From Candidatus Woesearchaeota archaeon (lineage in GTDB: Archaea; Nanobdellota; Nanobdellia; Woesearchaeales; GW2011-AR9), in NCBI GenBank assembly GCA_016185725.1, contig JACPNA010000057.1, positions 1-47,841 of the forward strand: DNA of 47,841 nt. The letters run 5' to 3'. Under the pieces are notes generated by a model that had not been told where the DNA came from, did no database searches, and saw only the letters and a list, made by a program, of their open reading frames with translations. A program made the translations under genes and the position numbers. Position 1 is the stretch's first letter; each line of letters starts with the position of its first letter. Of the stretch, positions 1-47,841 are shown in pieces.

Positions 1-141
1 GTGGATTCTCTGAGGACAAGAAAAGAACGGGATGGAGATTTGCTCAGAAAAGAGAGGAGCGTATAGATACTGCGTATGGGCTCACCACATTATGGCATAA
101 CCTGTTTTGGATAGGAGCATAACTTTACTGTCCCACAGCCC
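1..141 (+). mobile_element. Right end of a DDE insertion sequence (IS5/IS4-like), truncated by the window edge
   Basis: Frame 3..122 reads GFSEDKKRTGWRFAQKREERIDTAYGLTTLWHNLFWIGA*, resembling the FS..K...HNL C-terminus of DDE transposases. It is followed by TGTCCCACAGCCC (129-141), a plausible terminal IR whose partner would lie outside the window. Confidence 0.6.
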
Positions 142-377
142 GTAAAATATTAACTTTCTAAGAAAATTCATCCTCTGGACAGATCACCACTTTGTGCTAT
201 ACTTCACACAAATTTTATAATTAACCAACAATTAATGCCCCCAACAGCAGAAGGAGTGCAATGCGTAATGATTATGTGAACACCAACTCCCATTATGGAG
301 AACGGAAGTAACTGATGAACGCACACAGATCCTTAGAATTACTAAGTCATGTTTCATAAGGCGGGCAATAGGAAATA

Positions 378-767
378 TTAATCTTTTACAACTTCAGTTG
401 TTTTCTTTTCTTCAATAAATGCCAACTCTCTATCTTTCAATTTTTGTACAAAATGAGAAATTTTATCTAACGACCAATCCAACAAACCTTTAGTAGCACC
501 TTCTGCAACATCAGAAAGAGAATTTTCAGAAGACCTCCCAAAATTCCTCAATATAGGAAGAAATACTTAATTCATTATATCTAAGATTATCGTACTCCCC
601 GGTAAAATAACCGTGTTACTCCCTCTTACCGGAATATCAATATAACAATCAGTTGCCTTTCTTTTTTCTGCATCATAGATAAATTCTCCCTCCGATTGGT
701 AACCTAACTGCTTAAGCAAAAGAATTTTTGATTGTACAGAAATATTTTTAAGGGATATAAGTTCCAT
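378..767 (-). pseudogene. Decayed two-gene unit of hypothetical proteins
   Basis: ATG 767 follows GAGGT. The ORF stops at 567, but a shifted frame continues DNELSISSYIEEFWEVF* (stop 526-528). A second frame without a start codon, 530-378, reads SENSLSDVAEGATKGLLDWSLDKISHFVQKLKDRELAFIEEKK. Confidence 0.5.
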
Positions 768-866
768 AATGCCAACCTCTTTGCGAGAATAAAGAAACAA
801 TTATTTATAAATCTTTCAGATTCTTTTTCATTTTGTTTTTTAAAGTTTGAATCACCAATAAACTTT

Positions 867-2048
867 CTATCCAAAAATCCTTCCCGCGCCTTCTTCTTCT
901 TCCAAAAACTTAACCTTCTCGATAGCTTTAACAAAATCATCTTGCATCACAAATTCCCTGTTTTCACGAATCGCAAAATAACCTGCTTCTGTACACACTG
1001 CCCGAATCTCTGCCCCACTAAAATCTTCCATCACACCAACTAATTCCTTCACATCTACGCTCTGTAAATTCATCTTTCGCACATGCACCTTTAATACATC
1101 TAATCTTCCCTCTTCATCTGGCAAACTTACTTCGATTAATCTATCTAATCTACCCGGTCTAATAATCGCCTTATCCAAGATATCTAATCTATTTGTCGCC
1201 CCAATAATTTTCACATTATCCAACGGCTTAAACCCATCCAATTCCGCTAACAGCTGCATAAATGTCCGGTTAACTTCTCTCTCCCCTGAAGTTCCTGTAT
1301 CCATACGTATAGCCGCCAACGCATCAATTTCATCAATAAATACAATTGCTGGTGCTTTACTTCTCGCCAGAGCAAAAATCTCCTTCACTAATTTTGCTCC
1401 CTCTCCAATAAATTTCTGCACCAATTCCGAACCTACCACTTCAATAAACGTCGCATTGGTGCTATGCGCCACCGCCTTTGCCAGTAACGTCTTACCCGTT
1501 CCTGGCGGTCCATACAGCAATACTCCCTTAGGCGGCTGTATCCCTATCCTCTCAAACAATTTTGGTTTTTTCAACGGCAGTTCAATAACTTCTTTAACCT
1601 CTTGAATTTCCTTTTTCAACCCCCCTATCTCTTTCCAGCTCTCGGAAGGCTTTTCTAAAATAACAAACTTTTCCACTTCTAAATTATTGTTCACATCCAA
1701 TCTTTGCACCACATTCAATGATTTCTGATCAACAAGCACGGCATCTCCCGCCTGCACATCATTTAACTCTTGCGCAATATAAGAATAAAATTTGTTTCCA
1801 TTAGGCAGTTTTACAATAGCCTTATCTTTATCGATACTTGTCACATCGGCTACCAACAACGCCGGCTTCTTCAAGTTAGCTAACTCATTGTTGGCATTAT
1901 TAAACATTTCTCGTAGCATGGCATTTTCTTCCTCTAAACGTACTACGCTTCCCCCCAGAACACGATTTTCTTCTTCTAATTTATCTAACGAAGCATTGAT
2001 TATATTGAAATCTAATTGTTTTTCTGCACTAACTTTAGTCTCTTCCAT
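867..2048 (-). CDS. pan: Proteasome-activating nucleotidase (AAA+ ATPase)
   Basis: N-terminal coiled coil and OB region; Walker A GPPGTGKT, Walker B FIDEID, KFIGEG pore loop, RPGRLDR. Confidence 0.95.
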   Translation of the reverse strand: MEETKVSAEKQLDFNIINASLDKLEEENRVLGGSVVRLEEENAMLREMFNNANNELANLKKPALLVADVTSIDKDKAIVKLPNGNKFYSYIAQELNDVQAGDAVLVDQKSLNVVQRLDVNNNLEVEKFVILEKPSESWKEIGGLKKEIQEVKEVIELPLKKPKLFERIGIQPPKGVLLYGPPGTGKTLLAKAVAHSTNATFIEVVGSELVQKFIGEGAKLVKEIFALARSKAPAIVFIDEIDALAAIRMDTGTSGEREVNRTFMQLLAELDGFKPLDNVKIIGATNRLDILDKAIIRPGRLDRLIEVSLPDEEGRLDVLKVHVRKMNLQSVDVKELVGVMEDFSGAEIRAVCTEAGYFAIRENREFVMQDDFVKAIEKVKFLEEEEGAGRIFG

Positions 2049-2097
2049 ATTCAGACAAAAAACCCTCGCTATTTTTAAATCTTATGAGTTAAACACC

Positions 2098-4068
2098 TTA
2101 TGTAAAATAACCCATAATCCCATTCAAAAACATCTTGATATTATCAGAAAAACTGTTTGCTTCTGCTCTTATCACCATGTCTTCACTTTCACTATCTTCC
2201 CTTCCTTGATCATCTTTCCACTTTACTATAACTTTAAATTTATTTTCGCTGCTTAACGGCACATTTTCTAATTGTAACTCTAACTTTTCTTCTTTTACTA
2301 ATTTATCTAATTCCCATTTTTGTTGAAAATTAGCTCCTTCGATAAAAACAACGATATTGTTAGGCACGCTAAACGATTTCTTATTCAGAACAACTTTGAT
2401 TGGCACAACTTCGCCATATTGCACTACTGCCGGACTTTCTATTTTAAATTCCACTTTCGGTAAATCCATCACCCTGTATTCCAAAACTTTTTTCTTTTCC
2501 ACTTCTATATTCATGGCACTAACTATAATTTTATTCCAGCCGATAGTTTCTCCTTTAACTTTAATCTCTGTATTTTTTTGCTGATTTACCCCCAACTCCA
2601 CTATCTCACATATCTTATCAACACAAAAATTAACTTCCTTCAAGAGAGTATTGCCGTTATTTTTAATTGCGCATTTAACCACTGCTTCCTCATTAACACT
2701 TAATTCCGGCTTATAATCACAATCCATCTGCACCTTTCTGGAATAACTTTTATCCTCATCCTGTACCATCAATTTTTCAATTTCTTCCTTAGAATAAACA
2801 CTCTTACCATTTTGCACCGTAAAACTTTCTTCCGCAGAAATATTTTTTTCAGAATAAATCATCATTGGGAATTGATAAACATATTGCGTACTCAACAATT
2901 CAGGAACTTTCACTAACCAATATGTCTCCTTAACTTCCTTAGGTCCTAATAATAATGTTCTCCTGTTTCTTCCCAACACCTCAATCTCTGTGGGCAGAGC
3001 CAATTGTAACGTCACTGCATTATAATTATTTACCGAATTTTTGATAATCCCTTTGACTAAATTATAACTGCCAAAACCAACTTCTTTAGACAACAATTCC
3101 ACTTCTAATAATATCTCCTCTTCCCCATATTTTCCTTTATCCAAAACATCAATATTAAAACTTAATGGTTTAGCTTCCAATCTAACCTTCTCCGCTAACC
3201 ATTCATATTTCGTTGCCGGTTCGCTCGGATCAAATCCATCTCTTAATTTAATATGTGTACTGTCAATATATCCAAACTCTCCAAACGCGATATCAAAACT
3301 AACCCATCCTATCTCCGGAAAATAAACTTCTGCCCATCCATGCGGCTGCCAATTATCTGTAAATAAGTCAGAGGTGGTATAACTAATCCCCGAAACAAAT
3401 CGTGCTGGAATACCTAACGACCTGCTCATTGCTACAAACAATGAAGTCATCTCATCGCAAACACCTTCTTTGTTATCTAACACCCAGCTAGCTTTTTGTG
3501 ATGATTGCGCTGTCAATGTATTCAAATCATACTTAACATTACTTTCCACCCAGCTTGCTAGCTTAAATGCTACTTTAAACTCATCATCCTCTCCCTCTGC
3601 CAATTCTGTCGCCTTAGCGATAATTTTCTCATTACCGGAATCTATTGTTTCCGTAGGTAACGTATACGCCTCATACCCCTTAATATTCGTTAATGGAAAT
3701 GGCACTTTCGTACTAACTTTAACTCTTTCCTCATTAGTATTTAATGTTGCTAAATATCCAAACGTTTTCTTCTCAATCAGCATATCATTCCAATAAAAAA
3801 CAATCTTATTATCGTTCAATTCCCCTTTGTAATCAATCGCTAACACTTTTTGCCGATAATCATCCTTAGGATACAATAACAATTGTGCTTTCACATCCTT
3901 GATTTTCGCCGCCGAATTCTCTGCCGTCAGATCAAAACTTCCCCGCACATCTAAATTCAACTTCAAAGAATCATATCTATACAAATTATTATCTCCTTGA
4001 GCAAGAACAAACGGCATTACTAATAACATTACTGACAAGACAACCATACTTAAAACTATTTTTCTCAT
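2098..4068 (-). CDS. Secreted transglutaminase-like (TGc) domain protein
   Basis: Signal peptide; GVCDE...GIPARFVSG...HGWAEVY...WVSFD gives the Cys-His-Asp triad pattern; beta-rich C-terminal region. Confidence 0.85.
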   Translation of the reverse strand: MRKIVLSMVVLSVMLLVMPFVLAQGDNNLYRYDSLKLNLDVRGSFDLTAENSAAKIKDVKAQLLLYPKDDYRQKVLAIDYKGELNDNKIVFYWNDMLIEKKTFGYLATLNTNEERVKVSTKVPFPLTNIKGYEAYTLPTETIDSGNEKIIAKATELAEGEDDEFKVAFKLASWVESNVKYDLNTLTAQSSQKASWVLDNKEGVCDEMTSLFVAMSRSLGIPARFVSGISYTTSDLFTDNWQPHGWAEVYFPEIGWVSFDIAFGEFGYIDSTHIKLRDGFDPSEPATKYEWLAEKVRLEAKPLSFNIDVLDKGKYGEEEILLEVELLSKEVGFGSYNLVKGIIKNSVNNYNAVTLQLALPTEIEVLGRNRRTLLLGPKEVKETYWLVKVPELLSTQYVYQFPMMIYSEKNISAEESFTVQNGKSVYSKEEIEKLMVQDEDKSYSRKVQMDCDYKPELSVNEEAVVKCAIKNNGNTLLKEVNFCVDKICEIVELGVNQQKNTEIKVKGETIGWNKIIVSAMNIEVEKKKVLEYRVMDLPKVEFKIESPAVVQYGEVVPIKVVLNKKSFSVPNNIVVFIEGANFQQKWELDKLVKEEKLELQLENVPLSSENKFKVIVKWKDDQGREDSESEDMVIRAEANSFSDNIKMFLNGIMGYFT

Positions 4069-4122
4069 AACAGTTGCTCATTATATTCTATAATATAAAT
4101 GTTTGTGTTCTTCAAGAAATCC

Positions 4123-4137
4123 AAAAACCTTATATAA
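4123..4137 (+). promoter_or_regulatory. Archaeal BRE/TATA promoter
   Basis: AAAAACCTTATATAA just over 20 nt before ATG 4159. The same motif recurs near 10025, 13008, 23150, 39888, 40731 and 42960. Confidence 0.6.
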
Positions 4138-4158
4138 TTCCTCCCTAACAAAACTTCC

Positions 4159-4773
4159 ATGGAAAGAGGTATAGCCTTATTATCAGGTGGTATTGATTCT
4201 CCGGTAGCGATTCACTTGATGCAGAACCGGTTAGACATCACTGCTGTGCATTTTCATCAGCTCCCCTTAGTTGATGAAAGTGAAATTGAAAAAGTAAAAC
4301 AATTAGCTAAACTTCTCCATCTCAAAAAACTGTATCTGATTCCCTTCACCCTCATCCTCAAAGAACTCGTTGCCAATTGTAATCACCGCGATTATTATAT
4401 CCTTTCCAAAATAGCTATGTTCAAAGCTGCTGAACTCATTGCGGAACAAGAACACGCAAAATTTCTTATTACTGGAGAAAATCTTGGCCAAGTTTCCAGC
4501 CAGACCTTAAGCAATCTTACATCTATTACTCAACACCTTAGTTTAGAAATATTTCGTCCCGTATTAACTTATGACAAAGAAGAAATAATTAAAGTAGCTA
4601 AGCAAATTGGCACCTACGAAACATCTAAAGGTCCAGAGATATGCTGTCTGCTCGGACCAAAAAATCCCTCCACCAAATCTAATCCCGAAGCGATAAAAAA
4701 GGAGTTATCCCAACTTAACCTAACCAAATTATTCCAAGAAAGTTTAAATAAGGCGGAAATTCTTGAATTCTAA
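4159..4773 (+). CDS. ThiI-like PP-loop protein, catalytic domain only
   Basis: LLSGGIDSPVA, TGENLGQVSSQTLSNL, RPVLTYDKEEI, IGTYE motifs; 204 aa, no THUMP domain. Confidence 0.85.
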   Translation: MERGIALLSGGIDSPVAIHLMQNRLDITAVHFHQLPLVDESEIEKVKQLAKLLHLKKLYLIPFTLILKELVANCNHRDYYILSKIAMFKAAELIAEQEHAKFLITGENLGQVSSQTLSNLTSITQHLSLEIFRPVLTYDKEEIIKVAKQIGTYETSKGPEICCLLGPKNPSTKSNPEAIKKELSQLNLTKLFQESLNKAEILEF

Positions 4774-4774
4774 C

Positions 4775-6151
4775 ATGGCTCTTAAATTATACAACGACCT
4801 AACCCGTAAACTCCAGCTCTTCAAACCCTTAAATTCTCCCCACGTAACTATATACGTTTGCGGTCCGACTATTTACGATTATGCCCATCTTGGTCACGGT
4901 CGTTCTTTGGTTGCTTTCGATCTTCTTCATCGTTATTTGCAATATAAATCCTTTCAAGTAAATTATGTGTTCAATTACACGGATATTGAAGACAAGATGA
5001 TTAACCGTGCTAATAAAGAACACATTACCGTAAAACAATTAGCCGACAGATTCACACAAATATATCATGAAGATTATCAAAAATTAAACTATCTCCCCCC
5101 CACTCATAATCCTAAAGCCACCGGACATATTCCTGAAATGATTAACCTCATTAAAACATTAGAAAAAAAAGGTTTCACCTACCTTATAGAAAATGATGGC
5201 CTTTATTTCAACGTTAAAAAATTCAAGAAATATGGCCAATTGTCGCAGCAAGATTTGCACGAACTTAAAGCCGGTGCAAGAGTTGACATAAAAGACAAAC
5301 ACAGTCCTAACGATTTTGTATTATGGAAACTGGAGAAACCAAATGAACCTAGCTGGCAATCACCTTGGGGTCAAGGCCGTCCCGGCTGGCACATTGAATG
5401 TTCTGCCATGTCTATGAAATATTTAGGCAAGACCATTGATATCCATGGCGGCGGTCAAGACTTAATCTTTCCTCATCACGAAGACGAAATTGCTCAGTCT
5501 GAAGCCGCTAACGGCAAGCTCTTCGCCAAATACTGGTTGCATAACGGTTTTGTTACTATCAACGGCGAAAAAATGTCTAAATCCCTTAACAATTTTTACA
5601 CTTTAAGAGATATTTTTAAAGAATATGACCCCCTAGCCGTGCGCTATCTTTTCCTTTCCACCCATTATCGCATGCCTATCAATTTCACTCTTAATTCTCT
5701 GCAAAGTGCAGCAAAGTCATTAGACAAAATTCAGAACGCTTACTTTTCTATCCTAAATCAAAAATCTTCCGTAAAATTCGGCAAAAAAACTCTCCCTCTT
5801 AAAAGATATTATAAACAACTCGAAAAAGCCTTAGACGATGACTTGAACATCTCTTCTGCCTTAGCTGTTGTTTTTGGCTTAATCAACCAATATTATAAAT
5901 ATCAATCAAAATTAAGCCCTGAATCAGTATTACAACTAGAAAAATTCTTCCAAGACACTGATAAAATCTTCGGCATCTTAAAACACTCTCGAGAAATCAT
6001 CCCTATAGAAATAGTTCAATTGGCCGAAGTTCGTCTAGAATCCAGAAAAAATAAACAATGGTCAGAATCTGATCAGCTCCGCGATAAAATAAAATCCTTG
6101 GGCTACGAGATTGCTGATACTAAAGAAGGCTATGAACTAAAAAAGTTATAA
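4775..6151 (+). CDS. cysS: Cysteine--tRNA ligase
   Basis: YVCGPT, HLGH, GRPGWHIECSAM, DIHGGGQDLIFPHHEDE, KMSKS. Confidence 0.97.
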   Translation: MALKLYNDLTRKLQLFKPLNSPHVTIYVCGPTIYDYAHLGHGRSLVAFDLLHRYLQYKSFQVNYVFNYTDIEDKMINRANKEHITVKQLADRFTQIYHEDYQKLNYLPPTHNPKATGHIPEMINLIKTLEKKGFTYLIENDGLYFNVKKFKKYGQLSQQDLHELKAGARVDIKDKHSPNDFVLWKLEKPNEPSWQSPWGQGRPGWHIECSAMSMKYLGKTIDIHGGGQDLIFPHHEDEIAQSEAANGKLFAKYWLHNGFVTINGEKMSKSLNNFYTLRDIFKEYDPLAVRYLFLSTHYRMPINFTLNSLQSAAKSLDKIQNAYFSILNQKSSVKFGKKTLPLKRYYKQLEKALDDDLNISSALAVVFGLINQYYKYQSKLSPESVLQLEKFFQDTDKIFGILKHSREIIPIEIVQLAEVRLESRKNKQWSESDQLRDKIKSLGYEIADTKEGYELKKL

Positions 6152-6209
6152 CTCCACCCCCATAATCTTTATATATCATTCTTACTCCTTAAACTCTAAA
6201 GAGGCCATC

Positions 6210-7166
6210 ATGTTTTCCCCTGACAAAAAAGCTCATGAACTGCAAAATTTAAAACCTAACGACTGGCTAAACTCAAAACCATTAACCTTAGAGCAATCGA
6301 AGGGTAAAGTTATTCTCTTAGATTTCTGGACTTATTCCTGCATTAATTGCCTCAGAACTTTGCCTTCCTTAACTCATCTATGGAACACCTACAAAGACAA
6401 CAGTTTCATCATCATCAGCATCCATACCCCTGAATTTGCCTTTGAACAAGAATTTTCCAACCTCAAAAAATTCGTGGAAAAAAATAATCTCACCTATCCT
6501 ATCGTTAACGACCCTGACCGTTTCAACTGGGAAAATTATGGCAATAAATATTGGCCTCGTTCTACTTTAATCAATCCGCAAGGGAAAATTATTCTTGAAC
6601 ACGTCGGCGAGTCTGGCTATGACGAAATTGAAGCTAAACTTCTCCAAGAACTTAAGCTTTTAAGAGAAATAAAATCAATTAAACCAACTCTAAAAGAAGA
6701 ATCGCATTACTACTCGCCGGAAATTTCTCCCGAAACCTATGCCGGCAAAAAACGCAACCCCAACGGTCTCGGCTCACATCAAGTTTGCACTAAGCAGGGC
6801 TGTGAAGAATATGTAGATTCACCTCGCCATCATTTACATACCATTTACTTGCAAGGTTCTTGGAAACAACATCAAGAGTACTTGGAATGTCTCCATCAAG
6901 AAAATTCCTATTTTGAATATCCTTATTATGCTCAAGAAGTTAACCTCGTTTTAGAAGGCAAAGGCCTTATCGAAATTCTCATTAACAATCAACCATTAAC
7001 CCCAGAAAATGCCGGTAAGAATATAATTTTCAAAAACAGTCGTTCTTTTCTCAACATAACCACTCCTGCCCTGTATAATCTTGTTCACACCGCCGAAAAT
7101 CATAAAGCTGAGATAAAAATCATTCCTTTTACCGGACTAAGAATTTATGCTTTAACTTTTGGGTAG
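6210..7166 (+). CDS. Redoxin / DipZ C-terminal-like thioredoxin-fold protein
   Basis: DFWTYSCINCLRTLP, HTPEFAFE, SPETY and terminal YALTFG, typical of the soluble part of DipZ. Confidence 0.85.
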   Translation: MFSPDKKAHELQNLKPNDWLNSKPLTLEQSKGKVILLDFWTYSCINCLRTLPSLTHLWNTYKDNSFIIISIHTPEFAFEQEFSNLKKFVEKNNLTYPIVNDPDRFNWENYGNKYWPRSTLINPQGKIILEHVGESGYDEIEAKLLQELKLLREIKSIKPTLKEESHYYSPEISPETYAGKKRNPNGLGSHQVCTKQGCEEYVDSPRHHLHTIYLQGSWKQHQEYLECLHQENSYFEYPYYAQEVNLVLEGKGLIEILINNQPLTPENAGKNIIFKNSRSFLNITTPALYNLVHTAENHKAEIKIIPFTGLRIYALTFG

Positions 7167-7213
7167 ATCAGTTTGCAAAAAGAAATGTTTGGCATTTCAA
7201 CAAAAAACTAACT

Positions 7214-9553
7214 TTATTCTTGCAAAATTCTCACAATATCTTTATACACCTGCGGATATTTGTTAACATCTAACAACTCAGAATGTAATGTTCGTATCCC
7301 TTCACAATGACCATTGATATAATACTTCTTCGCTTCTTCTAACTCCACTTTCTCTGCCAATACCACCCCATCACCATCAGCTTTTTGTCCATTATAATCC
7401 ATCTCACAACCCTGGCCGATAATAGTATACAATTTAACTTTCTTCAACTTCTTTACTGAATTCAACTTTTGCATGAACACACTTTCTGAATTCATATCTT
7501 CACATTCTCGTTGCTCACCTAAAACATCGCAATAACTGGACACATCTCCCACAATCCCTTTGTTTGGTGTTCCAATCATGATTAATTTTTCTACATTATC
7601 ATCGCCAAAAACTTGCATATACCTTCTTGACACTAACCCCCCCATACTATGGGCAATAATAATCACTTTTGACCTTCCTGTTCTATACTGTACATTATCA
7701 ATAATTTCTTTCAACCGTATAGCATAATTATCAATACGTTCACTTTTCTGTTGGATTAGTGTATACTTTCCGCTCGCTTCATAGGCATCATAATAATAGC
7801 TTGCCTTTAACGTTACTGGAATATTAAACCCGCTCCAATCTTCTGCCTCTCCATTAGGGGCATACACATTTAATACCCCTGCATTAAGATACCCCTCTTG
7901 TTCAAGTTTACTTTGTAAGACATTAAACGCATTCAAGCTGTATTCTGTAGAAACATCTTTATTGAATGCATGTCCATGAATAAAAATAATTGGCGTATAT
8001 TTCAGATCATTTTTACAATTATCATTCTCACAGCAGAAACTGCATCGATTCAATGCGCAGCACAATTTTTTTGGTTCTTCAAAAAGTATTCCTAAACTGA
8101 TATTTTGTTGTTCTTTAAGACTAACATCGTTAAAACTAATATTCATAACTTCCAATTCCATTACACTGCACCTCTCTGGCACAATTTTGTTTAAACTATC
8201 CAGACCAATCTCGGAATAATTACCTATATCACCTTTAATTCCCGCCGGCAAATTATTCATAATCAATTCATAATTAACATCATTCCAATTGATACTGTTG
8301 ATTATCTCTTGATTAATTTCATATACTAATGCTGGCACTTTATCTTCACCTTTATTCCCCTTGTTTGCTTCGTCATAACTATCTCTAAACTGTTTTATCT
8401 CCTCACAGCTTGCCTTAAGATCATGATTTTCACTTTCTGCAATTTCTTTGATATTTTTATACCTCCAACAATTATTATTAATCTTACACCACGCTTGAGA
8501 TGCCACATACAAATTAACTTCATTTTTTACCACTTCTTTGCGTACTTCTTGCCAAGTATTGTTATTTAACAATTCTGCCTTGCTTTTTAGCTCTGCGGCC
8601 TCATTCAGTTTATTATCATAATACCCGCTAACCGCTAAATTTTTAAAATAATTGATCAGCGCTTTTTTCTGTAACACCAAACTTTCATTCAGCACAACAG
8701 GGCTATTTTCTAATAATTGTTTAATATTAAGTAACTCTGTTTTAAGAAAAGCATATTTGCCTAGACTATCTTTAACATAACTATCTAACCTTGCTTCTTC
8801 ATTTTTAATTTCTAACAACGTATCCTTTTCTAATTCTTTCTCAATTTGTTGCACTTCTTGCTCTTCCCATAATTCCTGCCAATTTACTAGTAACTCCTTT
8901 TCTTGAACAGTTAAAACCATCAAAGAATCAATTTCTTGTTTTAACTGCAAATCTGCTATTTGTACACTAAAATCCTGCCAGACTGCCAACTTGCTTTGAA
9001 TCATTTCTAGTTTTTTAGCCTTTTCTTGCAGTGTTTGCCCTAAGCTTTGCCTCTTATTCTTCTCTTCTTCACTAAGTTCATGATTAACTATCACAACTGC
9101 GCTTCTCATAATCTTATCCTCGCTAGTATGGCACAACCAGCTATTCACATTATTACATTCCACATCATATTTATACATTTCCTTGCCCTCTGTTTTCGCA
9201 TCAGAAGCAATCACAAAACGTTTCCCCATAGTCATCCCCGGCAGAACATTAAATACTTCCTCCTTGACAATTTTTTGCAGCGCGGACTGTGTAAACACTC
9301 CTCTACAGCTTATCTGACAAAAGGGATTGCTTCTAACCTCCACATTAAAACCAACACTTTTACTCTCGCCTTGTCGTAAAGTGATCGTTTCTTGTTCAGA
9401 AGTTAATCCTATAATCAAATCATTTCCTAATAAAAAATTGAGATATAATACTAACTGTGTACCAGAAACAAATAAAACTATAATCAAAATAATTGCTAAT
9501 AAAATAAATTTCTTCTTATGATTTCTTATATAACTCTTCCATACCTCTTTCAT
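7214..9553 (-). CDS. Membrane-anchored protein with a C-terminal alpha/beta hydrolase domain
   Basis: N-terminal TM helix, coiled-coil stalk, Cys clusters; IIFIHGH, AHSMGG nucleophile elbow, GTPNKG, GDGVV, late His. Confidence 0.8.
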   Translation of the reverse strand: MKEVWKSYIRNHKKKFILLAIILIIVLFVSGTQLVLYLNFLLGNDLIIGLTSEQETITLRQGESKSVGFNVEVRSNPFCQISCRGVFTQSALQKIVKEEVFNVLPGMTMGKRFVIASDAKTEGKEMYKYDVECNNVNSWLCHTSEDKIMRSAVVIVNHELSEEEKNKRQSLGQTLQEKAKKLEMIQSKLAVWQDFSVQIADLQLKQEIDSLMVLTVQEKELLVNWQELWEEQEVQQIEKELEKDTLLEIKNEEARLDSYVKDSLGKYAFLKTELLNIKQLLENSPVVLNESLVLQKKALINYFKNLAVSGYYDNKLNEAAELKSKAELLNNNTWQEVRKEVVKNEVNLYVASQAWCKINNNCWRYKNIKEIAESENHDLKASCEEIKQFRDSYDEANKGNKGEDKVPALVYEINQEIINSINWNDVNYELIMNNLPAGIKGDIGNYSEIGLDSLNKIVPERCSVMELEVMNISFNDVSLKEQQNISLGILFEEPKKLCCALNRCSFCCENDNCKNDLKYTPIIFIHGHAFNKDVSTEYSLNAFNVLQSKLEQEGYLNAGVLNVYAPNGEAEDWSGFNIPVTLKASYYYDAYEASGKYTLIQQKSERIDNYAIRLKEIIDNVQYRTGRSKVIIIAHSMGGLVSRRYMQVFGDDNVEKLIMIGTPNKGIVGDVSSYCDVLGEQRECEDMNSESVFMQKLNSVKKLKKVKLYTIIGQGCEMDYNGQKADGDGVVLAEKVELEEAKKYYINGHCEGIRTLHSELLDVNKYPQVYKDIVRILQE

Positions 9554-9593
9554 ATCATCTTATTAAACACTGCCAGACTATAAATCTTACGCT

Positions 9594-9857
9594 CTACTTT
9601 TTCTTAGCTTTCTTGTCTTCCCTGTCTTTATTGACAATTTTCTCAATATCCTGCTGATTAAAACCGACAATCACTTTTCCATCAATATCTATAACCGGGA
9701 CGCCCATTTGTCCCGAGATATTGACCATTTCTTTGGCAGCTTTATCATCTTCCGTTACATCCAGCTCTGTAAACTTAATCCTTTTCGATTTAAAGTACTC
9801 TTTCGCTTTCTTACACCACGGACAAGTTGGCGTGGAATATATCTTGACTATAACCAT
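9594..9857 (-). CDS. Glutaredoxin (YruB/NrdH-like)
   Basis: YSTPTCPWC, SGQMGVPVI, GF motif; GGAGG RBS. Confidence 0.93.
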   Translation of the reverse strand: MVIVKIYSTPTCPWCKKAKEYFKSKRIKFTELDVTEDDKAAKEMVNISGQMGVPVIDIDGKVIVGFNQQDIEKIVNKDREDKKAKKK

Positions 9858-9906
9858 AATTATGACCTCCTAAAAAAAACAAATAAAAACAAAAAATGAC
9901 TTCCTT

Positions 9907-9951
9907 TTAACAACTTGAACACTTTTTCTTCATTGCCTTTTTCTTTACCAT
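9907..9951 (-). CDS. Putative 14-aa leader peptide MVKKKAMKKKCSSC
   Basis: GGGGTGA SD shortly before ATG 9951; lies directly upstream of glutaredoxin. Confidence 0.45.
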   Translation of the reverse strand: MVKKKAMKKKCSSC

Positions 9952-10066
9952 AGTATTTCACCCCAATTAAAACCTAAACAATATAACTTTATAATTCTTA
10001 TGTAATTCATCTTTAAATATCCCAAAACCTTTATTAACCTTAAATCTTTACTTCTTAACTACAGAG

Positions 10067-10990
10067 ATGGTAGCCAAATTATCCAATTTTAAAAAGATAA
10101 CTAACCTTAACCAGCTAAAAATTCTTGCCAACGAAATTCGTCAAGATATCATTCTTTCATTAGCCGAAGCCAAGTCTGGTCACTCTGCCGGACCATTGGG
10201 CATGGCTGACATTTTCACCGCTTTATATTTTAACGTATTAAAACACAATCCCAAAAATCCCCAATGGAAAGAGAGGGATTACCTTATCCTATCTAACGGC
10301 CACATTTGTCCAGTACTTTACGCTACTATCTCTAAAGCTGGTTATTTTCCTAGAAAAGAATTGTTCACCTTGCGAAAATTAAATACCCGATTGCAGGGTC
10401 ATCCCCATCGCGAATCTCTACCCGGCTTAGAAACCACTTCCGGCCCTCTTGGTTCCGGCTTATCCCAGGCTGCCGGCATGGCGTACGCCTTAAAATTAGA
10501 CAAAAAACCCAACAAAGTTTTTTGTATAACCAGCGATGGTGAACATGATGAAGGTAACACTTGGGAAGCGGTCTTGTTCGCCGCCAAATATAAATTAGAT
10601 AACTTGATTGTTATCATGGACAGAAATTATATTCAGATTGACGGTAACACTGAGACCATTATGCCTCTCAATCCCTTAGATAAAAAATATCACACATTCA
10701 ACTGGAACACTAAAGTCATTCCCGGTAATGATATGTCCAAAATCGTTGCTGCTCTAAACCAAGCTAAAAATAACCACTCCAAACCCTTAATGATCATTGC
10801 TAACACCACCCCTGGCAAAGGCGTTTCTTTCATGGAAAATGATTACACCTGGCATGGCAAACCGCCCACTAAAGATCAAGCGGAAATAGCTCTTGCCGAA
10901 TTATGCCAAACAGAAAGTAGGCTAAAAAATAAAACCTGTAGCCATTGCCGTTATCAACACGAACAATGCGTCTGCATTGACCCTCAATAA
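10067..10990 (+). CDS. Transketolase, N-terminal (TPP-binding) subunit
   Basis: SGH, LSNGH, LQGHP, SGPLGSG, SDGEHDEGNTWEA, DRNYIQIDG, WHGK. Confidence 0.95.
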   Translation: MVAKLSNFKKITNLNQLKILANEIRQDIILSLAEAKSGHSAGPLGMADIFTALYFNVLKHNPKNPQWKERDYLILSNGHICPVLYATISKAGYFPRKELFTLRKLNTRLQGHPHRESLPGLETTSGPLGSGLSQAAGMAYALKLDKKPNKVFCITSDGEHDEGNTWEAVLFAAKYKLDNLIVIMDRNYIQIDGNTETIMPLNPLDKKYHTFNWNTKVIPGNDMSKIVAALNQAKNNHSKPLMIIANTTPGKGVSFMENDYTWHGKPPTKDQAEIALAELCQTESRLKNKTCSHCRYQHEQCVCIDPQ

Positions 10991-10991
10991 A

Positions 10992-11984
10992 ATGTCAATA
11001 AATTTAACCCAGCTTAAAGGATTGAACAAGAATTTACACTTACATTTTCCTGACGAAAAAATTCCCACCCGTAACGGTTATGGTGAATCTATTGTCGAGT
11101 TAGGAAAAAACAACAAAAACATCATGGTGCTTTGCGCGGATTTGACTGAATCAACACGTGTAGAACAATTCCAGAAAAAATTTCCTGAGCGTTTCATTGA
11201 GATTGGCGTTGCCGAACAAAACCTCGTAACCGTCGCTTCTGGTCTTGCGCATATGGGAAAAATACCCTTCGCTTCCTCCTATGCATGCTTCTGCCCTGGT
11301 CGTTGTTGGGAACAGATTCGCACCACCATTTGTTACAACAATAATAACGTCAAAATTATTGGCGCTCATGCTGGCATTTCCGTTGGTCCTGACGGTGCTA
11401 CGCATCAGATGTTGGAAGATATTGCCTTAATGCGTTCCTTACCCAACATGATCGTTATTGTACCTGCAGATTACGAACAGACAAAAAAAGCTACTCAGGC
11501 AATCGCAAAATACATTGGCCCTTCTTATTTACGCTTCGCTCGCGAAAAAACATCACAATTAACTTCCGCTAAAACACCCTTCCAAATTGGTAAAGCCCAA
11601 ATTTTGAAAGACGGCCGTGATCTTGCCTTAATCGCCGCCGGTCCGGTATTACACGAAACATTACAAGCCGCTTTACTATTGCAACAACATAATATCAATG
11701 CTATGGTGATAAATTGTCATACCATAAAACCATTAGACAAAGAAACAGTATTACACGCCGCTAAAAAATGTAAATTTATTGTAACCATCGAAGAAGCGCA
11801 GATTATTGGCGGTCTTGGCGGCGCAATAACTGAATATTTATCCGAAGCCTATCCTGCCAAAATAAAACGTATTGGTGTTAATGACCATTACGGTGAATCT
11901 GGCAGTCCCGAAGAATTAATGCACAAATTTGGGTTTAGTTCGCAGCATATTTACCAAGAAGCTAAAAAATTACTTAGGAGGTGA
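10992..11984 (+). CDS. Transketolase, C-terminal subunit
   Basis: ADLTEST, GVAEQN, DGATHQ, TIKPLD, GGLG. Confidence 0.95.
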   Translation: MSINLTQLKGLNKNLHLHFPDEKIPTRNGYGESIVELGKNNKNIMVLCADLTESTRVEQFQKKFPERFIEIGVAEQNLVTVASGLAHMGKIPFASSYACFCPGRCWEQIRTTICYNNNNVKIIGAHAGISVGPDGATHQMLEDIALMRSLPNMIVIVPADYEQTKKATQAIAKYIGPSYLRFAREKTSQLTSAKTPFQIGKAQILKDGRDLALIAAGPVLHETLQAALLLQQHNINAMVINCHTIKPLDKETVLHAAKKCKFIVTIEEAQIIGGLGGAITEYLSEAYPAKIKRIGVNDHYGESGSPEELMHKFGFSSQHIYQEAKKLLRR

Positions 11985-11989
11985 ATTCC

Positions 11990-12079
11990 ATGCGTGAGTG
12001 CTCTAGCTGTGGCGAAGGAATGCGTAAAAACGAAATGTGTTCCTCTTGCTCTAAATGCAAGATTTGCTGTGATTGTTAA
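11990..12079 (+). CDS. Cys-rich microprotein MRECSSCGEGMRKNEMCSSCSKCKICCDC (29 aa)
   Basis: AGGAGGTGA SD at 11976-11984; fills the gap between transketolase and trxB; TAATG stop/start overlap with trxB. Confidence 0.75.
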   Translation: MRECSSCGEGMRKNEMCSSCSKCKICCDC

Positions 12080-13008
12080 TGAAACCAACAAAAAAGTCTA
12101 ATTTATACGATACAATAATTATTGGTTCAGGTCTTGCTGGTTGTACTGCTGCCATTTATGCCGCTCGTAAACGCATGAATTTTTTATTGTTAACTGACAC
12201 GTTTGGCGGTCAATTCTTAGAATCGGGTAACATCTATAACTATCCCGGCATCAACAAAATATCTGGTTTTGATTTTTCTGCCTTAATGGAAAAACAATTA
12301 GAATATAATACTATCAAACCATTGATCGGTGTACCTGTAACTAAATTACAGAAACACGGTAAGAATTTTCAAGTCATTACAGACAAAAAAAAATTTACCG
12401 CACGTTCCCTAATCATTACTACTGGCGCTCGTGCCCGGGAATTAACCATTCCTGGCGAACAAAAATATAAAAATAAAGGTTTGACCTATTGTGCAATTTG
12501 TGATGGACCTTTATTCAAAAATAAAGATGTAACTGTTATTGGCGGTGGCAATTCTGCCTTAGAAGCCGCAGATTTTTTATTGAACATAGCCAAAAGTATC
12601 ACTATCCTAAATTTAAACCCTGTCTTTAATGCCCATGAATATTTACTAGAACAAATATCCGGTCATAAAAAAGTCAAAATAATCAATAATGCCAAAACTT
12701 TAGAGATTTTAGGTAACACTTTCGTATCTGGGATAAAATATAAACAAAAAAATCAAGTTAAAATTCTTAAAACTCAAGGCATTTTTGTTGAAATCGGCAG
12801 AATACCTAACACTAATTTCTTAAAAGGTTTCTTAAAATTAGACCAACATCAACATATCATCATTGATCAAACCACCCAAACTTCTGTTCCTGGCGTATTT
12901 GCTGCCGGTGATTGTTCATCAGTTCATGAATATCAATATATTATCGCTGCCGGTCAAGGTTGTACGGCCTTAATCAAAGCCGCTCGCTATCTTGCTCAAA
13001 AGAAGTAA
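12079..13008 (+). CDS. trxB: Thioredoxin reductase
   Basis: IIGSGLAG, YCAICDG, GGGNSALE, TSVPGVFAAGD. Confidence 0.93.
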   Translation: MKPTKKSNLYDTIIIGSGLAGCTAAIYAARKRMNFLLLTDTFGGQFLESGNIYNYPGINKISGFDFSALMEKQLEYNTIKPLIGVPVTKLQKHGKNFQVITDKKKFTARSLIITTGARARELTIPGEQKYKNKGLTYCAICDGPLFKNKDVTVIGGGNSALEAADFLLNIAKSITILNLNPVFNAHEYLLEQISGHKKVKIINNAKTLEILGNTFVSGIKYKQKNQVKILKTQGIFVEIGRIPNTNFLKGFLKLDQHQHIIIDQTTQTSVPGVFAAGDCSSVHEYQYIIAAGQGCTALIKAARYLAQKK

Positions 13009-13041
13009 ACCTTTATTAATCATAAAATAATCTCTCCTCAA

Positions 13042-15549
13042 ATGCCTAAAGAAGTCAAGACAACCTTAAATTTTAACGTCATCCCTTCACATTACTTGCT
13101 GCATTTCCATCCTAATCTGAAAACTTTTAAGTTCTCAGCTCAAACTGAGATTACTGTTCAGGTAAAAAAACTAACTAAAATAATAACACTACATTCTAAA
13201 GAATTAAAAATAACTACTGTTTTAATTCAACAAAATAATTCTGTACAGAAAGCTAAAATTAAGTTAGATGTCAAAAAAGAAGAATTAGCGTTAACCTTTT
13301 CTAAATCAATAAAAGGTCATGCTAAATTATTATTTACCTACACCGGCAAGCATAACAATGGCATGTATGGTTTTTATCGCAGTCAGTATACAGTTAAAGG
13401 CAAGAAATCCTACTTGTTAACTACTCAATTCGAATCCGCATCCGCTCGTGCTGCGTTCCCCTGCTTTGACGAACCGGTCTTTAAAGCCACATTTGATGTC
13501 CTTATAACTACAGAAAAAAATCTCTTTACCATTTCTAACATGCCCATAAAAAAAGAATTAGATATTAAAACAAAGAAACAAGTAATCTTTCAAACCTCTC
13601 CAAAAATGTCCACTTATTTGTTATATCTTGGCATCGGCAATTTCTCTTATATATCTGCCCAAACTAAACATACCCTGATTCGTGTCATTACTACCCATGA
13701 TCAAATAAAATATGCTCATTTAGCCTTGGCTTATACCAAAAAATTCCTTGATTTCTTTGAAAAATATTTTCAGATACCTTATCCTTTGCCCAAATTAGAC
13801 CTGATTGCTATTCCTGACTTCGCTTCTGGCGCCATGGAAAACTGGGGCGCTATAACTTTTAGAGAAATTGCTTTATTGGGCGACGAACACACTTCCGTAG
13901 TTGTCAAACAAAATATCGCTATCACCATCTCACATGAACTTGTACATCAATGGTTTGGTAACTTGGTAACTATGCAATGGTGGGATGATCTCTGGTTGAA
14001 TGAAAGTTTTGCGACCTATATGAGCTATAAAGCCGTCGATCATTATTACCCGGAGTGGGAATTGCCGTTGCAATATTATGAAGACACTATCAATAACGCA
14101 TTGAACGCTGACCAATTATGTTCTACTCATCCTATTAACGTTGACGTTAAAACTCCTGGTGAAGTTGCGGAAATATTTGACCATATCTCTTATGATAAAG
14201 GTGGCAGCGTCTTGCACATGCTTGAACATTTCGTTTCCGAAAAAGTTTTTCGTGCAGGTTTGTACAAATATCTCAAAAAATATTCTTACCAGAACGCTAC
14301 CAAGTACGACCTTTGGAATTCTATCCAGCAAGTATACAAAAAAAATAATTTATCTAAGATCATGCAAACATGGATTAATCAGCCCGGTTATCCTCTTATC
14401 ACTGTTAAACAATTAGCTGATTCTTATCAACTAACCCAGCAGACGTTCAGTTTAATTCCTTCCGAATCAAACGAGAAATGGTTGATACCCATAAATTATC
14501 AAAATAATGTAACTCCCTCCACTTTCTTAATGCAGGAACGCAAACATCTGTTAAAAGACAAATCTCCTTGGCTTAAATTAAACACTGACCAGCACGGTTT
14601 TTATCGCGTAAAGTACGATACGGATATGCTGCCTGCTCTTGGCGGATTATTGAAAGAAAAAAAATTATCCTTATTAGACTCTGCCGGGTTAGAGAGCGAT
14701 TTATTTTCCCTAACCTTAGCCGGCGAATATTCCTTAGAACATTATTTGCAATTTCTTGAACGCTATTGTTTAGATTCTAGCTATCCTTTAAACTTTGGTG
14801 TTTCATCTCACCTTGGCTATTTATTCCGCTTAACATACCATAAAGATATTTTTATCCGCATCAAAAATGTATCCATAAAATTTCATGCCCAACAATTAGA
14901 AAAAATTGGCTGGCATCATACTGCTAACGAAAGTAATACTAATACTATGCTTCGTTCTTTAGCTATTGCTAATCTTGGGTTAGCCAATCATAATCCTACC
15001 TTAACTAAAATTAATCAATTATTTTCTCAACTAAAAGATAAACAACCTTTAGATGCAAACATTCGCGGCGTTGTTTATAATTTAATCGCTTGGCAAGGTT
15101 CTCCGGAAATATATGATTATTTATTAGACAGGTATAAGAAAGAAACATTACCGGAAGAAAATCGTAAATTGCTTCGTGCCTTAGGCATGTTTCATAATAA
15201 AGAATTACTTAAAAAATCGTTGCATCTCTCCCAATCTTCTACCGTACGCTTGCAAGATTCCTTCGTTATTCCCCTTAGTGTATCTATGAACCCCAACTCT
15301 GGCAGCTTAATCTGGCACTGGACTAAAGACCACTGGTCCGGTTTATTGAAGAAACACGACCACGGCACACATATGTTGTCCAACATGGTTCATAACCTAT
15401 CTATAATATCTGATCTACCTACTAGAAAAGAAATTGAGATATTTTTCAAGAACAAAAAAAACTACCGTGACGACATCAAGATGGTCATCAAGCAGACACT
15501 TGAACAGATTGACATAAATATTAACTTCTTGAGAAGGAATGGATTGTGA
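13042..15549 (+). CDS. M1 family zinc aminopeptidase
   Basis: TQFE, FPCFDEP, GAMENWG, HELVHQWFGNLVT...WLNE, YDKG. Confidence 0.96.
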   Translation: MPKEVKTTLNFNVIPSHYLLHFHPNLKTFKFSAQTEITVQVKKLTKIITLHSKELKITTVLIQQNNSVQKAKIKLDVKKEELALTFSKSIKGHAKLLFTYTGKHNNGMYGFYRSQYTVKGKKSYLLTTQFESASARAAFPCFDEPVFKATFDVLITTEKNLFTISNMPIKKELDIKTKKQVIFQTSPKMSTYLLYLGIGNFSYISAQTKHTLIRVITTHDQIKYAHLALAYTKKFLDFFEKYFQIPYPLPKLDLIAIPDFASGAMENWGAITFREIALLGDEHTSVVVKQNIAITISHELVHQWFGNLVTMQWWDDLWLNESFATYMSYKAVDHYYPEWELPLQYYEDTINNALNADQLCSTHPINVDVKTPGEVAEIFDHISYDKGGSVLHMLEHFVSEKVFRAGLYKYLKKYSYQNATKYDLWNSIQQVYKKNNLSKIMQTWINQPGYPLITVKQLADSYQLTQQTFSLIPSESNEKWLIPINYQNNVTPSTFLMQERKHLLKDKSPWLKLNTDQHGFYRVKYDTDMLPALGGLLKEKKLSLLDSAGLESDLFSLTLAGEYSLEHYLQFLERYCLDSSYPLNFGVSSHLGYLFRLTYHKDIFIRIKNVSIKFHAQQLEKIGWHHTANESNTNTMLRSLAIANLGLANHNPTLTKINQLFSQLKDKQPLDANIRGVVYNLIAWQGSPEIYDYLLDRYKKETLPEENRKLLRALGMFHNKELLKKSLHLSQSSTVRLQDSFVIPLSVSMNPNSGSLIWHWTKDHWSGLLKKHDHGTHMLSNMVHNLSIISDLPTRKEIEIFFKNKKNYRDDIKMVIKQTLEQIDININFLRRNGL

Positions 15550-15600
15550 GAAAATTCTAATATTTCACCAGTTTTTCATAATCCTTATGATCAAACCATT

Positions 15601-15765
15601 TTAATATTGCTGACATTAATCCCTCCTTAATTTAAAAAATATTCTACTGATTATAAAACAAAAGCGGCGTGTAAACGATATATTGAACGAATTACAGAGG
15701 GAATTATTGATTTGGTTTTTCTTATGTTTAGAACACGAAAATTTAAAATTACAGAAGATGAAAAA
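15601..15765 (+). pseudogene. Fragment of a HepT/DUF86-like (HEPN) RNase
   Basis: Frame LIPP*FKKYSTDYKTKAACKRYIERITEGIIDLVFLMFRTRKFKITEDEK resembles a DUF86 N-terminal half; internal stop, no start codon, no Rx4H motif. Confidence 0.55.
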
Positions 15766-15832
15766 GTAGTTACACCCGAAAACTATCTTGAACAACCAGA
15801 AAAAATAAAACATAAAAAACAATTAAACCAAC

Positions 15833-16474
15833 CTACCTCAAAATCCCCGCCGGCACATCGCACAACGAACTAAACACAAAATCCGCCTGTAATTTCTTTC
15901 GTAAATCATTATAACTAAACCTCTTCTTAATCAACACTGATTTAACCTTAACCGTTTTACTAGAAAGAACATCACTATCACTATTCCCAACATACACAAC
16001 TTCCCTAGATTTCAAATGATGCTTCCTCAGCACATGCCTAAAATTTTCTACTTTGGATTTAGGTCCTCCCAGCACCTCATCAAAATACTTCACCAACCCG
16101 CAATGCTTCAATAACGTAACCACCTCCCTTTTATTTTCCAACGATAACAAAAACGTAAACTTAACCTGTTTCCGTAACTCTTTAACCATATTCGTACATT
16201 GAAATAGCGGACACGTTCGCAGACTATTCTCGTAGCGTCTGCCAAACTCTCTACTAATCCTCTCCACTTCCCTCACCGTCGGTTTCCTCTTTACAAACGT
16301 ATCAAAAAAATACCGAATCTTCTCTTCCCTACTTCTCGCTTTACCCTCCTTATAATACACCATAACCCCATAGTTCTCCTTAAATATATCTTGATAAAGC
16401 CTCTCTTTTAGCGCATCAGAAACAACCAACGTTCCATCAAAATCAAACCCCGCCGCCTTTACCTTAACATTCAT
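15833..16474 (-). CDS. HAD-family hydrolase
   Basis: GFDFDGTL motif I; YVGNSDSD motif IV (GN instead of GD). Confidence 0.85.
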   Translation of the reverse strand: MNVKVKAAGFDFDGTLVVSDALKERLYQDIFKENYGVMVYYKEGKARSREEKIRYFFDTFVKRKPTVREVERISREFGRRYENSLRTCPLFQCTNMVKELRKQVKFTFLLSLENKREVVTLLKHCGLVKYFDEVLGGPKSKVENFRHVLRKHHLKSREVVYVGNSDSDVLSSKTVKVKSVLIKKRFSYNDLRKKLQADFVFSSLCDVPAGILR

Positions 16475-16520
16475 CTATTGTCAGAATACTTCTGCCTGTT
16501 AAAAACCTTGCGAAAAAAAA

Positions 16521-17114
16521 TCAAATCAACAACTCCTCTCGTGCAAACCGTAACTTCGGTTTCGGCATATCCGCCGCATAACCGATCGGACAAACCAACG
16601 TCGGCACTAAATTCTGAGGCAATCCTAAAATCTTACTATAAGCATCTGCATTAAATCCCTCCATAGGACAAGAATCAAACCCTAAACTTTTCGCCCCATT
16701 GAGAGCATTACTTAACGCAATATACACCTGTCGTGTAGCCCACTCTAATTTTTCTTTTTCATTTAATCTCTTGACAAAATCACGCATAATCTTAACATAC
16801 CCCTGTATATCCTCTTTCTTCGCTCCATTTTTCAACATCAATTCTTCTAACTTATCAACATTGACATTAGTATCTGCACACAATACCAATAAATGCGAAC
16901 AGCTCTCAATCTGTGGCTGATCCCATGATACCGGCGTTAATTTTTTCTTCACCTCTTGATCAATAACCACCTTAATCTTCCACGGCTGTAAATTAAATGA
17001 AGAAGCCGACAATCTTATCAATTCCAACAATTCCCCTACTTTCTGTTCAGGAATTCTTTTGCCGTCAAATTTCTTTGTTGCATATCTTTTTTCTACGATT
17101 TCTTTAAAATTCAT
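16521..17114 (-). CDS. Nitroreductase family NAD(P)H oxidoreductase
   Basis: RYATKKFD, SSFNLQPW, DSCPMEGF. Confidence 0.95.
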   Translation of the reverse strand: MNFKEIVEKRYATKKFDGKRIPEQKVGELLELIRLSASSFNLQPWKIKVVIDQEVKKKLTPVSWDQPQIESCSHLLVLCADTNVNVDKLEELMLKNGAKKEDIQGYVKIMRDFVKRLNEKEKLEWATRQVYIALSNALNGAKSLGFDSCPMEGFNADAYSKILGLPQNLVPTLVCPIGYAADMPKPKLRFAREELLI

Positions 17115-17217
17115 CTTAATATCCTCCTAATAAAAAATAGAAGAACTAATTTATATAATACTTATGATATTAACCTACTGAAGTAAAAAAACAAAAACAA
17201 TAAAAAAACAAAAAAAA

Positions 17218-17379
17218 TTATTTCTTAGCACCAAGAATTTTAAACATTGTTGTACTACACTTAGGACAACTTCCTTTCATTGCTCTTCTCATTGTGCCAC
17301 CTTTACCTTTCATCGCAACTTCTTTGCCATTAGACATTTCTCTTTTTGCCTTACACTTCACACAATATCCTTCTACCAT
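17218..17379 (-). CDS. Small basic CxxC...CxxC protein (DUF5679-like), 53 aa
   Basis: MVEGYCVKCKAKREMSNGKEVAMKGKGGTMRRAMKGSCPKCSTTMFKILGAKK; GAGGTG SD; T-rich tract downstream; below the ORF-track size cutoff. Confidence 0.85.
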   Translation of the reverse strand: MVEGYCVKCKAKREMSNGKEVAMKGKGGTMRRAMKGSCPKCSTTMFKILGAKK

Positions 17380-17623
17380 TCTTAAACACCTCATTATTTA
17401 CTTTTTAAACATTAATTCTTACTTATTTTAAGCAAGATTTACTATTCAACGTATCCTCTTCTTAAAAACCTTTCGTAAAATTACCCTCAAAATCAATCAA
17501 ATAACCCTTAAAGAGTAGTACCCCCAAAAATTGATATCCTCTCTTACCATAACTTTATCTGTCCCCCCCCTCTTAAAGCATATGGCCTCTTCATTATGTT
17601 AAAATCAATTTTCTTTGGATAAA

Positions 17624-18226
17624 TCACGGCCAAATAATTTCTACGCTTAATTCTGTCAATCTCATTTTAAAAAAATCAACTTCTTCCGAATTAAATTGAT
17701 CCGGCACAATCCACTTCTTATCTTGTTTAGGCGGCGCAAATGGAGTTTCATGAAACCTTGGAAAATAAGGAGCCTCTCCCCATCCCCAATGCAATATTTT
17801 ATCCTCTTCCGTTGCACTAGGTTCTAATGGTGATCTCCCATACATATGTACATGCACAATTTTACATCGTGCATCTTTCGGAATACCCGCAGGATATTCT
17901 CTAGAATGATTTCTATCCGTATGAAACTGCCAATTTCCTGCTTCAAAATAATTAATTACTCCGTGTATACCATCCGGCAATTTTTGGTCAATTAACTCTA
18001 ACATCGCCTTTTCTGCGACGGCACATAAAGCATTAAACCCATAAAATTTTTTGGAATCAAACCAAAACAATTCATTCATATGATGCACTTTTTCATATGG
18101 ACTAATCATCAAATGTCCGCCATACTCTCTATCTTTGTGCGGTATAGAAGGCACAACTATTTTTCCATACTCTTTATGTACATACAGTTCAATATTTTTT
18201 CTATCTTTAATATCATCAACTTGCAT
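17624..18226 (-). CDS. HIT-like hypothetical protein
   Basis: GGHLMISP and HVHMYGR resemble HIT-fold motifs; starts 1 nt after the valS stop. Confidence 0.55.
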   Translation of the reverse strand: MQVDDIKDRKNIELYVHKEYGKIVVPSIPHKDREYGGHLMISPYEKVHHMNELFWFDSKKFYGFNALCAVAEKAMLELIDQKLPDGIHGVINYFEAGNWQFHTDRNHSREYPAGIPKDARCKIVHVHMYGRSPLEPSATEEDKILHWGWGEAPYFPRFHETPFAPPKQDKKWIVPDQFNSEEVDFFKMRLTELSVEIIWP

Positions 18227-18227
18227 T

Positions 18228-20651
18228 TTATCTCACAATCCCTATCTTAAGCTTAAACTCCATAGTTTCCCTATCCGTCTTCCCAGAATACGCAATCCTG
18301 CGGACATTCAACACCGCTCTAAGATCATCTTCAATCAACTTCAACTTATTCTCTACCTCCCCTAAAATCACCAGCTCTTTAATCTCCTCCTTCATTGACA
18401 ATTGATTTTCTGATTTAAATTTTCGCACAGAATTAATAATATCTATCCCCCTATCTCCAATCTCTTCTGCTGAAGAATCAATCCATTTCTCATCATATTC
18501 CGGCCATGTAGAAATATGTATGCTCTTCTCCTTCTCTCTATCCCCAAAATAAATCTGATAAACTTCTTCCGTGATATACGGCATGATTGGCGCCATTAAT
18601 TTTAACACTCCTAAGATACTCTCATACAATGCTTTCTGTGCGCTTTTCCGCTCCTTAACACCGCGATTATCAGGGTTATACAATCTATCCTTGACAATTT
18701 CTAGATAATTATCACATAACACATGCCAGAAGAACACCTCCACTTCCTGTTTAGTTCGTGAATATTCATATTTATCTAACGACGATGTACTATTCATGAT
18801 TACTTTATGCAATTTGCTTAAAATCCATTTATCAAACACTTCTGAAACTTTGCCTTTATTATCATAATCTTCTAAATGCGTAATGGCAAATTTCGACGCA
18901 TTAAACAATTTCACCGTAAATTTTTGTCCGGTCAATAAATCTTTCTCCATAAATGGCAGATCATCGCCTAATTTCGAACCTGCCGCCCAGAATCGTAACG
19001 CATCAGCAGAATATTTGTGGATCATTTCCATCGGTTCGACGATATTACCTAACGATTTTGACATTTTCCTGCCCTGCGGATCTTGTGCATGACCAGAGAT
19101 CATCACCTTTTCCCAAGGAATTCTTTTATGATGCAATAGACTCTTCACAATCGTATAAAACAACCACGTTCTGATAATATCATGCGCTTGCGGTCGTAAC
19201 GAAAATGGTTTGTCATCATATTTAAAATCATATTCTCCTTTATGCACCCAATTACTCGCAATTTCCGGAGTAACTGAAGAAGTTGCCCAGGTATCTAACA
19301 CATCAATTTCCCCCCTAAATTCTTTTGCTCCGCATTTGCATTTCTTCTTTGGTAAATCCACAGTAGGATCAATTGGCAATTCTTTTAATTCCGGCACCAT
19401 ATATTCTCCGCATCCAGAACATTTCCATACTGGTATAGGAATGCCAAAATGCCTTTGTCGAGAAATGCACCAATCCCAGCTAAGATTTTGTACCCAATGA
19501 TCGTAACGTACTTTCATATGCTCAGGATACCACCTTATCTGCGCTCCGGCATCTAACAATTCCTGTTTCTTATCCAATAATTTGATATACCATTGCTTAG
19601 TTTTCAAAAATTCAATTTCCGTCTTACATCGTTCATGCGCATTAACCGCATGTGTGATCTCCTTTTGTCCTTTTAGCAGCCCATCATGCCGTAACTTATC
19701 AATAATCGTCTTACGCGCATCTTTAATTTTTAATCCTTTGAACTCTCCTGCTAACTCATTCATCTTACCATACGGTTCAAAAACAATTCGTAAGTCTAAT
19801 TTATATCTGAACCATTTATCAACATCCTCCTTATCTCCAAACGTACACACCATCATTAATCCCGTACCCTTATCTAAAGCAACATTTTCATCAGCAAGTA
19901 TAGGAACTTCATAATCAAAAATTGGCACTTTTGCTTTCTTACCTCGCAACCCTTTATACCTCTTATCATCTGGATGATAAAATAATGCTACACATGCCGG
20001 CAGCATTTCCGGTCGAGTAGTGGAAATAATTAACTCCTTTTCCCCGCACTTAAATGCTATATCATTAAATGTAGAATTCAAATCAACCGACTCAAATTCT
20101 GCCTGGGCAATTGCTGTTTGACATGACATACACCAAGTCACCGGTGATTCTTGCTGGTAAATTCTTCCTTTATTGAATAAATCAATAAACGATGCCTGTG
20201 ATGTAATCTGACAATGTTCATTTATTGTAGAATATGATCGTTTAAAATCTGCCGACATCCCTATATTTTTCCAGCTTTGAATAAATACTAGTTTCTCCTC
20301 TTTAATAACCGAATTACAAATCATCGCAAACTCTTCTCTTTTTAACTTGGTAGACAGAATATTTTTCTTCTTTTCCACTAACTTTTCCGTAGGCAACCCA
20401 TTATCATCTGTTCCGAACGGAAAAAAAACATTTAACCCTTTCATTCTTTGATACCTGGCAATAATATCTTGTTGAGAATAGCTAAACGCATGCCCAATAT
20501 GCATCTTACCCGAAACAGTAGGCGGTGGTGTATCTATACTATACGTTTTCTTCTTCGTGCTCGGCTTAAACACAAAGACATCTTCCTCCTCCCAAAACCT
20601 CTGCCACTTCTTTTCCGCCAGTTTTGGATCATAATTCTTGGGCAATTCCAT
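18228..20651 (-). CDS. valS: Valine--tRNA ligase
   Basis: DTPPPTVSG, HIGH, TTRPE, GTG..M.CTFGD, DWCISRQR, KMSKS. Confidence 0.97.
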   Translation of the reverse strand: MELPKNYDPKLAEKKWQRFWEEEDVFVFKPSTKKKTYSIDTPPPTVSGKMHIGHAFSYSQQDIIARYQRMKGLNVFFPFGTDDNGLPTEKLVEKKKNILSTKLKREEFAMICNSVIKEEKLVFIQSWKNIGMSADFKRSYSTINEHCQITSQASFIDLFNKGRIYQQESPVTWCMSCQTAIAQAEFESVDLNSTFNDIAFKCGEKELIISTTRPEMLPACVALFYHPDDKRYKGLRGKKAKVPIFDYEVPILADENVALDKGTGLMMVCTFGDKEDVDKWFRYKLDLRIVFEPYGKMNELAGEFKGLKIKDARKTIIDKLRHDGLLKGQKEITHAVNAHERCKTEIEFLKTKQWYIKLLDKKQELLDAGAQIRWYPEHMKVRYDHWVQNLSWDWCISRQRHFGIPIPVWKCSGCGEYMVPELKELPIDPTVDLPKKKCKCGAKEFRGEIDVLDTWATSSVTPEIASNWVHKGEYDFKYDDKPFSLRPQAHDIIRTWLFYTIVKSLLHHKRIPWEKVMISGHAQDPQGRKMSKSLGNIVEPMEMIHKYSADALRFWAAGSKLGDDLPFMEKDLLTGQKFTVKLFNASKFAITHLEDYDNKGKVSEVFDKWILSKLHKVIMNSTSSLDKYEYSRTKQEVEVFFWHVLCDNYLEIVKDRLYNPDNRGVKERKSAQKALYESILGVLKLMAPIMPYITEEVYQIYFGDREKEKSIHISTWPEYDEKWIDSSAEEIGDRGIDIINSVRKFKSENQLSMKEEIKELVILGEVENKLKLIEDDLRAVLNVRRIAYSGKTDRETMEFKLKIGIVR

Positions 20652-20744
20652 AATAGGATTAGATTATGGTCCTATTTAAAAAAGTAGTTATTAAAAATTT
20701 TAATCCCAAACCTTTAAAAATAGCCCCCCCAAACTGTATCATAA

Positions 20745-21080
20745 ATGATTCCAAATATAGAATCCTTAATCTCCAAACTCTTCCACATTCCTACCCCACA
20801 GTGGAAAAAAGAAGTCAAACCTCTCTGCATTATTGGTGGAGAAGAATGTCGCGTAGAATCATACAAAATAAACTATGATACATTTCATCTTGTTCTTATC
20901 ACACAGTATGGCGGTGTTGCCTCCGGCTCTCTCACGCTTAAAATATATGAAGGGGGGAGCGGCAGAGAATTTATCACTGAAAAAACCTGTCTGAGAAAAG
21001 ACATTCTAGACAAAGTCCAACAACCATCATCCCCTCTGGCAGATTTATACCATCAATTACAGGAACAGAGAATGGAATAA
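20745..21080 (+). CDS. Hypothetical protein
   Basis: 111-aa ORF with AAACCTTTAAAAA promoter-like motif upstream. Confidence 0.55.
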   Translation: MIPNIESLISKLFHIPTPQWKKEVKPLCIIGGEECRVESYKINYDTFHLVLITQYGGVASGSLTLKIYEGGSGREFITEKTCLRKDILDKVQQPSSPLADLYHQLQEQRME

Positions 21081-21083
21081 CCT

Positions 21084-22511
21084 TTACCCACTCAACTTCG
21101 TTCCTCTACTCCCGCTTTCTTCCCATCCCGACGACGTAATTTGTATAAATTCTGCTTTTTCTTGCATTTCCTTGACATTCCTTGCCCCGCAATAACTTAT
21201 CCCGCTCTGTAATCCTTTAACTACACCACGAATAACCTCTTGCACTGGTCCTTTATAATCCACTAAAATAGCCACCCCTTCCACAAACACATCTAATCTT
21301 TCTTTAACCAATTTACCTTCTTTAGACTCTTGTCGTTCATGATTACTATCATAAGAAGCCGAACCCATATATTTCTTGTATCGTTTTCCTTCTTTCATGA
21401 TAATCATTCCGGGAGCTTCATCGGTACCAGCAAATAATGAGCCGGAAAATATACTTGATGCCCCTGTGGCTATCGCCTTGGCTACATCTCCCGGACTTTT
21501 CAATCCCCCATCTGCGCAGACAGGAATATCATACTTTCTCGCCATTTTTACCACATCTATAATTGCCGTTAATTGTGGCACACCAGATCCAGAAATAATC
21601 CTCGTCGTACACACCGGACTTGGTCCTATCCCTACCTTTAATCCATCCGCTCCCGCTTTGATTAAATCTTTAGCCGCCTCGGCAGTCGCAATATTACCTG
21701 CCATCACATCAACTTTAAAATTATGTTTCAGCTCCTTGATTCTTTGAATTGCCAAATCCGCATGACCATGCGCGATATCGAGCACAATCACATCTGCCCC
21801 TGCCTCTACACATGCACGTGCTCTTTCTATTGTATCTTTAACACCCACCGCCGCTCCTACTCTCAATCTTCCTTTTTCATCTCGGGTAGCATTTAGCCAA
21901 AATTCCAATTTCTTAATATCTTGTGTAGTCATTAACCCTTTTAATTTTCCTTTATGTAATAACGGCAGTTTCTCAATTCTATGCTCATGTAAAATCTTTT
22001 TCGCTTCCTCTAATGATAACCCAAATTCTGCGGTAACTAACTTTTCTCTTGGTGTCATCACCTGTGTAATTCTTTTGTGTAAATTCTCTTCGAACAAATA
22101 ATCCCTATGTGTAAAAATCCCTGCTAAATCTTCTCCTTTCATCACCAATAAACTCGTAACTCCTTTATCCTTCATCAATGCAATAGCTTCTCCCATATTT
22201 GCTGTTTCTTGTATCGAACAAGGATTTTCGATAACATAACACGTACTTTTTTTCACTTTAATAATTTCTTCGACTTGTTCTTCAACTGTTCCAAACTGAT
22301 GTATCACTCCCAAGCCGCCTTCTCTTGCCATGGCAATCGCCATTCTATGTTCTGTAACTGTCGCCATATTCGCACTCACTAACGGCGTGTTCAATTTAAT
22401 ATTTTTTGTAAATTTAGATTTGACATCTGCCTCGCTTCTAGAATTCAACGGCGTTCTCTTTGGAACAAGAAGAACATCATTAAACGTCAACCCTAATCGT
22501 ATATCCTTCAT
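21084..22511 (-). CDS. IMPDH/GMP reductase family protein with a CBS pair
   Basis: LTFNDVLLVP, SANMATVT, two CBS repeats, DIAHGH, GIGPSPVCTTR, ADGG, EGV. Confidence 0.9.
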   Translation of the reverse strand: MKDIRLGLTFNDVLLVPKRTPLNSRSEADVKSKFTKNIKLNTPLVSANMATVTEHRMAIAMAREGGLGVIHQFGTVEEQVEEIIKVKKSTCYVIENPCSIQETANMGEAIALMKDKGVTSLLVMKGEDLAGIFTHRDYLFEENLHKRITQVMTPREKLVTAEFGLSLEEAKKILHEHRIEKLPLLHKGKLKGLMTTQDIKKLEFWLNATRDEKGRLRVGAAVGVKDTIERARACVEAGADVIVLDIAHGHADLAIQRIKELKHNFKVDVMAGNIATAEAAKDLIKAGADGLKVGIGPSPVCTTRIISGSGVPQLTAIIDVVKMARKYDIPVCADGGLKSPGDVAKAIATGASSIFSGSLFAGTDEAPGMIIMKEGKRYKKYMGSASYDSNHERQESKEGKLVKERLDVFVEGVAILVDYKGPVQEVIRGVVKGLQSGISYCGARNVKEMQEKAEFIQITSSGWEESGSRGTKLSG

Positions 22512-22849
22512 ATTTTCACCAACAATTCCAACAACATTAATAGTTTAAATACCTTACTACATCCTAACCTATACATTCTACCGCCATAATTTTAAATAAA
22601 TAAAACATCCTTTTGTCAATCTGCCCATTCATAAATATTTTCTTTTTATTTTCTTATTCCTCTTCTCTTTCCTCTTTCTGGTAACTTTCTTAATCCAAAC
22701 TATACCCTCATCAATCTAAGTTTTGATGCCATAACCACTACTAATATTCTCACTATTTTCTCCTTTAGCCGCATTCCTCTCACGTTTTATTACATGTCAA
22801 AATATCAAACCACAATATTATTCTCAATAACACCAATCCAAAACTAAAA

Positions 22850-22993
22850 TATGCTTTTTCCACCAGTGTGTTTCACTGGTGGTACACATCCACTAACACT
22901 TAAAGTGGAAAAAGCATGGTCAGAAAACCGACCCGAGCCCGCAGGCGAGCATGCCACCAGTCTATTGACTGGTGGTGATCAGTTTTCTTTGAC
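22850..22993 (+). mobile_element. Structured non-autonomous element, copy 1 (144 bp)
   Basis: Differs from copies 3 and 5 at 4 positions each; preceded by TAAAA, ends TTGAC; hairpins CCACCAGTG/CACTGGTGG and CCACCAGTC/GACTGGTGG. Confidence 0.9.
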
Positions 22994-23183
22994 TATCTTC
23001 ACATTTATCTCTCCAGTAATTCCAATAACGAAACTCCAGAAGAATTATTTAAAGAAATGAATGAAAAGTTCAGTGGCATCTTAGTATTCGATTGGAATTA
23101 AATGATTCTCTTATTATTCTATATTCATTAAATGTCATTATACCACCACAAACCTTTAAAATAACCATTACTAAAACCAACCC

Positions 23184-24386
23184 ATGACCATTTTCACCTT
23201 AAAATACTCCCCAAAGAACAGCGAACAAATCTTCGGTCAAGACCTTCCTCTTTCCCAGCTTAAAAATTTCATTTTAAATTATAAATCACAAAAACATAAA
23301 GCCGCTTTGTTAGAAGGACCTATTGGCGTAGGTAAAACTTCTTCAGTTTATGCCTTAGCCAAAGAATTAAATTATGATCTTTTAGAATTAAATTCATCAG
23401 ATCTAAGAGACGAAGCTTCTATGAAATCATTTCTTAGCTCTGCACTTGGCCAGCAATCTTTATTTTTTCGTCCTAAATTAATCTTAATTGATGAAGTTGA
23501 CAACATCTCTGGAAGAGAAGATCGTGGTTGTATCCCTGCTTTAATCTCCGAAATCGAATCATCCAAATTTCCCGTAATCTTAACCGCAAACGATACCTCC
23601 GACAGCAAGCTTAAACCCTTGCATAAAGTTTGCTTAGAGATTGAATATCATAAACCACAATATCGTACCATTGCCAATATTTTACAACTGGTTTGCGAAC
23701 AAGAAAAAATATCCTTTGACGAAAAATGCCTTAATACACTCGCAAGACAAGTGGATGGTGATATTCGTGCAGCATTAATTGACTTACAAATCTGCTCTCC
23801 CTGCAATCAACTCAACTACGATTTAATTACCAAAATATCTGATCGTAAACGTACCCAATCAATTCTCAACTCCTTATCTATCATCTTCAAATCCTCTCAA
23901 GCCAGCAATGCTTTACCCGTTCTTGATGATATTGATATGGACATGAATGAAATCTTTTTATGGATGGACGAAAATCTTCCCCAAGAATACCTCTCCGCAA
24001 AATCCTTAGCTAAAGCCTATGAATCTCTTGCTCGCGCTGATGTTTTCAACGGTCGTATTAAGCGTAGACAGCACTGGCGTTTCTTAGTTTACATCAATAA
24101 TCTATTAACCGCCGGTATTTCCGCAGCCAAAGACGAAAAAAATCCTAATTTCATCCAATACAAACCTACAATGCGCATCTTAAAAATTTGGCAGGCTAAC
24201 CTGAAAAATTCCAAGAAAAAAGAAATCGCCAAAAAATTAGCCTTAGCCACGCATACTTCCAAAAAAGTTGCTCTTGAACAAATACCTTACTTCCAATCCA
24301 TCTTTCAGAAATCAAATAATCTATTATTAACTAAAGAACTTAATCTTACCGATGAAGAAGTAGAATGGTTAAGAAAAAAAACATAA
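23184..24386 (+). CDS. rfcL: Replication factor C large subunit
   Basis: KYSPK, GPIGVGKT, ELNSSDLR, IDEVD, GDIRAA, WMDENLP. Confidence 0.93.
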   Translation: MTIFTLKYSPKNSEQIFGQDLPLSQLKNFILNYKSQKHKAALLEGPIGVGKTSSVYALAKELNYDLLELNSSDLRDEASMKSFLSSALGQQSLFFRPKLILIDEVDNISGREDRGCIPALISEIESSKFPVILTANDTSDSKLKPLHKVCLEIEYHKPQYRTIANILQLVCEQEKISFDEKCLNTLARQVDGDIRAALIDLQICSPCNQLNYDLITKISDRKRTQSILNSLSIIFKSSQASNALPVLDDIDMDMNEIFLWMDENLPQEYLSAKSLAKAYESLARADVFNGRIKRRQHWRFLVYINNLLTAGISAAKDEKNPNFIQYKPTMRILKIWQANLKNSKKKEIAKKLALATHTSKKVALEQIPYFQSIFQKSNNLLLTKELNLTDEEVEWLRKKT

Positions 24387-24438
24387 AATAAATTATAACA
24401 CTAATCTTAATAAATAAACCCTATCCTACCCACTCATC

Positions 24439-25452
24439 ATGAATCAAGATACTGCCTCCCTGATACAGCAAGCAAACTCTGTTTATCAGCAACATTTTCC
24501 GAACATAACCAGCTTCGAGCGTGCCGTGTTCTTCAGTTGGGGTTGTACCATTGGCGATTGCGCATTTTGTTATATGAGTACCCAGCCGGCGAGTAAAAAA
24601 CCCACAGAAACAAAACGAAGCTCTGCCTCTATTTTAGCCGAATTTATTCTTTCAAAAAATCTCGGCTGGGATATCGGATTTTTTACAGGAGGCATCGGCG
24701 TCCTTAAACCAGAAGAACTAGAATTTCTCCTTAAAACTATCTGCCAAATAATCCCGCAAAAAATCTGGCTTTCTATAGGTCCGATACCCAAACCACTCCT
24801 GCAACGCTATCAACCCTATATTTGCGGCATCGTTGGTTCAACAGAAACTATCAATCCCGCACTTCATAAAAAAGTCTGCCCATCCAAACCTCTCGCCCCC
24901 TATGAACGAATGTTTAAACATGCCCAAGAACTAAATTTAGAATGTGCCATGACATTTATCGTGGGACTAGGCGAAAATAAAAACGATCTTCCTTTACTTA
25001 TTAACTTTATCAACAAATATACTATTCGCAAAATTCATGTGTACAGTCTAATCCCTGAGAAAGGAACGGCGTTTGAACATGCCCACATTCCCTCTGCAGA
25101 AGAACAAGCCTGGTGGATTGCCCAGCTTCGAATTAATTTTCCGACTCTTAATATTCAATGTGGTATTTGGGAAGATCGCGTCGACCGTATCTCTATTCTC
25201 TTAATGGCAGGAGCAAACTCCCTCTCTAAATTCAAAGCCTTAAAGCTTTTTGGCACACCCATTGCTCAAGAAATCGAACAGCAAGCAATTCTTGCCAACC
25301 GAACATTTCGGGGCACATTAACCAAGATTCCTAGTATAGATTGGGATGCGCAAGTAGATATCCTTGACCTGCCTCCCAGATTAAAATTACAGATTAAACA
25401 GCAGATACAACAATACCTTAATACTATGCAGAAAAATAGCGCTAAAAAATAA
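24439..25452 (+). CDS. Radical SAM protein (biotin synthase-like archaeal group)
   Basis: CTIGDCAFCYM cluster motif, TGG, ETIN...VCPSKP, IVGLGE, PEKGT. Confidence 0.85.
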   Translation: MNQDTASLIQQANSVYQQHFPNITSFERAVFFSWGCTIGDCAFCYMSTQPASKKPTETKRSSASILAEFILSKNLGWDIGFFTGGIGVLKPEELEFLLKTICQIIPQKIWLSIGPIPKPLLQRYQPYICGIVGSTETINPALHKKVCPSKPLAPYERMFKHAQELNLECAMTFIVGLGENKNDLPLLINFINKYTIRKIHVYSLIPEKGTAFEHAHIPSAEEQAWWIAQLRINFPTLNIQCGIWEDRVDRISILLMAGANSLSKFKALKLFGTPIAQEIEQQAILANRTFRGTLTKIPSIDWDAQVDILDLPPRLKLQIKQQIQQYLNTMQKNSAKK

Positions 25453-25476
25453 TTCTTTATTTTCATAAATTATTTT

Positions 25477-26283
25477 TTACTTCTCTTTAATTTTATTATT
25501 CTTAACATCATTCACAATTTTTTCTGTAATTTCTATAACTATACCAAAATTTATTACTCTATTTTCTATCCAGCCTCCACCATACATCCCGCCAGCAATA
25601 AAAAGTAGGTTATACCTCCCAAATCCAACAATTTTCAAATATTGTTCAAAAGATGTATCAAAAATAGAGTAATAAAAAAAAAGACCTAAATATGCTGCAG
25701 CAATTCCGAATAAATCAAACATAGTTGCAAATCCCCTGCACAAAGAAAGGTTACCCTTTTCTTCTTTTGATGAGATAAGTGACCCCCTTCCTAATACATA
25801 CCCAACTGTGAACAATCCTCCTGTTACAATTACCCCAAAAATAGGAACTAAATTTGAAATAATTCTAGTTGTAATAGTAAAATATGAGTTTTCCACCAGT
25901 GGTTGCTCGCAAGCAACTCCGGAACAAAGTGACCGGGTATAGTTCCGCTGGTGGCGTAGCCACAACAATCTTCACTTCGATTAGAAAACTCATGGTTGGA
26001 AAACCACCTCGAGCGAAGCGAGCATGCATGAAATTTGAAAACTATCAAATTTCAGCACTGAAAACAAATATTTTTTTGTTTTCATGTGCCACTAGTGTTG
26101 AGCCCGTAGGCGATCACAAGAAATGTGAGGAACATCACATTTCTGTGCTGAAATGAAATCGATGTTTCATTTCATGCACCAGTGGTGGGCGGTTTTCCTT
26201 GACAATAGAAACAATCCTGCCGAGAACACTATCCCAATAAATCCAAACAATATTGCCCATACCCAGCATTTTATTTTATTCAT
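25477..26283 (-). pseudogene. Membrane protein gene split by element copy 2 (161 aa when rejoined)
   Basis: GGTGA SD plus ATG 26283 gives MNKIKCWVWAILFGFIGIVFSAGLFL; the same frame resumes at 25882 (FTITTRIISNLVPIFGV...) to the stop at 25477. Confidence 0.8.
25883..26203 (+). mobile_element. Structured non-autonomous element, copy 2 (321 bp, two nested 60-bp modules)
   Basis: TAAAA|TATGAGTTTTCC...GAAAACTCATG, then GGAAAACC...GGTTTTCCTTGAC; same two-domain architecture as the 144-bp copies. Confidence 0.88.
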
Positions 26284-26480
26284 TGTTTAATCACCAAACT
26301 AGAATTTACTTTTTCTTCAGCGTAATAATCTGGACGAGTATACGGTAACATTTTGATTATTTTTAGTCTATCATACATATGTTCTAATAATAATAAACTA
26401 GAAGGTATTTTTTATTATATCACTATTAGTTTTTGATTTTCGCCGACTAATCTCTTTCTTATTGACACAGTAGTAATCCA

Positions 26481-27554
26481 TCATATCCGCTCCATCAAAT
26501 ACCCTAACTCTGTTACTCTAATATTATGGGCATTGGTAGTAAATAATAGCCCGTATGTTGGTTTGGCTATTTCAATTTCTCTTCCACAAACTTGAAGATA
26601 ATCTTCACTTTTATCCAATCCATGCTCTAAGAAGCAGAGTGGAAAATCATCCCCCTCATAACATCCTAGCGGACCAAACTCTTGCACAGACGTTTGGTTT
26701 AAATCCTCAATATCAGAGCGGACAAAAAATTTATTTTTTTCTAAATGTGTCTCTTTTTTCACATTATAAAATGAAAAGTTAATTTTATCTTTAATCACCA
26801 TACGCCCAAGTTCTTTATAAAACAGCGGATTTTTATAAGTTTTCTTTTGGTCTTCTTTTTTGTATTGTATACACTGGTTGATCATTTCCTTTCCAGCAGT
26901 AAATGCTTCTAGTGTTCCTGTTTTGCCGCATTCAATCGTAATTGTTTCACAGATGTCAGAGAATCTATCCAGCAACGATCCTGGAAGCGGTCCAGAGTAA
27001 ATAATATGGTCTACTAAATTATGAATTAATATGCTATGGGCATACTTCTCTTGGACAAAAGCCAAGGGTTTATTCTTTCCGGTAGTATTATGAACATCAA
27101 TGATATATTCTGGATTAGTCTGCAAAATAATCTCTGTTAATTCTTCAATTTGCTCTCGCTGAACCATCGGCATATCTTCTCTTCCCTTTTCTCCTGGCTT
27201 AGTCCAGCACCGATTAAAATCAATTTGATCCGGCGCAAATCGTCTGTCAAACATAGGATAATACTCCCGCATCATCGCCCCATATCCATTAACTATAAGA
27301 AAATACAAATCATATCCTAACTCCACATTCTCGGAATATAACTTTTTCCAAGTATCCGCCAACGCGTATAATCCACTCGACTCATTAGCATGCTGTAATG
27401 TTACCACCCATCGCGCCCCCTCAGTTGCATTCTTGGAAGCATATTTCACTACCGTAGGCTTCTGTAATTCCGGCAGTAATTGTATAGCATGAAAGAATTC
27501 AGTAGTAAGCCAATATTCCGGTACTTTTTCATTATAGAGAATATTCTTTGTCAT
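26481..27554 (-). CDS. Succinylglutamate desuccinylase/aspartoacylase-like M14 hydrolase
   Basis: HANE (HxxE), DFNRCW, DVHNTTG, TIECG. Confidence 0.8.
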   Translation of the reverse strand: MTKNILYNEKVPEYWLTTEFFHAIQLLPELQKPTVVKYASKNATEGARWVVTLQHANESSGLYALADTWKKLYSENVELGYDLYFLIVNGYGAMMREYYPMFDRRFAPDQIDFNRCWTKPGEKGREDMPMVQREQIEELTEIILQTNPEYIIDVHNTTGKNKPLAFVQEKYAHSILIHNLVDHIIYSGPLPGSLLDRFSDICETITIECGKTGTLEAFTAGKEMINQCIQYKKEDQKKTYKNPLFYKELGRMVIKDKINFSFYNVKKETHLEKNKFFVRSDIEDLNQTSVQEFGPLGCYEGDDFPLCFLEHGLDKSEDYLQVCGREIEIAKPTYGLLFTTNAHNIRVTELGYLMERI

Positions 27555-27556
27555 TT

Positions 27557-27898
27557 TTAATCTTCTTTTACTAAATCAGAAATGACTTTGCAATCTCCAA
27601 CCAAAGGAGAACGGAAAGAAATTTCTTTTATTTTATCCCCTACAGTAATATTCTTATTCCTAATCTCATACCCACGTAAGCATCCTTCATAGTTTGTAAT
27701 TGTCATCTTCGGCGATTGTTCCGAAACGACCTTCCCTTCATGAACAAAATAAACATCGCATATTCCTATGCTTGTAACGACAACATCTTCAAGAGTCTCT
27801 CTCCACAAACCATTATAGGCAACCCACCCTATAGTCCCAGCGGCAATGCACACAAGTGTTCCCTTTGCGAATTCCAAGGCACATTTTTTATATTCCAT
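27557..27898 (-). CDS. Hypothetical protein with an N-terminal TM segment
   Basis: Part of a co-directional gene run; likely start MEYKK after a purine-rich SD. Confidence 0.6.
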   Translation of the reverse strand: MEYKKCALEFAKGTLVCIAAGTIGWVAYNGLWRETLEDVVVTSIGICDVYFVHEGKVVSEQSPKMTITNYEGCLRGYEIRNKNITVGDKIKEISFRSPLVGDCKVISDLVKED

Positions 27899-27937
27899 AA
27901 TTCTCCCCTCTGTTTTTATAAACAAATACTACAAAAA

Positions 27938-28744
27938 CTAAGCATAACCCCACTTGTTAGATATCATCTCCCCATTAAAATCATTAACAAATCGATGACA
28001 AGGAAAAATTTTAGTTATTTTTGGCTCATTCCTTCTGGTTTCTAATAATATAGAAATTGATTGAGTCTTAATTTTTGTTAGTTGTAAATATATATCTGGT
28101 TCAAATCCAACTTCATATTCGTCACTAAACTTAAATGCAGTTTTTTCTTTTTCAAATTCAATTTGCATTTTGCATTTTTTAACTTTTCTATACGACCCTC
28201 CAATTCCTGGAACATAATCATATTCTTCATCAGTAAATAATCTTAAATACATTTCTCGTATAATAACATTTGTAACAAACCCATACGCTTGTGAGGGTAT
28301 ATCCTTAATATCATCAAAATTATTTTTAGGATAAATTCTAGTTCCTAACAACACTTCTACTGGCGTAGGATTATTTGTAAATTTTCCATCACACAAATAA
28401 AATAAACTATCTTGCGAAGAAGGAATAATTTTTTCCCATTTTTTTGGTTGAGTTAAATAATAATACACTCGACATATTTGCACTAAGTCATAACTATGCG
28501 CCAATGTTCCTACCCCCCCTAATGTTATACCTATTCCCTCTATCCATTGCGTAATGTTTTCTGCATTTTGAATGGCATAAATTAATCCACTAGTTCCCGC
28601 TAACCAAAATGCTGAAGCTAAGGCTTTTTGTTTTAAGATTGTTTTGAGTATTGCTTCCGGATTAGAAGGATATTCCTTTGTTAAAAAAATTAATTCTTTC
28701 TCTGCATCAGTTCTAATCTCCAATATTTGTTCTAATGAGTTCAT
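27938..28744 (-). CDS. Hypothetical membrane protein (2 TM)
   Basis: 268-aa ORF with two hydrophobic segments. Confidence 0.7.
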   Translation of the reverse strand: MNSLEQILEIRTDAEKELIFLTKEYPSNPEAILKTILKQKALASAFWLAGTSGLIYAIQNAENITQWIEGIGITLGGVGTLAHSYDLVQICRVYYYLTQPKKWEKIIPSSQDSLFYLCDGKFTNNPTPVEVLLGTRIYPKNNFDDIKDIPSQAYGFVTNVIIREMYLRLFTDEEYDYVPGIGGSYRKVKKCKMQIEFEKEKTAFKFSDEYEVGFEPDIYLQLTKIKTQSISILLETRRNEPKITKIFPCHRFVNDFNGEMISNKWGYA

Positions 28745-28783
28745 AATGATATTTAAATAAATTTTATCTCGAGGTTTATTTTT

Positions 28784-29296
28784 TCATTTATTTGATTGAC
28801 ATTTTTTGCAAAAATATCTCCAGAGTATATCAGCAACTTCGTTACGCTCTGTATTAATCTCTTTTTGTTCTCCGCTTGTAGTTGTATAGCTAATAAGATA
28901 ACCAAGGCCAGAGCTTATTTTGTTTATATTCAAAATAGTATTAAGATTCAAATCAAAAGTTTTTTGCCATCCTTTTTTTACACAATATTCCCCCTCTTTC
29001 GTAATTTTAGTCATTACACATACTCTATCCCAACACTCTATCTCCGGATTACCATTGCCATATACTCGTGGATGTTCTCTTCTAAAAATGTTCAGTAATG
29101 CTCTTTTAGCCGAATTTTTATTATTAATGATATAGGTCTCTATTGACGATTGGTATGGTTCAGGATCTTCAACATAAAATGAAATCTCCTTAATTGGTTG
29201 TGGTTTATAAGTACAAGAAGTAATTCCTGTGCCTAGTATTCCCACTAAAATTGCCCTCCCAAATCCATTATAAATATTCCATTTTTTTTCGAGCAT
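28784..29296 (-). CDS. Hypothetical lipoprotein-like protein
   Basis: GGAGG before MLEKKW; hydrophobic stretch ending GITSC. Confidence 0.6.
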   Translation of the reverse strand: MLEKKWNIYNGFGRAILVGILGTGITSCTYKPQPIKEISFYVEDPEPYQSSIETYIINNKNSAKRALLNIFRREHPRVYGNGNPEIECWDRVCVMTKITKEGEYCVKKGWQKTFDLNLNTILNINKISSGLGYLISYTTTSGEQKEINTERNEVADILWRYFCKKCQSNK

Positions 29297-29300
29297 GTGG

Positions 29301-29459
29301 TCAGCCTCCGATGATTGTATCATCTTTTGTATAAAACAGCCCACTATCATATTTTTTCGGAGAACTTTCGCAGCTAATCATTGGTGAAAACAGGCTCATC
29401 AATGCACTTAATGTCACAATCTTTCGTTTTAGCATATAATTAATCTTTTCTTCTAGCAT
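29301..29459 (-). CDS. Small lipoprotein-like ORF or gene fragment (52 aa)
   Basis: MLEEKINYMLKRKIVTLSALMSLFSPMISCESSPKKYDSGLFYTKDDTIIGG; ends 4 nt before the next ATG. Confidence 0.45.
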   Translation of the reverse strand: MLEEKINYMLKRKIVTLSALMSLFSPMISCESSPKKYDSGLFYTKDDTIIGG

Positions 29460-29560
29460 AGTTGTTGACCTTCATTTATTATCTCTTACTTCCAAGTATA
29501 TACCAATATATTAAATAAAATAGTAATTTTTTCTACAAAAATGATAAAATTTATATAATA

Positions 29561-30634
29561 ATGACAATTTTAGTAAAAAAAATGCTGCCCAATAAGTTTA
29601 TAGGTCAAATTAAGGAATATCGATATTCTTCAGAAAAAGAGATTAAACTAGACCTCATTGATAGGAAAATTCTTTATCTCATTGAAATTAACGCACGATT
29701 TTCTCCTACTGCTATAAGTAAAATACTTTTAATTTCTCGCGAAACAATTTCCTATCGCATTAAAAAAATGGAAGAGTTGAATCTTCTTCACGGCTATGTA
29801 ACTTTATTCGATCATAAAAAACTTGGGTTTAATAATTACCGTATTTACTTAAAATTTAAAAATATCTTTAACGATAAAGAAATTATTGAGGAGCTCTTTA
29901 AATTATCAGAAATTACTACAATTGTTACCTGTTCTGGAAGTTATGATTTACAATTTGTCATCAGCGTAAAGACTCAAGATGAATTTCTTAAAACATTCGA
30001 TTCTATAATCGGCAAATATTCTCAGAGTATTGAAAGATTTAAAGTTCTTGAAATTTTCCAAGAAGGAATTGTCAGCAGGTGGATGATTCTTTGCGAAGAT
30101 GAAGCAAAAAAGATAAGAGTCATTAAAGAACATAAAGGTTCTACTTTTCAGAAAGAATTTCATCGAGCTTCCTCATATTCTACGCCTATATCTCTTGATG
30201 AAAAAGACCGAAAAATTTTAGAAATCTTAAAACTAGATGCTAAAGCCAGCATTAGTGCTCTTTCTAATAAACTTTCCTTATCTCCACTTAGTATTGAAAA
30301 TCGCATTAAAAAAATGATTTTAGCTGGTATTATCAAATCCTTTTTCCCACAATCTTCTCTAACTCAATTAGGTTATCAATGGTGGCATGTCTTACTTAAA
30401 ATGAAAAATCTTGATGAAAAAAAATTCTTCACGTTTATTGAACATCACCCCAATACCTCTTGGTATATGAAATTTTTAGGGGAATGGGATTACCAATGTA
30501 GTATCTATGCTAAAACCAATGCAGATTTTCATGATATTCTCGAACAAATTAGACATGAATTTGCAGATAATATTATGTATTATGATTCATTTATCATGTT
30601 CAATCAGTTAAAATACAGCCAAAGGGTTCTATGA
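29561..30634 (+). CDS. Tandem Lrp/AsnC family transcriptional regulator
   Basis: Two units (LDLIDRKIL..NAR and LDEKDRKIL..DAK), each an HTH followed by a RAM-like domain. Confidence 0.9.
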   Translation: MTILVKKMLPNKFIGQIKEYRYSSEKEIKLDLIDRKILYLIEINARFSPTAISKILLISRETISYRIKKMEELNLLHGYVTLFDHKKLGFNNYRIYLKFKNIFNDKEIIEELFKLSEITTIVTCSGSYDLQFVISVKTQDEFLKTFDSIIGKYSQSIERFKVLEIFQEGIVSRWMILCEDEAKKIRVIKEHKGSTFQKEFHRASSYSTPISLDEKDRKILEILKLDAKASISALSNKLSLSPLSIENRIKKMILAGIIKSFFPQSSLTQLGYQWWHVLLKMKNLDEKKFFTFIEHHPNTSWYMKFLGEWDYQCSIYAKTNADFHDILEQIRHEFADNIMYYDSFIMFNQLKYSQRVL

Positions 30635-30685
30635 TAGATTAAATTACCAAAAACCTTAATAAATCTCACCATTAATCTACCTAAA

Positions 30686-32182
30686 ATGTCCTTAACCATC
30701 GAAGAAATGGCCGTATTCTGTAAAAAGAAAGGATTTGTCTATCCTAACTCCGAAATATACGGTGGTCTATCCGGATTTTTCGACTACGGTCCATTAGGCG
30801 TCGAACTAAAAAATAACCTCAAACAAGCCTGGTGGAATTATCATGTTAAACGCAGAGACGACATCGTCGGCATTGATGGTTCTATTTTAGCTAATCCTAA
30901 AGTCTGGGTCGCTTCCGGTCATATCAGCAACTTCACCGATATTCTCATCGAATGTAAAAAATGCCATTCTCGCGAACGTGCTGACACCGTAGTCGAAGAA
31001 AAAACAAAACTCTCCGCCGATGGTTTGAATGTCAAACAATTACAGGAATTAATTTTAAAACATCATCTCAAATGTCCCAAATGTAACAGTGATTTCTCCG
31101 AACCTTCCCAATTCAATTTAATGTTTCAAACCCATGTTGGTCCAAAACAAAATGAAGAATCTATAGCTTACCTAAGACCAGAAACTGCCCAGCTAATATT
31201 TGCCAATTTCAAAAATATCCTCGACACCAGCCGTGTTAAGCTTCCCTTCGGCATCGCCCAGATAGGGAAAGCATTTCGTAACGAAATCGCTCCCAGAAAT
31301 TTCCTCTTCCGCTGCCGCGAATTCGAACAAATGGAGATAGAATATTTTGTTCACCCCAATCACCTCCAAGACTGTCCTTATCTCAGAGACATTCAAAACG
31401 TTGAAATTTTGACCTACAGCGCGGAAATGCAGGAAAAAGATCTCGAACCACAGAAATTCAAGATGAAAGAACTGTTAGAGAAAAAGATCATCAAATTATC
31501 CTGGCATGCCTACTGGCTAGCCACCGAATATAATTTTTTCATGCAGTTAGGCATTAACCCCCATAATATTAGGATCCGTCAGCATAAAAAATCCGAGCTT
31601 GCTCATTATGCTTCTGACTGTTGGGACTTAGAATACAAATTTCCCTTCGGCTGGAAAGAATTACAGGGCATCGCCGACCGTTCCGATTTCGACCTAAAAC
31701 AGCACATTAAACATTCTGGTAAAGACCTAAGCATATATGACGAAGAAAAGAAACAAAAAATCATTCCCCTAGTTATCGCCGAGCCTTCTCTTGGCTTAGA
31801 CCGTTCTTTCCTATTATTAATGTACGAAGCATATTATGATGATAAAGAACGTGGCAATATAGTTTTAAAATTACCCCGCCAGTTAACCCCATATTATTGT
31901 GCCTTATTTCCCTTAGTTAAAAACAAACCAGAACTAGTTGCCTTCGCCGAAGAAGTTTATAAAGATATAAAAACCAGCTATTCTTGTTATTATGATGAAT
32001 CTGGCAGTGTAGGTCGCCGTTATGCCCGTGCCGATGAAATCGGCGTAAAATATTGTATTACTATTGACTTTGATTCCTTAGACGACAAACAAGTAACTAT
32101 CCGTGATCGTGACACCACCAAGCAAGAACGTATACCTATCTCTAAACTAAAAGAACAATTATATCATTTATACCAAAAATGA
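30686..32182 (+). CDS. glyS: Glycine--tRNA ligase (alpha2 type)
   Basis: DYGPLG, LRPETAQ, GKAFRNEI, REFEQME, EPSLGLDR, GRRYARADEIG. Confidence 0.97.
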   Translation: MSLTIEEMAVFCKKKGFVYPNSEIYGGLSGFFDYGPLGVELKNNLKQAWWNYHVKRRDDIVGIDGSILANPKVWVASGHISNFTDILIECKKCHSRERADTVVEEKTKLSADGLNVKQLQELILKHHLKCPKCNSDFSEPSQFNLMFQTHVGPKQNEESIAYLRPETAQLIFANFKNILDTSRVKLPFGIAQIGKAFRNEIAPRNFLFRCREFEQMEIEYFVHPNHLQDCPYLRDIQNVEILTYSAEMQEKDLEPQKFKMKELLEKKIIKLSWHAYWLATEYNFFMQLGINPHNIRIRQHKKSELAHYASDCWDLEYKFPFGWKELQGIADRSDFDLKQHIKHSGKDLSIYDEEKKQKIIPLVIAEPSLGLDRSFLLLMYEAYYDDKERGNIVLKLPRQLTPYYCALFPLVKNKPELVAFAEEVYKDIKTSYSCYYDESGSVGRRYARADEIGVKYCITIDFDSLDDKQVTIRDRDTTKQERIPISKLKEQLYHLYQK

Positions 32183-32727
32183 ATAATACCAAAAGAGGTC
32201 ATATTAGCCTAGCTTTAATCTACTTAACAGTCTCATTGATACTTTTATCTATTTTATACTTTCTAATTAAAGATGAAACATTGCAATTAATTATTATTCT
32301 CTTATCTTTTGTAATTTTAATAGTGGGTTTATTTATCTATTTCTTTTCTACAACATCCTTAAAACGTAAAATTCGTAAACAAATATCTAAAATAATGTTT
32401 AATCTTGACGCCTTTTCTCTTGATACACTTAAAGAGAGCTATTTGGAAATTTATCGTTCCTACATGAAACTATCGGAAAAAAACAAACAAAACTTTTACA
32501 CCTCTGTAAACAAACTTCGCCAGGAGATTGAAGAAAAACTAAAAGCAAAAAAGAAATTAGAACTATTACTGGATCAATCCTCCATTGGCAATATCGAAGA
32601 ACAAAAGAAAACGTTGGGAAATATCCATCAATTATACCAACAATTACCTCATTCTGACCAAGAGCAATATACTGCGCAAATTCAGCACATCCAAGAAAAA
32701 TTAGAGAAAAGCTTAAATTCTAATTAA
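32179..32727 (+). CDS. Hypothetical membrane protein
   Basis: ATGA overlap with glyS; two N-terminal TM helices and a helical tail. Confidence 0.75.
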   Translation: MNNTKRGHISLALIYLTVSLILLSILYFLIKDETLQLIIILLSFVILIVGLFIYFFSTTSLKRKIRKQISKIMFNLDAFSLDTLKESYLEIYRSYMKLSEKNKQNFYTSVNKLRQEIEEKLKAKKKLELLLDQSSIGNIEEQKKTLGNIHQLYQQLPHSDQEQYTAQIQHIQEKLEKSLNSN

Positions 32728-32742
32728 CACAAAGCGAGAAAA

Positions 32743-33147
32743 ATGCAAATAAAAGATATCCAACCAAACCAAGGTAACATCGAAATTACCGCTGAGGTCA
32801 CCCAAAAAGAAGTGCCTCGTACCTTCGAGAAATTTGGCAAGAAAGGTAAAGTATGCAGTGCTATTCTCAAAGACGAATCTGGCACAATTAAATTAACCCT
32901 TTGGAACGAAGATATCGACAAAATCAACCCCGGCGATACTATTAAGCTCACCAACGGCTGGTGTTCCGAATTCAAAAGCGAAAAACAATTATCTACCGGA
33001 AAATTTGGTAAGATCGAAATACTTTCATCGGGCACTCCAGTCTCTTTCGTCACCAACGACCCTACTATTCTTAACCCTCAATACAAAAACTTTGAGAAAG
33101 AAGACGACGAAGTCGAACCAATCGATGACGAAGAGTTTGTCGATTAA
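32743..33147 (+). CDS. ssb: Single-OB-fold ssDNA-binding protein
   Basis: LKDESGTIKLTLW, GKFG, acidic C-terminal tail. Confidence 0.9.
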   Translation: MQIKDIQPNQGNIEITAEVTQKEVPRTFEKFGKKGKVCSAILKDESGTIKLTLWNEDIDKINPGDTIKLTNGWCSEFKSEKQLSTGKFGKIEILSSGTPVSFVTNDPTILNPQYKNFEKEDDEVEPIDDEEFVD

Positions 33148-33237
33148 ATTTTAATAAGAGGGATTTTCGTAAGAAATATCCCTCCGACGTACGACTTGCA
33201 TAGTGTAACTTGCGATGACGAAGAGTTTGTCGATTAA
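33123..33237 (+). repeat. 25-bp perfect direct repeat of the ssb 3' end around a 65-bp insert
   Basis: CGATGACGAAGAGTTTGTCGATTAA at 33123-33147 and 33213-33237. Confidence 0.95.
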
Positions 33238-33284
33238 TCCCTCAAACCATAATTTTATATAATTCTTTAGTTTATCTATGTTTA

Positions 33285-33611
33285 ATGAAACTCCCTCCCT
33301 CCTTGAAACAAAAAAAACGTTACATTGTCTTTGAAATCATCGCCAAAGATAAATTCACCCCGCTAGAAATAAATCAAGCTATCAACGAAGCTCTCCATGA
33401 CTTTCTCGGCCAATTAGGATTAGCCAAATCATCTCCCCACCTCCTTAAAGAAAAAATCATTCACCATAAATTTATCTTAAAAATCAACCATAATTGGGTT
33501 GATCAAGCCAAAACCGCTGTCATTTTAATCAAAAAGATTAAAAACACCCCCATAATTATTAAATCCATAACCACTTCTGGCACTTTAAAGAAAGCCAGTA
33601 TATATTTATAA
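33285..33611 (+). CDS. rnp2: RNase P protein Pop5/Rpp14
   Basis: LPPSLKQKKRYIVFEI, FLGQLG, TSGTLKKA; directly upstream of psmA. Confidence 0.9.
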   Translation: MKLPPSLKQKKRYIVFEIIAKDKFTPLEINQAINEALHDFLGQLGLAKSSPHLLKEKIIHHKFILKINHNWVDQAKTAVILIKKIKNTPIIIKSITTSGTLKKASIYL

Positions 33612-33627
33612 AACTGAGGTGTTTAAA

Positions 33628-34359
33628 ATGAATAAAAATCCACAACAACAAATGGTCGATAAAATGGGTTACGATCGCAGCATAACCATGTTTTCGCCTG
33701 ACGGCAGATTACTGCAGGTAGAATACGCAAAAAAAACCGTAAAACAAGGTTCTACCGCCATTGGTATCGCTTGTAAAGACGGCGTCGTTTTCGTTTCTGA
33801 CAAACGCGTCACTTCTAAACTTCTCGTACCCGAAGCCATTGAGAAAATGTTTAAGATTGATGACCATATCGCCGCTAACGCTGCTGGTATTATTTCTGAC
33901 GCAAGAGTTTTAGTTGACAGAGCACAGCTAAAAGCGCAACAACATGCTGTAACTTATGACTCTAAAATTGACATTTTATCAATAGTCAAAGACATGTGTG
34001 ACTTAAAACAAATCTGTACCCAATCCGCTGGTTTAAGACCATTTGGCGTATCCCTATTAGTCGGCGGTGTTGAAGAAGATGGCACGGTTAAACTATTCTT
34101 GACTGAACCCTATGGTTTATACTTTCAATATCGTGCTGCGGTCATCGGTGAAGGCGATGTAGAAATAGACGCCATGTTGCAAAAACGCTACAAACCTAAT
34201 CTTTCCGTTGACGAAGGTCTTCGTCTCGGCTTAAGCGTTCTCAAAGAATTCTTAAAAGAAGAATTCAACTTTGAACGTGTTGACGCTGCGTATATTGACG
34301 TAAACAGTAAACGCTATACAAAATTAAGCGACGAAGAATTAAAGAAATACGTCAAATAA
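33628..34359 (+). CDS. psmA: Proteasome subunit alpha
   Basis: YDRSITMFSPDGRLLQVEYA, RPFGVSLL; GAGGTG SD before ATG 33628. Confidence 0.97.
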   Translation: MNKNPQQQMVDKMGYDRSITMFSPDGRLLQVEYAKKTVKQGSTAIGIACKDGVVFVSDKRVTSKLLVPEAIEKMFKIDDHIAANAAGIISDARVLVDRAQLKAQQHAVTYDSKIDILSIVKDMCDLKQICTQSAGLRPFGVSLLVGGVEEDGTVKLFLTEPYGLYFQYRAAVIGEGDVEIDAMLQKRYKPNLSVDEGLRLGLSVLKEFLKEEFNFERVDAAYIDVNSKRYTKLSDEELKKYVK

Positions 34360-34617
34360 TTACCGGAAAACTTTGTTTTTCTTGTTCAGAACGGTGAATT
34401 TTCATAATCTGCTTATTTTTTGCGTTATAAATTAATTTTCTACCATTTCATATAATAATTATAAATAACAATCAGGGCATATAAATTAACCAATAAGTTT
34501 TTAAAAGAATGCTACAATTTCGTATCTATCGGAGGAAAAAACTGATTTCCGTTGTATTCATTTGCGTATATTTAAGAAAATGTATACATATTCAAGGCGG
34601 AGATAAAAAAAAGAACA

Positions 34618-35301
34618 ATGAGTAACATACTAATACAAGAACGAAGTATCGTCATTCCCGGCGAAACTCTCGCAGAAGGCATGGATTATCTTCCTGGAGA
34701 TAATACCTATCGTGAAGACGATAAGATTTATTCTAAAATTTTAGGTCTTGCCAATATTTCTGGAAGAGTTATAAGAATAACTCCCTTAGGCGGTCCATAC
34801 GTTCCTAAAATAGGCGACAAAATTATTGCTAAAGTTACCGACATAACCATGTCTGGCTGGCGTGCTGAAACTAACACTGCTTACATGGCTATGTTAAACG
34901 TTAAAGATGCCACCTCTCGGTTCATAAAAAAAGAAGAAGACCTAAGTCAAATAATTGCAATTAGTGATTATATTATTGTTATGATTATCAATGTAACTTC
35001 TCAAAATTTGATTGATTTGACTATGCGCGAACCCGGTTTGCATAAGATTACTGGCGGACGGGTAATAAAAATCAATTGTCAGAAAGTACCCCGTGTAATT
35101 GGCAAACAAGCCAGTATGATTAATATGATTAAAGAAAAAACAGGATGTGAAATTACTGTTGGTCAAAATGGTTTAATTTGGATTAAAGGTACTCCTGAAG
35201 GAGAACTTAACGCCGAAAAAGCCGTAAAACTCATCGAAGAAAAATCTCATCTTGAAGGTCTTACTGATAAAGTTCAAAAATTCTTAGAGGCATTAGCTTA
35301 A
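34618..35301 (+). CDS. rrp4: Exosome RNA-binding protein Rrp4
   Basis: VIPGE, YVPKIGD S1 domain, KVPRVIGK KH domain, GQNGLIWI. Confidence 0.95.
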   Translation: MSNILIQERSIVIPGETLAEGMDYLPGDNTYREDDKIYSKILGLANISGRVIRITPLGGPYVPKIGDKIIAKVTDITMSGWRAETNTAYMAMLNVKDATSRFIKKEEDLSQIIAISDYIIVMIINVTSQNLIDLTMREPGLHKITGGRVIKINCQKVPRVIGKQASMINMIKEKTGCEITVGQNGLIWIKGTPEGELNAEKAVKLIEEKSHLEGLTDKVQKFLEALA

Positions 35302-35302
35302 A

Positions 35303-36004
35303 ATGGCATATACAAAACGTGTTGACGGAAGAAAAATAGATGAATTGCGTCCTATGGACGCTAAAGTAGGAGTAATTCCTAATGCCGACGGTTCTGCTTA
35401 CTTTAAAATGGGTAACACCATTGCTTACGCTGCAGTGTACGGACCCAGAGAATTATTTCCCAAATTTTTGCAAGACCCTAAAAAAGGCGTAATTCGTTGT
35501 CATTATAGTATGATGCCCTTTTCCGGTTCTGGCGAAAGAATTCGTCCTGGTGGAAACCGCCGTTCTCAAGAAATTTCTATGGTTATGAATAATGCTTTAG
35601 AACCGGTTATCGACCTATCCGCCTTTCCTAATGCTGTAGTTGATATTTTTGTCGATTTACCGCAGACTGATGCTGGCACAAGATGTGCTGCCATCTCTGC
35701 AGTAGCTATGGCTCTTGCTCATGCCGGTATCCCCATGAAAGATATGATCAGCTCTGTTGCCATGGGCGAAGTTGACGGAACAGTCGTTGCCGATTTAAAT
35801 TATGACGAGGAATCTTATCCTGCCATCGTTTCGGATATTCCTATAGCTATGACCCATAACACCAAAGAAATTACCTTATTGCAGATGGATGGGGAAATTT
35901 CTAAACCCCAACTAATGAAAGCATTAGAGATGGCTAAACTTGCCACCGAAAAAGTGTATGCTTTGCAAAAAAAAGCCTTATTAGAAAAATTCGCCAAAGA
36001 ATAA
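35303..36004 (+). CDS. rrp41: Exosome exonuclease Rrp41
   Basis: RVDGRK.DELRP, ADGSA, VYGPRE, DAGTR, LLQMDG. Confidence 0.95.
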   Translation: MAYTKRVDGRKIDELRPMDAKVGVIPNADGSAYFKMGNTIAYAAVYGPRELFPKFLQDPKKGVIRCHYSMMPFSGSGERIRPGGNRRSQEISMVMNNALEPVIDLSAFPNAVVDIFVDLPQTDAGTRCAAISAVAMALAHAGIPMKDMISSVAMGEVDGTVVADLNYDEESYPAIVSDIPIAMTHNTKEITLLQMDGEISKPQLMKALEMAKLATEKVYALQKKALLEKFAKE

Positions 36005-36016
36005 AAGGAGATTAAA

Positions 36017-36808
36017 ATGATCGTAAACAAAGATACAATTTCTGAATTAGCTGCTCAAAATAAACGTCTTGACGGCCGCAGCTTAACCGAATATAGAAAA
36101 CCAATAAATGTTGAATTAAACATCTCTTGGACAGCAGAAGGTTCTTCTAAAGTTCAAATAGGCAACACAATTGTAATGGCCGGTGTAAAACTAAGTATTG
36201 AAAAAACGTACAATGATACCCCCAATGAAGGCGGAATTATGGTTAACGCTGAACTCTTACCCTTATCTAATCCTGATTATGAACCCGGTCCTCCTAGCAT
36301 TAAAGCTATCGAACTAGCTCGTGTTATCGATCGTGGTATTAGGGAAGCTAAAGCTGTTGACTTGAAAAAACTCTGCATAACCCCTGGAGAAAAAGCGTGG
36401 TTTGTTATTGTAGATATAATTACTATTAATGACGACGGTAATTTATTCGACGCTGCTGGTTTAGCCGCTCTTGCCGCATTAAAATCAGCATTCTATCCCA
36501 CGGTAAATAAAGAAACAGGCGCTATTGATTATAAGCATAAAACTAAAGAAAAATTACCTTTAATCAAAGAACCCCTGCCTGTAACCATCTACAAAGTTAA
36601 TAATAAATTATTAGTAGACCCCACCTTGGAAGAAGAAGGCGCTTATGATGCTCGTTTAACTGTAGCCACTGATGACGATGGAACAATTTCCGCCTTGCAA
36701 AAAGGTGGCACCGAACCATTAACCGCAGAAGAAATTTCACAGATAATTGATTTAGCCCAAGCAAAAGCTCGCTTTTTGCGTTCTGAACTGGATAAATTTT
36801 TAAAATAG
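36017..36808 (+). CDS. rrp42: Exosome protein Rrp42
   Basis: RLDGR, AEGS, DTPNEG, EPGPP, RVIDRGIRE, DGNLFD, QKGG. Confidence 0.95.
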   Translation: MIVNKDTISELAAQNKRLDGRSLTEYRKPINVELNISWTAEGSSKVQIGNTIVMAGVKLSIEKTYNDTPNEGGIMVNAELLPLSNPDYEPGPPSIKAIELARVIDRGIREAKAVDLKKLCITPGEKAWFVIVDIITINDDGNLFDAAGLAALAALKSAFYPTVNKETGAIDYKHKTKEKLPLIKEPLPVTIYKVNNKLLVDPTLEEEGAYDARLTVATDDDGTISALQKGGTEPLTAEEISQIIDLAQAKARFLRSELDKFLK

Positions 36809-36828
36809 AGCAATAATTATTATAAAAT

Positions 36829-37065
36829 ATGAAAAAAACAACCCTTCCAGAAACAACTGAGCCCTTAGTTTATACTAAATACGAAAAAGCTCGTATGATT
36901 GGTTCTCGTGCTTTACAATTATCTATGGGCGCTCCATTTTTAATCAAAATGGGTCCAGAAGAATTAGAGAAGATAAGATACAACACTCTTGAAATTGCTC
37001 TTCGCGAATTTAACGAAGGTGTTTTGCCTATAACTGTTAAACGCCCCGTTAGAAAAGCACAATAA
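36829..37065 (+). CDS. rpo6: RNA polymerase subunit K (Rpo6)
   Basis: TKYEKARMIGSRALQLSMGAP, LPITVKR. Confidence 0.95.
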   Translation: MKKTTLPETTEPLVYTKYEKARMIGSRALQLSMGAPFLIKMGPEELEKIRYNTLEIALREFNEGVLPITVKRPVRKAQ

Positions 37066-37092
37066 ATTTTTTATTTTAATCTTTTTCACTTT

Positions 37093-37383
37093 ATGATTAA
37101 TAAGATTACTAAAGAAAAATTAGAAAAATATTTCTCTGTTACTCAGCAAGCTTTAGATAAAGCTAAACTTGCCTTTGATGAAAAACGCCCATCGCAAGCC
37201 GAAGATTTTTTTGACATGGCTTCTCGTTACTTCCAAGACGCTCAATTTTTCTCCCAAGAAAAACACGATTATGTTACCGCCTTTGCCGCCTTAAATTATG
37301 CTCATGGTTGGCTTGACGCCGGTGCTAGGATTGGTTTGTTTAAAGTCAACGATTCTAGACTATTCACCGTAGACGACCAGTAA
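37093..37383 (+). CDS. DUF357 domain protein
   Basis: MASRYFQDAQFF...AFAALNYAHGWLDAGARIGLF. Confidence 0.88.
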   Translation: MINKITKEKLEKYFSVTQQALDKAKLAFDEKRPSQAEDFFDMASRYFQDAQFFSQEKHDYVTAFAALNYAHGWLDAGARIGLFKVNDSRLFTVDDQ

Positions 37384-37568
37384 GCCTACTACGAGTAAGC
37401 CTATTTTTCTTAAGAACATAGTTCTATTGTAACTACTATCAAGTTTCAAAACAACCAAAAGATTTATAAAGAACCACTGTTATAAGCTATAAATCATCAT
37501 ATTTGAAAGGGGTTCTAGTTTATTGCGATGTTTAATAATTATATCTTCAGAAGGAGGAAAAAAATAAC

Positions 37569-38369
37569 ATGATCATCCAAAAAGATTTTTTGAACCGCTT
37601 AAAAGACTTCGGTCTCAATACCTATGAAAGCAAATTATGGGTCGCTTTATTATCGCGTGGAGTTTCCACTGCCGGTGAATTATCTGACATTTCTAATGTT
37701 CCCCGTTCTCGTGCTTACGATGTTCTAGAATCCCTTGAAAAAAAAGGTTTTATTATTGTTAAAGTTGGAAAACCAATAAAATATTTAGCCGTTCCGCCAT
37801 CAGAAGTAGTTGAACGCGTTAAGAAAAAAGTTGTTGAAGAAGCAGATCAAAGACACAAAATATTATCCCAATTGAAAGACAGCGATGTTCTTGATGAACT
37901 TAACACCTTGCATACCGAAGGCGTTAAAATGATTGATCCTACCGACAAATCAGGCGCGTTCCGTGGCCGGGAAAAAGCATATGAACATATTACCACGATG
38001 ATCAAAAACGCTAAAAAAAGCGTTGTCTTAATGACCTCTAAAGAAGGCGTAGACCGTAAATATGATTTACTAAATAATCATTTCAAAAAAGCTGCCAAAA
38101 GTGGTGTTGACATCCGTATCGCTGTTCCTAATAATGCTAACAAAGAAACCATTAGCAACCTATCTAAACTCGGCAGTAAAGTCCATACAATTAAGAACAT
38201 AACCAACAACGCTCGTTTTTGCATTGTTGATGGCAAAGACCTACTGTTATTCTTAACCGACGACCAAAAAGTGCATAAAAGTTACGACTGTGCTGTTTGG
38301 GTCGAAGCTCCTCATTTTGTTGACTACTTCCAATCCTTGTTTGACAAAGAATGGAACGAAAAACAATAA
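37569..38369 (+). CDS. TrmB family transcriptional regulator
   Basis: GLNTYESK...SNVPRSRAYDVLESLEKKGF...GKPIKY, followed by a PLD-like domain. Confidence 0.92.
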   Translation: MIIQKDFLNRLKDFGLNTYESKLWVALLSRGVSTAGELSDISNVPRSRAYDVLESLEKKGFIIVKVGKPIKYLAVPPSEVVERVKKKVVEEADQRHKILSQLKDSDVLDELNTLHTEGVKMIDPTDKSGAFRGREKAYEHITTMIKNAKKSVVLMTSKEGVDRKYDLLNNHFKKAAKSGVDIRIAVPNNANKETISNLSKLGSKVHTIKNITNNARFCIVDGKDLLLFLTDDQKVHKSYDCAVWVEAPHFVDYFQSLFDKEWNEKQ

Positions 38370-38554
38370 ATTTTTTTCTTTTTAATCTTTTTATTCTCTA
38401 TTCTCACCTTGGAAGACAAAAAACCTGCCCTCATCATTTAGATTAGAAAACATCAATCTGAAAAAAGTTCAAATATTTATTCTTTCTGGACCTCATGTAT
38501 GGTCAGAATTTATAAAATTGGCTGTTCATAATTACCAAAAAAAGAAAAAGTAAA

Positions 38555-38905
38555 CTAAAAAAAACTCCCCTTAAATATTGAGCCTATCTCTGCTTTAAAC
38601 AATGTATCAATATTAATTGTTGTGATAAAGTTAATATTAAATTCTTTATTATACATCTTTTTGTAATAATTATCATTCTCTATTGCTTTAATCCCTTCAC
38701 TAGAACAATTCAAAAAATAGAATTGACCATCACTCGCTTCTTTTAATGAACTCTCTTCCAGAAGTTTATCTCTTTTTAGAAATCTTATTGCTTTTTCAAC
38801 ACGATTATGATCCCAATCAACTTTCTTTGCTAGTTCTACAGAACCAATATTCTCATTACGATATACTTGTGCTAACAAAAAAAGACCATCTTCAATGATT
38901 GCCAT
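38555..38905 (-). CDS. Hypothetical protein, possible winged helix
   Basis: AGGTGA SD before MAIIED; helix-turn-helix-like spacing. Confidence 0.55.
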   Translation of the reverse strand: MAIIEDGLFLLAQVYRNENIGSVELAKKVDWDHNRVEKAIRFLKRDKLLEESSLKEASDGQFYFLNCSSEGIKAIENDNYYKKMYNKEFNINFITTINIDTLFKAEIGSIFKGSFF

Positions 38906-39014
38906 ATTATCACCTTGTTTTATTTTAAAAATAATCACTATTAACCAGTTTTATTAAGATTATGAAACCAAAACTAACAATATATTAACTTAGCACCTTT
39001 TTCTAACACTAAAA

Positions 39015-39158
39015 TATGCTTTTTCCACCAGTGTGTTTCACTGGTGGCACACATCCACTAACACATAAAGTGGAAAAAGCATGGTCAGAAAACCGACCCG
39101 AGCCCGCAGGCGAGCATGCCACCAGTCTATTGACTGGTGGTGGTCGGTTTTCTTTGAC
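39015..39158 (+). mobile_element. Structured non-autonomous element, copy 3 (144 bp)
   Basis: Near-identical to copies 1 and 5; TAAAA|TATG...TTGAC. Confidence 0.9.
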
Positions 39159-39533
39159 TAGTTCTAAATTCAAAAGTTAAAACCAATTAATAATGGGACA
39201 AAAACTTCTTGGCTAAAGCCTCGACCTGAGGATAAACCTCAGGAAGCTTAACATCAAAAGTATTAACCGTGGAAGTAGAACCTGATCACAATGAAATATT
39301 ATCAATGGGATACGGTGAAAATAGTATGTCCGAACAAGTCCGTCCATCTCCTCCCGAATACAAAACGAATGTTGAATGGGGAAATACTATTATACATACT
39401 GACTTCTATGACAATCGCCAAGAAACAGAAAGTGGTCATGCTCTTCGTGTGAGACTATTTCGCATTGTATTAAATTAAATAAAACCAATTTTTAACCTAC
39501 ACTTTTTTAAACTCCAATTAATTTCTTTACTAA

Positions 39534-39881
39534 ATGCCAGGATTAAAACAAGTAATTTTAGTACGGAAAGACTTGCAGATGCCTAAAGGCAAACTCGCCG
39601 CACAATGCGCTCACGCTTCTGTCGAAGCCGTTCTCAAATCTGATCAAAAAGTAGTCCAAGCATGGTCCAAACAAGGCATGCCTAAAATTGTTCTCAAAGT
39701 AGAAGACGAAAAAGAACTTCTGCAATACTACCAAAAAGCAAAAGATACTAAACTTGCCGCTTCCCTAATTATCGACGCCGGTCGTACAGTTCTCGCCCCA
39801 AATACTAAAACCTGCGTTGGCATCGGCCCAGATGACGAAAAGAAAATAGATACTATTACAAAATCATTACCTCTCCTCTAA
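39534..39881 (+). CDS. pth2: Peptidyl-tRNA hydrolase Pth2
   Basis: KQVILVRKDL.MPKGKLAAQCAHAS, DAGRT, GIGP. Confidence 0.96.
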   Translation: MPGLKQVILVRKDLQMPKGKLAAQCAHASVEAVLKSDQKVVQAWSKQGMPKIVLKVEDEKELLQYYQKAKDTKLAASLIIDAGRTVLAPNTKTCVGIGPDDEKKIDTITKSLPLL

Positions 39882-39926
39882 CCACCCAAAAACTTTATAA
39901 ATAAGCCATCTTCTAATCTCTAAATA

Positions 39927-40235
39927 ATGAAACTACCTAAAGTAATGAAACGTTTTTGCAAATATTGCAAAAAACACACTGAACAAAAAGTAGCTGCTAA
40001 CAAAAAGAAAGCGGCAAGTTCTTTAAGTCACGGTTCTAAAATTCGTGCCAGTTTACGTGGCAGAGCTCGTGGTGTAGGTAACCTTGGTCGTTATTCTAAA
40101 CCCGCCGTAACCAAATTCAAACGTTCTGGTGCAAAAAACACTAAAAAATCAGACCTTCGCTATACTTGTAACATCTGTAAAAAAACCAGTGTACAATCAC
40201 ACGGAATTCGTGCAAAACGTGTGGAGTTAGTCTAA
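39927..40235 (+). CDS. rpl44e: 50S ribosomal protein L44e (eL42)
   Basis: FCKYCKKHT, KK.DLRYTC..C; precedes S27e. Confidence 0.93.
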   Translation: MKLPKVMKRFCKYCKKHTEQKVAANKKKAASSLSHGSKIRASLRGRARGVGNLGRYSKPAVTKFKRSGAKNTKKSDLRYTCNICKKTSVQSHGIRAKRVELV

Positions 40236-40237
40236 AC

Positions 40238-40420
40238 ATGAGAAGTTCAACCCCTAAAAGCAAATTCATTAAAGTTCGCTGTTCTAAATGTAAAAACGAA
40301 CAACTGATTTTTGGCAACACCAGTACCGTTGTAACCTGCCTAGTTTGTAACAAAGAAGTAGCTTATCCTACTGGCGGAAAGTCTCGCATCTCTGCAAGAG
40401 TTCTAGAAATTTTAGAATAA
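40238..40420 (+). CDS. rps27e: 30S ribosomal protein S27e
   Basis: SKFIKVRCSKCKNEQLIF, C..C, PTGGK. Confidence 0.95.
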   Translation: MRSSTPKSKFIKVRCSKCKNEQLIFGNTSTVVTCLVCNKEVAYPTGGKSRISARVLEILE

Positions 40421-40489
40421 ATATCTCTCATTTTCTTTCTTATAGTCAACGACACAATTAAATAATAATATTATCTGTCGTTTCCTGTT

Positions 40490-40722
40490 TAGTAACTGAT
40501 ACTATTTTTGTACATGGCGCCTGCTGAACCCCTCGAGTTAAGCCCGCAGGCGAAACTTGACGGATGAAAGCAGGAGTAGAGCGCTGTGTAGGATAAAAGA
40601 ACAGCAACGTGCTCAGACAACGCCAATGCACTATTCGGCTTAGCTTCCCCACACGTGACGCCACGAGTTAAGCCCGCAGGCAAAACTCGTGGTAGTTCAC
40701 GTCTTACTTATATCAGTTACTA
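40490..40722 (+). mobile_element. IS200/IS605-like miniature element (about 40520-40700) inside a 12-bp inverted repeat
   Basis: LE-like CCTGCTGAACCC..hairpin..GATGAAAGCAGG; RE-like GCCACGAGTT..AACTCGTGGTAGTTCAC; outer IR TAGTAACTGATA/TATCAGTTACTA. Confidence 0.75.
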
Positions 40723-40767
40723 TTAACAACAAACATTTATAAATATCCTCTCTAAAAAGTATTTAAA

Positions 40768-41547
40768 ATGTTTTACAAACGCCACGGATTGCCTGAAGTC
40801 GATGAAATTGTACTCTGTAAAGTAACCAAACTCTACCCTAACTCTGTTTTCGTTGATCTTCTAGAATACGGCGAATCTGGAATAGTTCACATTTCTGAAG
40901 TATCGCCAGGAAGAATTCGTAACCTGCGTGATTTTGTCAGTATTGATCGCCAAATAGTCTGTAAAGTTCTTCGTGTGGATCTCCAAAATCATCACATTGA
41001 TTTATCTTTAAGAAGAGTAAACACAACACAGCGCCAGCAAAAACTAGAAGAAATCAAACAAGAATTAAAATCTGAACTTCTTATAAAAAACATCAGTAAA
41101 AAACTAAATAAGCCCGTAGAACAACTTTATCAAGAGATATCCAAAAAAGTTTTCAAAGAATATTCTCACCTTTACCTCTGCTTTCATGACGTTATTGATA
41201 ATCCCCATTTATTAGAAAAATTAGGTATAGAAAAAAACCTTGCTAAAGAGCTGGAAGAAGCCATTATTGAAAAGTTTAAACCTAAAAAAATCCTTCTTAA
41301 AGCCCTCATAACTTTACAGACTTATGACCAAAATGGTATTGATAAAATAAAATCTATCTTGCTTGCCATAGAAAAAGTATCCTCTTTCACTACTATCCTT
41401 TTCCTTGGCGGCGGTCGCTACCAGCTTTCTATTGAAGACACCGATTATAAAAAAGCAGAAAAAAAGCTTAAACAAGTTGAAGATTTACTGGAAAAATTCA
41501 ACGATAAATTATCTGTCTCCTCATTAGAACGAGAAAAAACGGAATAA
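40768..41547 (+). CDS. eif2a: Translation initiation factor 2 alpha subunit
   Basis: PEVDEIV S1 domain, HISEVSPGRIRN, IDLSLRRV. Confidence 0.95.
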   Translation: MFYKRHGLPEVDEIVLCKVTKLYPNSVFVDLLEYGESGIVHISEVSPGRIRNLRDFVSIDRQIVCKVLRVDLQNHHIDLSLRRVNTTQRQQKLEEIKQELKSELLIKNISKKLNKPVEQLYQEISKKVFKEYSHLYLCFHDVIDNPHLLEKLGIEKNLAKELEEAIIEKFKPKKILLKALITLQTYDQNGIDKIKSILLAIEKVSSFTTILFLGGGRYQLSIEDTDYKKAEKKLKQVEDLLEKFNDKLSVSSLEREKTE

Positions 41548-41549
41548 AA

Positions 41550-41732
41550 ATGTCTTCAGCCCATATCTACAAATGCTCTTCTTGTCAACATTACACCCTG
41601 GAAAAAACCTGTTTCCAATGCCGTCTTGGAACAATTTTACCAAAACCACCCAAATATTCTCCCGAAGACAAATATGGATCTTACCGTAGAAATATTAAAA
41701 AATTGGAATTAAATCAAAAAGGATTATATTAA
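41550..41732 (+). CDS. nop10: Nop10 (H/ACA RNP protein)
   Basis: KC..C..YTL...C..C, PPKYSPEDKYGSYRR. Confidence 0.93.
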   Translation: MSSAHIYKCSSCQHYTLEKTCFQCRLGTILPKPPKYSPEDKYGSYRRNIKKLELNQKGLY

Positions 41733-41734
41733 AA

Positions 41735-41956
41735 TATGAGTTTTCCAATCTAGATGTGACTAGATGCGACTACGCCACCAGTTAAACTATACACCGGCGG
41801 AAAACTCATGACCAGAAAACCGCTCCGAGCGAAGCGAGCATGCATGAAATTTGAAAATTATCAAATTTCAACACTGAAAGCAAATAGTTTTTTGTTTTCA
41901 TGTGCCACTGTGTTGAGCCCGCAGGCAATCACTCTTGGTGGGCGGTTTTCTTTGAC
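41735..41956 (+). mobile_element. Structured non-autonomous element, copy 4 (222 bp, one nested module, inverted left interior)
   Basis: TAAAA (overlapping the nop10 stop)|TATGAGTTTTCC...GGAAAACTCATG, GAAAACCGC...GCGGTTTTCTTTGAC. Confidence 0.88.
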
Positions 41957-42023
41957 ATAATAAAAAAAATTACAGAAAATGTTTAATATTTTCTTGTTCC
42001 TAACTCAACACTGCGAATTTTCG

Positions 42024-42857
42024 TTATTTAATATCTAAATTTAACAAATCGCCATTAATCACCACTCCTCGTGTGATCCCTTCCAGTAATACTACCTCTT
42101 CTCCACTTTTATCTAAATCAATAGACCCTTTGAACGCCCCGATATTCAGAGCATCTTGCTTCAAAACATAGCTTAACCTTCCGCCTAATTCTAATTTGCC
42201 ATCGCCTTTTGAGAATATCACATCTCTTAATTCCACATTGGCAATGCCCAATTTTTGATAATTAATATTACTAAATGCAATTTTAATGTCTTTATCAGAA
42301 GCTAAAGCCACTCCATTAATCTCTATTTTCTTTGCCTTGCCATTGACAGAAAAACCATTATCTAATTTCATTTCACCGACAAAACCTTGAATATCAAAAC
42401 TAATTTCTCCCTTATTGCTTAACTGTAATTTATCATTATTGACATAAATATCATTATTCAAATCTTGGAATATTAAATTAACTTCTGATAATCTCACTTG
42501 TTTTCTAATTGTAGGAATTTCACTGAACGATAAACTCGTTTCCACCTCTTTTTTTCCTGCACCAAACGTATCTACACTAGAATAAGTTCCCGTACTTTTT
42601 GTATTTTGCTGTTCATCACTATTGCCCCAACTAAGAAAATTACTCTCTACACCATCATCACTATTCGAATCTAAACTATTGGCTTCGACATTATCTTTAA
42701 TCATTCCCTTTATATCCGTTACTGCCGCAGTCCCTAAACCAAAACCGCCTTTGTTATTCAATAACACAACCAAAAAAATTGCTCCTATAACTAACGTTAC
42801 TAACACAATATAAAATCTAAGATGACTTTTCGGCTTATATCCCTGTTGATCGTACAT
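42024..42857 (-). CDS. Hypothetical membrane-anchored beta-rich protein
   Basis: GAGGTG SD, N-terminal TM helix, Ser/Asn-rich linker. Confidence 0.75.
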   Translation of the reverse strand: MYDQQGYKPKSHLRFYIVLVTLVIGAIFLVVLLNNKGGFGLGTAAVTDIKGMIKDNVEANSLDSNSDDGVESNFLSWGNSDEQQNTKSTGTYSSVDTFGAGKKEVETSLSFSEIPTIRKQVRLSEVNLIFQDLNNDIYVNNDKLQLSNKGEISFDIQGFVGEMKLDNGFSVNGKAKKIEINGVALASDKDIKIAFSNINYQKLGIANVELRDVIFSKGDGKLELGGRLSYVLKQDALNIGAFKGSIDLDKSGEEVVLLEGITRGVVINGDLLNLDIK

Positions 42858-42997
42858 AATCACACCTCTCTTTAAACATTAATTTCTTTTAATATTATTT
42901 ACTGTCTTAAATATTAGACGTTAATAAACTTTTTGGTTATTAAATCTCCTCTAAATCCCAAACATTTATAAATAAAACTACAAAACAGAGCGTATTC

Positions 42998-43059
42998 GAG
43001 AGGCGGATTGGTCATAAGCTTATCCGTACTGGAGAAGACGCTAATGCTCATTCTCCCTC
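42998..43059 (+). promoter_or_regulatory. Candidate structured uS15 mRNA leader
   Basis: GC-rich island between the TATA at about 42965 and rps15; stems CGGAT/ATCCG, GGAGAA/TTCTCC and a closing GAG/CTC. Confidence 0.55.
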
Positions 43060-43092
43060 ATAAAATAAACAAATTCGAGGTAAAAAAAAACA

Positions 43093-43545
43093 ATGGCAAG
43101 AATGCACTCCGGTGCTCATGGAAAAAGTGGCAGTAAAACGCCTGTTAAAAGAATTCCTTCCTGGGCCCCTTTTAAAGAAAAAGAAGTAGAAAAATTAATT
43201 GTTAAATACTCCAAAGCTGGTAAAAGTTCTAGCGAGATAGGTATGATTTTGCGTGACAGCTATGGCATTCATAGTATCAAAGCATTAACCGGCAAAAAAT
43301 TATCAGCAATTTTAGAAGAAAATAAAGTTGGCAAAAAATTACCTGACGACTTGATTAGTTTAATCAAAAAAATGATTTTTATTAAACAGCATCTGGAAAA
43401 AAATAATCTAGATGAAACTGCTAACCGCGGTTTAATCTTAACACAATCAAAAATTTTTCGTTTGGTTAATTATTACAAGAAGAAAAAGAAACTTCCTGCA
43501 GATTGGGAATTAGATACAGACAGATTAAAGATTTATATCGAATAA
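43093..43545 (+). CDS. rps15: 30S ribosomal protein S15 (uS15/S13e)
   Basis: MARMHS..HGKSGS, IGMILRDSYGI, LPDDL, RLVNYYK. Confidence 0.97.
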   Translation: MARMHSGAHGKSGSKTPVKRIPSWAPFKEKEVEKLIVKYSKAGKSSSEIGMILRDSYGIHSIKALTGKKLSAILEENKVGKKLPDDLISLIKKMIFIKQHLEKNNLDETANRGLILTQSKIFRLVNYYKKKKKLPADWELDTDRLKIYIE

Positions 43546-43766
43546 ATCTTTGCTTTTTCATTTTAATATTTTTCATTATTTTAACATATACTTTATATTG
43601 TTTATTTAAATATTTAAAAACACCTTCATTTCCTATGCAAAACCTTTAAATATAAGTGACCGCTCGAATAGTTATGTTGGTATCAATAGACAATTAAATT
43701 AATGTTTAATTATAACTATTGGAACTGATTTTTAGGGGTGTGTGGTGAACCATTGGGGGTGTCAAA

Positions 43767-44039
43767 TTGAATAAAAAAAAGGTTATTTTTGACGTGTTTT
43801 TCAGAGAAAAACCAGCGATGATGCTAGTAGAGTTAAAAAATGCCGACTCTGCCGTATACGCATCTGTATTAGCCAAACAAATTGACTGCACATACTCTCA
43901 CGTTGTGAAGATATTGCAGGAAATGCAGAAAGCGGACTTGATCAATTTCAAAAAAGAAGGCCGTTTAAAATTACTTGAGCTGACCAAGAAAGGAAAAGAT
44001 ATAGCTTCTAACATTGAAAGTATACGAACTATGTTATAA
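43767..44039 (+). CDS. Winged-helix (MarR-like) DNA-binding protein
   Basis: GGGGTG SD with TTG start; CTYSHVVKIL, GR...LTKKG. Confidence 0.85.
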   Translation: MNKKKVIFDVFFREKPAMMLVELKNADSAVYASVLAKQIDCTYSHVVKILQEMQKADLINFKKEGRLKLLELTKKGKDIASNIESIRTML

Positions 44040-44063
44040 ACTCCTCTTTGGAGTTATTTTTTT
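44039..44063 (+). terminator. Hairpin plus T-run after the wHTH gene
   Basis: AACTCC-TCTTT-GGAGTT followed by a T tract. Confidence 0.45.
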
Positions 44064-44157
44064 AATTTTTTTAATTGTTTAGTCTACTTTACTGTATACT
44101 TATAAAAAAATTATTATTCTTATTTATAAAAAGCCATATAACTTGTTAAAACTAAAA

Positions 44158-44301
44158 TATGCTTTTTCCACCAGTGTGTTTCACTGGTGGTACACATCCA
44201 CTAACACTTAAAGTGGAAAAAGCATGGTCAGAAAACCGACCAGAACCCGCAGGCGAGCATGCCACCAGTCTATTGACTGGTGGTGGTCGGTTTTCTTTGA
44301 C
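44158..44301 (+). mobile_element. Structured non-autonomous element, copy 5 (144 bp)
   Basis: Near-identical to copies 1 and 3; TAAAA|TATG...TTGAC. Confidence 0.9.
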
Positions 44302-44585
44302 ATTATTGAAATTTTATGGAAAGAATTCTGTTTTGAAAGAGATATAAACTGGTAGTTATAATCTATTAGTTAATTTTTTAATAATGTTTATATTCAGCAG
44401 ATTTAACTGCTTATTATTTTTATTGATATTAGTTTCTCGTTTCGAAATGACTGACCAGAATTTACTTTAGAAAATTCTGGCTGGAAGGAACACTCCTGAA
44501 ACGGCAAGAAAACTTATAGTTTTCGAAGAGTAAAAAAGAACTTGGAGGTGGTGGGAAAATCCAGTTTTCGTAATAAGATAGGCAC

Positions 44586-45668
44586 TTAATAGTAATCGTC
44601 TCGGGGGTCAAATATCTTTTTCCAATGTTCCATATTTGGCTTCTCTTGATATTGAAATTGTTTTATGAATTTTTCTCCAAATTTCTCTATTGTTTTTTCA
44701 ATTTCTTTTAGAGGAGTCCAATCATCACCTGTATATTTTCTTAGTTTTCTAAAGAAATAGAAAGCAATTTCTGCCCCTTTTCTTACTTTGTCTAAATCTG
44801 ACAGAGCATTAATTTTTTTAGTCTGTTGCGAAGAAACTTTATGAAAAATCTCTATCAGCTCATCAATTTTATTAATCTCTATCTCTTTATAATCTAAATA
44901 AATTTTGTAAGCAATTAACTTGTCTCCAATTGAATCTTTTGTAATTGGATGATTTACAAAATTTATCTTCAGGTCTAAATTCTTATAAACTGCACAGATT
45001 TTTACTTTTTGATAAGGTATTTGTAAATCTGGCCAGATTTCTTTTGGGTTTAAGTCATGATAGTCTCGAATTAACAGAATTGCTCCTTCTCCGAATTCCC
45101 CACTAGCATCATAAGGACCATGAAGATAAAATCCGCCAGTCATAAAAATATCATAATACAAGGTATAGCAAAGATTATTAGTCATTACTGTAAAAAAAGC
45201 TATTTTCTTTTTATCTTCATGCGAAAGGGGCTTATTCCAATTAGTCTCTTTTAGGAATTTGGAAACTTCTTTTTCATCAAGAATGAGGTTTTTCCCATCT
45301 AAGCAGAAGATATCATTTTTTACCTTGTGCTTAAGAAGTTCAAACAAAAATAAAGTGTATTTTATCCTATCTTCTACGCTTATATCGGCAATTCCGAGTT
45401 TCTTCGCAACCTTTAATCCGATTATAGCATTATGTTCTAAAAAAATTCGAATTATATCTGCTTGAGGCATTAAGTCTGCTATTTCTTTTATGCTCAATTT
45501 TTCTTTTAGTTTGTTCAGGCGATAGTACATATCTAATGCCTCATCAACATCAAAGTAAGCATCAATCTGTCCGCCATTTAAAGGCCAGAAAGTTTTAGGA
45601 TTAAGTCCGCTAAAACTTTCTTCGATTGCTTGGATAAATCTGTCTAGTTGTTTGCTGTCTTCTTCCAT
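44586..45668 (-). CDS. Hypothetical protein (360 aa)
   Basis: Long clean ORF; HGPY and LIRDYHDLNPKEIWP look like conserved blocks, but no family recognised. Confidence 0.8.
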   Translation of the reverse strand: MEEDSKQLDRFIQAIEESFSGLNPKTFWPLNGGQIDAYFDVDEALDMYYRLNKLKEKLSIKEIADLMPQADIIRIFLEHNAIIGLKVAKKLGIADISVEDRIKYTLFLFELLKHKVKNDIFCLDGKNLILDEKEVSKFLKETNWNKPLSHEDKKKIAFFTVMTNNLCYTLYYDIFMTGGFYLHGPYDASGEFGEGAILLIRDYHDLNPKEIWPDLQIPYQKVKICAVYKNLDLKINFVNHPITKDSIGDKLIAYKIYLDYKEIEINKIDELIEIFHKVSSQQTKKINALSDLDKVRKGAEIAFYFFRKLRKYTGDDWTPLKEIEKTIEKFGEKFIKQFQYQEKPNMEHWKKIFDPRDDYY

Positions 45669-45816
45669 AGTAGAAAGATGATTGGAGTTTTTATTAAGTT
45701 ATCGTTTAAGTGCCTTCTCCACCTTAGGGGAGGGTGACCGGGGGATTTTCCAAATTCTTTTTTATTGAAACTAATATCATATAACCTTTTAAGTCCTTAC
45801 GGTTTTTCCATATAAA

Positions 45817-47733
45817 ATGGCCCCTAAAACCTCGGAAAACATTCAGAAATTCTTTCCTCACACAGTCATTCGTCCTTCCCAATTAAATCTGATGAATGAT
45901 ATAGAAAATTCCGTATTAAACCAAAAAATTATTATAGCCCATGCTCCTACTGGTTTAGGTAAAACCGCTTCTGCTCTCGCTGCCGCCTTGCCCACAGCTG
46001 TAGAAAAAAAGAAAATTATTTTTTTTCTGACCAATCGTCATACACAGCATCATATTGCAATCGAAACCCTTAAAGCGATATCTCAAAAAATAGATCAGAA
46101 CATCATCGTTTCCGATTTAATTGGCAAACGTTGGATGTGTTCTCAGGAAGTAGCTTCTTTATTTGGCAATGAATTCAATGAATATTGTAAAAGTATCGTA
46201 GAAAAAGGTGAATGCGAATTTTACAATAAAGTACGGGACAAAAAATCTCTTACCATTGAAGCCAAGAAGCTTCTCTCTGATATAAAAAAAAGCACACCTA
46301 AACATAATGAAGAATTAATTTCCATCTGCAAACAAGAAGGCATGTGCAGTTATGAATTCTCTCTCGCGTTGGCTAAAGATGCCCAAGTCCTCATTGGTGA
46401 TTATTATTATCTGTTCCACCCCTTCATTCAGAATACAATCCTGGCAAAATTAGAAAAAGAAATAGAAGATATTATTGTTATTGTAGATGAAGGCCATAAT
46501 CTTCCCTCCAGAATTACTGAAATGCTCAGCAGCTCCTTAACGAGCTTTATGATTAAAAATTCTATAATTGAAGCAAAAAAATTCCATTATAATGGTTTAA
46601 TTCTCTGGCTGCAAAATCTAATGACAATCCTAACTACCCTTAGCAATTTCACTTCTCCAGAATATGATAAAGAAAAAAAAATAACCAAATCTGATTTTTT
46701 TGACCTGGTAAATAAAATAATAGATTATGATAATTTAATCAACGAATTAGAAATGGCCGCCGATGAAATTCGTAAAAAACAGCGTCATAGTTATCTTAGC
46801 GGTATTGCTTCTTTTCTAGCATTATGGAACGGCTCAGATGATGGCTATCTCCGTTATATCAGCGAGAAAAATAGTAAATACAGTCCGCAGATAGCGTTGC
46901 ATTATACCTGTTTAGATCCTAGTCTCATAACAAAAGACATTTTCCAACGCGTTCATGCTGGTGTTATTATGAGCGGAACGTTAAAACCAACCTTTATGTA
47001 TAAAGATCTTCTCGGCATAACGAACGGAATTGAAAAAGAATATTCTTCTCCCTTCCCCTTAGAAAACAAATTATCTCTTATTATTCCCGAAACCAGCACA
47101 AAATACAACTTGCGTGGTCAATCTATGTATCAGACCATCGCTGAAAAATGTTCTCAAATTTCACAATTAATTCCCGGAAATATCGCCTTGTTTTTTCCTT
47201 CTTACGATTTAAGAGATAATATTTCTGCATTCATAAAATCCCCCAAAAAACTATTCTGGGAGAAGCCTGACCTATCCAAAGAAGAAAAAGAAGATTTATT
47301 GAACCAATTTAAAGCCTCCAAAACCGCTGGGGCTTTGCTGTTAGGTGTTGCCGGCGCCAATTTTGCAGAAGGTATCGATCTTCCTGGCGACCTCTTAAAC
47401 GGTGTCATTATTGTTGGCTTACCTTTAGCTAAACCCGATTTGATAACGAAAGAAATAATTAATTATTATCAATCAAAATTTCAAAAGGGCTGGGAATACG
47501 GCTATATCTATCCCGCCATGAACAAATGCTTTCAATCTGCCGGTAGATGCATCCGCTCAGAAAAAGATTACGGCGCAGTTATTTATTTAGACGAACGCTT
47601 CACGTGGACTGCCTATTATTCCTGCTTTGATCATGAAGGGCTGATTATATCGAAAGAATATCAAAAATTACTCCTTAAATTCTTTGAGAAATCCGCTCAT
47701 AGCCAATACGCTTTATTTGAGCAAAGATATTGA
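45817..47733 (+). CDS. xpd: XPD/Rad3-family Fe-S DNA helicase
   Basis: RPSQ Q-motif, APTGLGKT, four Cys in the Fe-S region, DEGHNL, SGT, EGID, QSAGRCIRS. Confidence 0.93.
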   Translation: MAPKTSENIQKFFPHTVIRPSQLNLMNDIENSVLNQKIIIAHAPTGLGKTASALAAALPTAVEKKKIIFFLTNRHTQHHIAIETLKAISQKIDQNIIVSDLIGKRWMCSQEVASLFGNEFNEYCKSIVEKGECEFYNKVRDKKSLTIEAKKLLSDIKKSTPKHNEELISICKQEGMCSYEFSLALAKDAQVLIGDYYYLFHPFIQNTILAKLEKEIEDIIVIVDEGHNLPSRITEMLSSSLTSFMIKNSIIEAKKFHYNGLILWLQNLMTILTTLSNFTSPEYDKEKKITKSDFFDLVNKIIDYDNLINELEMAADEIRKKQRHSYLSGIASFLALWNGSDDGYLRYISEKNSKYSPQIALHYTCLDPSLITKDIFQRVHAGVIMSGTLKPTFMYKDLLGITNGIEKEYSSPFPLENKLSLIIPETSTKYNLRGQSMYQTIAEKCSQISQLIPGNIALFFPSYDLRDNISAFIKSPKKLFWEKPDLSKEEKEDLLNQFKASKTAGALLLGVAGANFAEGIDLPGDLLNGVIIVGLPLAKPDLITKEIINYYQSKFQKGWEYGYIYPAMNKCFQSAGRCIRSEKDYGAVIYLDERFTWTAYYSCFDHEGLIISKEYQKLLLKFFEKSAHSQYALFEQRY

Positions 47734-47841
47734 GCATTGGAAGTCTGGAATTAAAAGGATTCATGACGCTTTTAAAGAAGAAAAAGTTAAAGTTGAGTTT
47801 AAGAAACTCAAAAGCGGGTTTTTAGTGATATTTGATAGGAA
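47684..47841 (+). pseudogene. 5'-truncated fragment of an AlbA/RecG-C-terminal (HATPase_c_4-like) protein
   Basis: LRNPLIANTLYLSKDIEHWKSGIKRIHDAFKEEKVKVEFKKLKSGFLVIFDR, overlapping the xpd 3' end in another frame. Confidence 0.65.

What the first reader, a model, noticed from the sequence alone, without database searches (positions are those of the whole stretch)
22845..44301. Five co-oriented copies of a structured, transposase-free element with covarying stems
Seen: copies at 22850, 25883, 39015, 41735 and 44158 all follow TAAAA, start TATG and end TTGAC. They have unrelated right flanks, no consistent target duplication, no terminal IRs and the same orientation. Each folds into two abutting domains covering its full length. 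The left stem is ATGCTTTTTCC/GGAAAAAGCAT in the 144-bp type and ATGAGTTTTC/GAAAACTCAT in the longer type, a compensatory change. The right stem is GAAAACC/GGTTTTC. Known: 4-5 nt 5' targets, no duplication, subterminal hairpins and orientation bias are traits of IS200/IS605 HUH transposition. Inference: a recently active ssDNA MITE/REP-like family at about one copy per 10 kb, mobilised in trans and possibly also transcribed as structured RNA.
Basis: partly seen in the sequence, partly recalled or inferred. Interest (0 to 1): 0.85.

Follow-up and report, generated by a model that had tools for sequence, protein, structure and literature searches.

The report
Hairpin-ended mini-transposons in a tiny archaeon
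The five repeats are real copies of a small, gene-less mobile element that is moved by a single-strand DNA transposase encoded elsewhere in the same small groundwater archaeal genome, which is a known kind of element seen here in an unusually clear and well-structured form.

Summary
Five co-oriented copies (144, 321, 144, 222 and 144 bp) each follow TAAAA, start with TATG and end with TTGAC. They belong to a family of about 55-58 copies in a 1.03-Mb, 97%-complete archaeal genome. The nearest relatives of its transposase are labelled Woesearchaeota or Nanoarchaeia.

- Two related metagenome contigs read TAAAA|ATAAT exactly where copy 4 sits. This is a precise empty site with no duplication.
- The genome has six Y1 HUH (IS200-type) transposase matches. 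One of these genes is followed by a right end built like the element's right domain.
- No TnpB was found.
- 42 of 50 copies lie on the locally C-rich strand.
- The two closing stems and the right hairpin covary across genomes. The right closing stem is shared with transposase-bearing relatives in other genomes.
- Recent copies decay neutrally, so the fold is selected in the copies that transpose, not in every copy.

This is a palindrome-associated transposable element (PATE) of the IS200/IS605 family. It is a new member of a known kind.

Three points stay open: the replication polarity, why the transposase-bearing copies face the other way, and whether the element is transcribed.

The parts
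22845..22849 (+). TAAAA target pentanucleotide 5' of copy 1. The same motif lies at 25878-25882, 39010-39014, 41730-41734 and 44153-44157.
   Evidence: Genome-wide, 48 of 58 left-end sites follow TAAAA.
22850..22993 (+). Copy 1, 144-bp type, with two G>A changes in the 3' arm of the right closing stem.
25883..26203 (+). Copy 2, 321-bp long type. It has the same two closed domains with extra AT-rich hairpin modules nested inside them.
39015..39158 (+). Copy 3, 144-bp type, used here as the exemplar.
39016..39082 (+). Left domain of copy 3. The closing stem pairs 39016-39026 with 39072-39082. It encloses the left subterminal hairpin CCACCAGTG..CACTGGTGG at 39025-39047.
   Evidence: Helix 1 has 4 of 11 pairs with changes on both sides.
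39084..39158 (+). Right domain of copy 3. The closing stem pairs 39084-39098 with 39142-39158. It encloses a mini-hairpin at 39102-39111 and the right subterminal hairpin at 39119-39140. CATG lies 5' of the hairpin foot and TTTGAC is the terminus.
   Evidence: The architecture is shared with the right ends of tnpA-bearing elements.
41735..41956 (+). Copy 4, 222-bp long type. It is precisely absent from related metagenome contigs L049 and L050, which read TAAAA|ATAATAAAAAAAAT.
44158..44301 (+). Copy 5, 144-bp type.
40443..40722 (+). A second, low-copy inserted element of about 280 bp. It belongs to the same mobilome but is not part of the five-copy family. It has two hairpins with loop AGCCCGCAGGC. 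It is absent from L049 and L050, and the junction is ambiguous by the trinucleotide TTA.

Best explanation
The five repeats are non-autonomous derivatives of IS200/IS605-type insertion sequences, that is, palindrome-associated transposable elements (PATEs).

Structure. Each copy consists of a left end and a right end. Both ends carry the same kind of subterminal hairpin (CCACCAGT..ACTGGTGG), and there is no gene between them.

Mechanism (inferred). A Y1 HUH tyrosine transposase (TnpA), encoded at several other loci of the same genome, binds the hairpins on one DNA strand. It cuts just 3' of TAAAA at the left and after ..TTGAC at the right, releases a single-stranded circle, and pastes it 3' of another TAAAA in single-stranded DNA. 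Nothing is duplicated.

What is shown.
- Fixed ends.
- The TAAAA target.
- One precise empty site.
- Strand-biased orientation.
- TnpA genes with related ends in the same genome.
- Covarying structure.
- Neutral decay of the individual copies.

What is inferred.
- That one of these TnpA proteins moves the element in trans.
- That a single-stranded circle is the intermediate.
- That the closing stems serve transposition, by presenting both cleavage sites at the base of a helix or by stabilising the excised circle.
For: 1. Family size and ends. The genome holds 55 left-end and 57 right-end motifs, and 58 left-end sites by the looser pattern. These form 40 left-right pairs: 14 of 144 bp, 10 of 124 bp, and other sizes from 51 to 321 bp. 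Of the 58 left-end sites, 48 follow TAAAA, 6 TATAA, 1 TACAA and 3 something else.

2. Empty site. Contigs L049 and L050 are 91-94% identical to the window. They run ..GGATTATATTAAAA directly into ATAATAAAAAAAAT, which is window 41734 joined to 41957.

3. Transposase. There are 6 Pfam Y1_Tnp matches over the cut-off in the genome and 171 homologue clusters of about 143 aa. The HUH motif aligns with ISDra2 TnpA.

4. Related ends.
- The tnpA gene at C5 352-852 is followed by a right end that is 79-88% identical over 58-86 nt to right ends of the element, and it ends in TTTGAC.
- Left ends of tnpA units carry a related hairpin.
- On contig C20 an element copy sits directly after a TAAAA inside such a left end.

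5. Right-end architecture. It is shared by 7 right ends of tnpA units and 7 of gene-less elements. Each 3' arm pairs 9.5 of 10 positions with its own partner, against 7.24 of 10 with swapped partners (n = 160). There are 11 distinct arms.

6. Covariation. 12 of 46 pairs change on both sides, against 4.5 +/- 1.4 in shuffles (0 of 500 reach 12) and 2-3 in slid controls.

7. Orientation. 42 of 50 copies lie on the C-rich strand, while TAAAA itself is 57% there (p = 8e-5). Orientation is unrelated to the direction of neighbouring genes: 14 convergent, 10 divergent, 6 tandem in the same direction, 10 tandem in the opposite direction, 4 at contig edges.

8. Neutral decay of recent copies. Among 31 near-full copies there are 42 substitutions in 90 paired positions and 29 in 54 unpaired positions.

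9. Known parallels. Deletion forms match behaviour described for PATEs. One example is a 51-bp copy made only of fused ends (PMC3119063, passages read, describes 52-bp terminal-only PATEs).
Against: - No autonomous copy with the element's exact left terminus (TATGC..) was found in this fragmented assembly. Left ends of the tnpA units start TTTTCTTTACC.. or (TT/AT)CTTTTTCC...
- Only one empty site was obtained. The same-genus genomes are too diverged (65-78% identity) to give more.
- The tnpA-bearing units face the opposite way relative to skew at 5 of 6 loci.
- If the skew has the usual polarity, the gene-less copies lie mostly on the leading-strand template. That is the opposite of the IS608 and ISDra2 pattern (PMC5027513, passages read).
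- TnpA activity, the circle intermediate and the guide-to-cleavage-site interactions are untested.
Confidence: 0.88

Rival explanations
1. A REP/RAYT-type system. Under this reading the repeats are host-domesticated extragenic palindromes, spread and maintained by a stationary REP-associated tyrosine transposase, and are not derivatives of a mobile insertion sequence.
For: - The Y1 proteins are labelled 'REP element-mobilizing transposase RayT' by one source's automatic annotation.
- 44 of 50 copies are intergenic.
- Several tnpA loci have element copies nearby.
Against: - There are six Y1 matches at five contigs, not one gene per repeat family.
- The tnpA units have their own left and right ends, with unrelated flanks in five genomes.
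- The hairpin foot is preceded by TTTTT or CATG, not by GTAG or GTGG. The GTAG/GTGG criterion comes from PMC6006769 (passages read).
- The two hairpins are in direct orientation, not inverted, and each has its own distinct terminus.
Confidence: 0.05
2. A dispersed family of structured non-coding RNA genes or cis-regulatory RNAs. Under this reading the fold, not mobility, is why the copies exist.
For: - The fold is strong (z -9.1).
- The stems covary.
- A T-rich tract follows the last stem.
Against: - Both strands fold equally well.
- Individual copies accumulate substitutions in paired positions at least as fast as in unpaired ones. The resulting mismatches are mostly A.C (20), not G.T (8).
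- There is no Rfam match.
- Hairpin loops and whole domain interiors are flipped in some copies, which is a DNA-level event.
- Copy 4 is an insertion polymorphism.
Confidence: 0.04
3. A non-autonomous element moved by some other machinery, such as a DDE transposase or a TnpB/IscB-guided process.
For: None directly. The assembly is incomplete (97% by marker genes, 62 contigs), so a gene could be missing.
Against: - There are no terminal inverted repeats and no target duplication.
- OrfB_IS605 gives 0 matches, and the Cas12f1-like TNB domain gives only matches below its cut-off.
Confidence: 0.02

Closest known systems
PATEs (palindrome-associated transposable elements) of Haloquadratum walsbyi and other haloarchaea (PMC3119063, passages read)
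   Same: [quoted passage not shown]
- No terminal inverted repeats.
- Near-terminal palindromes that resemble each other and those of IS605-type transposons.
- No target duplication, and a short 5' targeting sequence.
- Homogeneous families with more than 90% identity.
- About 52-bp terminal-only forms made by deletion between the two palindromes. Here there is a 51-bp copy.
- Other small repeats insert into the palindromes. Here hairpin modules are nested in the hairpin loops.
   Different: - The host is a reduced groundwater archaeon of about 1 Mb, not a haloarchaeon.
- The parents found here carry tnpA only, whereas the haloarchaeal ones are mostly tnpB (IS1341-type).
- Each half of the element is closed by a covarying long-range stem. 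I did not see this described in the passages read.
IS608 and ISDra2, the studied IS200/IS605 members (PMC5027513 and PMC3597680, passages read)
   Same: - A Y1 HUH TnpA.
- Subterminal hairpins on one strand.
- Insertion 3' of a 4-5-nt target without duplication.
- Orientation biased with respect to strand asymmetry.
- Conserved short sequences 5' of each hairpin foot, where guide sequences sit (TTTTT at the left end, CATG at the right end).
   Different: - The target is TAAAA, not TTAC or TTGAT.
- There is no tnpB.
- The right hairpin is enclosed by a closing stem of 10 bp or more, which places the terminal TTGAC at the base of a helix.
- The element is gene-less.
- The polarity of the bias is unknown and may be opposite.
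PATE-like minimal elements of Geobacillus stearothermophilus (PMC10055086, passages read)
   Same: Gene-less elements share their left and right ends with tnpA- or tnpB-bearing IS copies and are predicted to be moved in trans. There are about 50 such substrates per genome.
   Different: Those elements often carry guide-RNA scaffolds for TnpB or IscB. No TnpB was detected here.
REP/REPIN elements with RAYT transposases (PMC6006769, passages read)
   Same: A Y1 HUH enzyme is paired with many dispersed intergenic palindromes.
   Different: See the membership test. The tetranucleotide at the hairpin foot, the inverted-pair arrangement and the single stationary gene are all not met.

Membership tests
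IS200/IS605-derived non-autonomous element (PATE) | No coding capacity and no terminal inverted repeats. | tested here: met
   Elements are 51-321 bp. The termini TATGC.. and ..TTTGAC are not inverted copies of each other.
IS200/IS605-derived non-autonomous element (PATE) | Subterminal palindromes at both ends that resemble each other. | tested here: met
   CCACCAGTG..CACTGGTGG lies at element positions 11-33 and CCACCAGTC..GACTGGTGG at positions 105-126.
IS200/IS605-derived non-autonomous element (PATE) | Insertion 3' of a fixed 4-5-nt target without target duplication. | tested here: met
   48 of 58 sites follow TAAAA, 6 TATAA, 1 TACAA and 3 something else. One precise empty site reads TAAAA|ATAAT.
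IS200/IS605-derived non-autonomous element (PATE) | A Y1 HUH transposase with matching ends is available in the same genome. | tested here: inconclusive
   - There are 6 Y1_Tnp matches over the cut-off.
- The right end of the C5 unit is 79-88% identical to right ends of the element, and the architecture is shared.
- The left hairpins are related, but the terminal nucleotides differ.
- No unit with identical ends was found.
IS200/IS605-derived non-autonomous element (PATE) | Orientation bias linked to the replication strand. | tested here: inconclusive
   The bias relative to GC skew is clear: 42 of 50 copies, p = 8e-5. The direction of replication could not be fixed.
IS200/IS605-derived non-autonomous element (PATE) | A single-stranded circular intermediate, with cleavage by TnpA on the top strand. 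| not testable with these tools
   This needs biochemistry, or junction reads from raw data.
REP/REPIN with RAYT | A short palindrome with GTAG or GTGG 5' of the foot, arranged as inverted pairs. | tested here: not met
   The foot is preceded by TTTTT (left) or CATG (right). The two hairpins are in direct order.
REP/REPIN with RAYT | One stationary transposase gene per repeat family, flanked by the repeats. | tested here: not met
   There are six Y1 matches on five contigs. The tnpA units have their own ends and unrelated flanks in five genomes.
TnpB/IscB guide-RNA-bearing PATE | A TnpB or IscB nuclease in the genome to use the RNA. | tested here: not met
   PF01385 gives 0 matches. PF07282 gives 3 matches, all below its cut-off. 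The assembly is 97% complete, so absence is not proven.
Any Rfam RNA family | A match at the family's gathering score. | tested here: not met
   There are 0 matches at gathering score in the whole window. In E-value mode the only matches are hairpin hits far below the cut-offs.
Classical MITE (DDE transposase) | Terminal inverted repeats and a target-site duplication. | tested here: not met

The most novel reading that the evidence does not exclude
The closed two-domain fold may be a selected adaptation of a distinct archaeal IS200 subgroup.
- Both cleavage sites sit at the base of covarying closing helices.
- The excised 144-nt single-stranded circle would therefore be an almost fully base-paired rod.

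The gene-less copies also face the opposite way to their tnpA-bearing parents in a genus with exceptionally strong strand asymmetry. That would mean one of two things.
- Gene-less copies persist on the strand where excision is disfavoured.
- Or this lineage has an inverted skew polarity.

In either case the orientation of these elements would be a usable marker of replication direction in uncultivated DPANN archaea.
Probability: 0.2. Interest if true: 0.6.

Novelty: new member of a known kind. Interest (0 to 1): 0.4.

Why it matters
- It documents a recently amplified single-strand-DNA transposon family in a reduced archaeal genome of about 1 Mb. The recent amplification is indicated by 92-100% identity among the 31 near-full 144-bp-type copies, by several identical 124-bp copies, and by one insertion polymorphism against related metagenome contigs. 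The family has about 55-58 copies, which explains much of the assembly fragmentation.
- It gives exact element boundaries, a target motif and a structural model that annotation pipelines can use for Woesearchaeota-type genomes. Related copies are present in 9 of 24 other genomes of the same family that were searched.
- The shared, covarying closing stem at the right end offers a testable structural requirement for this branch of Y1 transposases.
- The orientation bias, together with the very strong GC skew of this genus, offers a way to study replication-linked processes in organisms that cannot be grown.

Tried and rejected
Empty sites in same-genus genomes G001-G003. The coding flanks are only 65-78% identical and the intergenic DNA does not align. 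At site 3 the relatives lack a whole 1.1-kb segment, so there is no clean empty site.

Reads. Logan contigs of four groundwater runs were laid on 25500-45400.
- The contigs break at the elements.
- Among the 15 joints listed (14 more were not shown), none skips exactly one element.
- No part without cover is used as evidence.
- No RNA holder is listed, so expression could not be examined.

Replication polarity. None of these checks settled it.
- There is no skew switch at orc1/cdc6 on C59.
- A negative-to-positive switch on C23 shows no origin features.
- There is no gene-strand bias: 47% of coding bases are on the C-rich strand.
- The rRNA operon and the r-protein L2 gene give opposite answers.
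- The more contiguous relatives G040, G021 and G013 have no strong skew at all.

Coding. The 144-bp type is open in one frame from its ATG. The 124-bp type removes 20 nt and still amplified, so coding is rejected (reasoning).

Substitution spectrum as a test of strand-specific selection. G>A exceeds C>T on the top strand, 18 against 8 in 31 copies. This matches the direction of the skew, but it does not separate DNA-level from RNA-level function.

First attempt at the arm-swap test. One search used a wrong anchor and is discarded. One search replaces it. A MAFFT alignment of the right ends (A6) put some 5' arms out of register and was not used for pair counts.

Not done.
- A covariance model and R-scape were not run.
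- Supplementary tables of PMC3119063 (PATE ends) could not be seen and may show similar closing stems.
- ISfinder could not be consulted.
- None listed a paper on such elements in Woesearchaeota or DPANN. This covers only the held library.

Full report
THE OBSERVATION

An 18-nt left-end pattern that includes TAAAA matches exactly these five places. Chance expectation is 0.08. All copies end in TTGAC. An alignment shows unrelated flanks, no duplication and no terminal inverted repeats. It also shows that the 222- and 321-bp copies share both ends with the 144-bp type. Rfam at gathering score and ARAGORN (the tRNA and tmRNA gene scan) find nothing in the window.

THE SETTING

The window is a whole contig (C49) of a 1,026,428-base, 62-contig genome that is 97% complete by marker genes. 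The genome is archaeal.
- It has an archaeal 16S rRNA.
- It encodes eIF2-alpha, PTH2, TrmB and an RFC-like AAA+ clamp-loader ATPase.
- The nearest relatives of its transposase are labelled Candidatus Woesearchaeota or Nanoarchaeia.
- The runs that hold the window are groundwater metagenomes.

GENOME-WIDE CENSUS

The genome has 55 left-end and 57 right-end motifs. These pair into 40 complete elements: 14 of 144 bp, 10 of 124 bp, three of 125, two of 143, and single copies of 51, 85, 123, 151, 156, 161, 204, 218, 222, 281 and 321 bp. Of 58 left-end sites, 48 follow TAAAA, 6 TATAA, 1 TACAA and 3 something else.

The 124-bp type lacks a 20-nt segment yet exists in ten near-identical copies, so it amplified after the deletion. 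The 51-bp copy is the left hairpin fused to the right tail. The long copies carry extra hairpin modules nested within the two domains. Three copies have hairpin loops or a whole domain interior flipped. These are DNA-level events typical of palindromes.

EMPTY SITE

Two metagenome contigs (L049 and L050) were found with the neighbouring eIF2-alpha protein (98% amino-acid identity). They are 91-94% identical to the window in DNA. They align up to window 41734 and resume 20 nt later at 42024. Read base by base..GGATTATATTAAAA is followed directly by ATAATAAAAAAAAT, which is the sequence just right of copy 4. The element boundaries are therefore exactly TATG..TTTGAC. Insertion is 3' of TAAAA and nothing is duplicated.

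Same-genus genomes were too diverged for further empty sites. Laid contigs break at the repeats.

PARENTS

The genome has six Pfam Y1_Tnp matches over the cut-off on contigs C4 (two in tandem), C20, C52, C22 (with two in-frame stops) and C5. Pfam confirms four of them. The HUH motif of the C5 protein aligns with that of ISDra2 TnpA. OrfB_IS605 gives no match, and the TnpB zinc-ribbon domain gives only matches below its cut-off.

On C5 the intact 144-aa tnpA is followed at once by a right end ending in TTTGAC. Its layout is the same as the element's right domain, and it is 79-88% identical to right ends of the element over 58-86 nt. Left ends with a related hairpin precede tnpA on C5, C38, C52 and C47. 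On C20 an element copy sits right after a TAAAA inside such a left end.

Relatives of this TnpA in other genomes (68-91% identity) have the same left and right ends and unrelated flanks. No tnpA unit has exactly the element's first nucleotides. Mobilisation in trans therefore remains an inference.

STRUCTURE

As single-stranded DNA the 144-nt element folds into two abutting closed domains (-44.2 kcal/mol, z -9.1). The other strand folds as well (z -9.3). The long forms keep both closing stems.

Nine short forms from five genomes were aligned.
- 97.1% of cells pair.
- 12 of 46 pairs change on both sides, against 4.5 +/- 1.4 in shuffles (0 of 500) and 2-3 in slid controls.
- The changes lie in the left closing stem, the right closing stem and the right hairpin.

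In a separate test on 14 right ends (7 from tnpA units, 7 from gene-less elements), the 10-nt 3' arm pairs 9.5 of 10 positions with its own upstream partner. With partners swapped between sequences it pairs 7.24 of 10 (n = 160). There are 11 distinct arms. The 8-bp hairpin is fully paired in 12 of 14 sequences, with nine different sequences.

The right closing stem is therefore an ancestral feature of this IS subgroup. The left closing stem was seen only in the gene-less elements, including those of six other genomes.

Within this genome the recent copies are not protected. Among 31 near-full copies there are 42 substitutions in 90 paired positions and 29 in 54 unpaired ones. The mismatches are mostly A.C (20), not G.T (8). 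Selection thus acts on whatever copy transposes, not on each resident copy. This argues against a family of RNA genes.

ORIENTATION

Contig-scale GC skew is very strong, 0.15-0.4 in absolute value.
- Of 50 copies of at least 100 nt, 42 have their top strand on the locally C-rich strand.
- TAAAA itself is only 57% on that strand, giving p = 8e-5.
- Orientation is unrelated to neighbouring genes, and 44 of 50 copies are intergenic.
- The tnpA-bearing units face the other way at 5 of 6 loci.

In IS608 and ISDra2 the active strand lies on the lagging-strand template (PMC5027513, passages read). By established knowledge from bacteria and some archaea (my recall), that strand is the G-rich one. I could not fix the polarity here.

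The strong skew is shared by the three same-genus genomes. In them, orthologous genes in the same orientation carry opposite skew. The skew is not seen in G013, G021 or G040.

COMPARISON WITH WHAT IS KNOWN

The element meets the definition of a PATE. It has no inverted terminal repeats, it has near-terminal palindromes related to those of IS605-type transposons, it makes no target duplication, and it is too short to code. It also shares the roughly 52-bp terminal-only forms and the invasion of its palindromes by other small repeats (PMC3119063, passages read).

PATE-like elements moved in trans are also described in Geobacillus (PMC10055086, passages read). IS200/IS605 is reported as the most widespread IS family in archaea (PMC13343696, abstract and passages read).

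The element fails the REP/RAYT criteria (PMC6006769, passages read).

My three literature searches listed no description of such elements in Woesearchaeota. This covers only the held library.

VERDICT

It is a new member of a known kind.

Three features deserve follow-up:
- the covarying closing stems;
- the opposite orientation of gene-less and tnpA-bearing copies;
- the exceptional strand asymmetry of the genus.

Noticed in passing
window 40443-40722: A further insertion of about 280 bp is absent from the related contigs L049 and L050. The junction is ambiguous by the trinucleotide TTA.
- It has two hairpins with loop AGCCCGCAGGC.
- Its right hairpin is 96% identical to C22 35980-36029, just downstream of the decayed tnpA on C22.
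- Its left 50 bp recur on C2 and C45.
It is probably a second, low-copy element of the same transposon family.
   Followed up: partly
whole window and genome; loci L033-L048: The GC skew is exceptionally strong on the scale of contigs, 0.15-0.4 in absolute value. It is shared by the three same-genus genomes, where orthologous genes in the same orientation carry opposite skew. It is not seen in G013, G021 or G040. The cause and the polarity are unknown.
   Followed up: partly
window 1-141: This stretch is identical or near-identical to the ends of contigs C43 (both ends), C14 and C48. It is an unresolved repeat that breaks the assembly.
   Followed up: no
window 26024-26088 and 26114-26184: The AT-rich hairpin modules nested in the long copies recur at 75-94% identity at many loci of the same-genus genomes G001-G003. 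Those genomes lack the 144-bp element.
   Followed up: no
window 38403-39486: This segment holds an unassigned ORF (38555-38938, - strand) and copy 3. It is missing between the TrmB and PTH2 genes in G001-G003 and in metagenome contig L051.
   Followed up: no
window 41551-41734: Copy 4 sits directly on the TAA stop codon of a small CxxC ORF downstream of eIF2-alpha. The ORF looks Nop10-like from my recall, and I did not test this. The stop codon is part of the TAAAA target.
   Followed up: no
G000 contig C4 6191-6331 and 7799-7939: A 141-bp exact direct repeat brackets two tandem tnpA genes that are 79% identical to each other.
   Followed up: no
G000 contigs C5, C52, C4, C22, C38 versus C20: The tnpA-bearing units have their sense (top) strand on the G-rich strand at 5 of 6 loci. 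This is the opposite of the gene-less copies.
   Followed up: partly

Follow-up and report, generated by a model that had tools for sequence, protein, structure and literature searches.

Double-hairpin DNA modules of 56-62 nt (exactly 60 nt in 83 of 104 distinct modules) have entered many different sites within one archaeal family, the centers of other modules included. The dinucleotides on either side of a module obey a simple rule, namely that they are identical and that each is the reverse complement of the dinucleotide at the module's center, a relationship kept in full by 164 of the 200 modules analyzed. We consider it very likely that the module is a discrete unit that is gained and lost independently.

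The modules were studied in the window, i.e., the whole 47,841-nt stretch of DNA analyzed here, in its source genome (G000; 1.03 Mb in 62 contigs, 35% G+C, 97% complete) and in genomes of the same family and order. The genes of the window, among them those for a proteasome-activating nucleotidase, an RFC-like clamp loader, an XPD/Rad3 helicase and archaeal-type tRNA ligases, together with the assembly figures point to a small-genome archaeon, which we infer to be DPANN-like; the public runs that contain this stretch are groundwater metagenomes from two studies. All genomes used are metagenome assemblies, in which repeat-rich regions may be mis-joined.

Results

Anatomy of the module

The first module of the window, M1, occupies positions 26027-26086 of the plus strand and can be read directly from the sequence as a terminal CA (26027-28), a hairpin with a 10-bp stem and a 6-nt loop (26029-26054), the 4-nt center G-CA-C (26055-26058) between both hairpins, a second hairpin of 26 nt (26059-26084) and a terminal TG (26085-86), both terminal dinucleotides being part of the module. 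It is preceded by a TG at 26025-26026, the reverse complement of the central CA, and followed by another at 26087-26088, a place where empty copies have a single TG. The second module, M2 (26117-26176, minus strand), is built on the M1 scaffold; on the plus strand it has one CA on either side (26115-16 and 26177-78) and a G-TG-C center (26145-48), and its stems are unrelated to those of M1 yet fully complementary to each other. A second copy of M1, lying in another copy of the host element (41843-41902, plus strand, flanked TG/TG), has one stem mismatch and a 4-nt center that starts with A rather than G. The source genome holds five further M1 copies, all at the equivalent host site, and a third module, M3, of 56 nt, which shares the common scaffold and the TG/TG flanks and occupies a third site of the subfamily B host.

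A first-pass annotation, made without database searches, had already placed 60-bp modules at exactly these three positions of the window and had described M2 as inverted, flanked by CA/CA, absent from the second M1-bearing host copy and built on different but still complementary stems, all of which held. The TG that it reported as duplicated around M1 in both host copies is confirmed as a repeated dinucleotide, but its status as a true duplication is in doubt, since the two dinucleotides could instead be a target motif and a motif encoded by the element.

Each half of a module is a 29-nt unit composed of CA, W, GAAA, five variable bases, a polar 6-nt loop, the complement of the five bases, TTTC, W and G, so laid out in the genome that NN is followed by the first unit, the reverse complement of NN, the inverted second unit and NN again. 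The ends are conserved as CA in 96 and as TG in 94 of the 104 distinct modules, and the basal stem W-GAAA / TTTC-W is conserved as well; the module has two hairpins with 10-bp stems, each of them 2 nt from a module end. The five distal stem positions are, conversely, variable, with 51 different 5-nt arm words, and their complementarity is nevertheless sustained: on average 4.85 of the 5 positions pair (208 hairpins, 104 distinct modules), as compared with a mean of 2.31 and a maximum of 2.48 over 200 shuffles of the partner arms. Perfect 10-bp stems occur in 241 of 303 distinct hairpins, and the stem mismatches show no excess of G/T (10 of 74), which speaks against a structure acting at the RNA level.

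The loops, too, have a polarity. Among 80 distinct modules with a GCAC center, first-hairpin loops are A/C-rich (AAACTA 21 times) and second-hairpin loops are of the reverse-complement type (TCGTTG 19 times), with no crossed type in any of the 80 first or the 80 second hairpins. Since the halves are inverted down to the polarity of their loops, the module amounts to one 29-nt unit present twice, in inverted orientation, on either side of a dinucleotide. All 104 distinct modules were recovered as such doublets, and single units are rare in the source genome. The scaffold (hairpin, G, NN, C, hairpin) shows directly that both the center and the joined ends form a palindrome with a dinucleotide in its middle. 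One variant in the source genome (C60:3072-3133) has a second hairpin without the GAAA base and still retains CA/CA flanks and a G-TG-C center, so that the strict scaffold pattern undercounts the module family.

The host element

The modules of the window sit inside a larger repeat, of which five copies, all on the plus strand, were delimited. Copy 2 (25878-26203, 326 nt, subfamily B) carries M1, M2 and an extra insert and has an empty M3 site; copy 4 (41730-41956, 227 nt) has M1 as its only module, and its first large stem-loop has an inverted loop. The three short copies, at 22845-22993 (subfamily A, M1-equivalent site empty), 39010-39158 and 44153-44301 (both empty), measure 149 nt by the boundaries used here, a correction to the 144 bp of the first-pass annotation, to which the extra insert of copy 2 is an addition. 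The extra insert of 35-37 nt (25901-25937, plus strand) is located in that copy's first small hairpin, within the loop, and is distinct in kind from the modules, having no relation to their double-hairpin scaffold; copies of subfamily C, 201-209 nt long, contain a similar segment, and a contig joint from a public run skips 25900-25938, i.e., omits this insert.

The host element folds into two large stem-loops and has sharp, asymmetric ends (TAAAAT ... TTGAC) that do not form inverted repeats, and it is not flanked by a duplication. The 1.03 Mb of the source genome contain 117 end matches, which resolve to 46 complete elements of 56-326 nt, two mis-paired neighbors and 23 unpaired ends. The 70 nt of its right end align with sequence just downstream of a Y1 (HUH) gene on contig C5, and sequences resembling its left end are found ahead of the Y1 genes of C5 and C52. 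The host element is best read, by inference from its sequence, as a non-autonomous derivative of an IS200-like element.

Several further observations concern these hairpin-rich regions. Inverted loops affect the whole loop of the first large stem-loop in copy 4 (41747-41800) and, relative to other copies, inner loops at C53:~6060-6095 and C24:13174-13322 of the source genome, possibly reflecting recombination across inverted repeats. A further element rich in hairpins (family D5), which contains a repeated motif of 30 nt, lies at 40500-40700 and resembles sequence downstream of a degraded Y1 gene on C22. On C37 (~80-152), a stretch that looks tRNA-like by eye stops a few bases short of a host copy's left end.

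Filled and empty sites

Filled and empty pairs, which the first-pass annotation had suggested seeking, are found among nearly identical host copies of the source genome, in every combination of filled and empty. The sites of M3, M1 and M2 are all empty at C2:10367-10532 and all filled on C24; M3 and M1 are present without M2 on C37, C40 and C58, M1 and M2 without M3 on C3 and in window copy 2, M3 alone on C53, M1 alone in window copy 4, and M2 alone, in a copy with an internal deletion, on C44. Every one of the empty sites retains one dinucleotide and no footprint. Over 97 shared backbone positions, the C2 copy shows merely 2 differences from C37, 3 from C53 and 5 from C24, as against 20 of 95 from C3 and 11-12 of 96 from C40 and C58, and all of these last three carry M1. 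Because M1 is thus shared by distant and close backbones, it predates the divergence of these host copies, and the simplest and likely reading is that C2 and C53 lost M1 exactly, leaving one dinucleotide behind; the same argument of ancestry and exact loss likely applies to M2. Both losses are inferred from paralogous copies in a metagenome assembly and are not observations at a single locus. The doubly empty, C2-type form is bridged by contigs assembled independently from a public run; the evidence from public runs consists of Logan contigs only, which break inside the repeat and have joints drawn from paralogous copies, and it was used solely for the existence of contigs bridging the empty form.

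A rule linking center and flanks

The relationship between center and flanks was first seen in GCAC modules, flanked by TG/TG in 88 of 102 cases, and in GTAC modules, flanked by TA/TA in 22 of 28. In the full set of 200 modules, the exceptions comprise 17 that match on one side only, 17 with equal flanks and a mismatched center, and 2 that match on neither side; in those inspected of the 17 equal-flank modules, the center is one substitution away from the matching state. When centers are pooled with their complements into six dinucleotide classes, the rule is kept by 88 of 100 modules with a CA center (expected flank TG), 26 of 35 with AA (TT), 21 of 27 with TA (TA), 22 of 22 with AG (CT), 4 of 4 with CG (CG) and 3 of 7 with GA (TC).

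When each flank context is counted once, 95 of 113 obey the rule; over 5000 permutations of the centers, the mean was 32 and the maximum 47. The flanks of rare centers were retrieved blind, although the retrieved set was hand-chosen (57 new regions of roughly 97 listed rows), and related genomes are not independent in these statistics. Folded as circular DNA, M1 with one TG reaches -15.8 kcal/mol versus +1.7 (sd 1.8) for shuffles, and in circular folds the center pairs with the flank in all 173 rule-keeping modules. One and the same stem pair can occur with different center and flanks, as in locus L164 (center TT, flanks AA) and locus L192 (center AG, flanks CT).

Distribution and dispersal

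A scaffold pattern with a G-Y-A-C center matched 60 of the 114 genomes of the family, in 30 of 58 genera, with 14 matches in the source genome; the reversed pattern, used as a control, had no match in the 114 family genomes or in 301 genomes sampled across the order. Allowing G-N-Y-C centers added matches in 33 of the 114 genomes, four of which had none before. In the even sample of the order, the forward pattern matched only 3 of 301 genomes, namely the source genome, its family member G125 and a single genome from a different family, so that outside the family 1 of 296 genomes of the order has a match. This sole outside match (G206:C1:108909-108958) is a 50-nt double hairpin with a G-TG-C center and shorter stems. 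A simpler count of hairpins built on the base word GAAA was not discriminating (89 hairpins, versus 12-101 for other 4-mers) and was therefore replaced by the scaffold pattern and its reversed control.

The 200 modules fall into about 113 flank contexts. The homologous host site in other genera (L002, L046) holds modules with different stems, and some modules are inserted precisely at the central dinucleotide of another module (L024/L079, L061/L066 and on C28 of the source genome). Same-stem modules within one genome, conversely, mostly share their flanks, indicating that copy number rises mainly by hitch-hiking. A same-stem module on C62 and C28 was considered as a case of dispersal to new sites and rejected, since the flanks are homologous and both copies thus belong to a second host family. 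We regard it as likely, again by inference from paralogous copies, that the module multiplied in the source genome as a passenger of its IS200-like host and was later lost exactly from some copies.

The first-pass annotation had proposed an independent tiny mobile unit that enters hairpin elements, a claim that would fail if modules occurred only at fixed positions in all family members. They do not: a fully empty host copy exists at C2:10367-10532, copies outside the first host were found in the source genome on C62, C28, C32, C29, C56 and C60, and the search of relatives gave the wide distribution described above. The proposal is thus supported, with two modifications besides the doubt about the duplication, one concerning spread, because within the source genome each module type occupies one host site and multiplication was mostly as a passenger followed by exact loss, and the other concerning the enzyme, because the HUH genes whose co-occurrence it had proposed to check are present, while no transposase could be tied to the modules.

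An objection to be raised at this point is that the modules are not mobile on their own and are instead protein-binding or RNA-hairpin domains of larger repeats, changed by recombination or slippage. It can be argued in its favor that each module type of the source genome sits at one site of one host family, that same-stem copies within a genome mostly share flanks, and that the frequent inversion of host loops shows recombination across inverted repeats. Against it stand the roughly 113 unrelated flank contexts, the different-stem modules at a homologous host site, a center-flank rule that spans six dinucleotide classes and the modules nested within modules; an RNA role finds no support either in Rfam, which returned no match at the gathering threshold for the whole window, or in the stem mismatches, which lack a G/T excess. 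We therefore judge this explanation very unlikely.

Search for the enzyme

The sole multi-copy transposase family found in the source genome is Y1_Tnp, with 6 matches and 2 truncated copies at contig ends, and no module-like hairpins were found beside the 6 genes or beside 12 Y1 genes of relatives. Of the 60 module-bearing genomes, 31 have a Y1_Tnp match and 29 have none, and among the 54 module-free genomes 12 have one; with an odds ratio of about 3.7 the association is only weak, and it was computed across genomes that are themselves related. Genome G084, with a main contig of 1.47 Mb, has modules and no Y1_Tnp match, and the C4-type Y1 of the source genome occurs in only 10 of the 114 family genomes. 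On C4 (6375-7730; L011, L013) two Y1 genes, 75% identical, stand in tandem; relatives that are 69-77% identical were found in several more genera of the family, a distribution that may reflect recent horizontal spread.

Other candidates fared no better. The source genome, 97% complete, has no match to DDE_3, Resolvase or the TnpB zinc ribbon, and DDE_Tnp_1 is represented by just 3 degraded fragments. An all-against-all search of its 1552 reading frames gave at least 25 paralogous groups; representatives of ten of the larger ones, considered as a source of the enzyme, were set aside as ordinary paralogues by Pfam (wHTH regulators, glycosyltransferases, radical SAM and others). As an observation in its own right, this genome of 1 Mb carries families of 9 and 8 winged-helix (AsnC/TrmB-type) paralogues, e.g., at C11:3602-4633, C11:1681-2484 and, in the window, 29561-30634. 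The enzyme that moves the modules has thus not been identified, and a Y1/HUH transposase is at present no more than the leading candidate among possible ones.

These results bear on a second alternative, according to which the module is a classical MITE moved by a DDE transposase with a 2-bp staggered cut (Tc1/IS630), its 29-nt halves being terminal inverted repeats and its flanks a target-site duplication. The flanks are indeed equal in 103 of 113 contexts and in six dinucleotide classes, the termini read CA...TG, the halves are inverted including loop polarity, and one subtype shares its TA flanks with IS630-type elements. However, TA flanks account for just 13 of those 103 contexts, DDE_3 is absent from the nearly complete source genome and DDE_Tnp_1 is present only as degraded remnants. 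This alternative also leaves unexplained both the reverse complementarity of center and flanks and the sustained complementarity of the variable stem positions, and empty sites keep a single dinucleotide without a footprint. A DDE-type MITE is, in our view, unlikely.

Discussion

A DNA-guide model

The best-fitting known system is, by inference, that of the IS200/IS605 elements, whose TnpA transposases move DNA by 'peel-and-paste', the HUH TnpA binding sub-terminal hairpins (PMC10055086); the adjacent motif (TAM) and the encoded motif (TEM) are there read by internal DNA guides with which they covary, and excision is scarless (PMC10055086). It is, to our mind, a fairly balanced question whether the module is a minimal non-autonomous single-strand element that uses an HUH-type DNA-guide mechanism of the same kind, a reading that we prefer to its rivals and that is inferred by analogy. 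According to this model, the module would move as single-stranded DNA with an HUH TnpA-like enzyme acting in trans, and its central dinucleotide would be one shared Watson-Crick DNA guide for both ends, pairing both with the target, which is the dinucleotide that precedes the left end, and with the right-end dinucleotide, the latter being the element's own last two bases. Excision would be scarless, and the module plus one flank dinucleotide would, as a circle, fold into a rod of two hairpins joined by guide pairing, with four base pairs between the hairpins and one bulged base at either end of these pairs.

The guide model would explain why the stems must pair, why the flanks follow the center and why loss is exact. 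Against it, the halves are inverted and not direct, no Y1 gene with such ends was found and 29 of the 60 module-bearing genomes show no Y1 match; moreover, equal flanks of many dinucleotides also fit a true 2-bp target duplication, and exact loss could also arise by replication slippage across the hairpins. A bolder version, against which the balance tips slightly, would have the modules be the smallest self-specifying mobile DNA elements so far described from archaea, with a 2-nt guide setting the dinucleotide of entry and exit, a rod-like single-stranded circle and a family-specific enzyme that is possibly no known transposase; if the 2-nt guide does dictate the dinucleotide, one central point mutation would retarget the element.

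A third alternative invokes a new mechanism or enzyme, in either of two forms: two 29-nt hairpin units joined to both 3' ends of a staggered break, with the center made from the target, or a family-specific structure-specific nuclease or recombinase acting on the palindromic sites at the center and the joined ends. In its favor are the stem pair found with different center and flank pairs at L164 and L192, the palindromic nature of both the center and the joined ends, the confinement of the modules to one family (1 of 296 genomes elsewhere in the order) and the failure to tie any known transposase to them. There is, however, no direct evidence and no candidate gene, and the centers of L164 and L192 differ by one base, so that mutation of the guide explains them equally well; this alternative, too, we consider unlikely.

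Relation to known elements

The nearest known kinds are PATE-like derivatives of IS200/IS605, REPINs and cyanobacterial SDRs, and it is possible that the mechanism is new; we found no prior description of 60-nt inverted hairpin doublets with a flank-complementary center in the limited literature searched. With PATE-like IS200/IS605 elements the module shares the sub-terminal hairpins at both ends, flanks that covary with an internal dinucleotide as TAM and TEM do with the guide (the geometry differs from that of IS608), scarless excision (for the module inferred from paralogous copies and not from one locus) and, both being only inferred for the module, a single-stranded circular intermediate and mobilization in trans. 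It differs in that canonical ends are not inverted repeats and their hairpins are direct on one strand, whereas the module halves are inverted, and in that a canonical guide lies 5' of each hairpin, whereas the module's single 2-nt center would have to serve both ends. A single guide for both ends would make the adjacent motif the same as the terminal one, so that the pair resembles a duplication; canonical elements produce no target duplication, and the equal flanks of the module are compatible with either reading. No autonomous partner with module ends was found, although the host element shares its right end with the C5 Y1 unit. Typical PATEs are ten or more times larger than the module.

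REPINs likewise are non-autonomous elements in which an inverted doublet of short palindromic units is the replicating unit, associated with the HUH-class RAYT Y1 enzyme (PMC3116915). Unlike them, the module has hairpins with unrelated stems, so that the doublet forms no single long hairpin, and no RAYT-like single-copy gene flanked by module units was found among the Y1 genes of the source genome and its relatives; furthermore, neither the flanking-dinucleotide rule nor nesting is described in the bearing sections of PMC3116915, and the module's host is archaeal. The SDRs of Nostocaceae are reported to be hairpin repeats of 21-27 nt with compensatory stem changes (Elhai et al. 2008, Genome Res 18:1484), which reportedly occur inside mini-transposons, are nested within themselves and are confined to one lineage; these cyanobacterial repeats are also reported to be single hairpins and have been proposed to move through RNA. 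The module, in contrast, is a 60-nt inverted doublet of an archaeal family with a center complementary to its flanks. Bacterial MITEs of the Tc1/IS630 type with a TA duplication, e.g., Correia and RUP elements, resemble the module in their small size, inverted ends, 2-bp flanking repeat and, in one module subtype, TA flanks; they differ in that module flanks fall into at least six dinucleotide classes that track the module's own center, module ends are hairpins with covarying stems, and the source genome has no DDE_3 gene.

Implications

These elements have practical consequences, since they break assemblies and create spurious reading frames, an example being the 90-aa open frame at 25884-26156, which crosses the host element and both modules of copy 2 and is almost certainly no gene; conversely, they may be of use as strain markers. 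If the center does guide insertion and excision, the module would constitute a near-minimal natural system of DNA-guided single-strand transposition, consisting of two hairpins and a 2-nt guide only, small enough to be assayed on substrates of oligonucleotide size and to be given a new target by a single base change.

For the biology of the family, a high density of MITEs has been noted in a Woesearchaeal genome (PMC11602168), and the present findings illustrate that archaeal genomes of roughly 1 Mb, which are usually deemed streamlined, carry layered mobile DNA in the form of modules nested within host elements, of which the source genome has about 70 ends, these elements being gained and exactly lost on short timescales.
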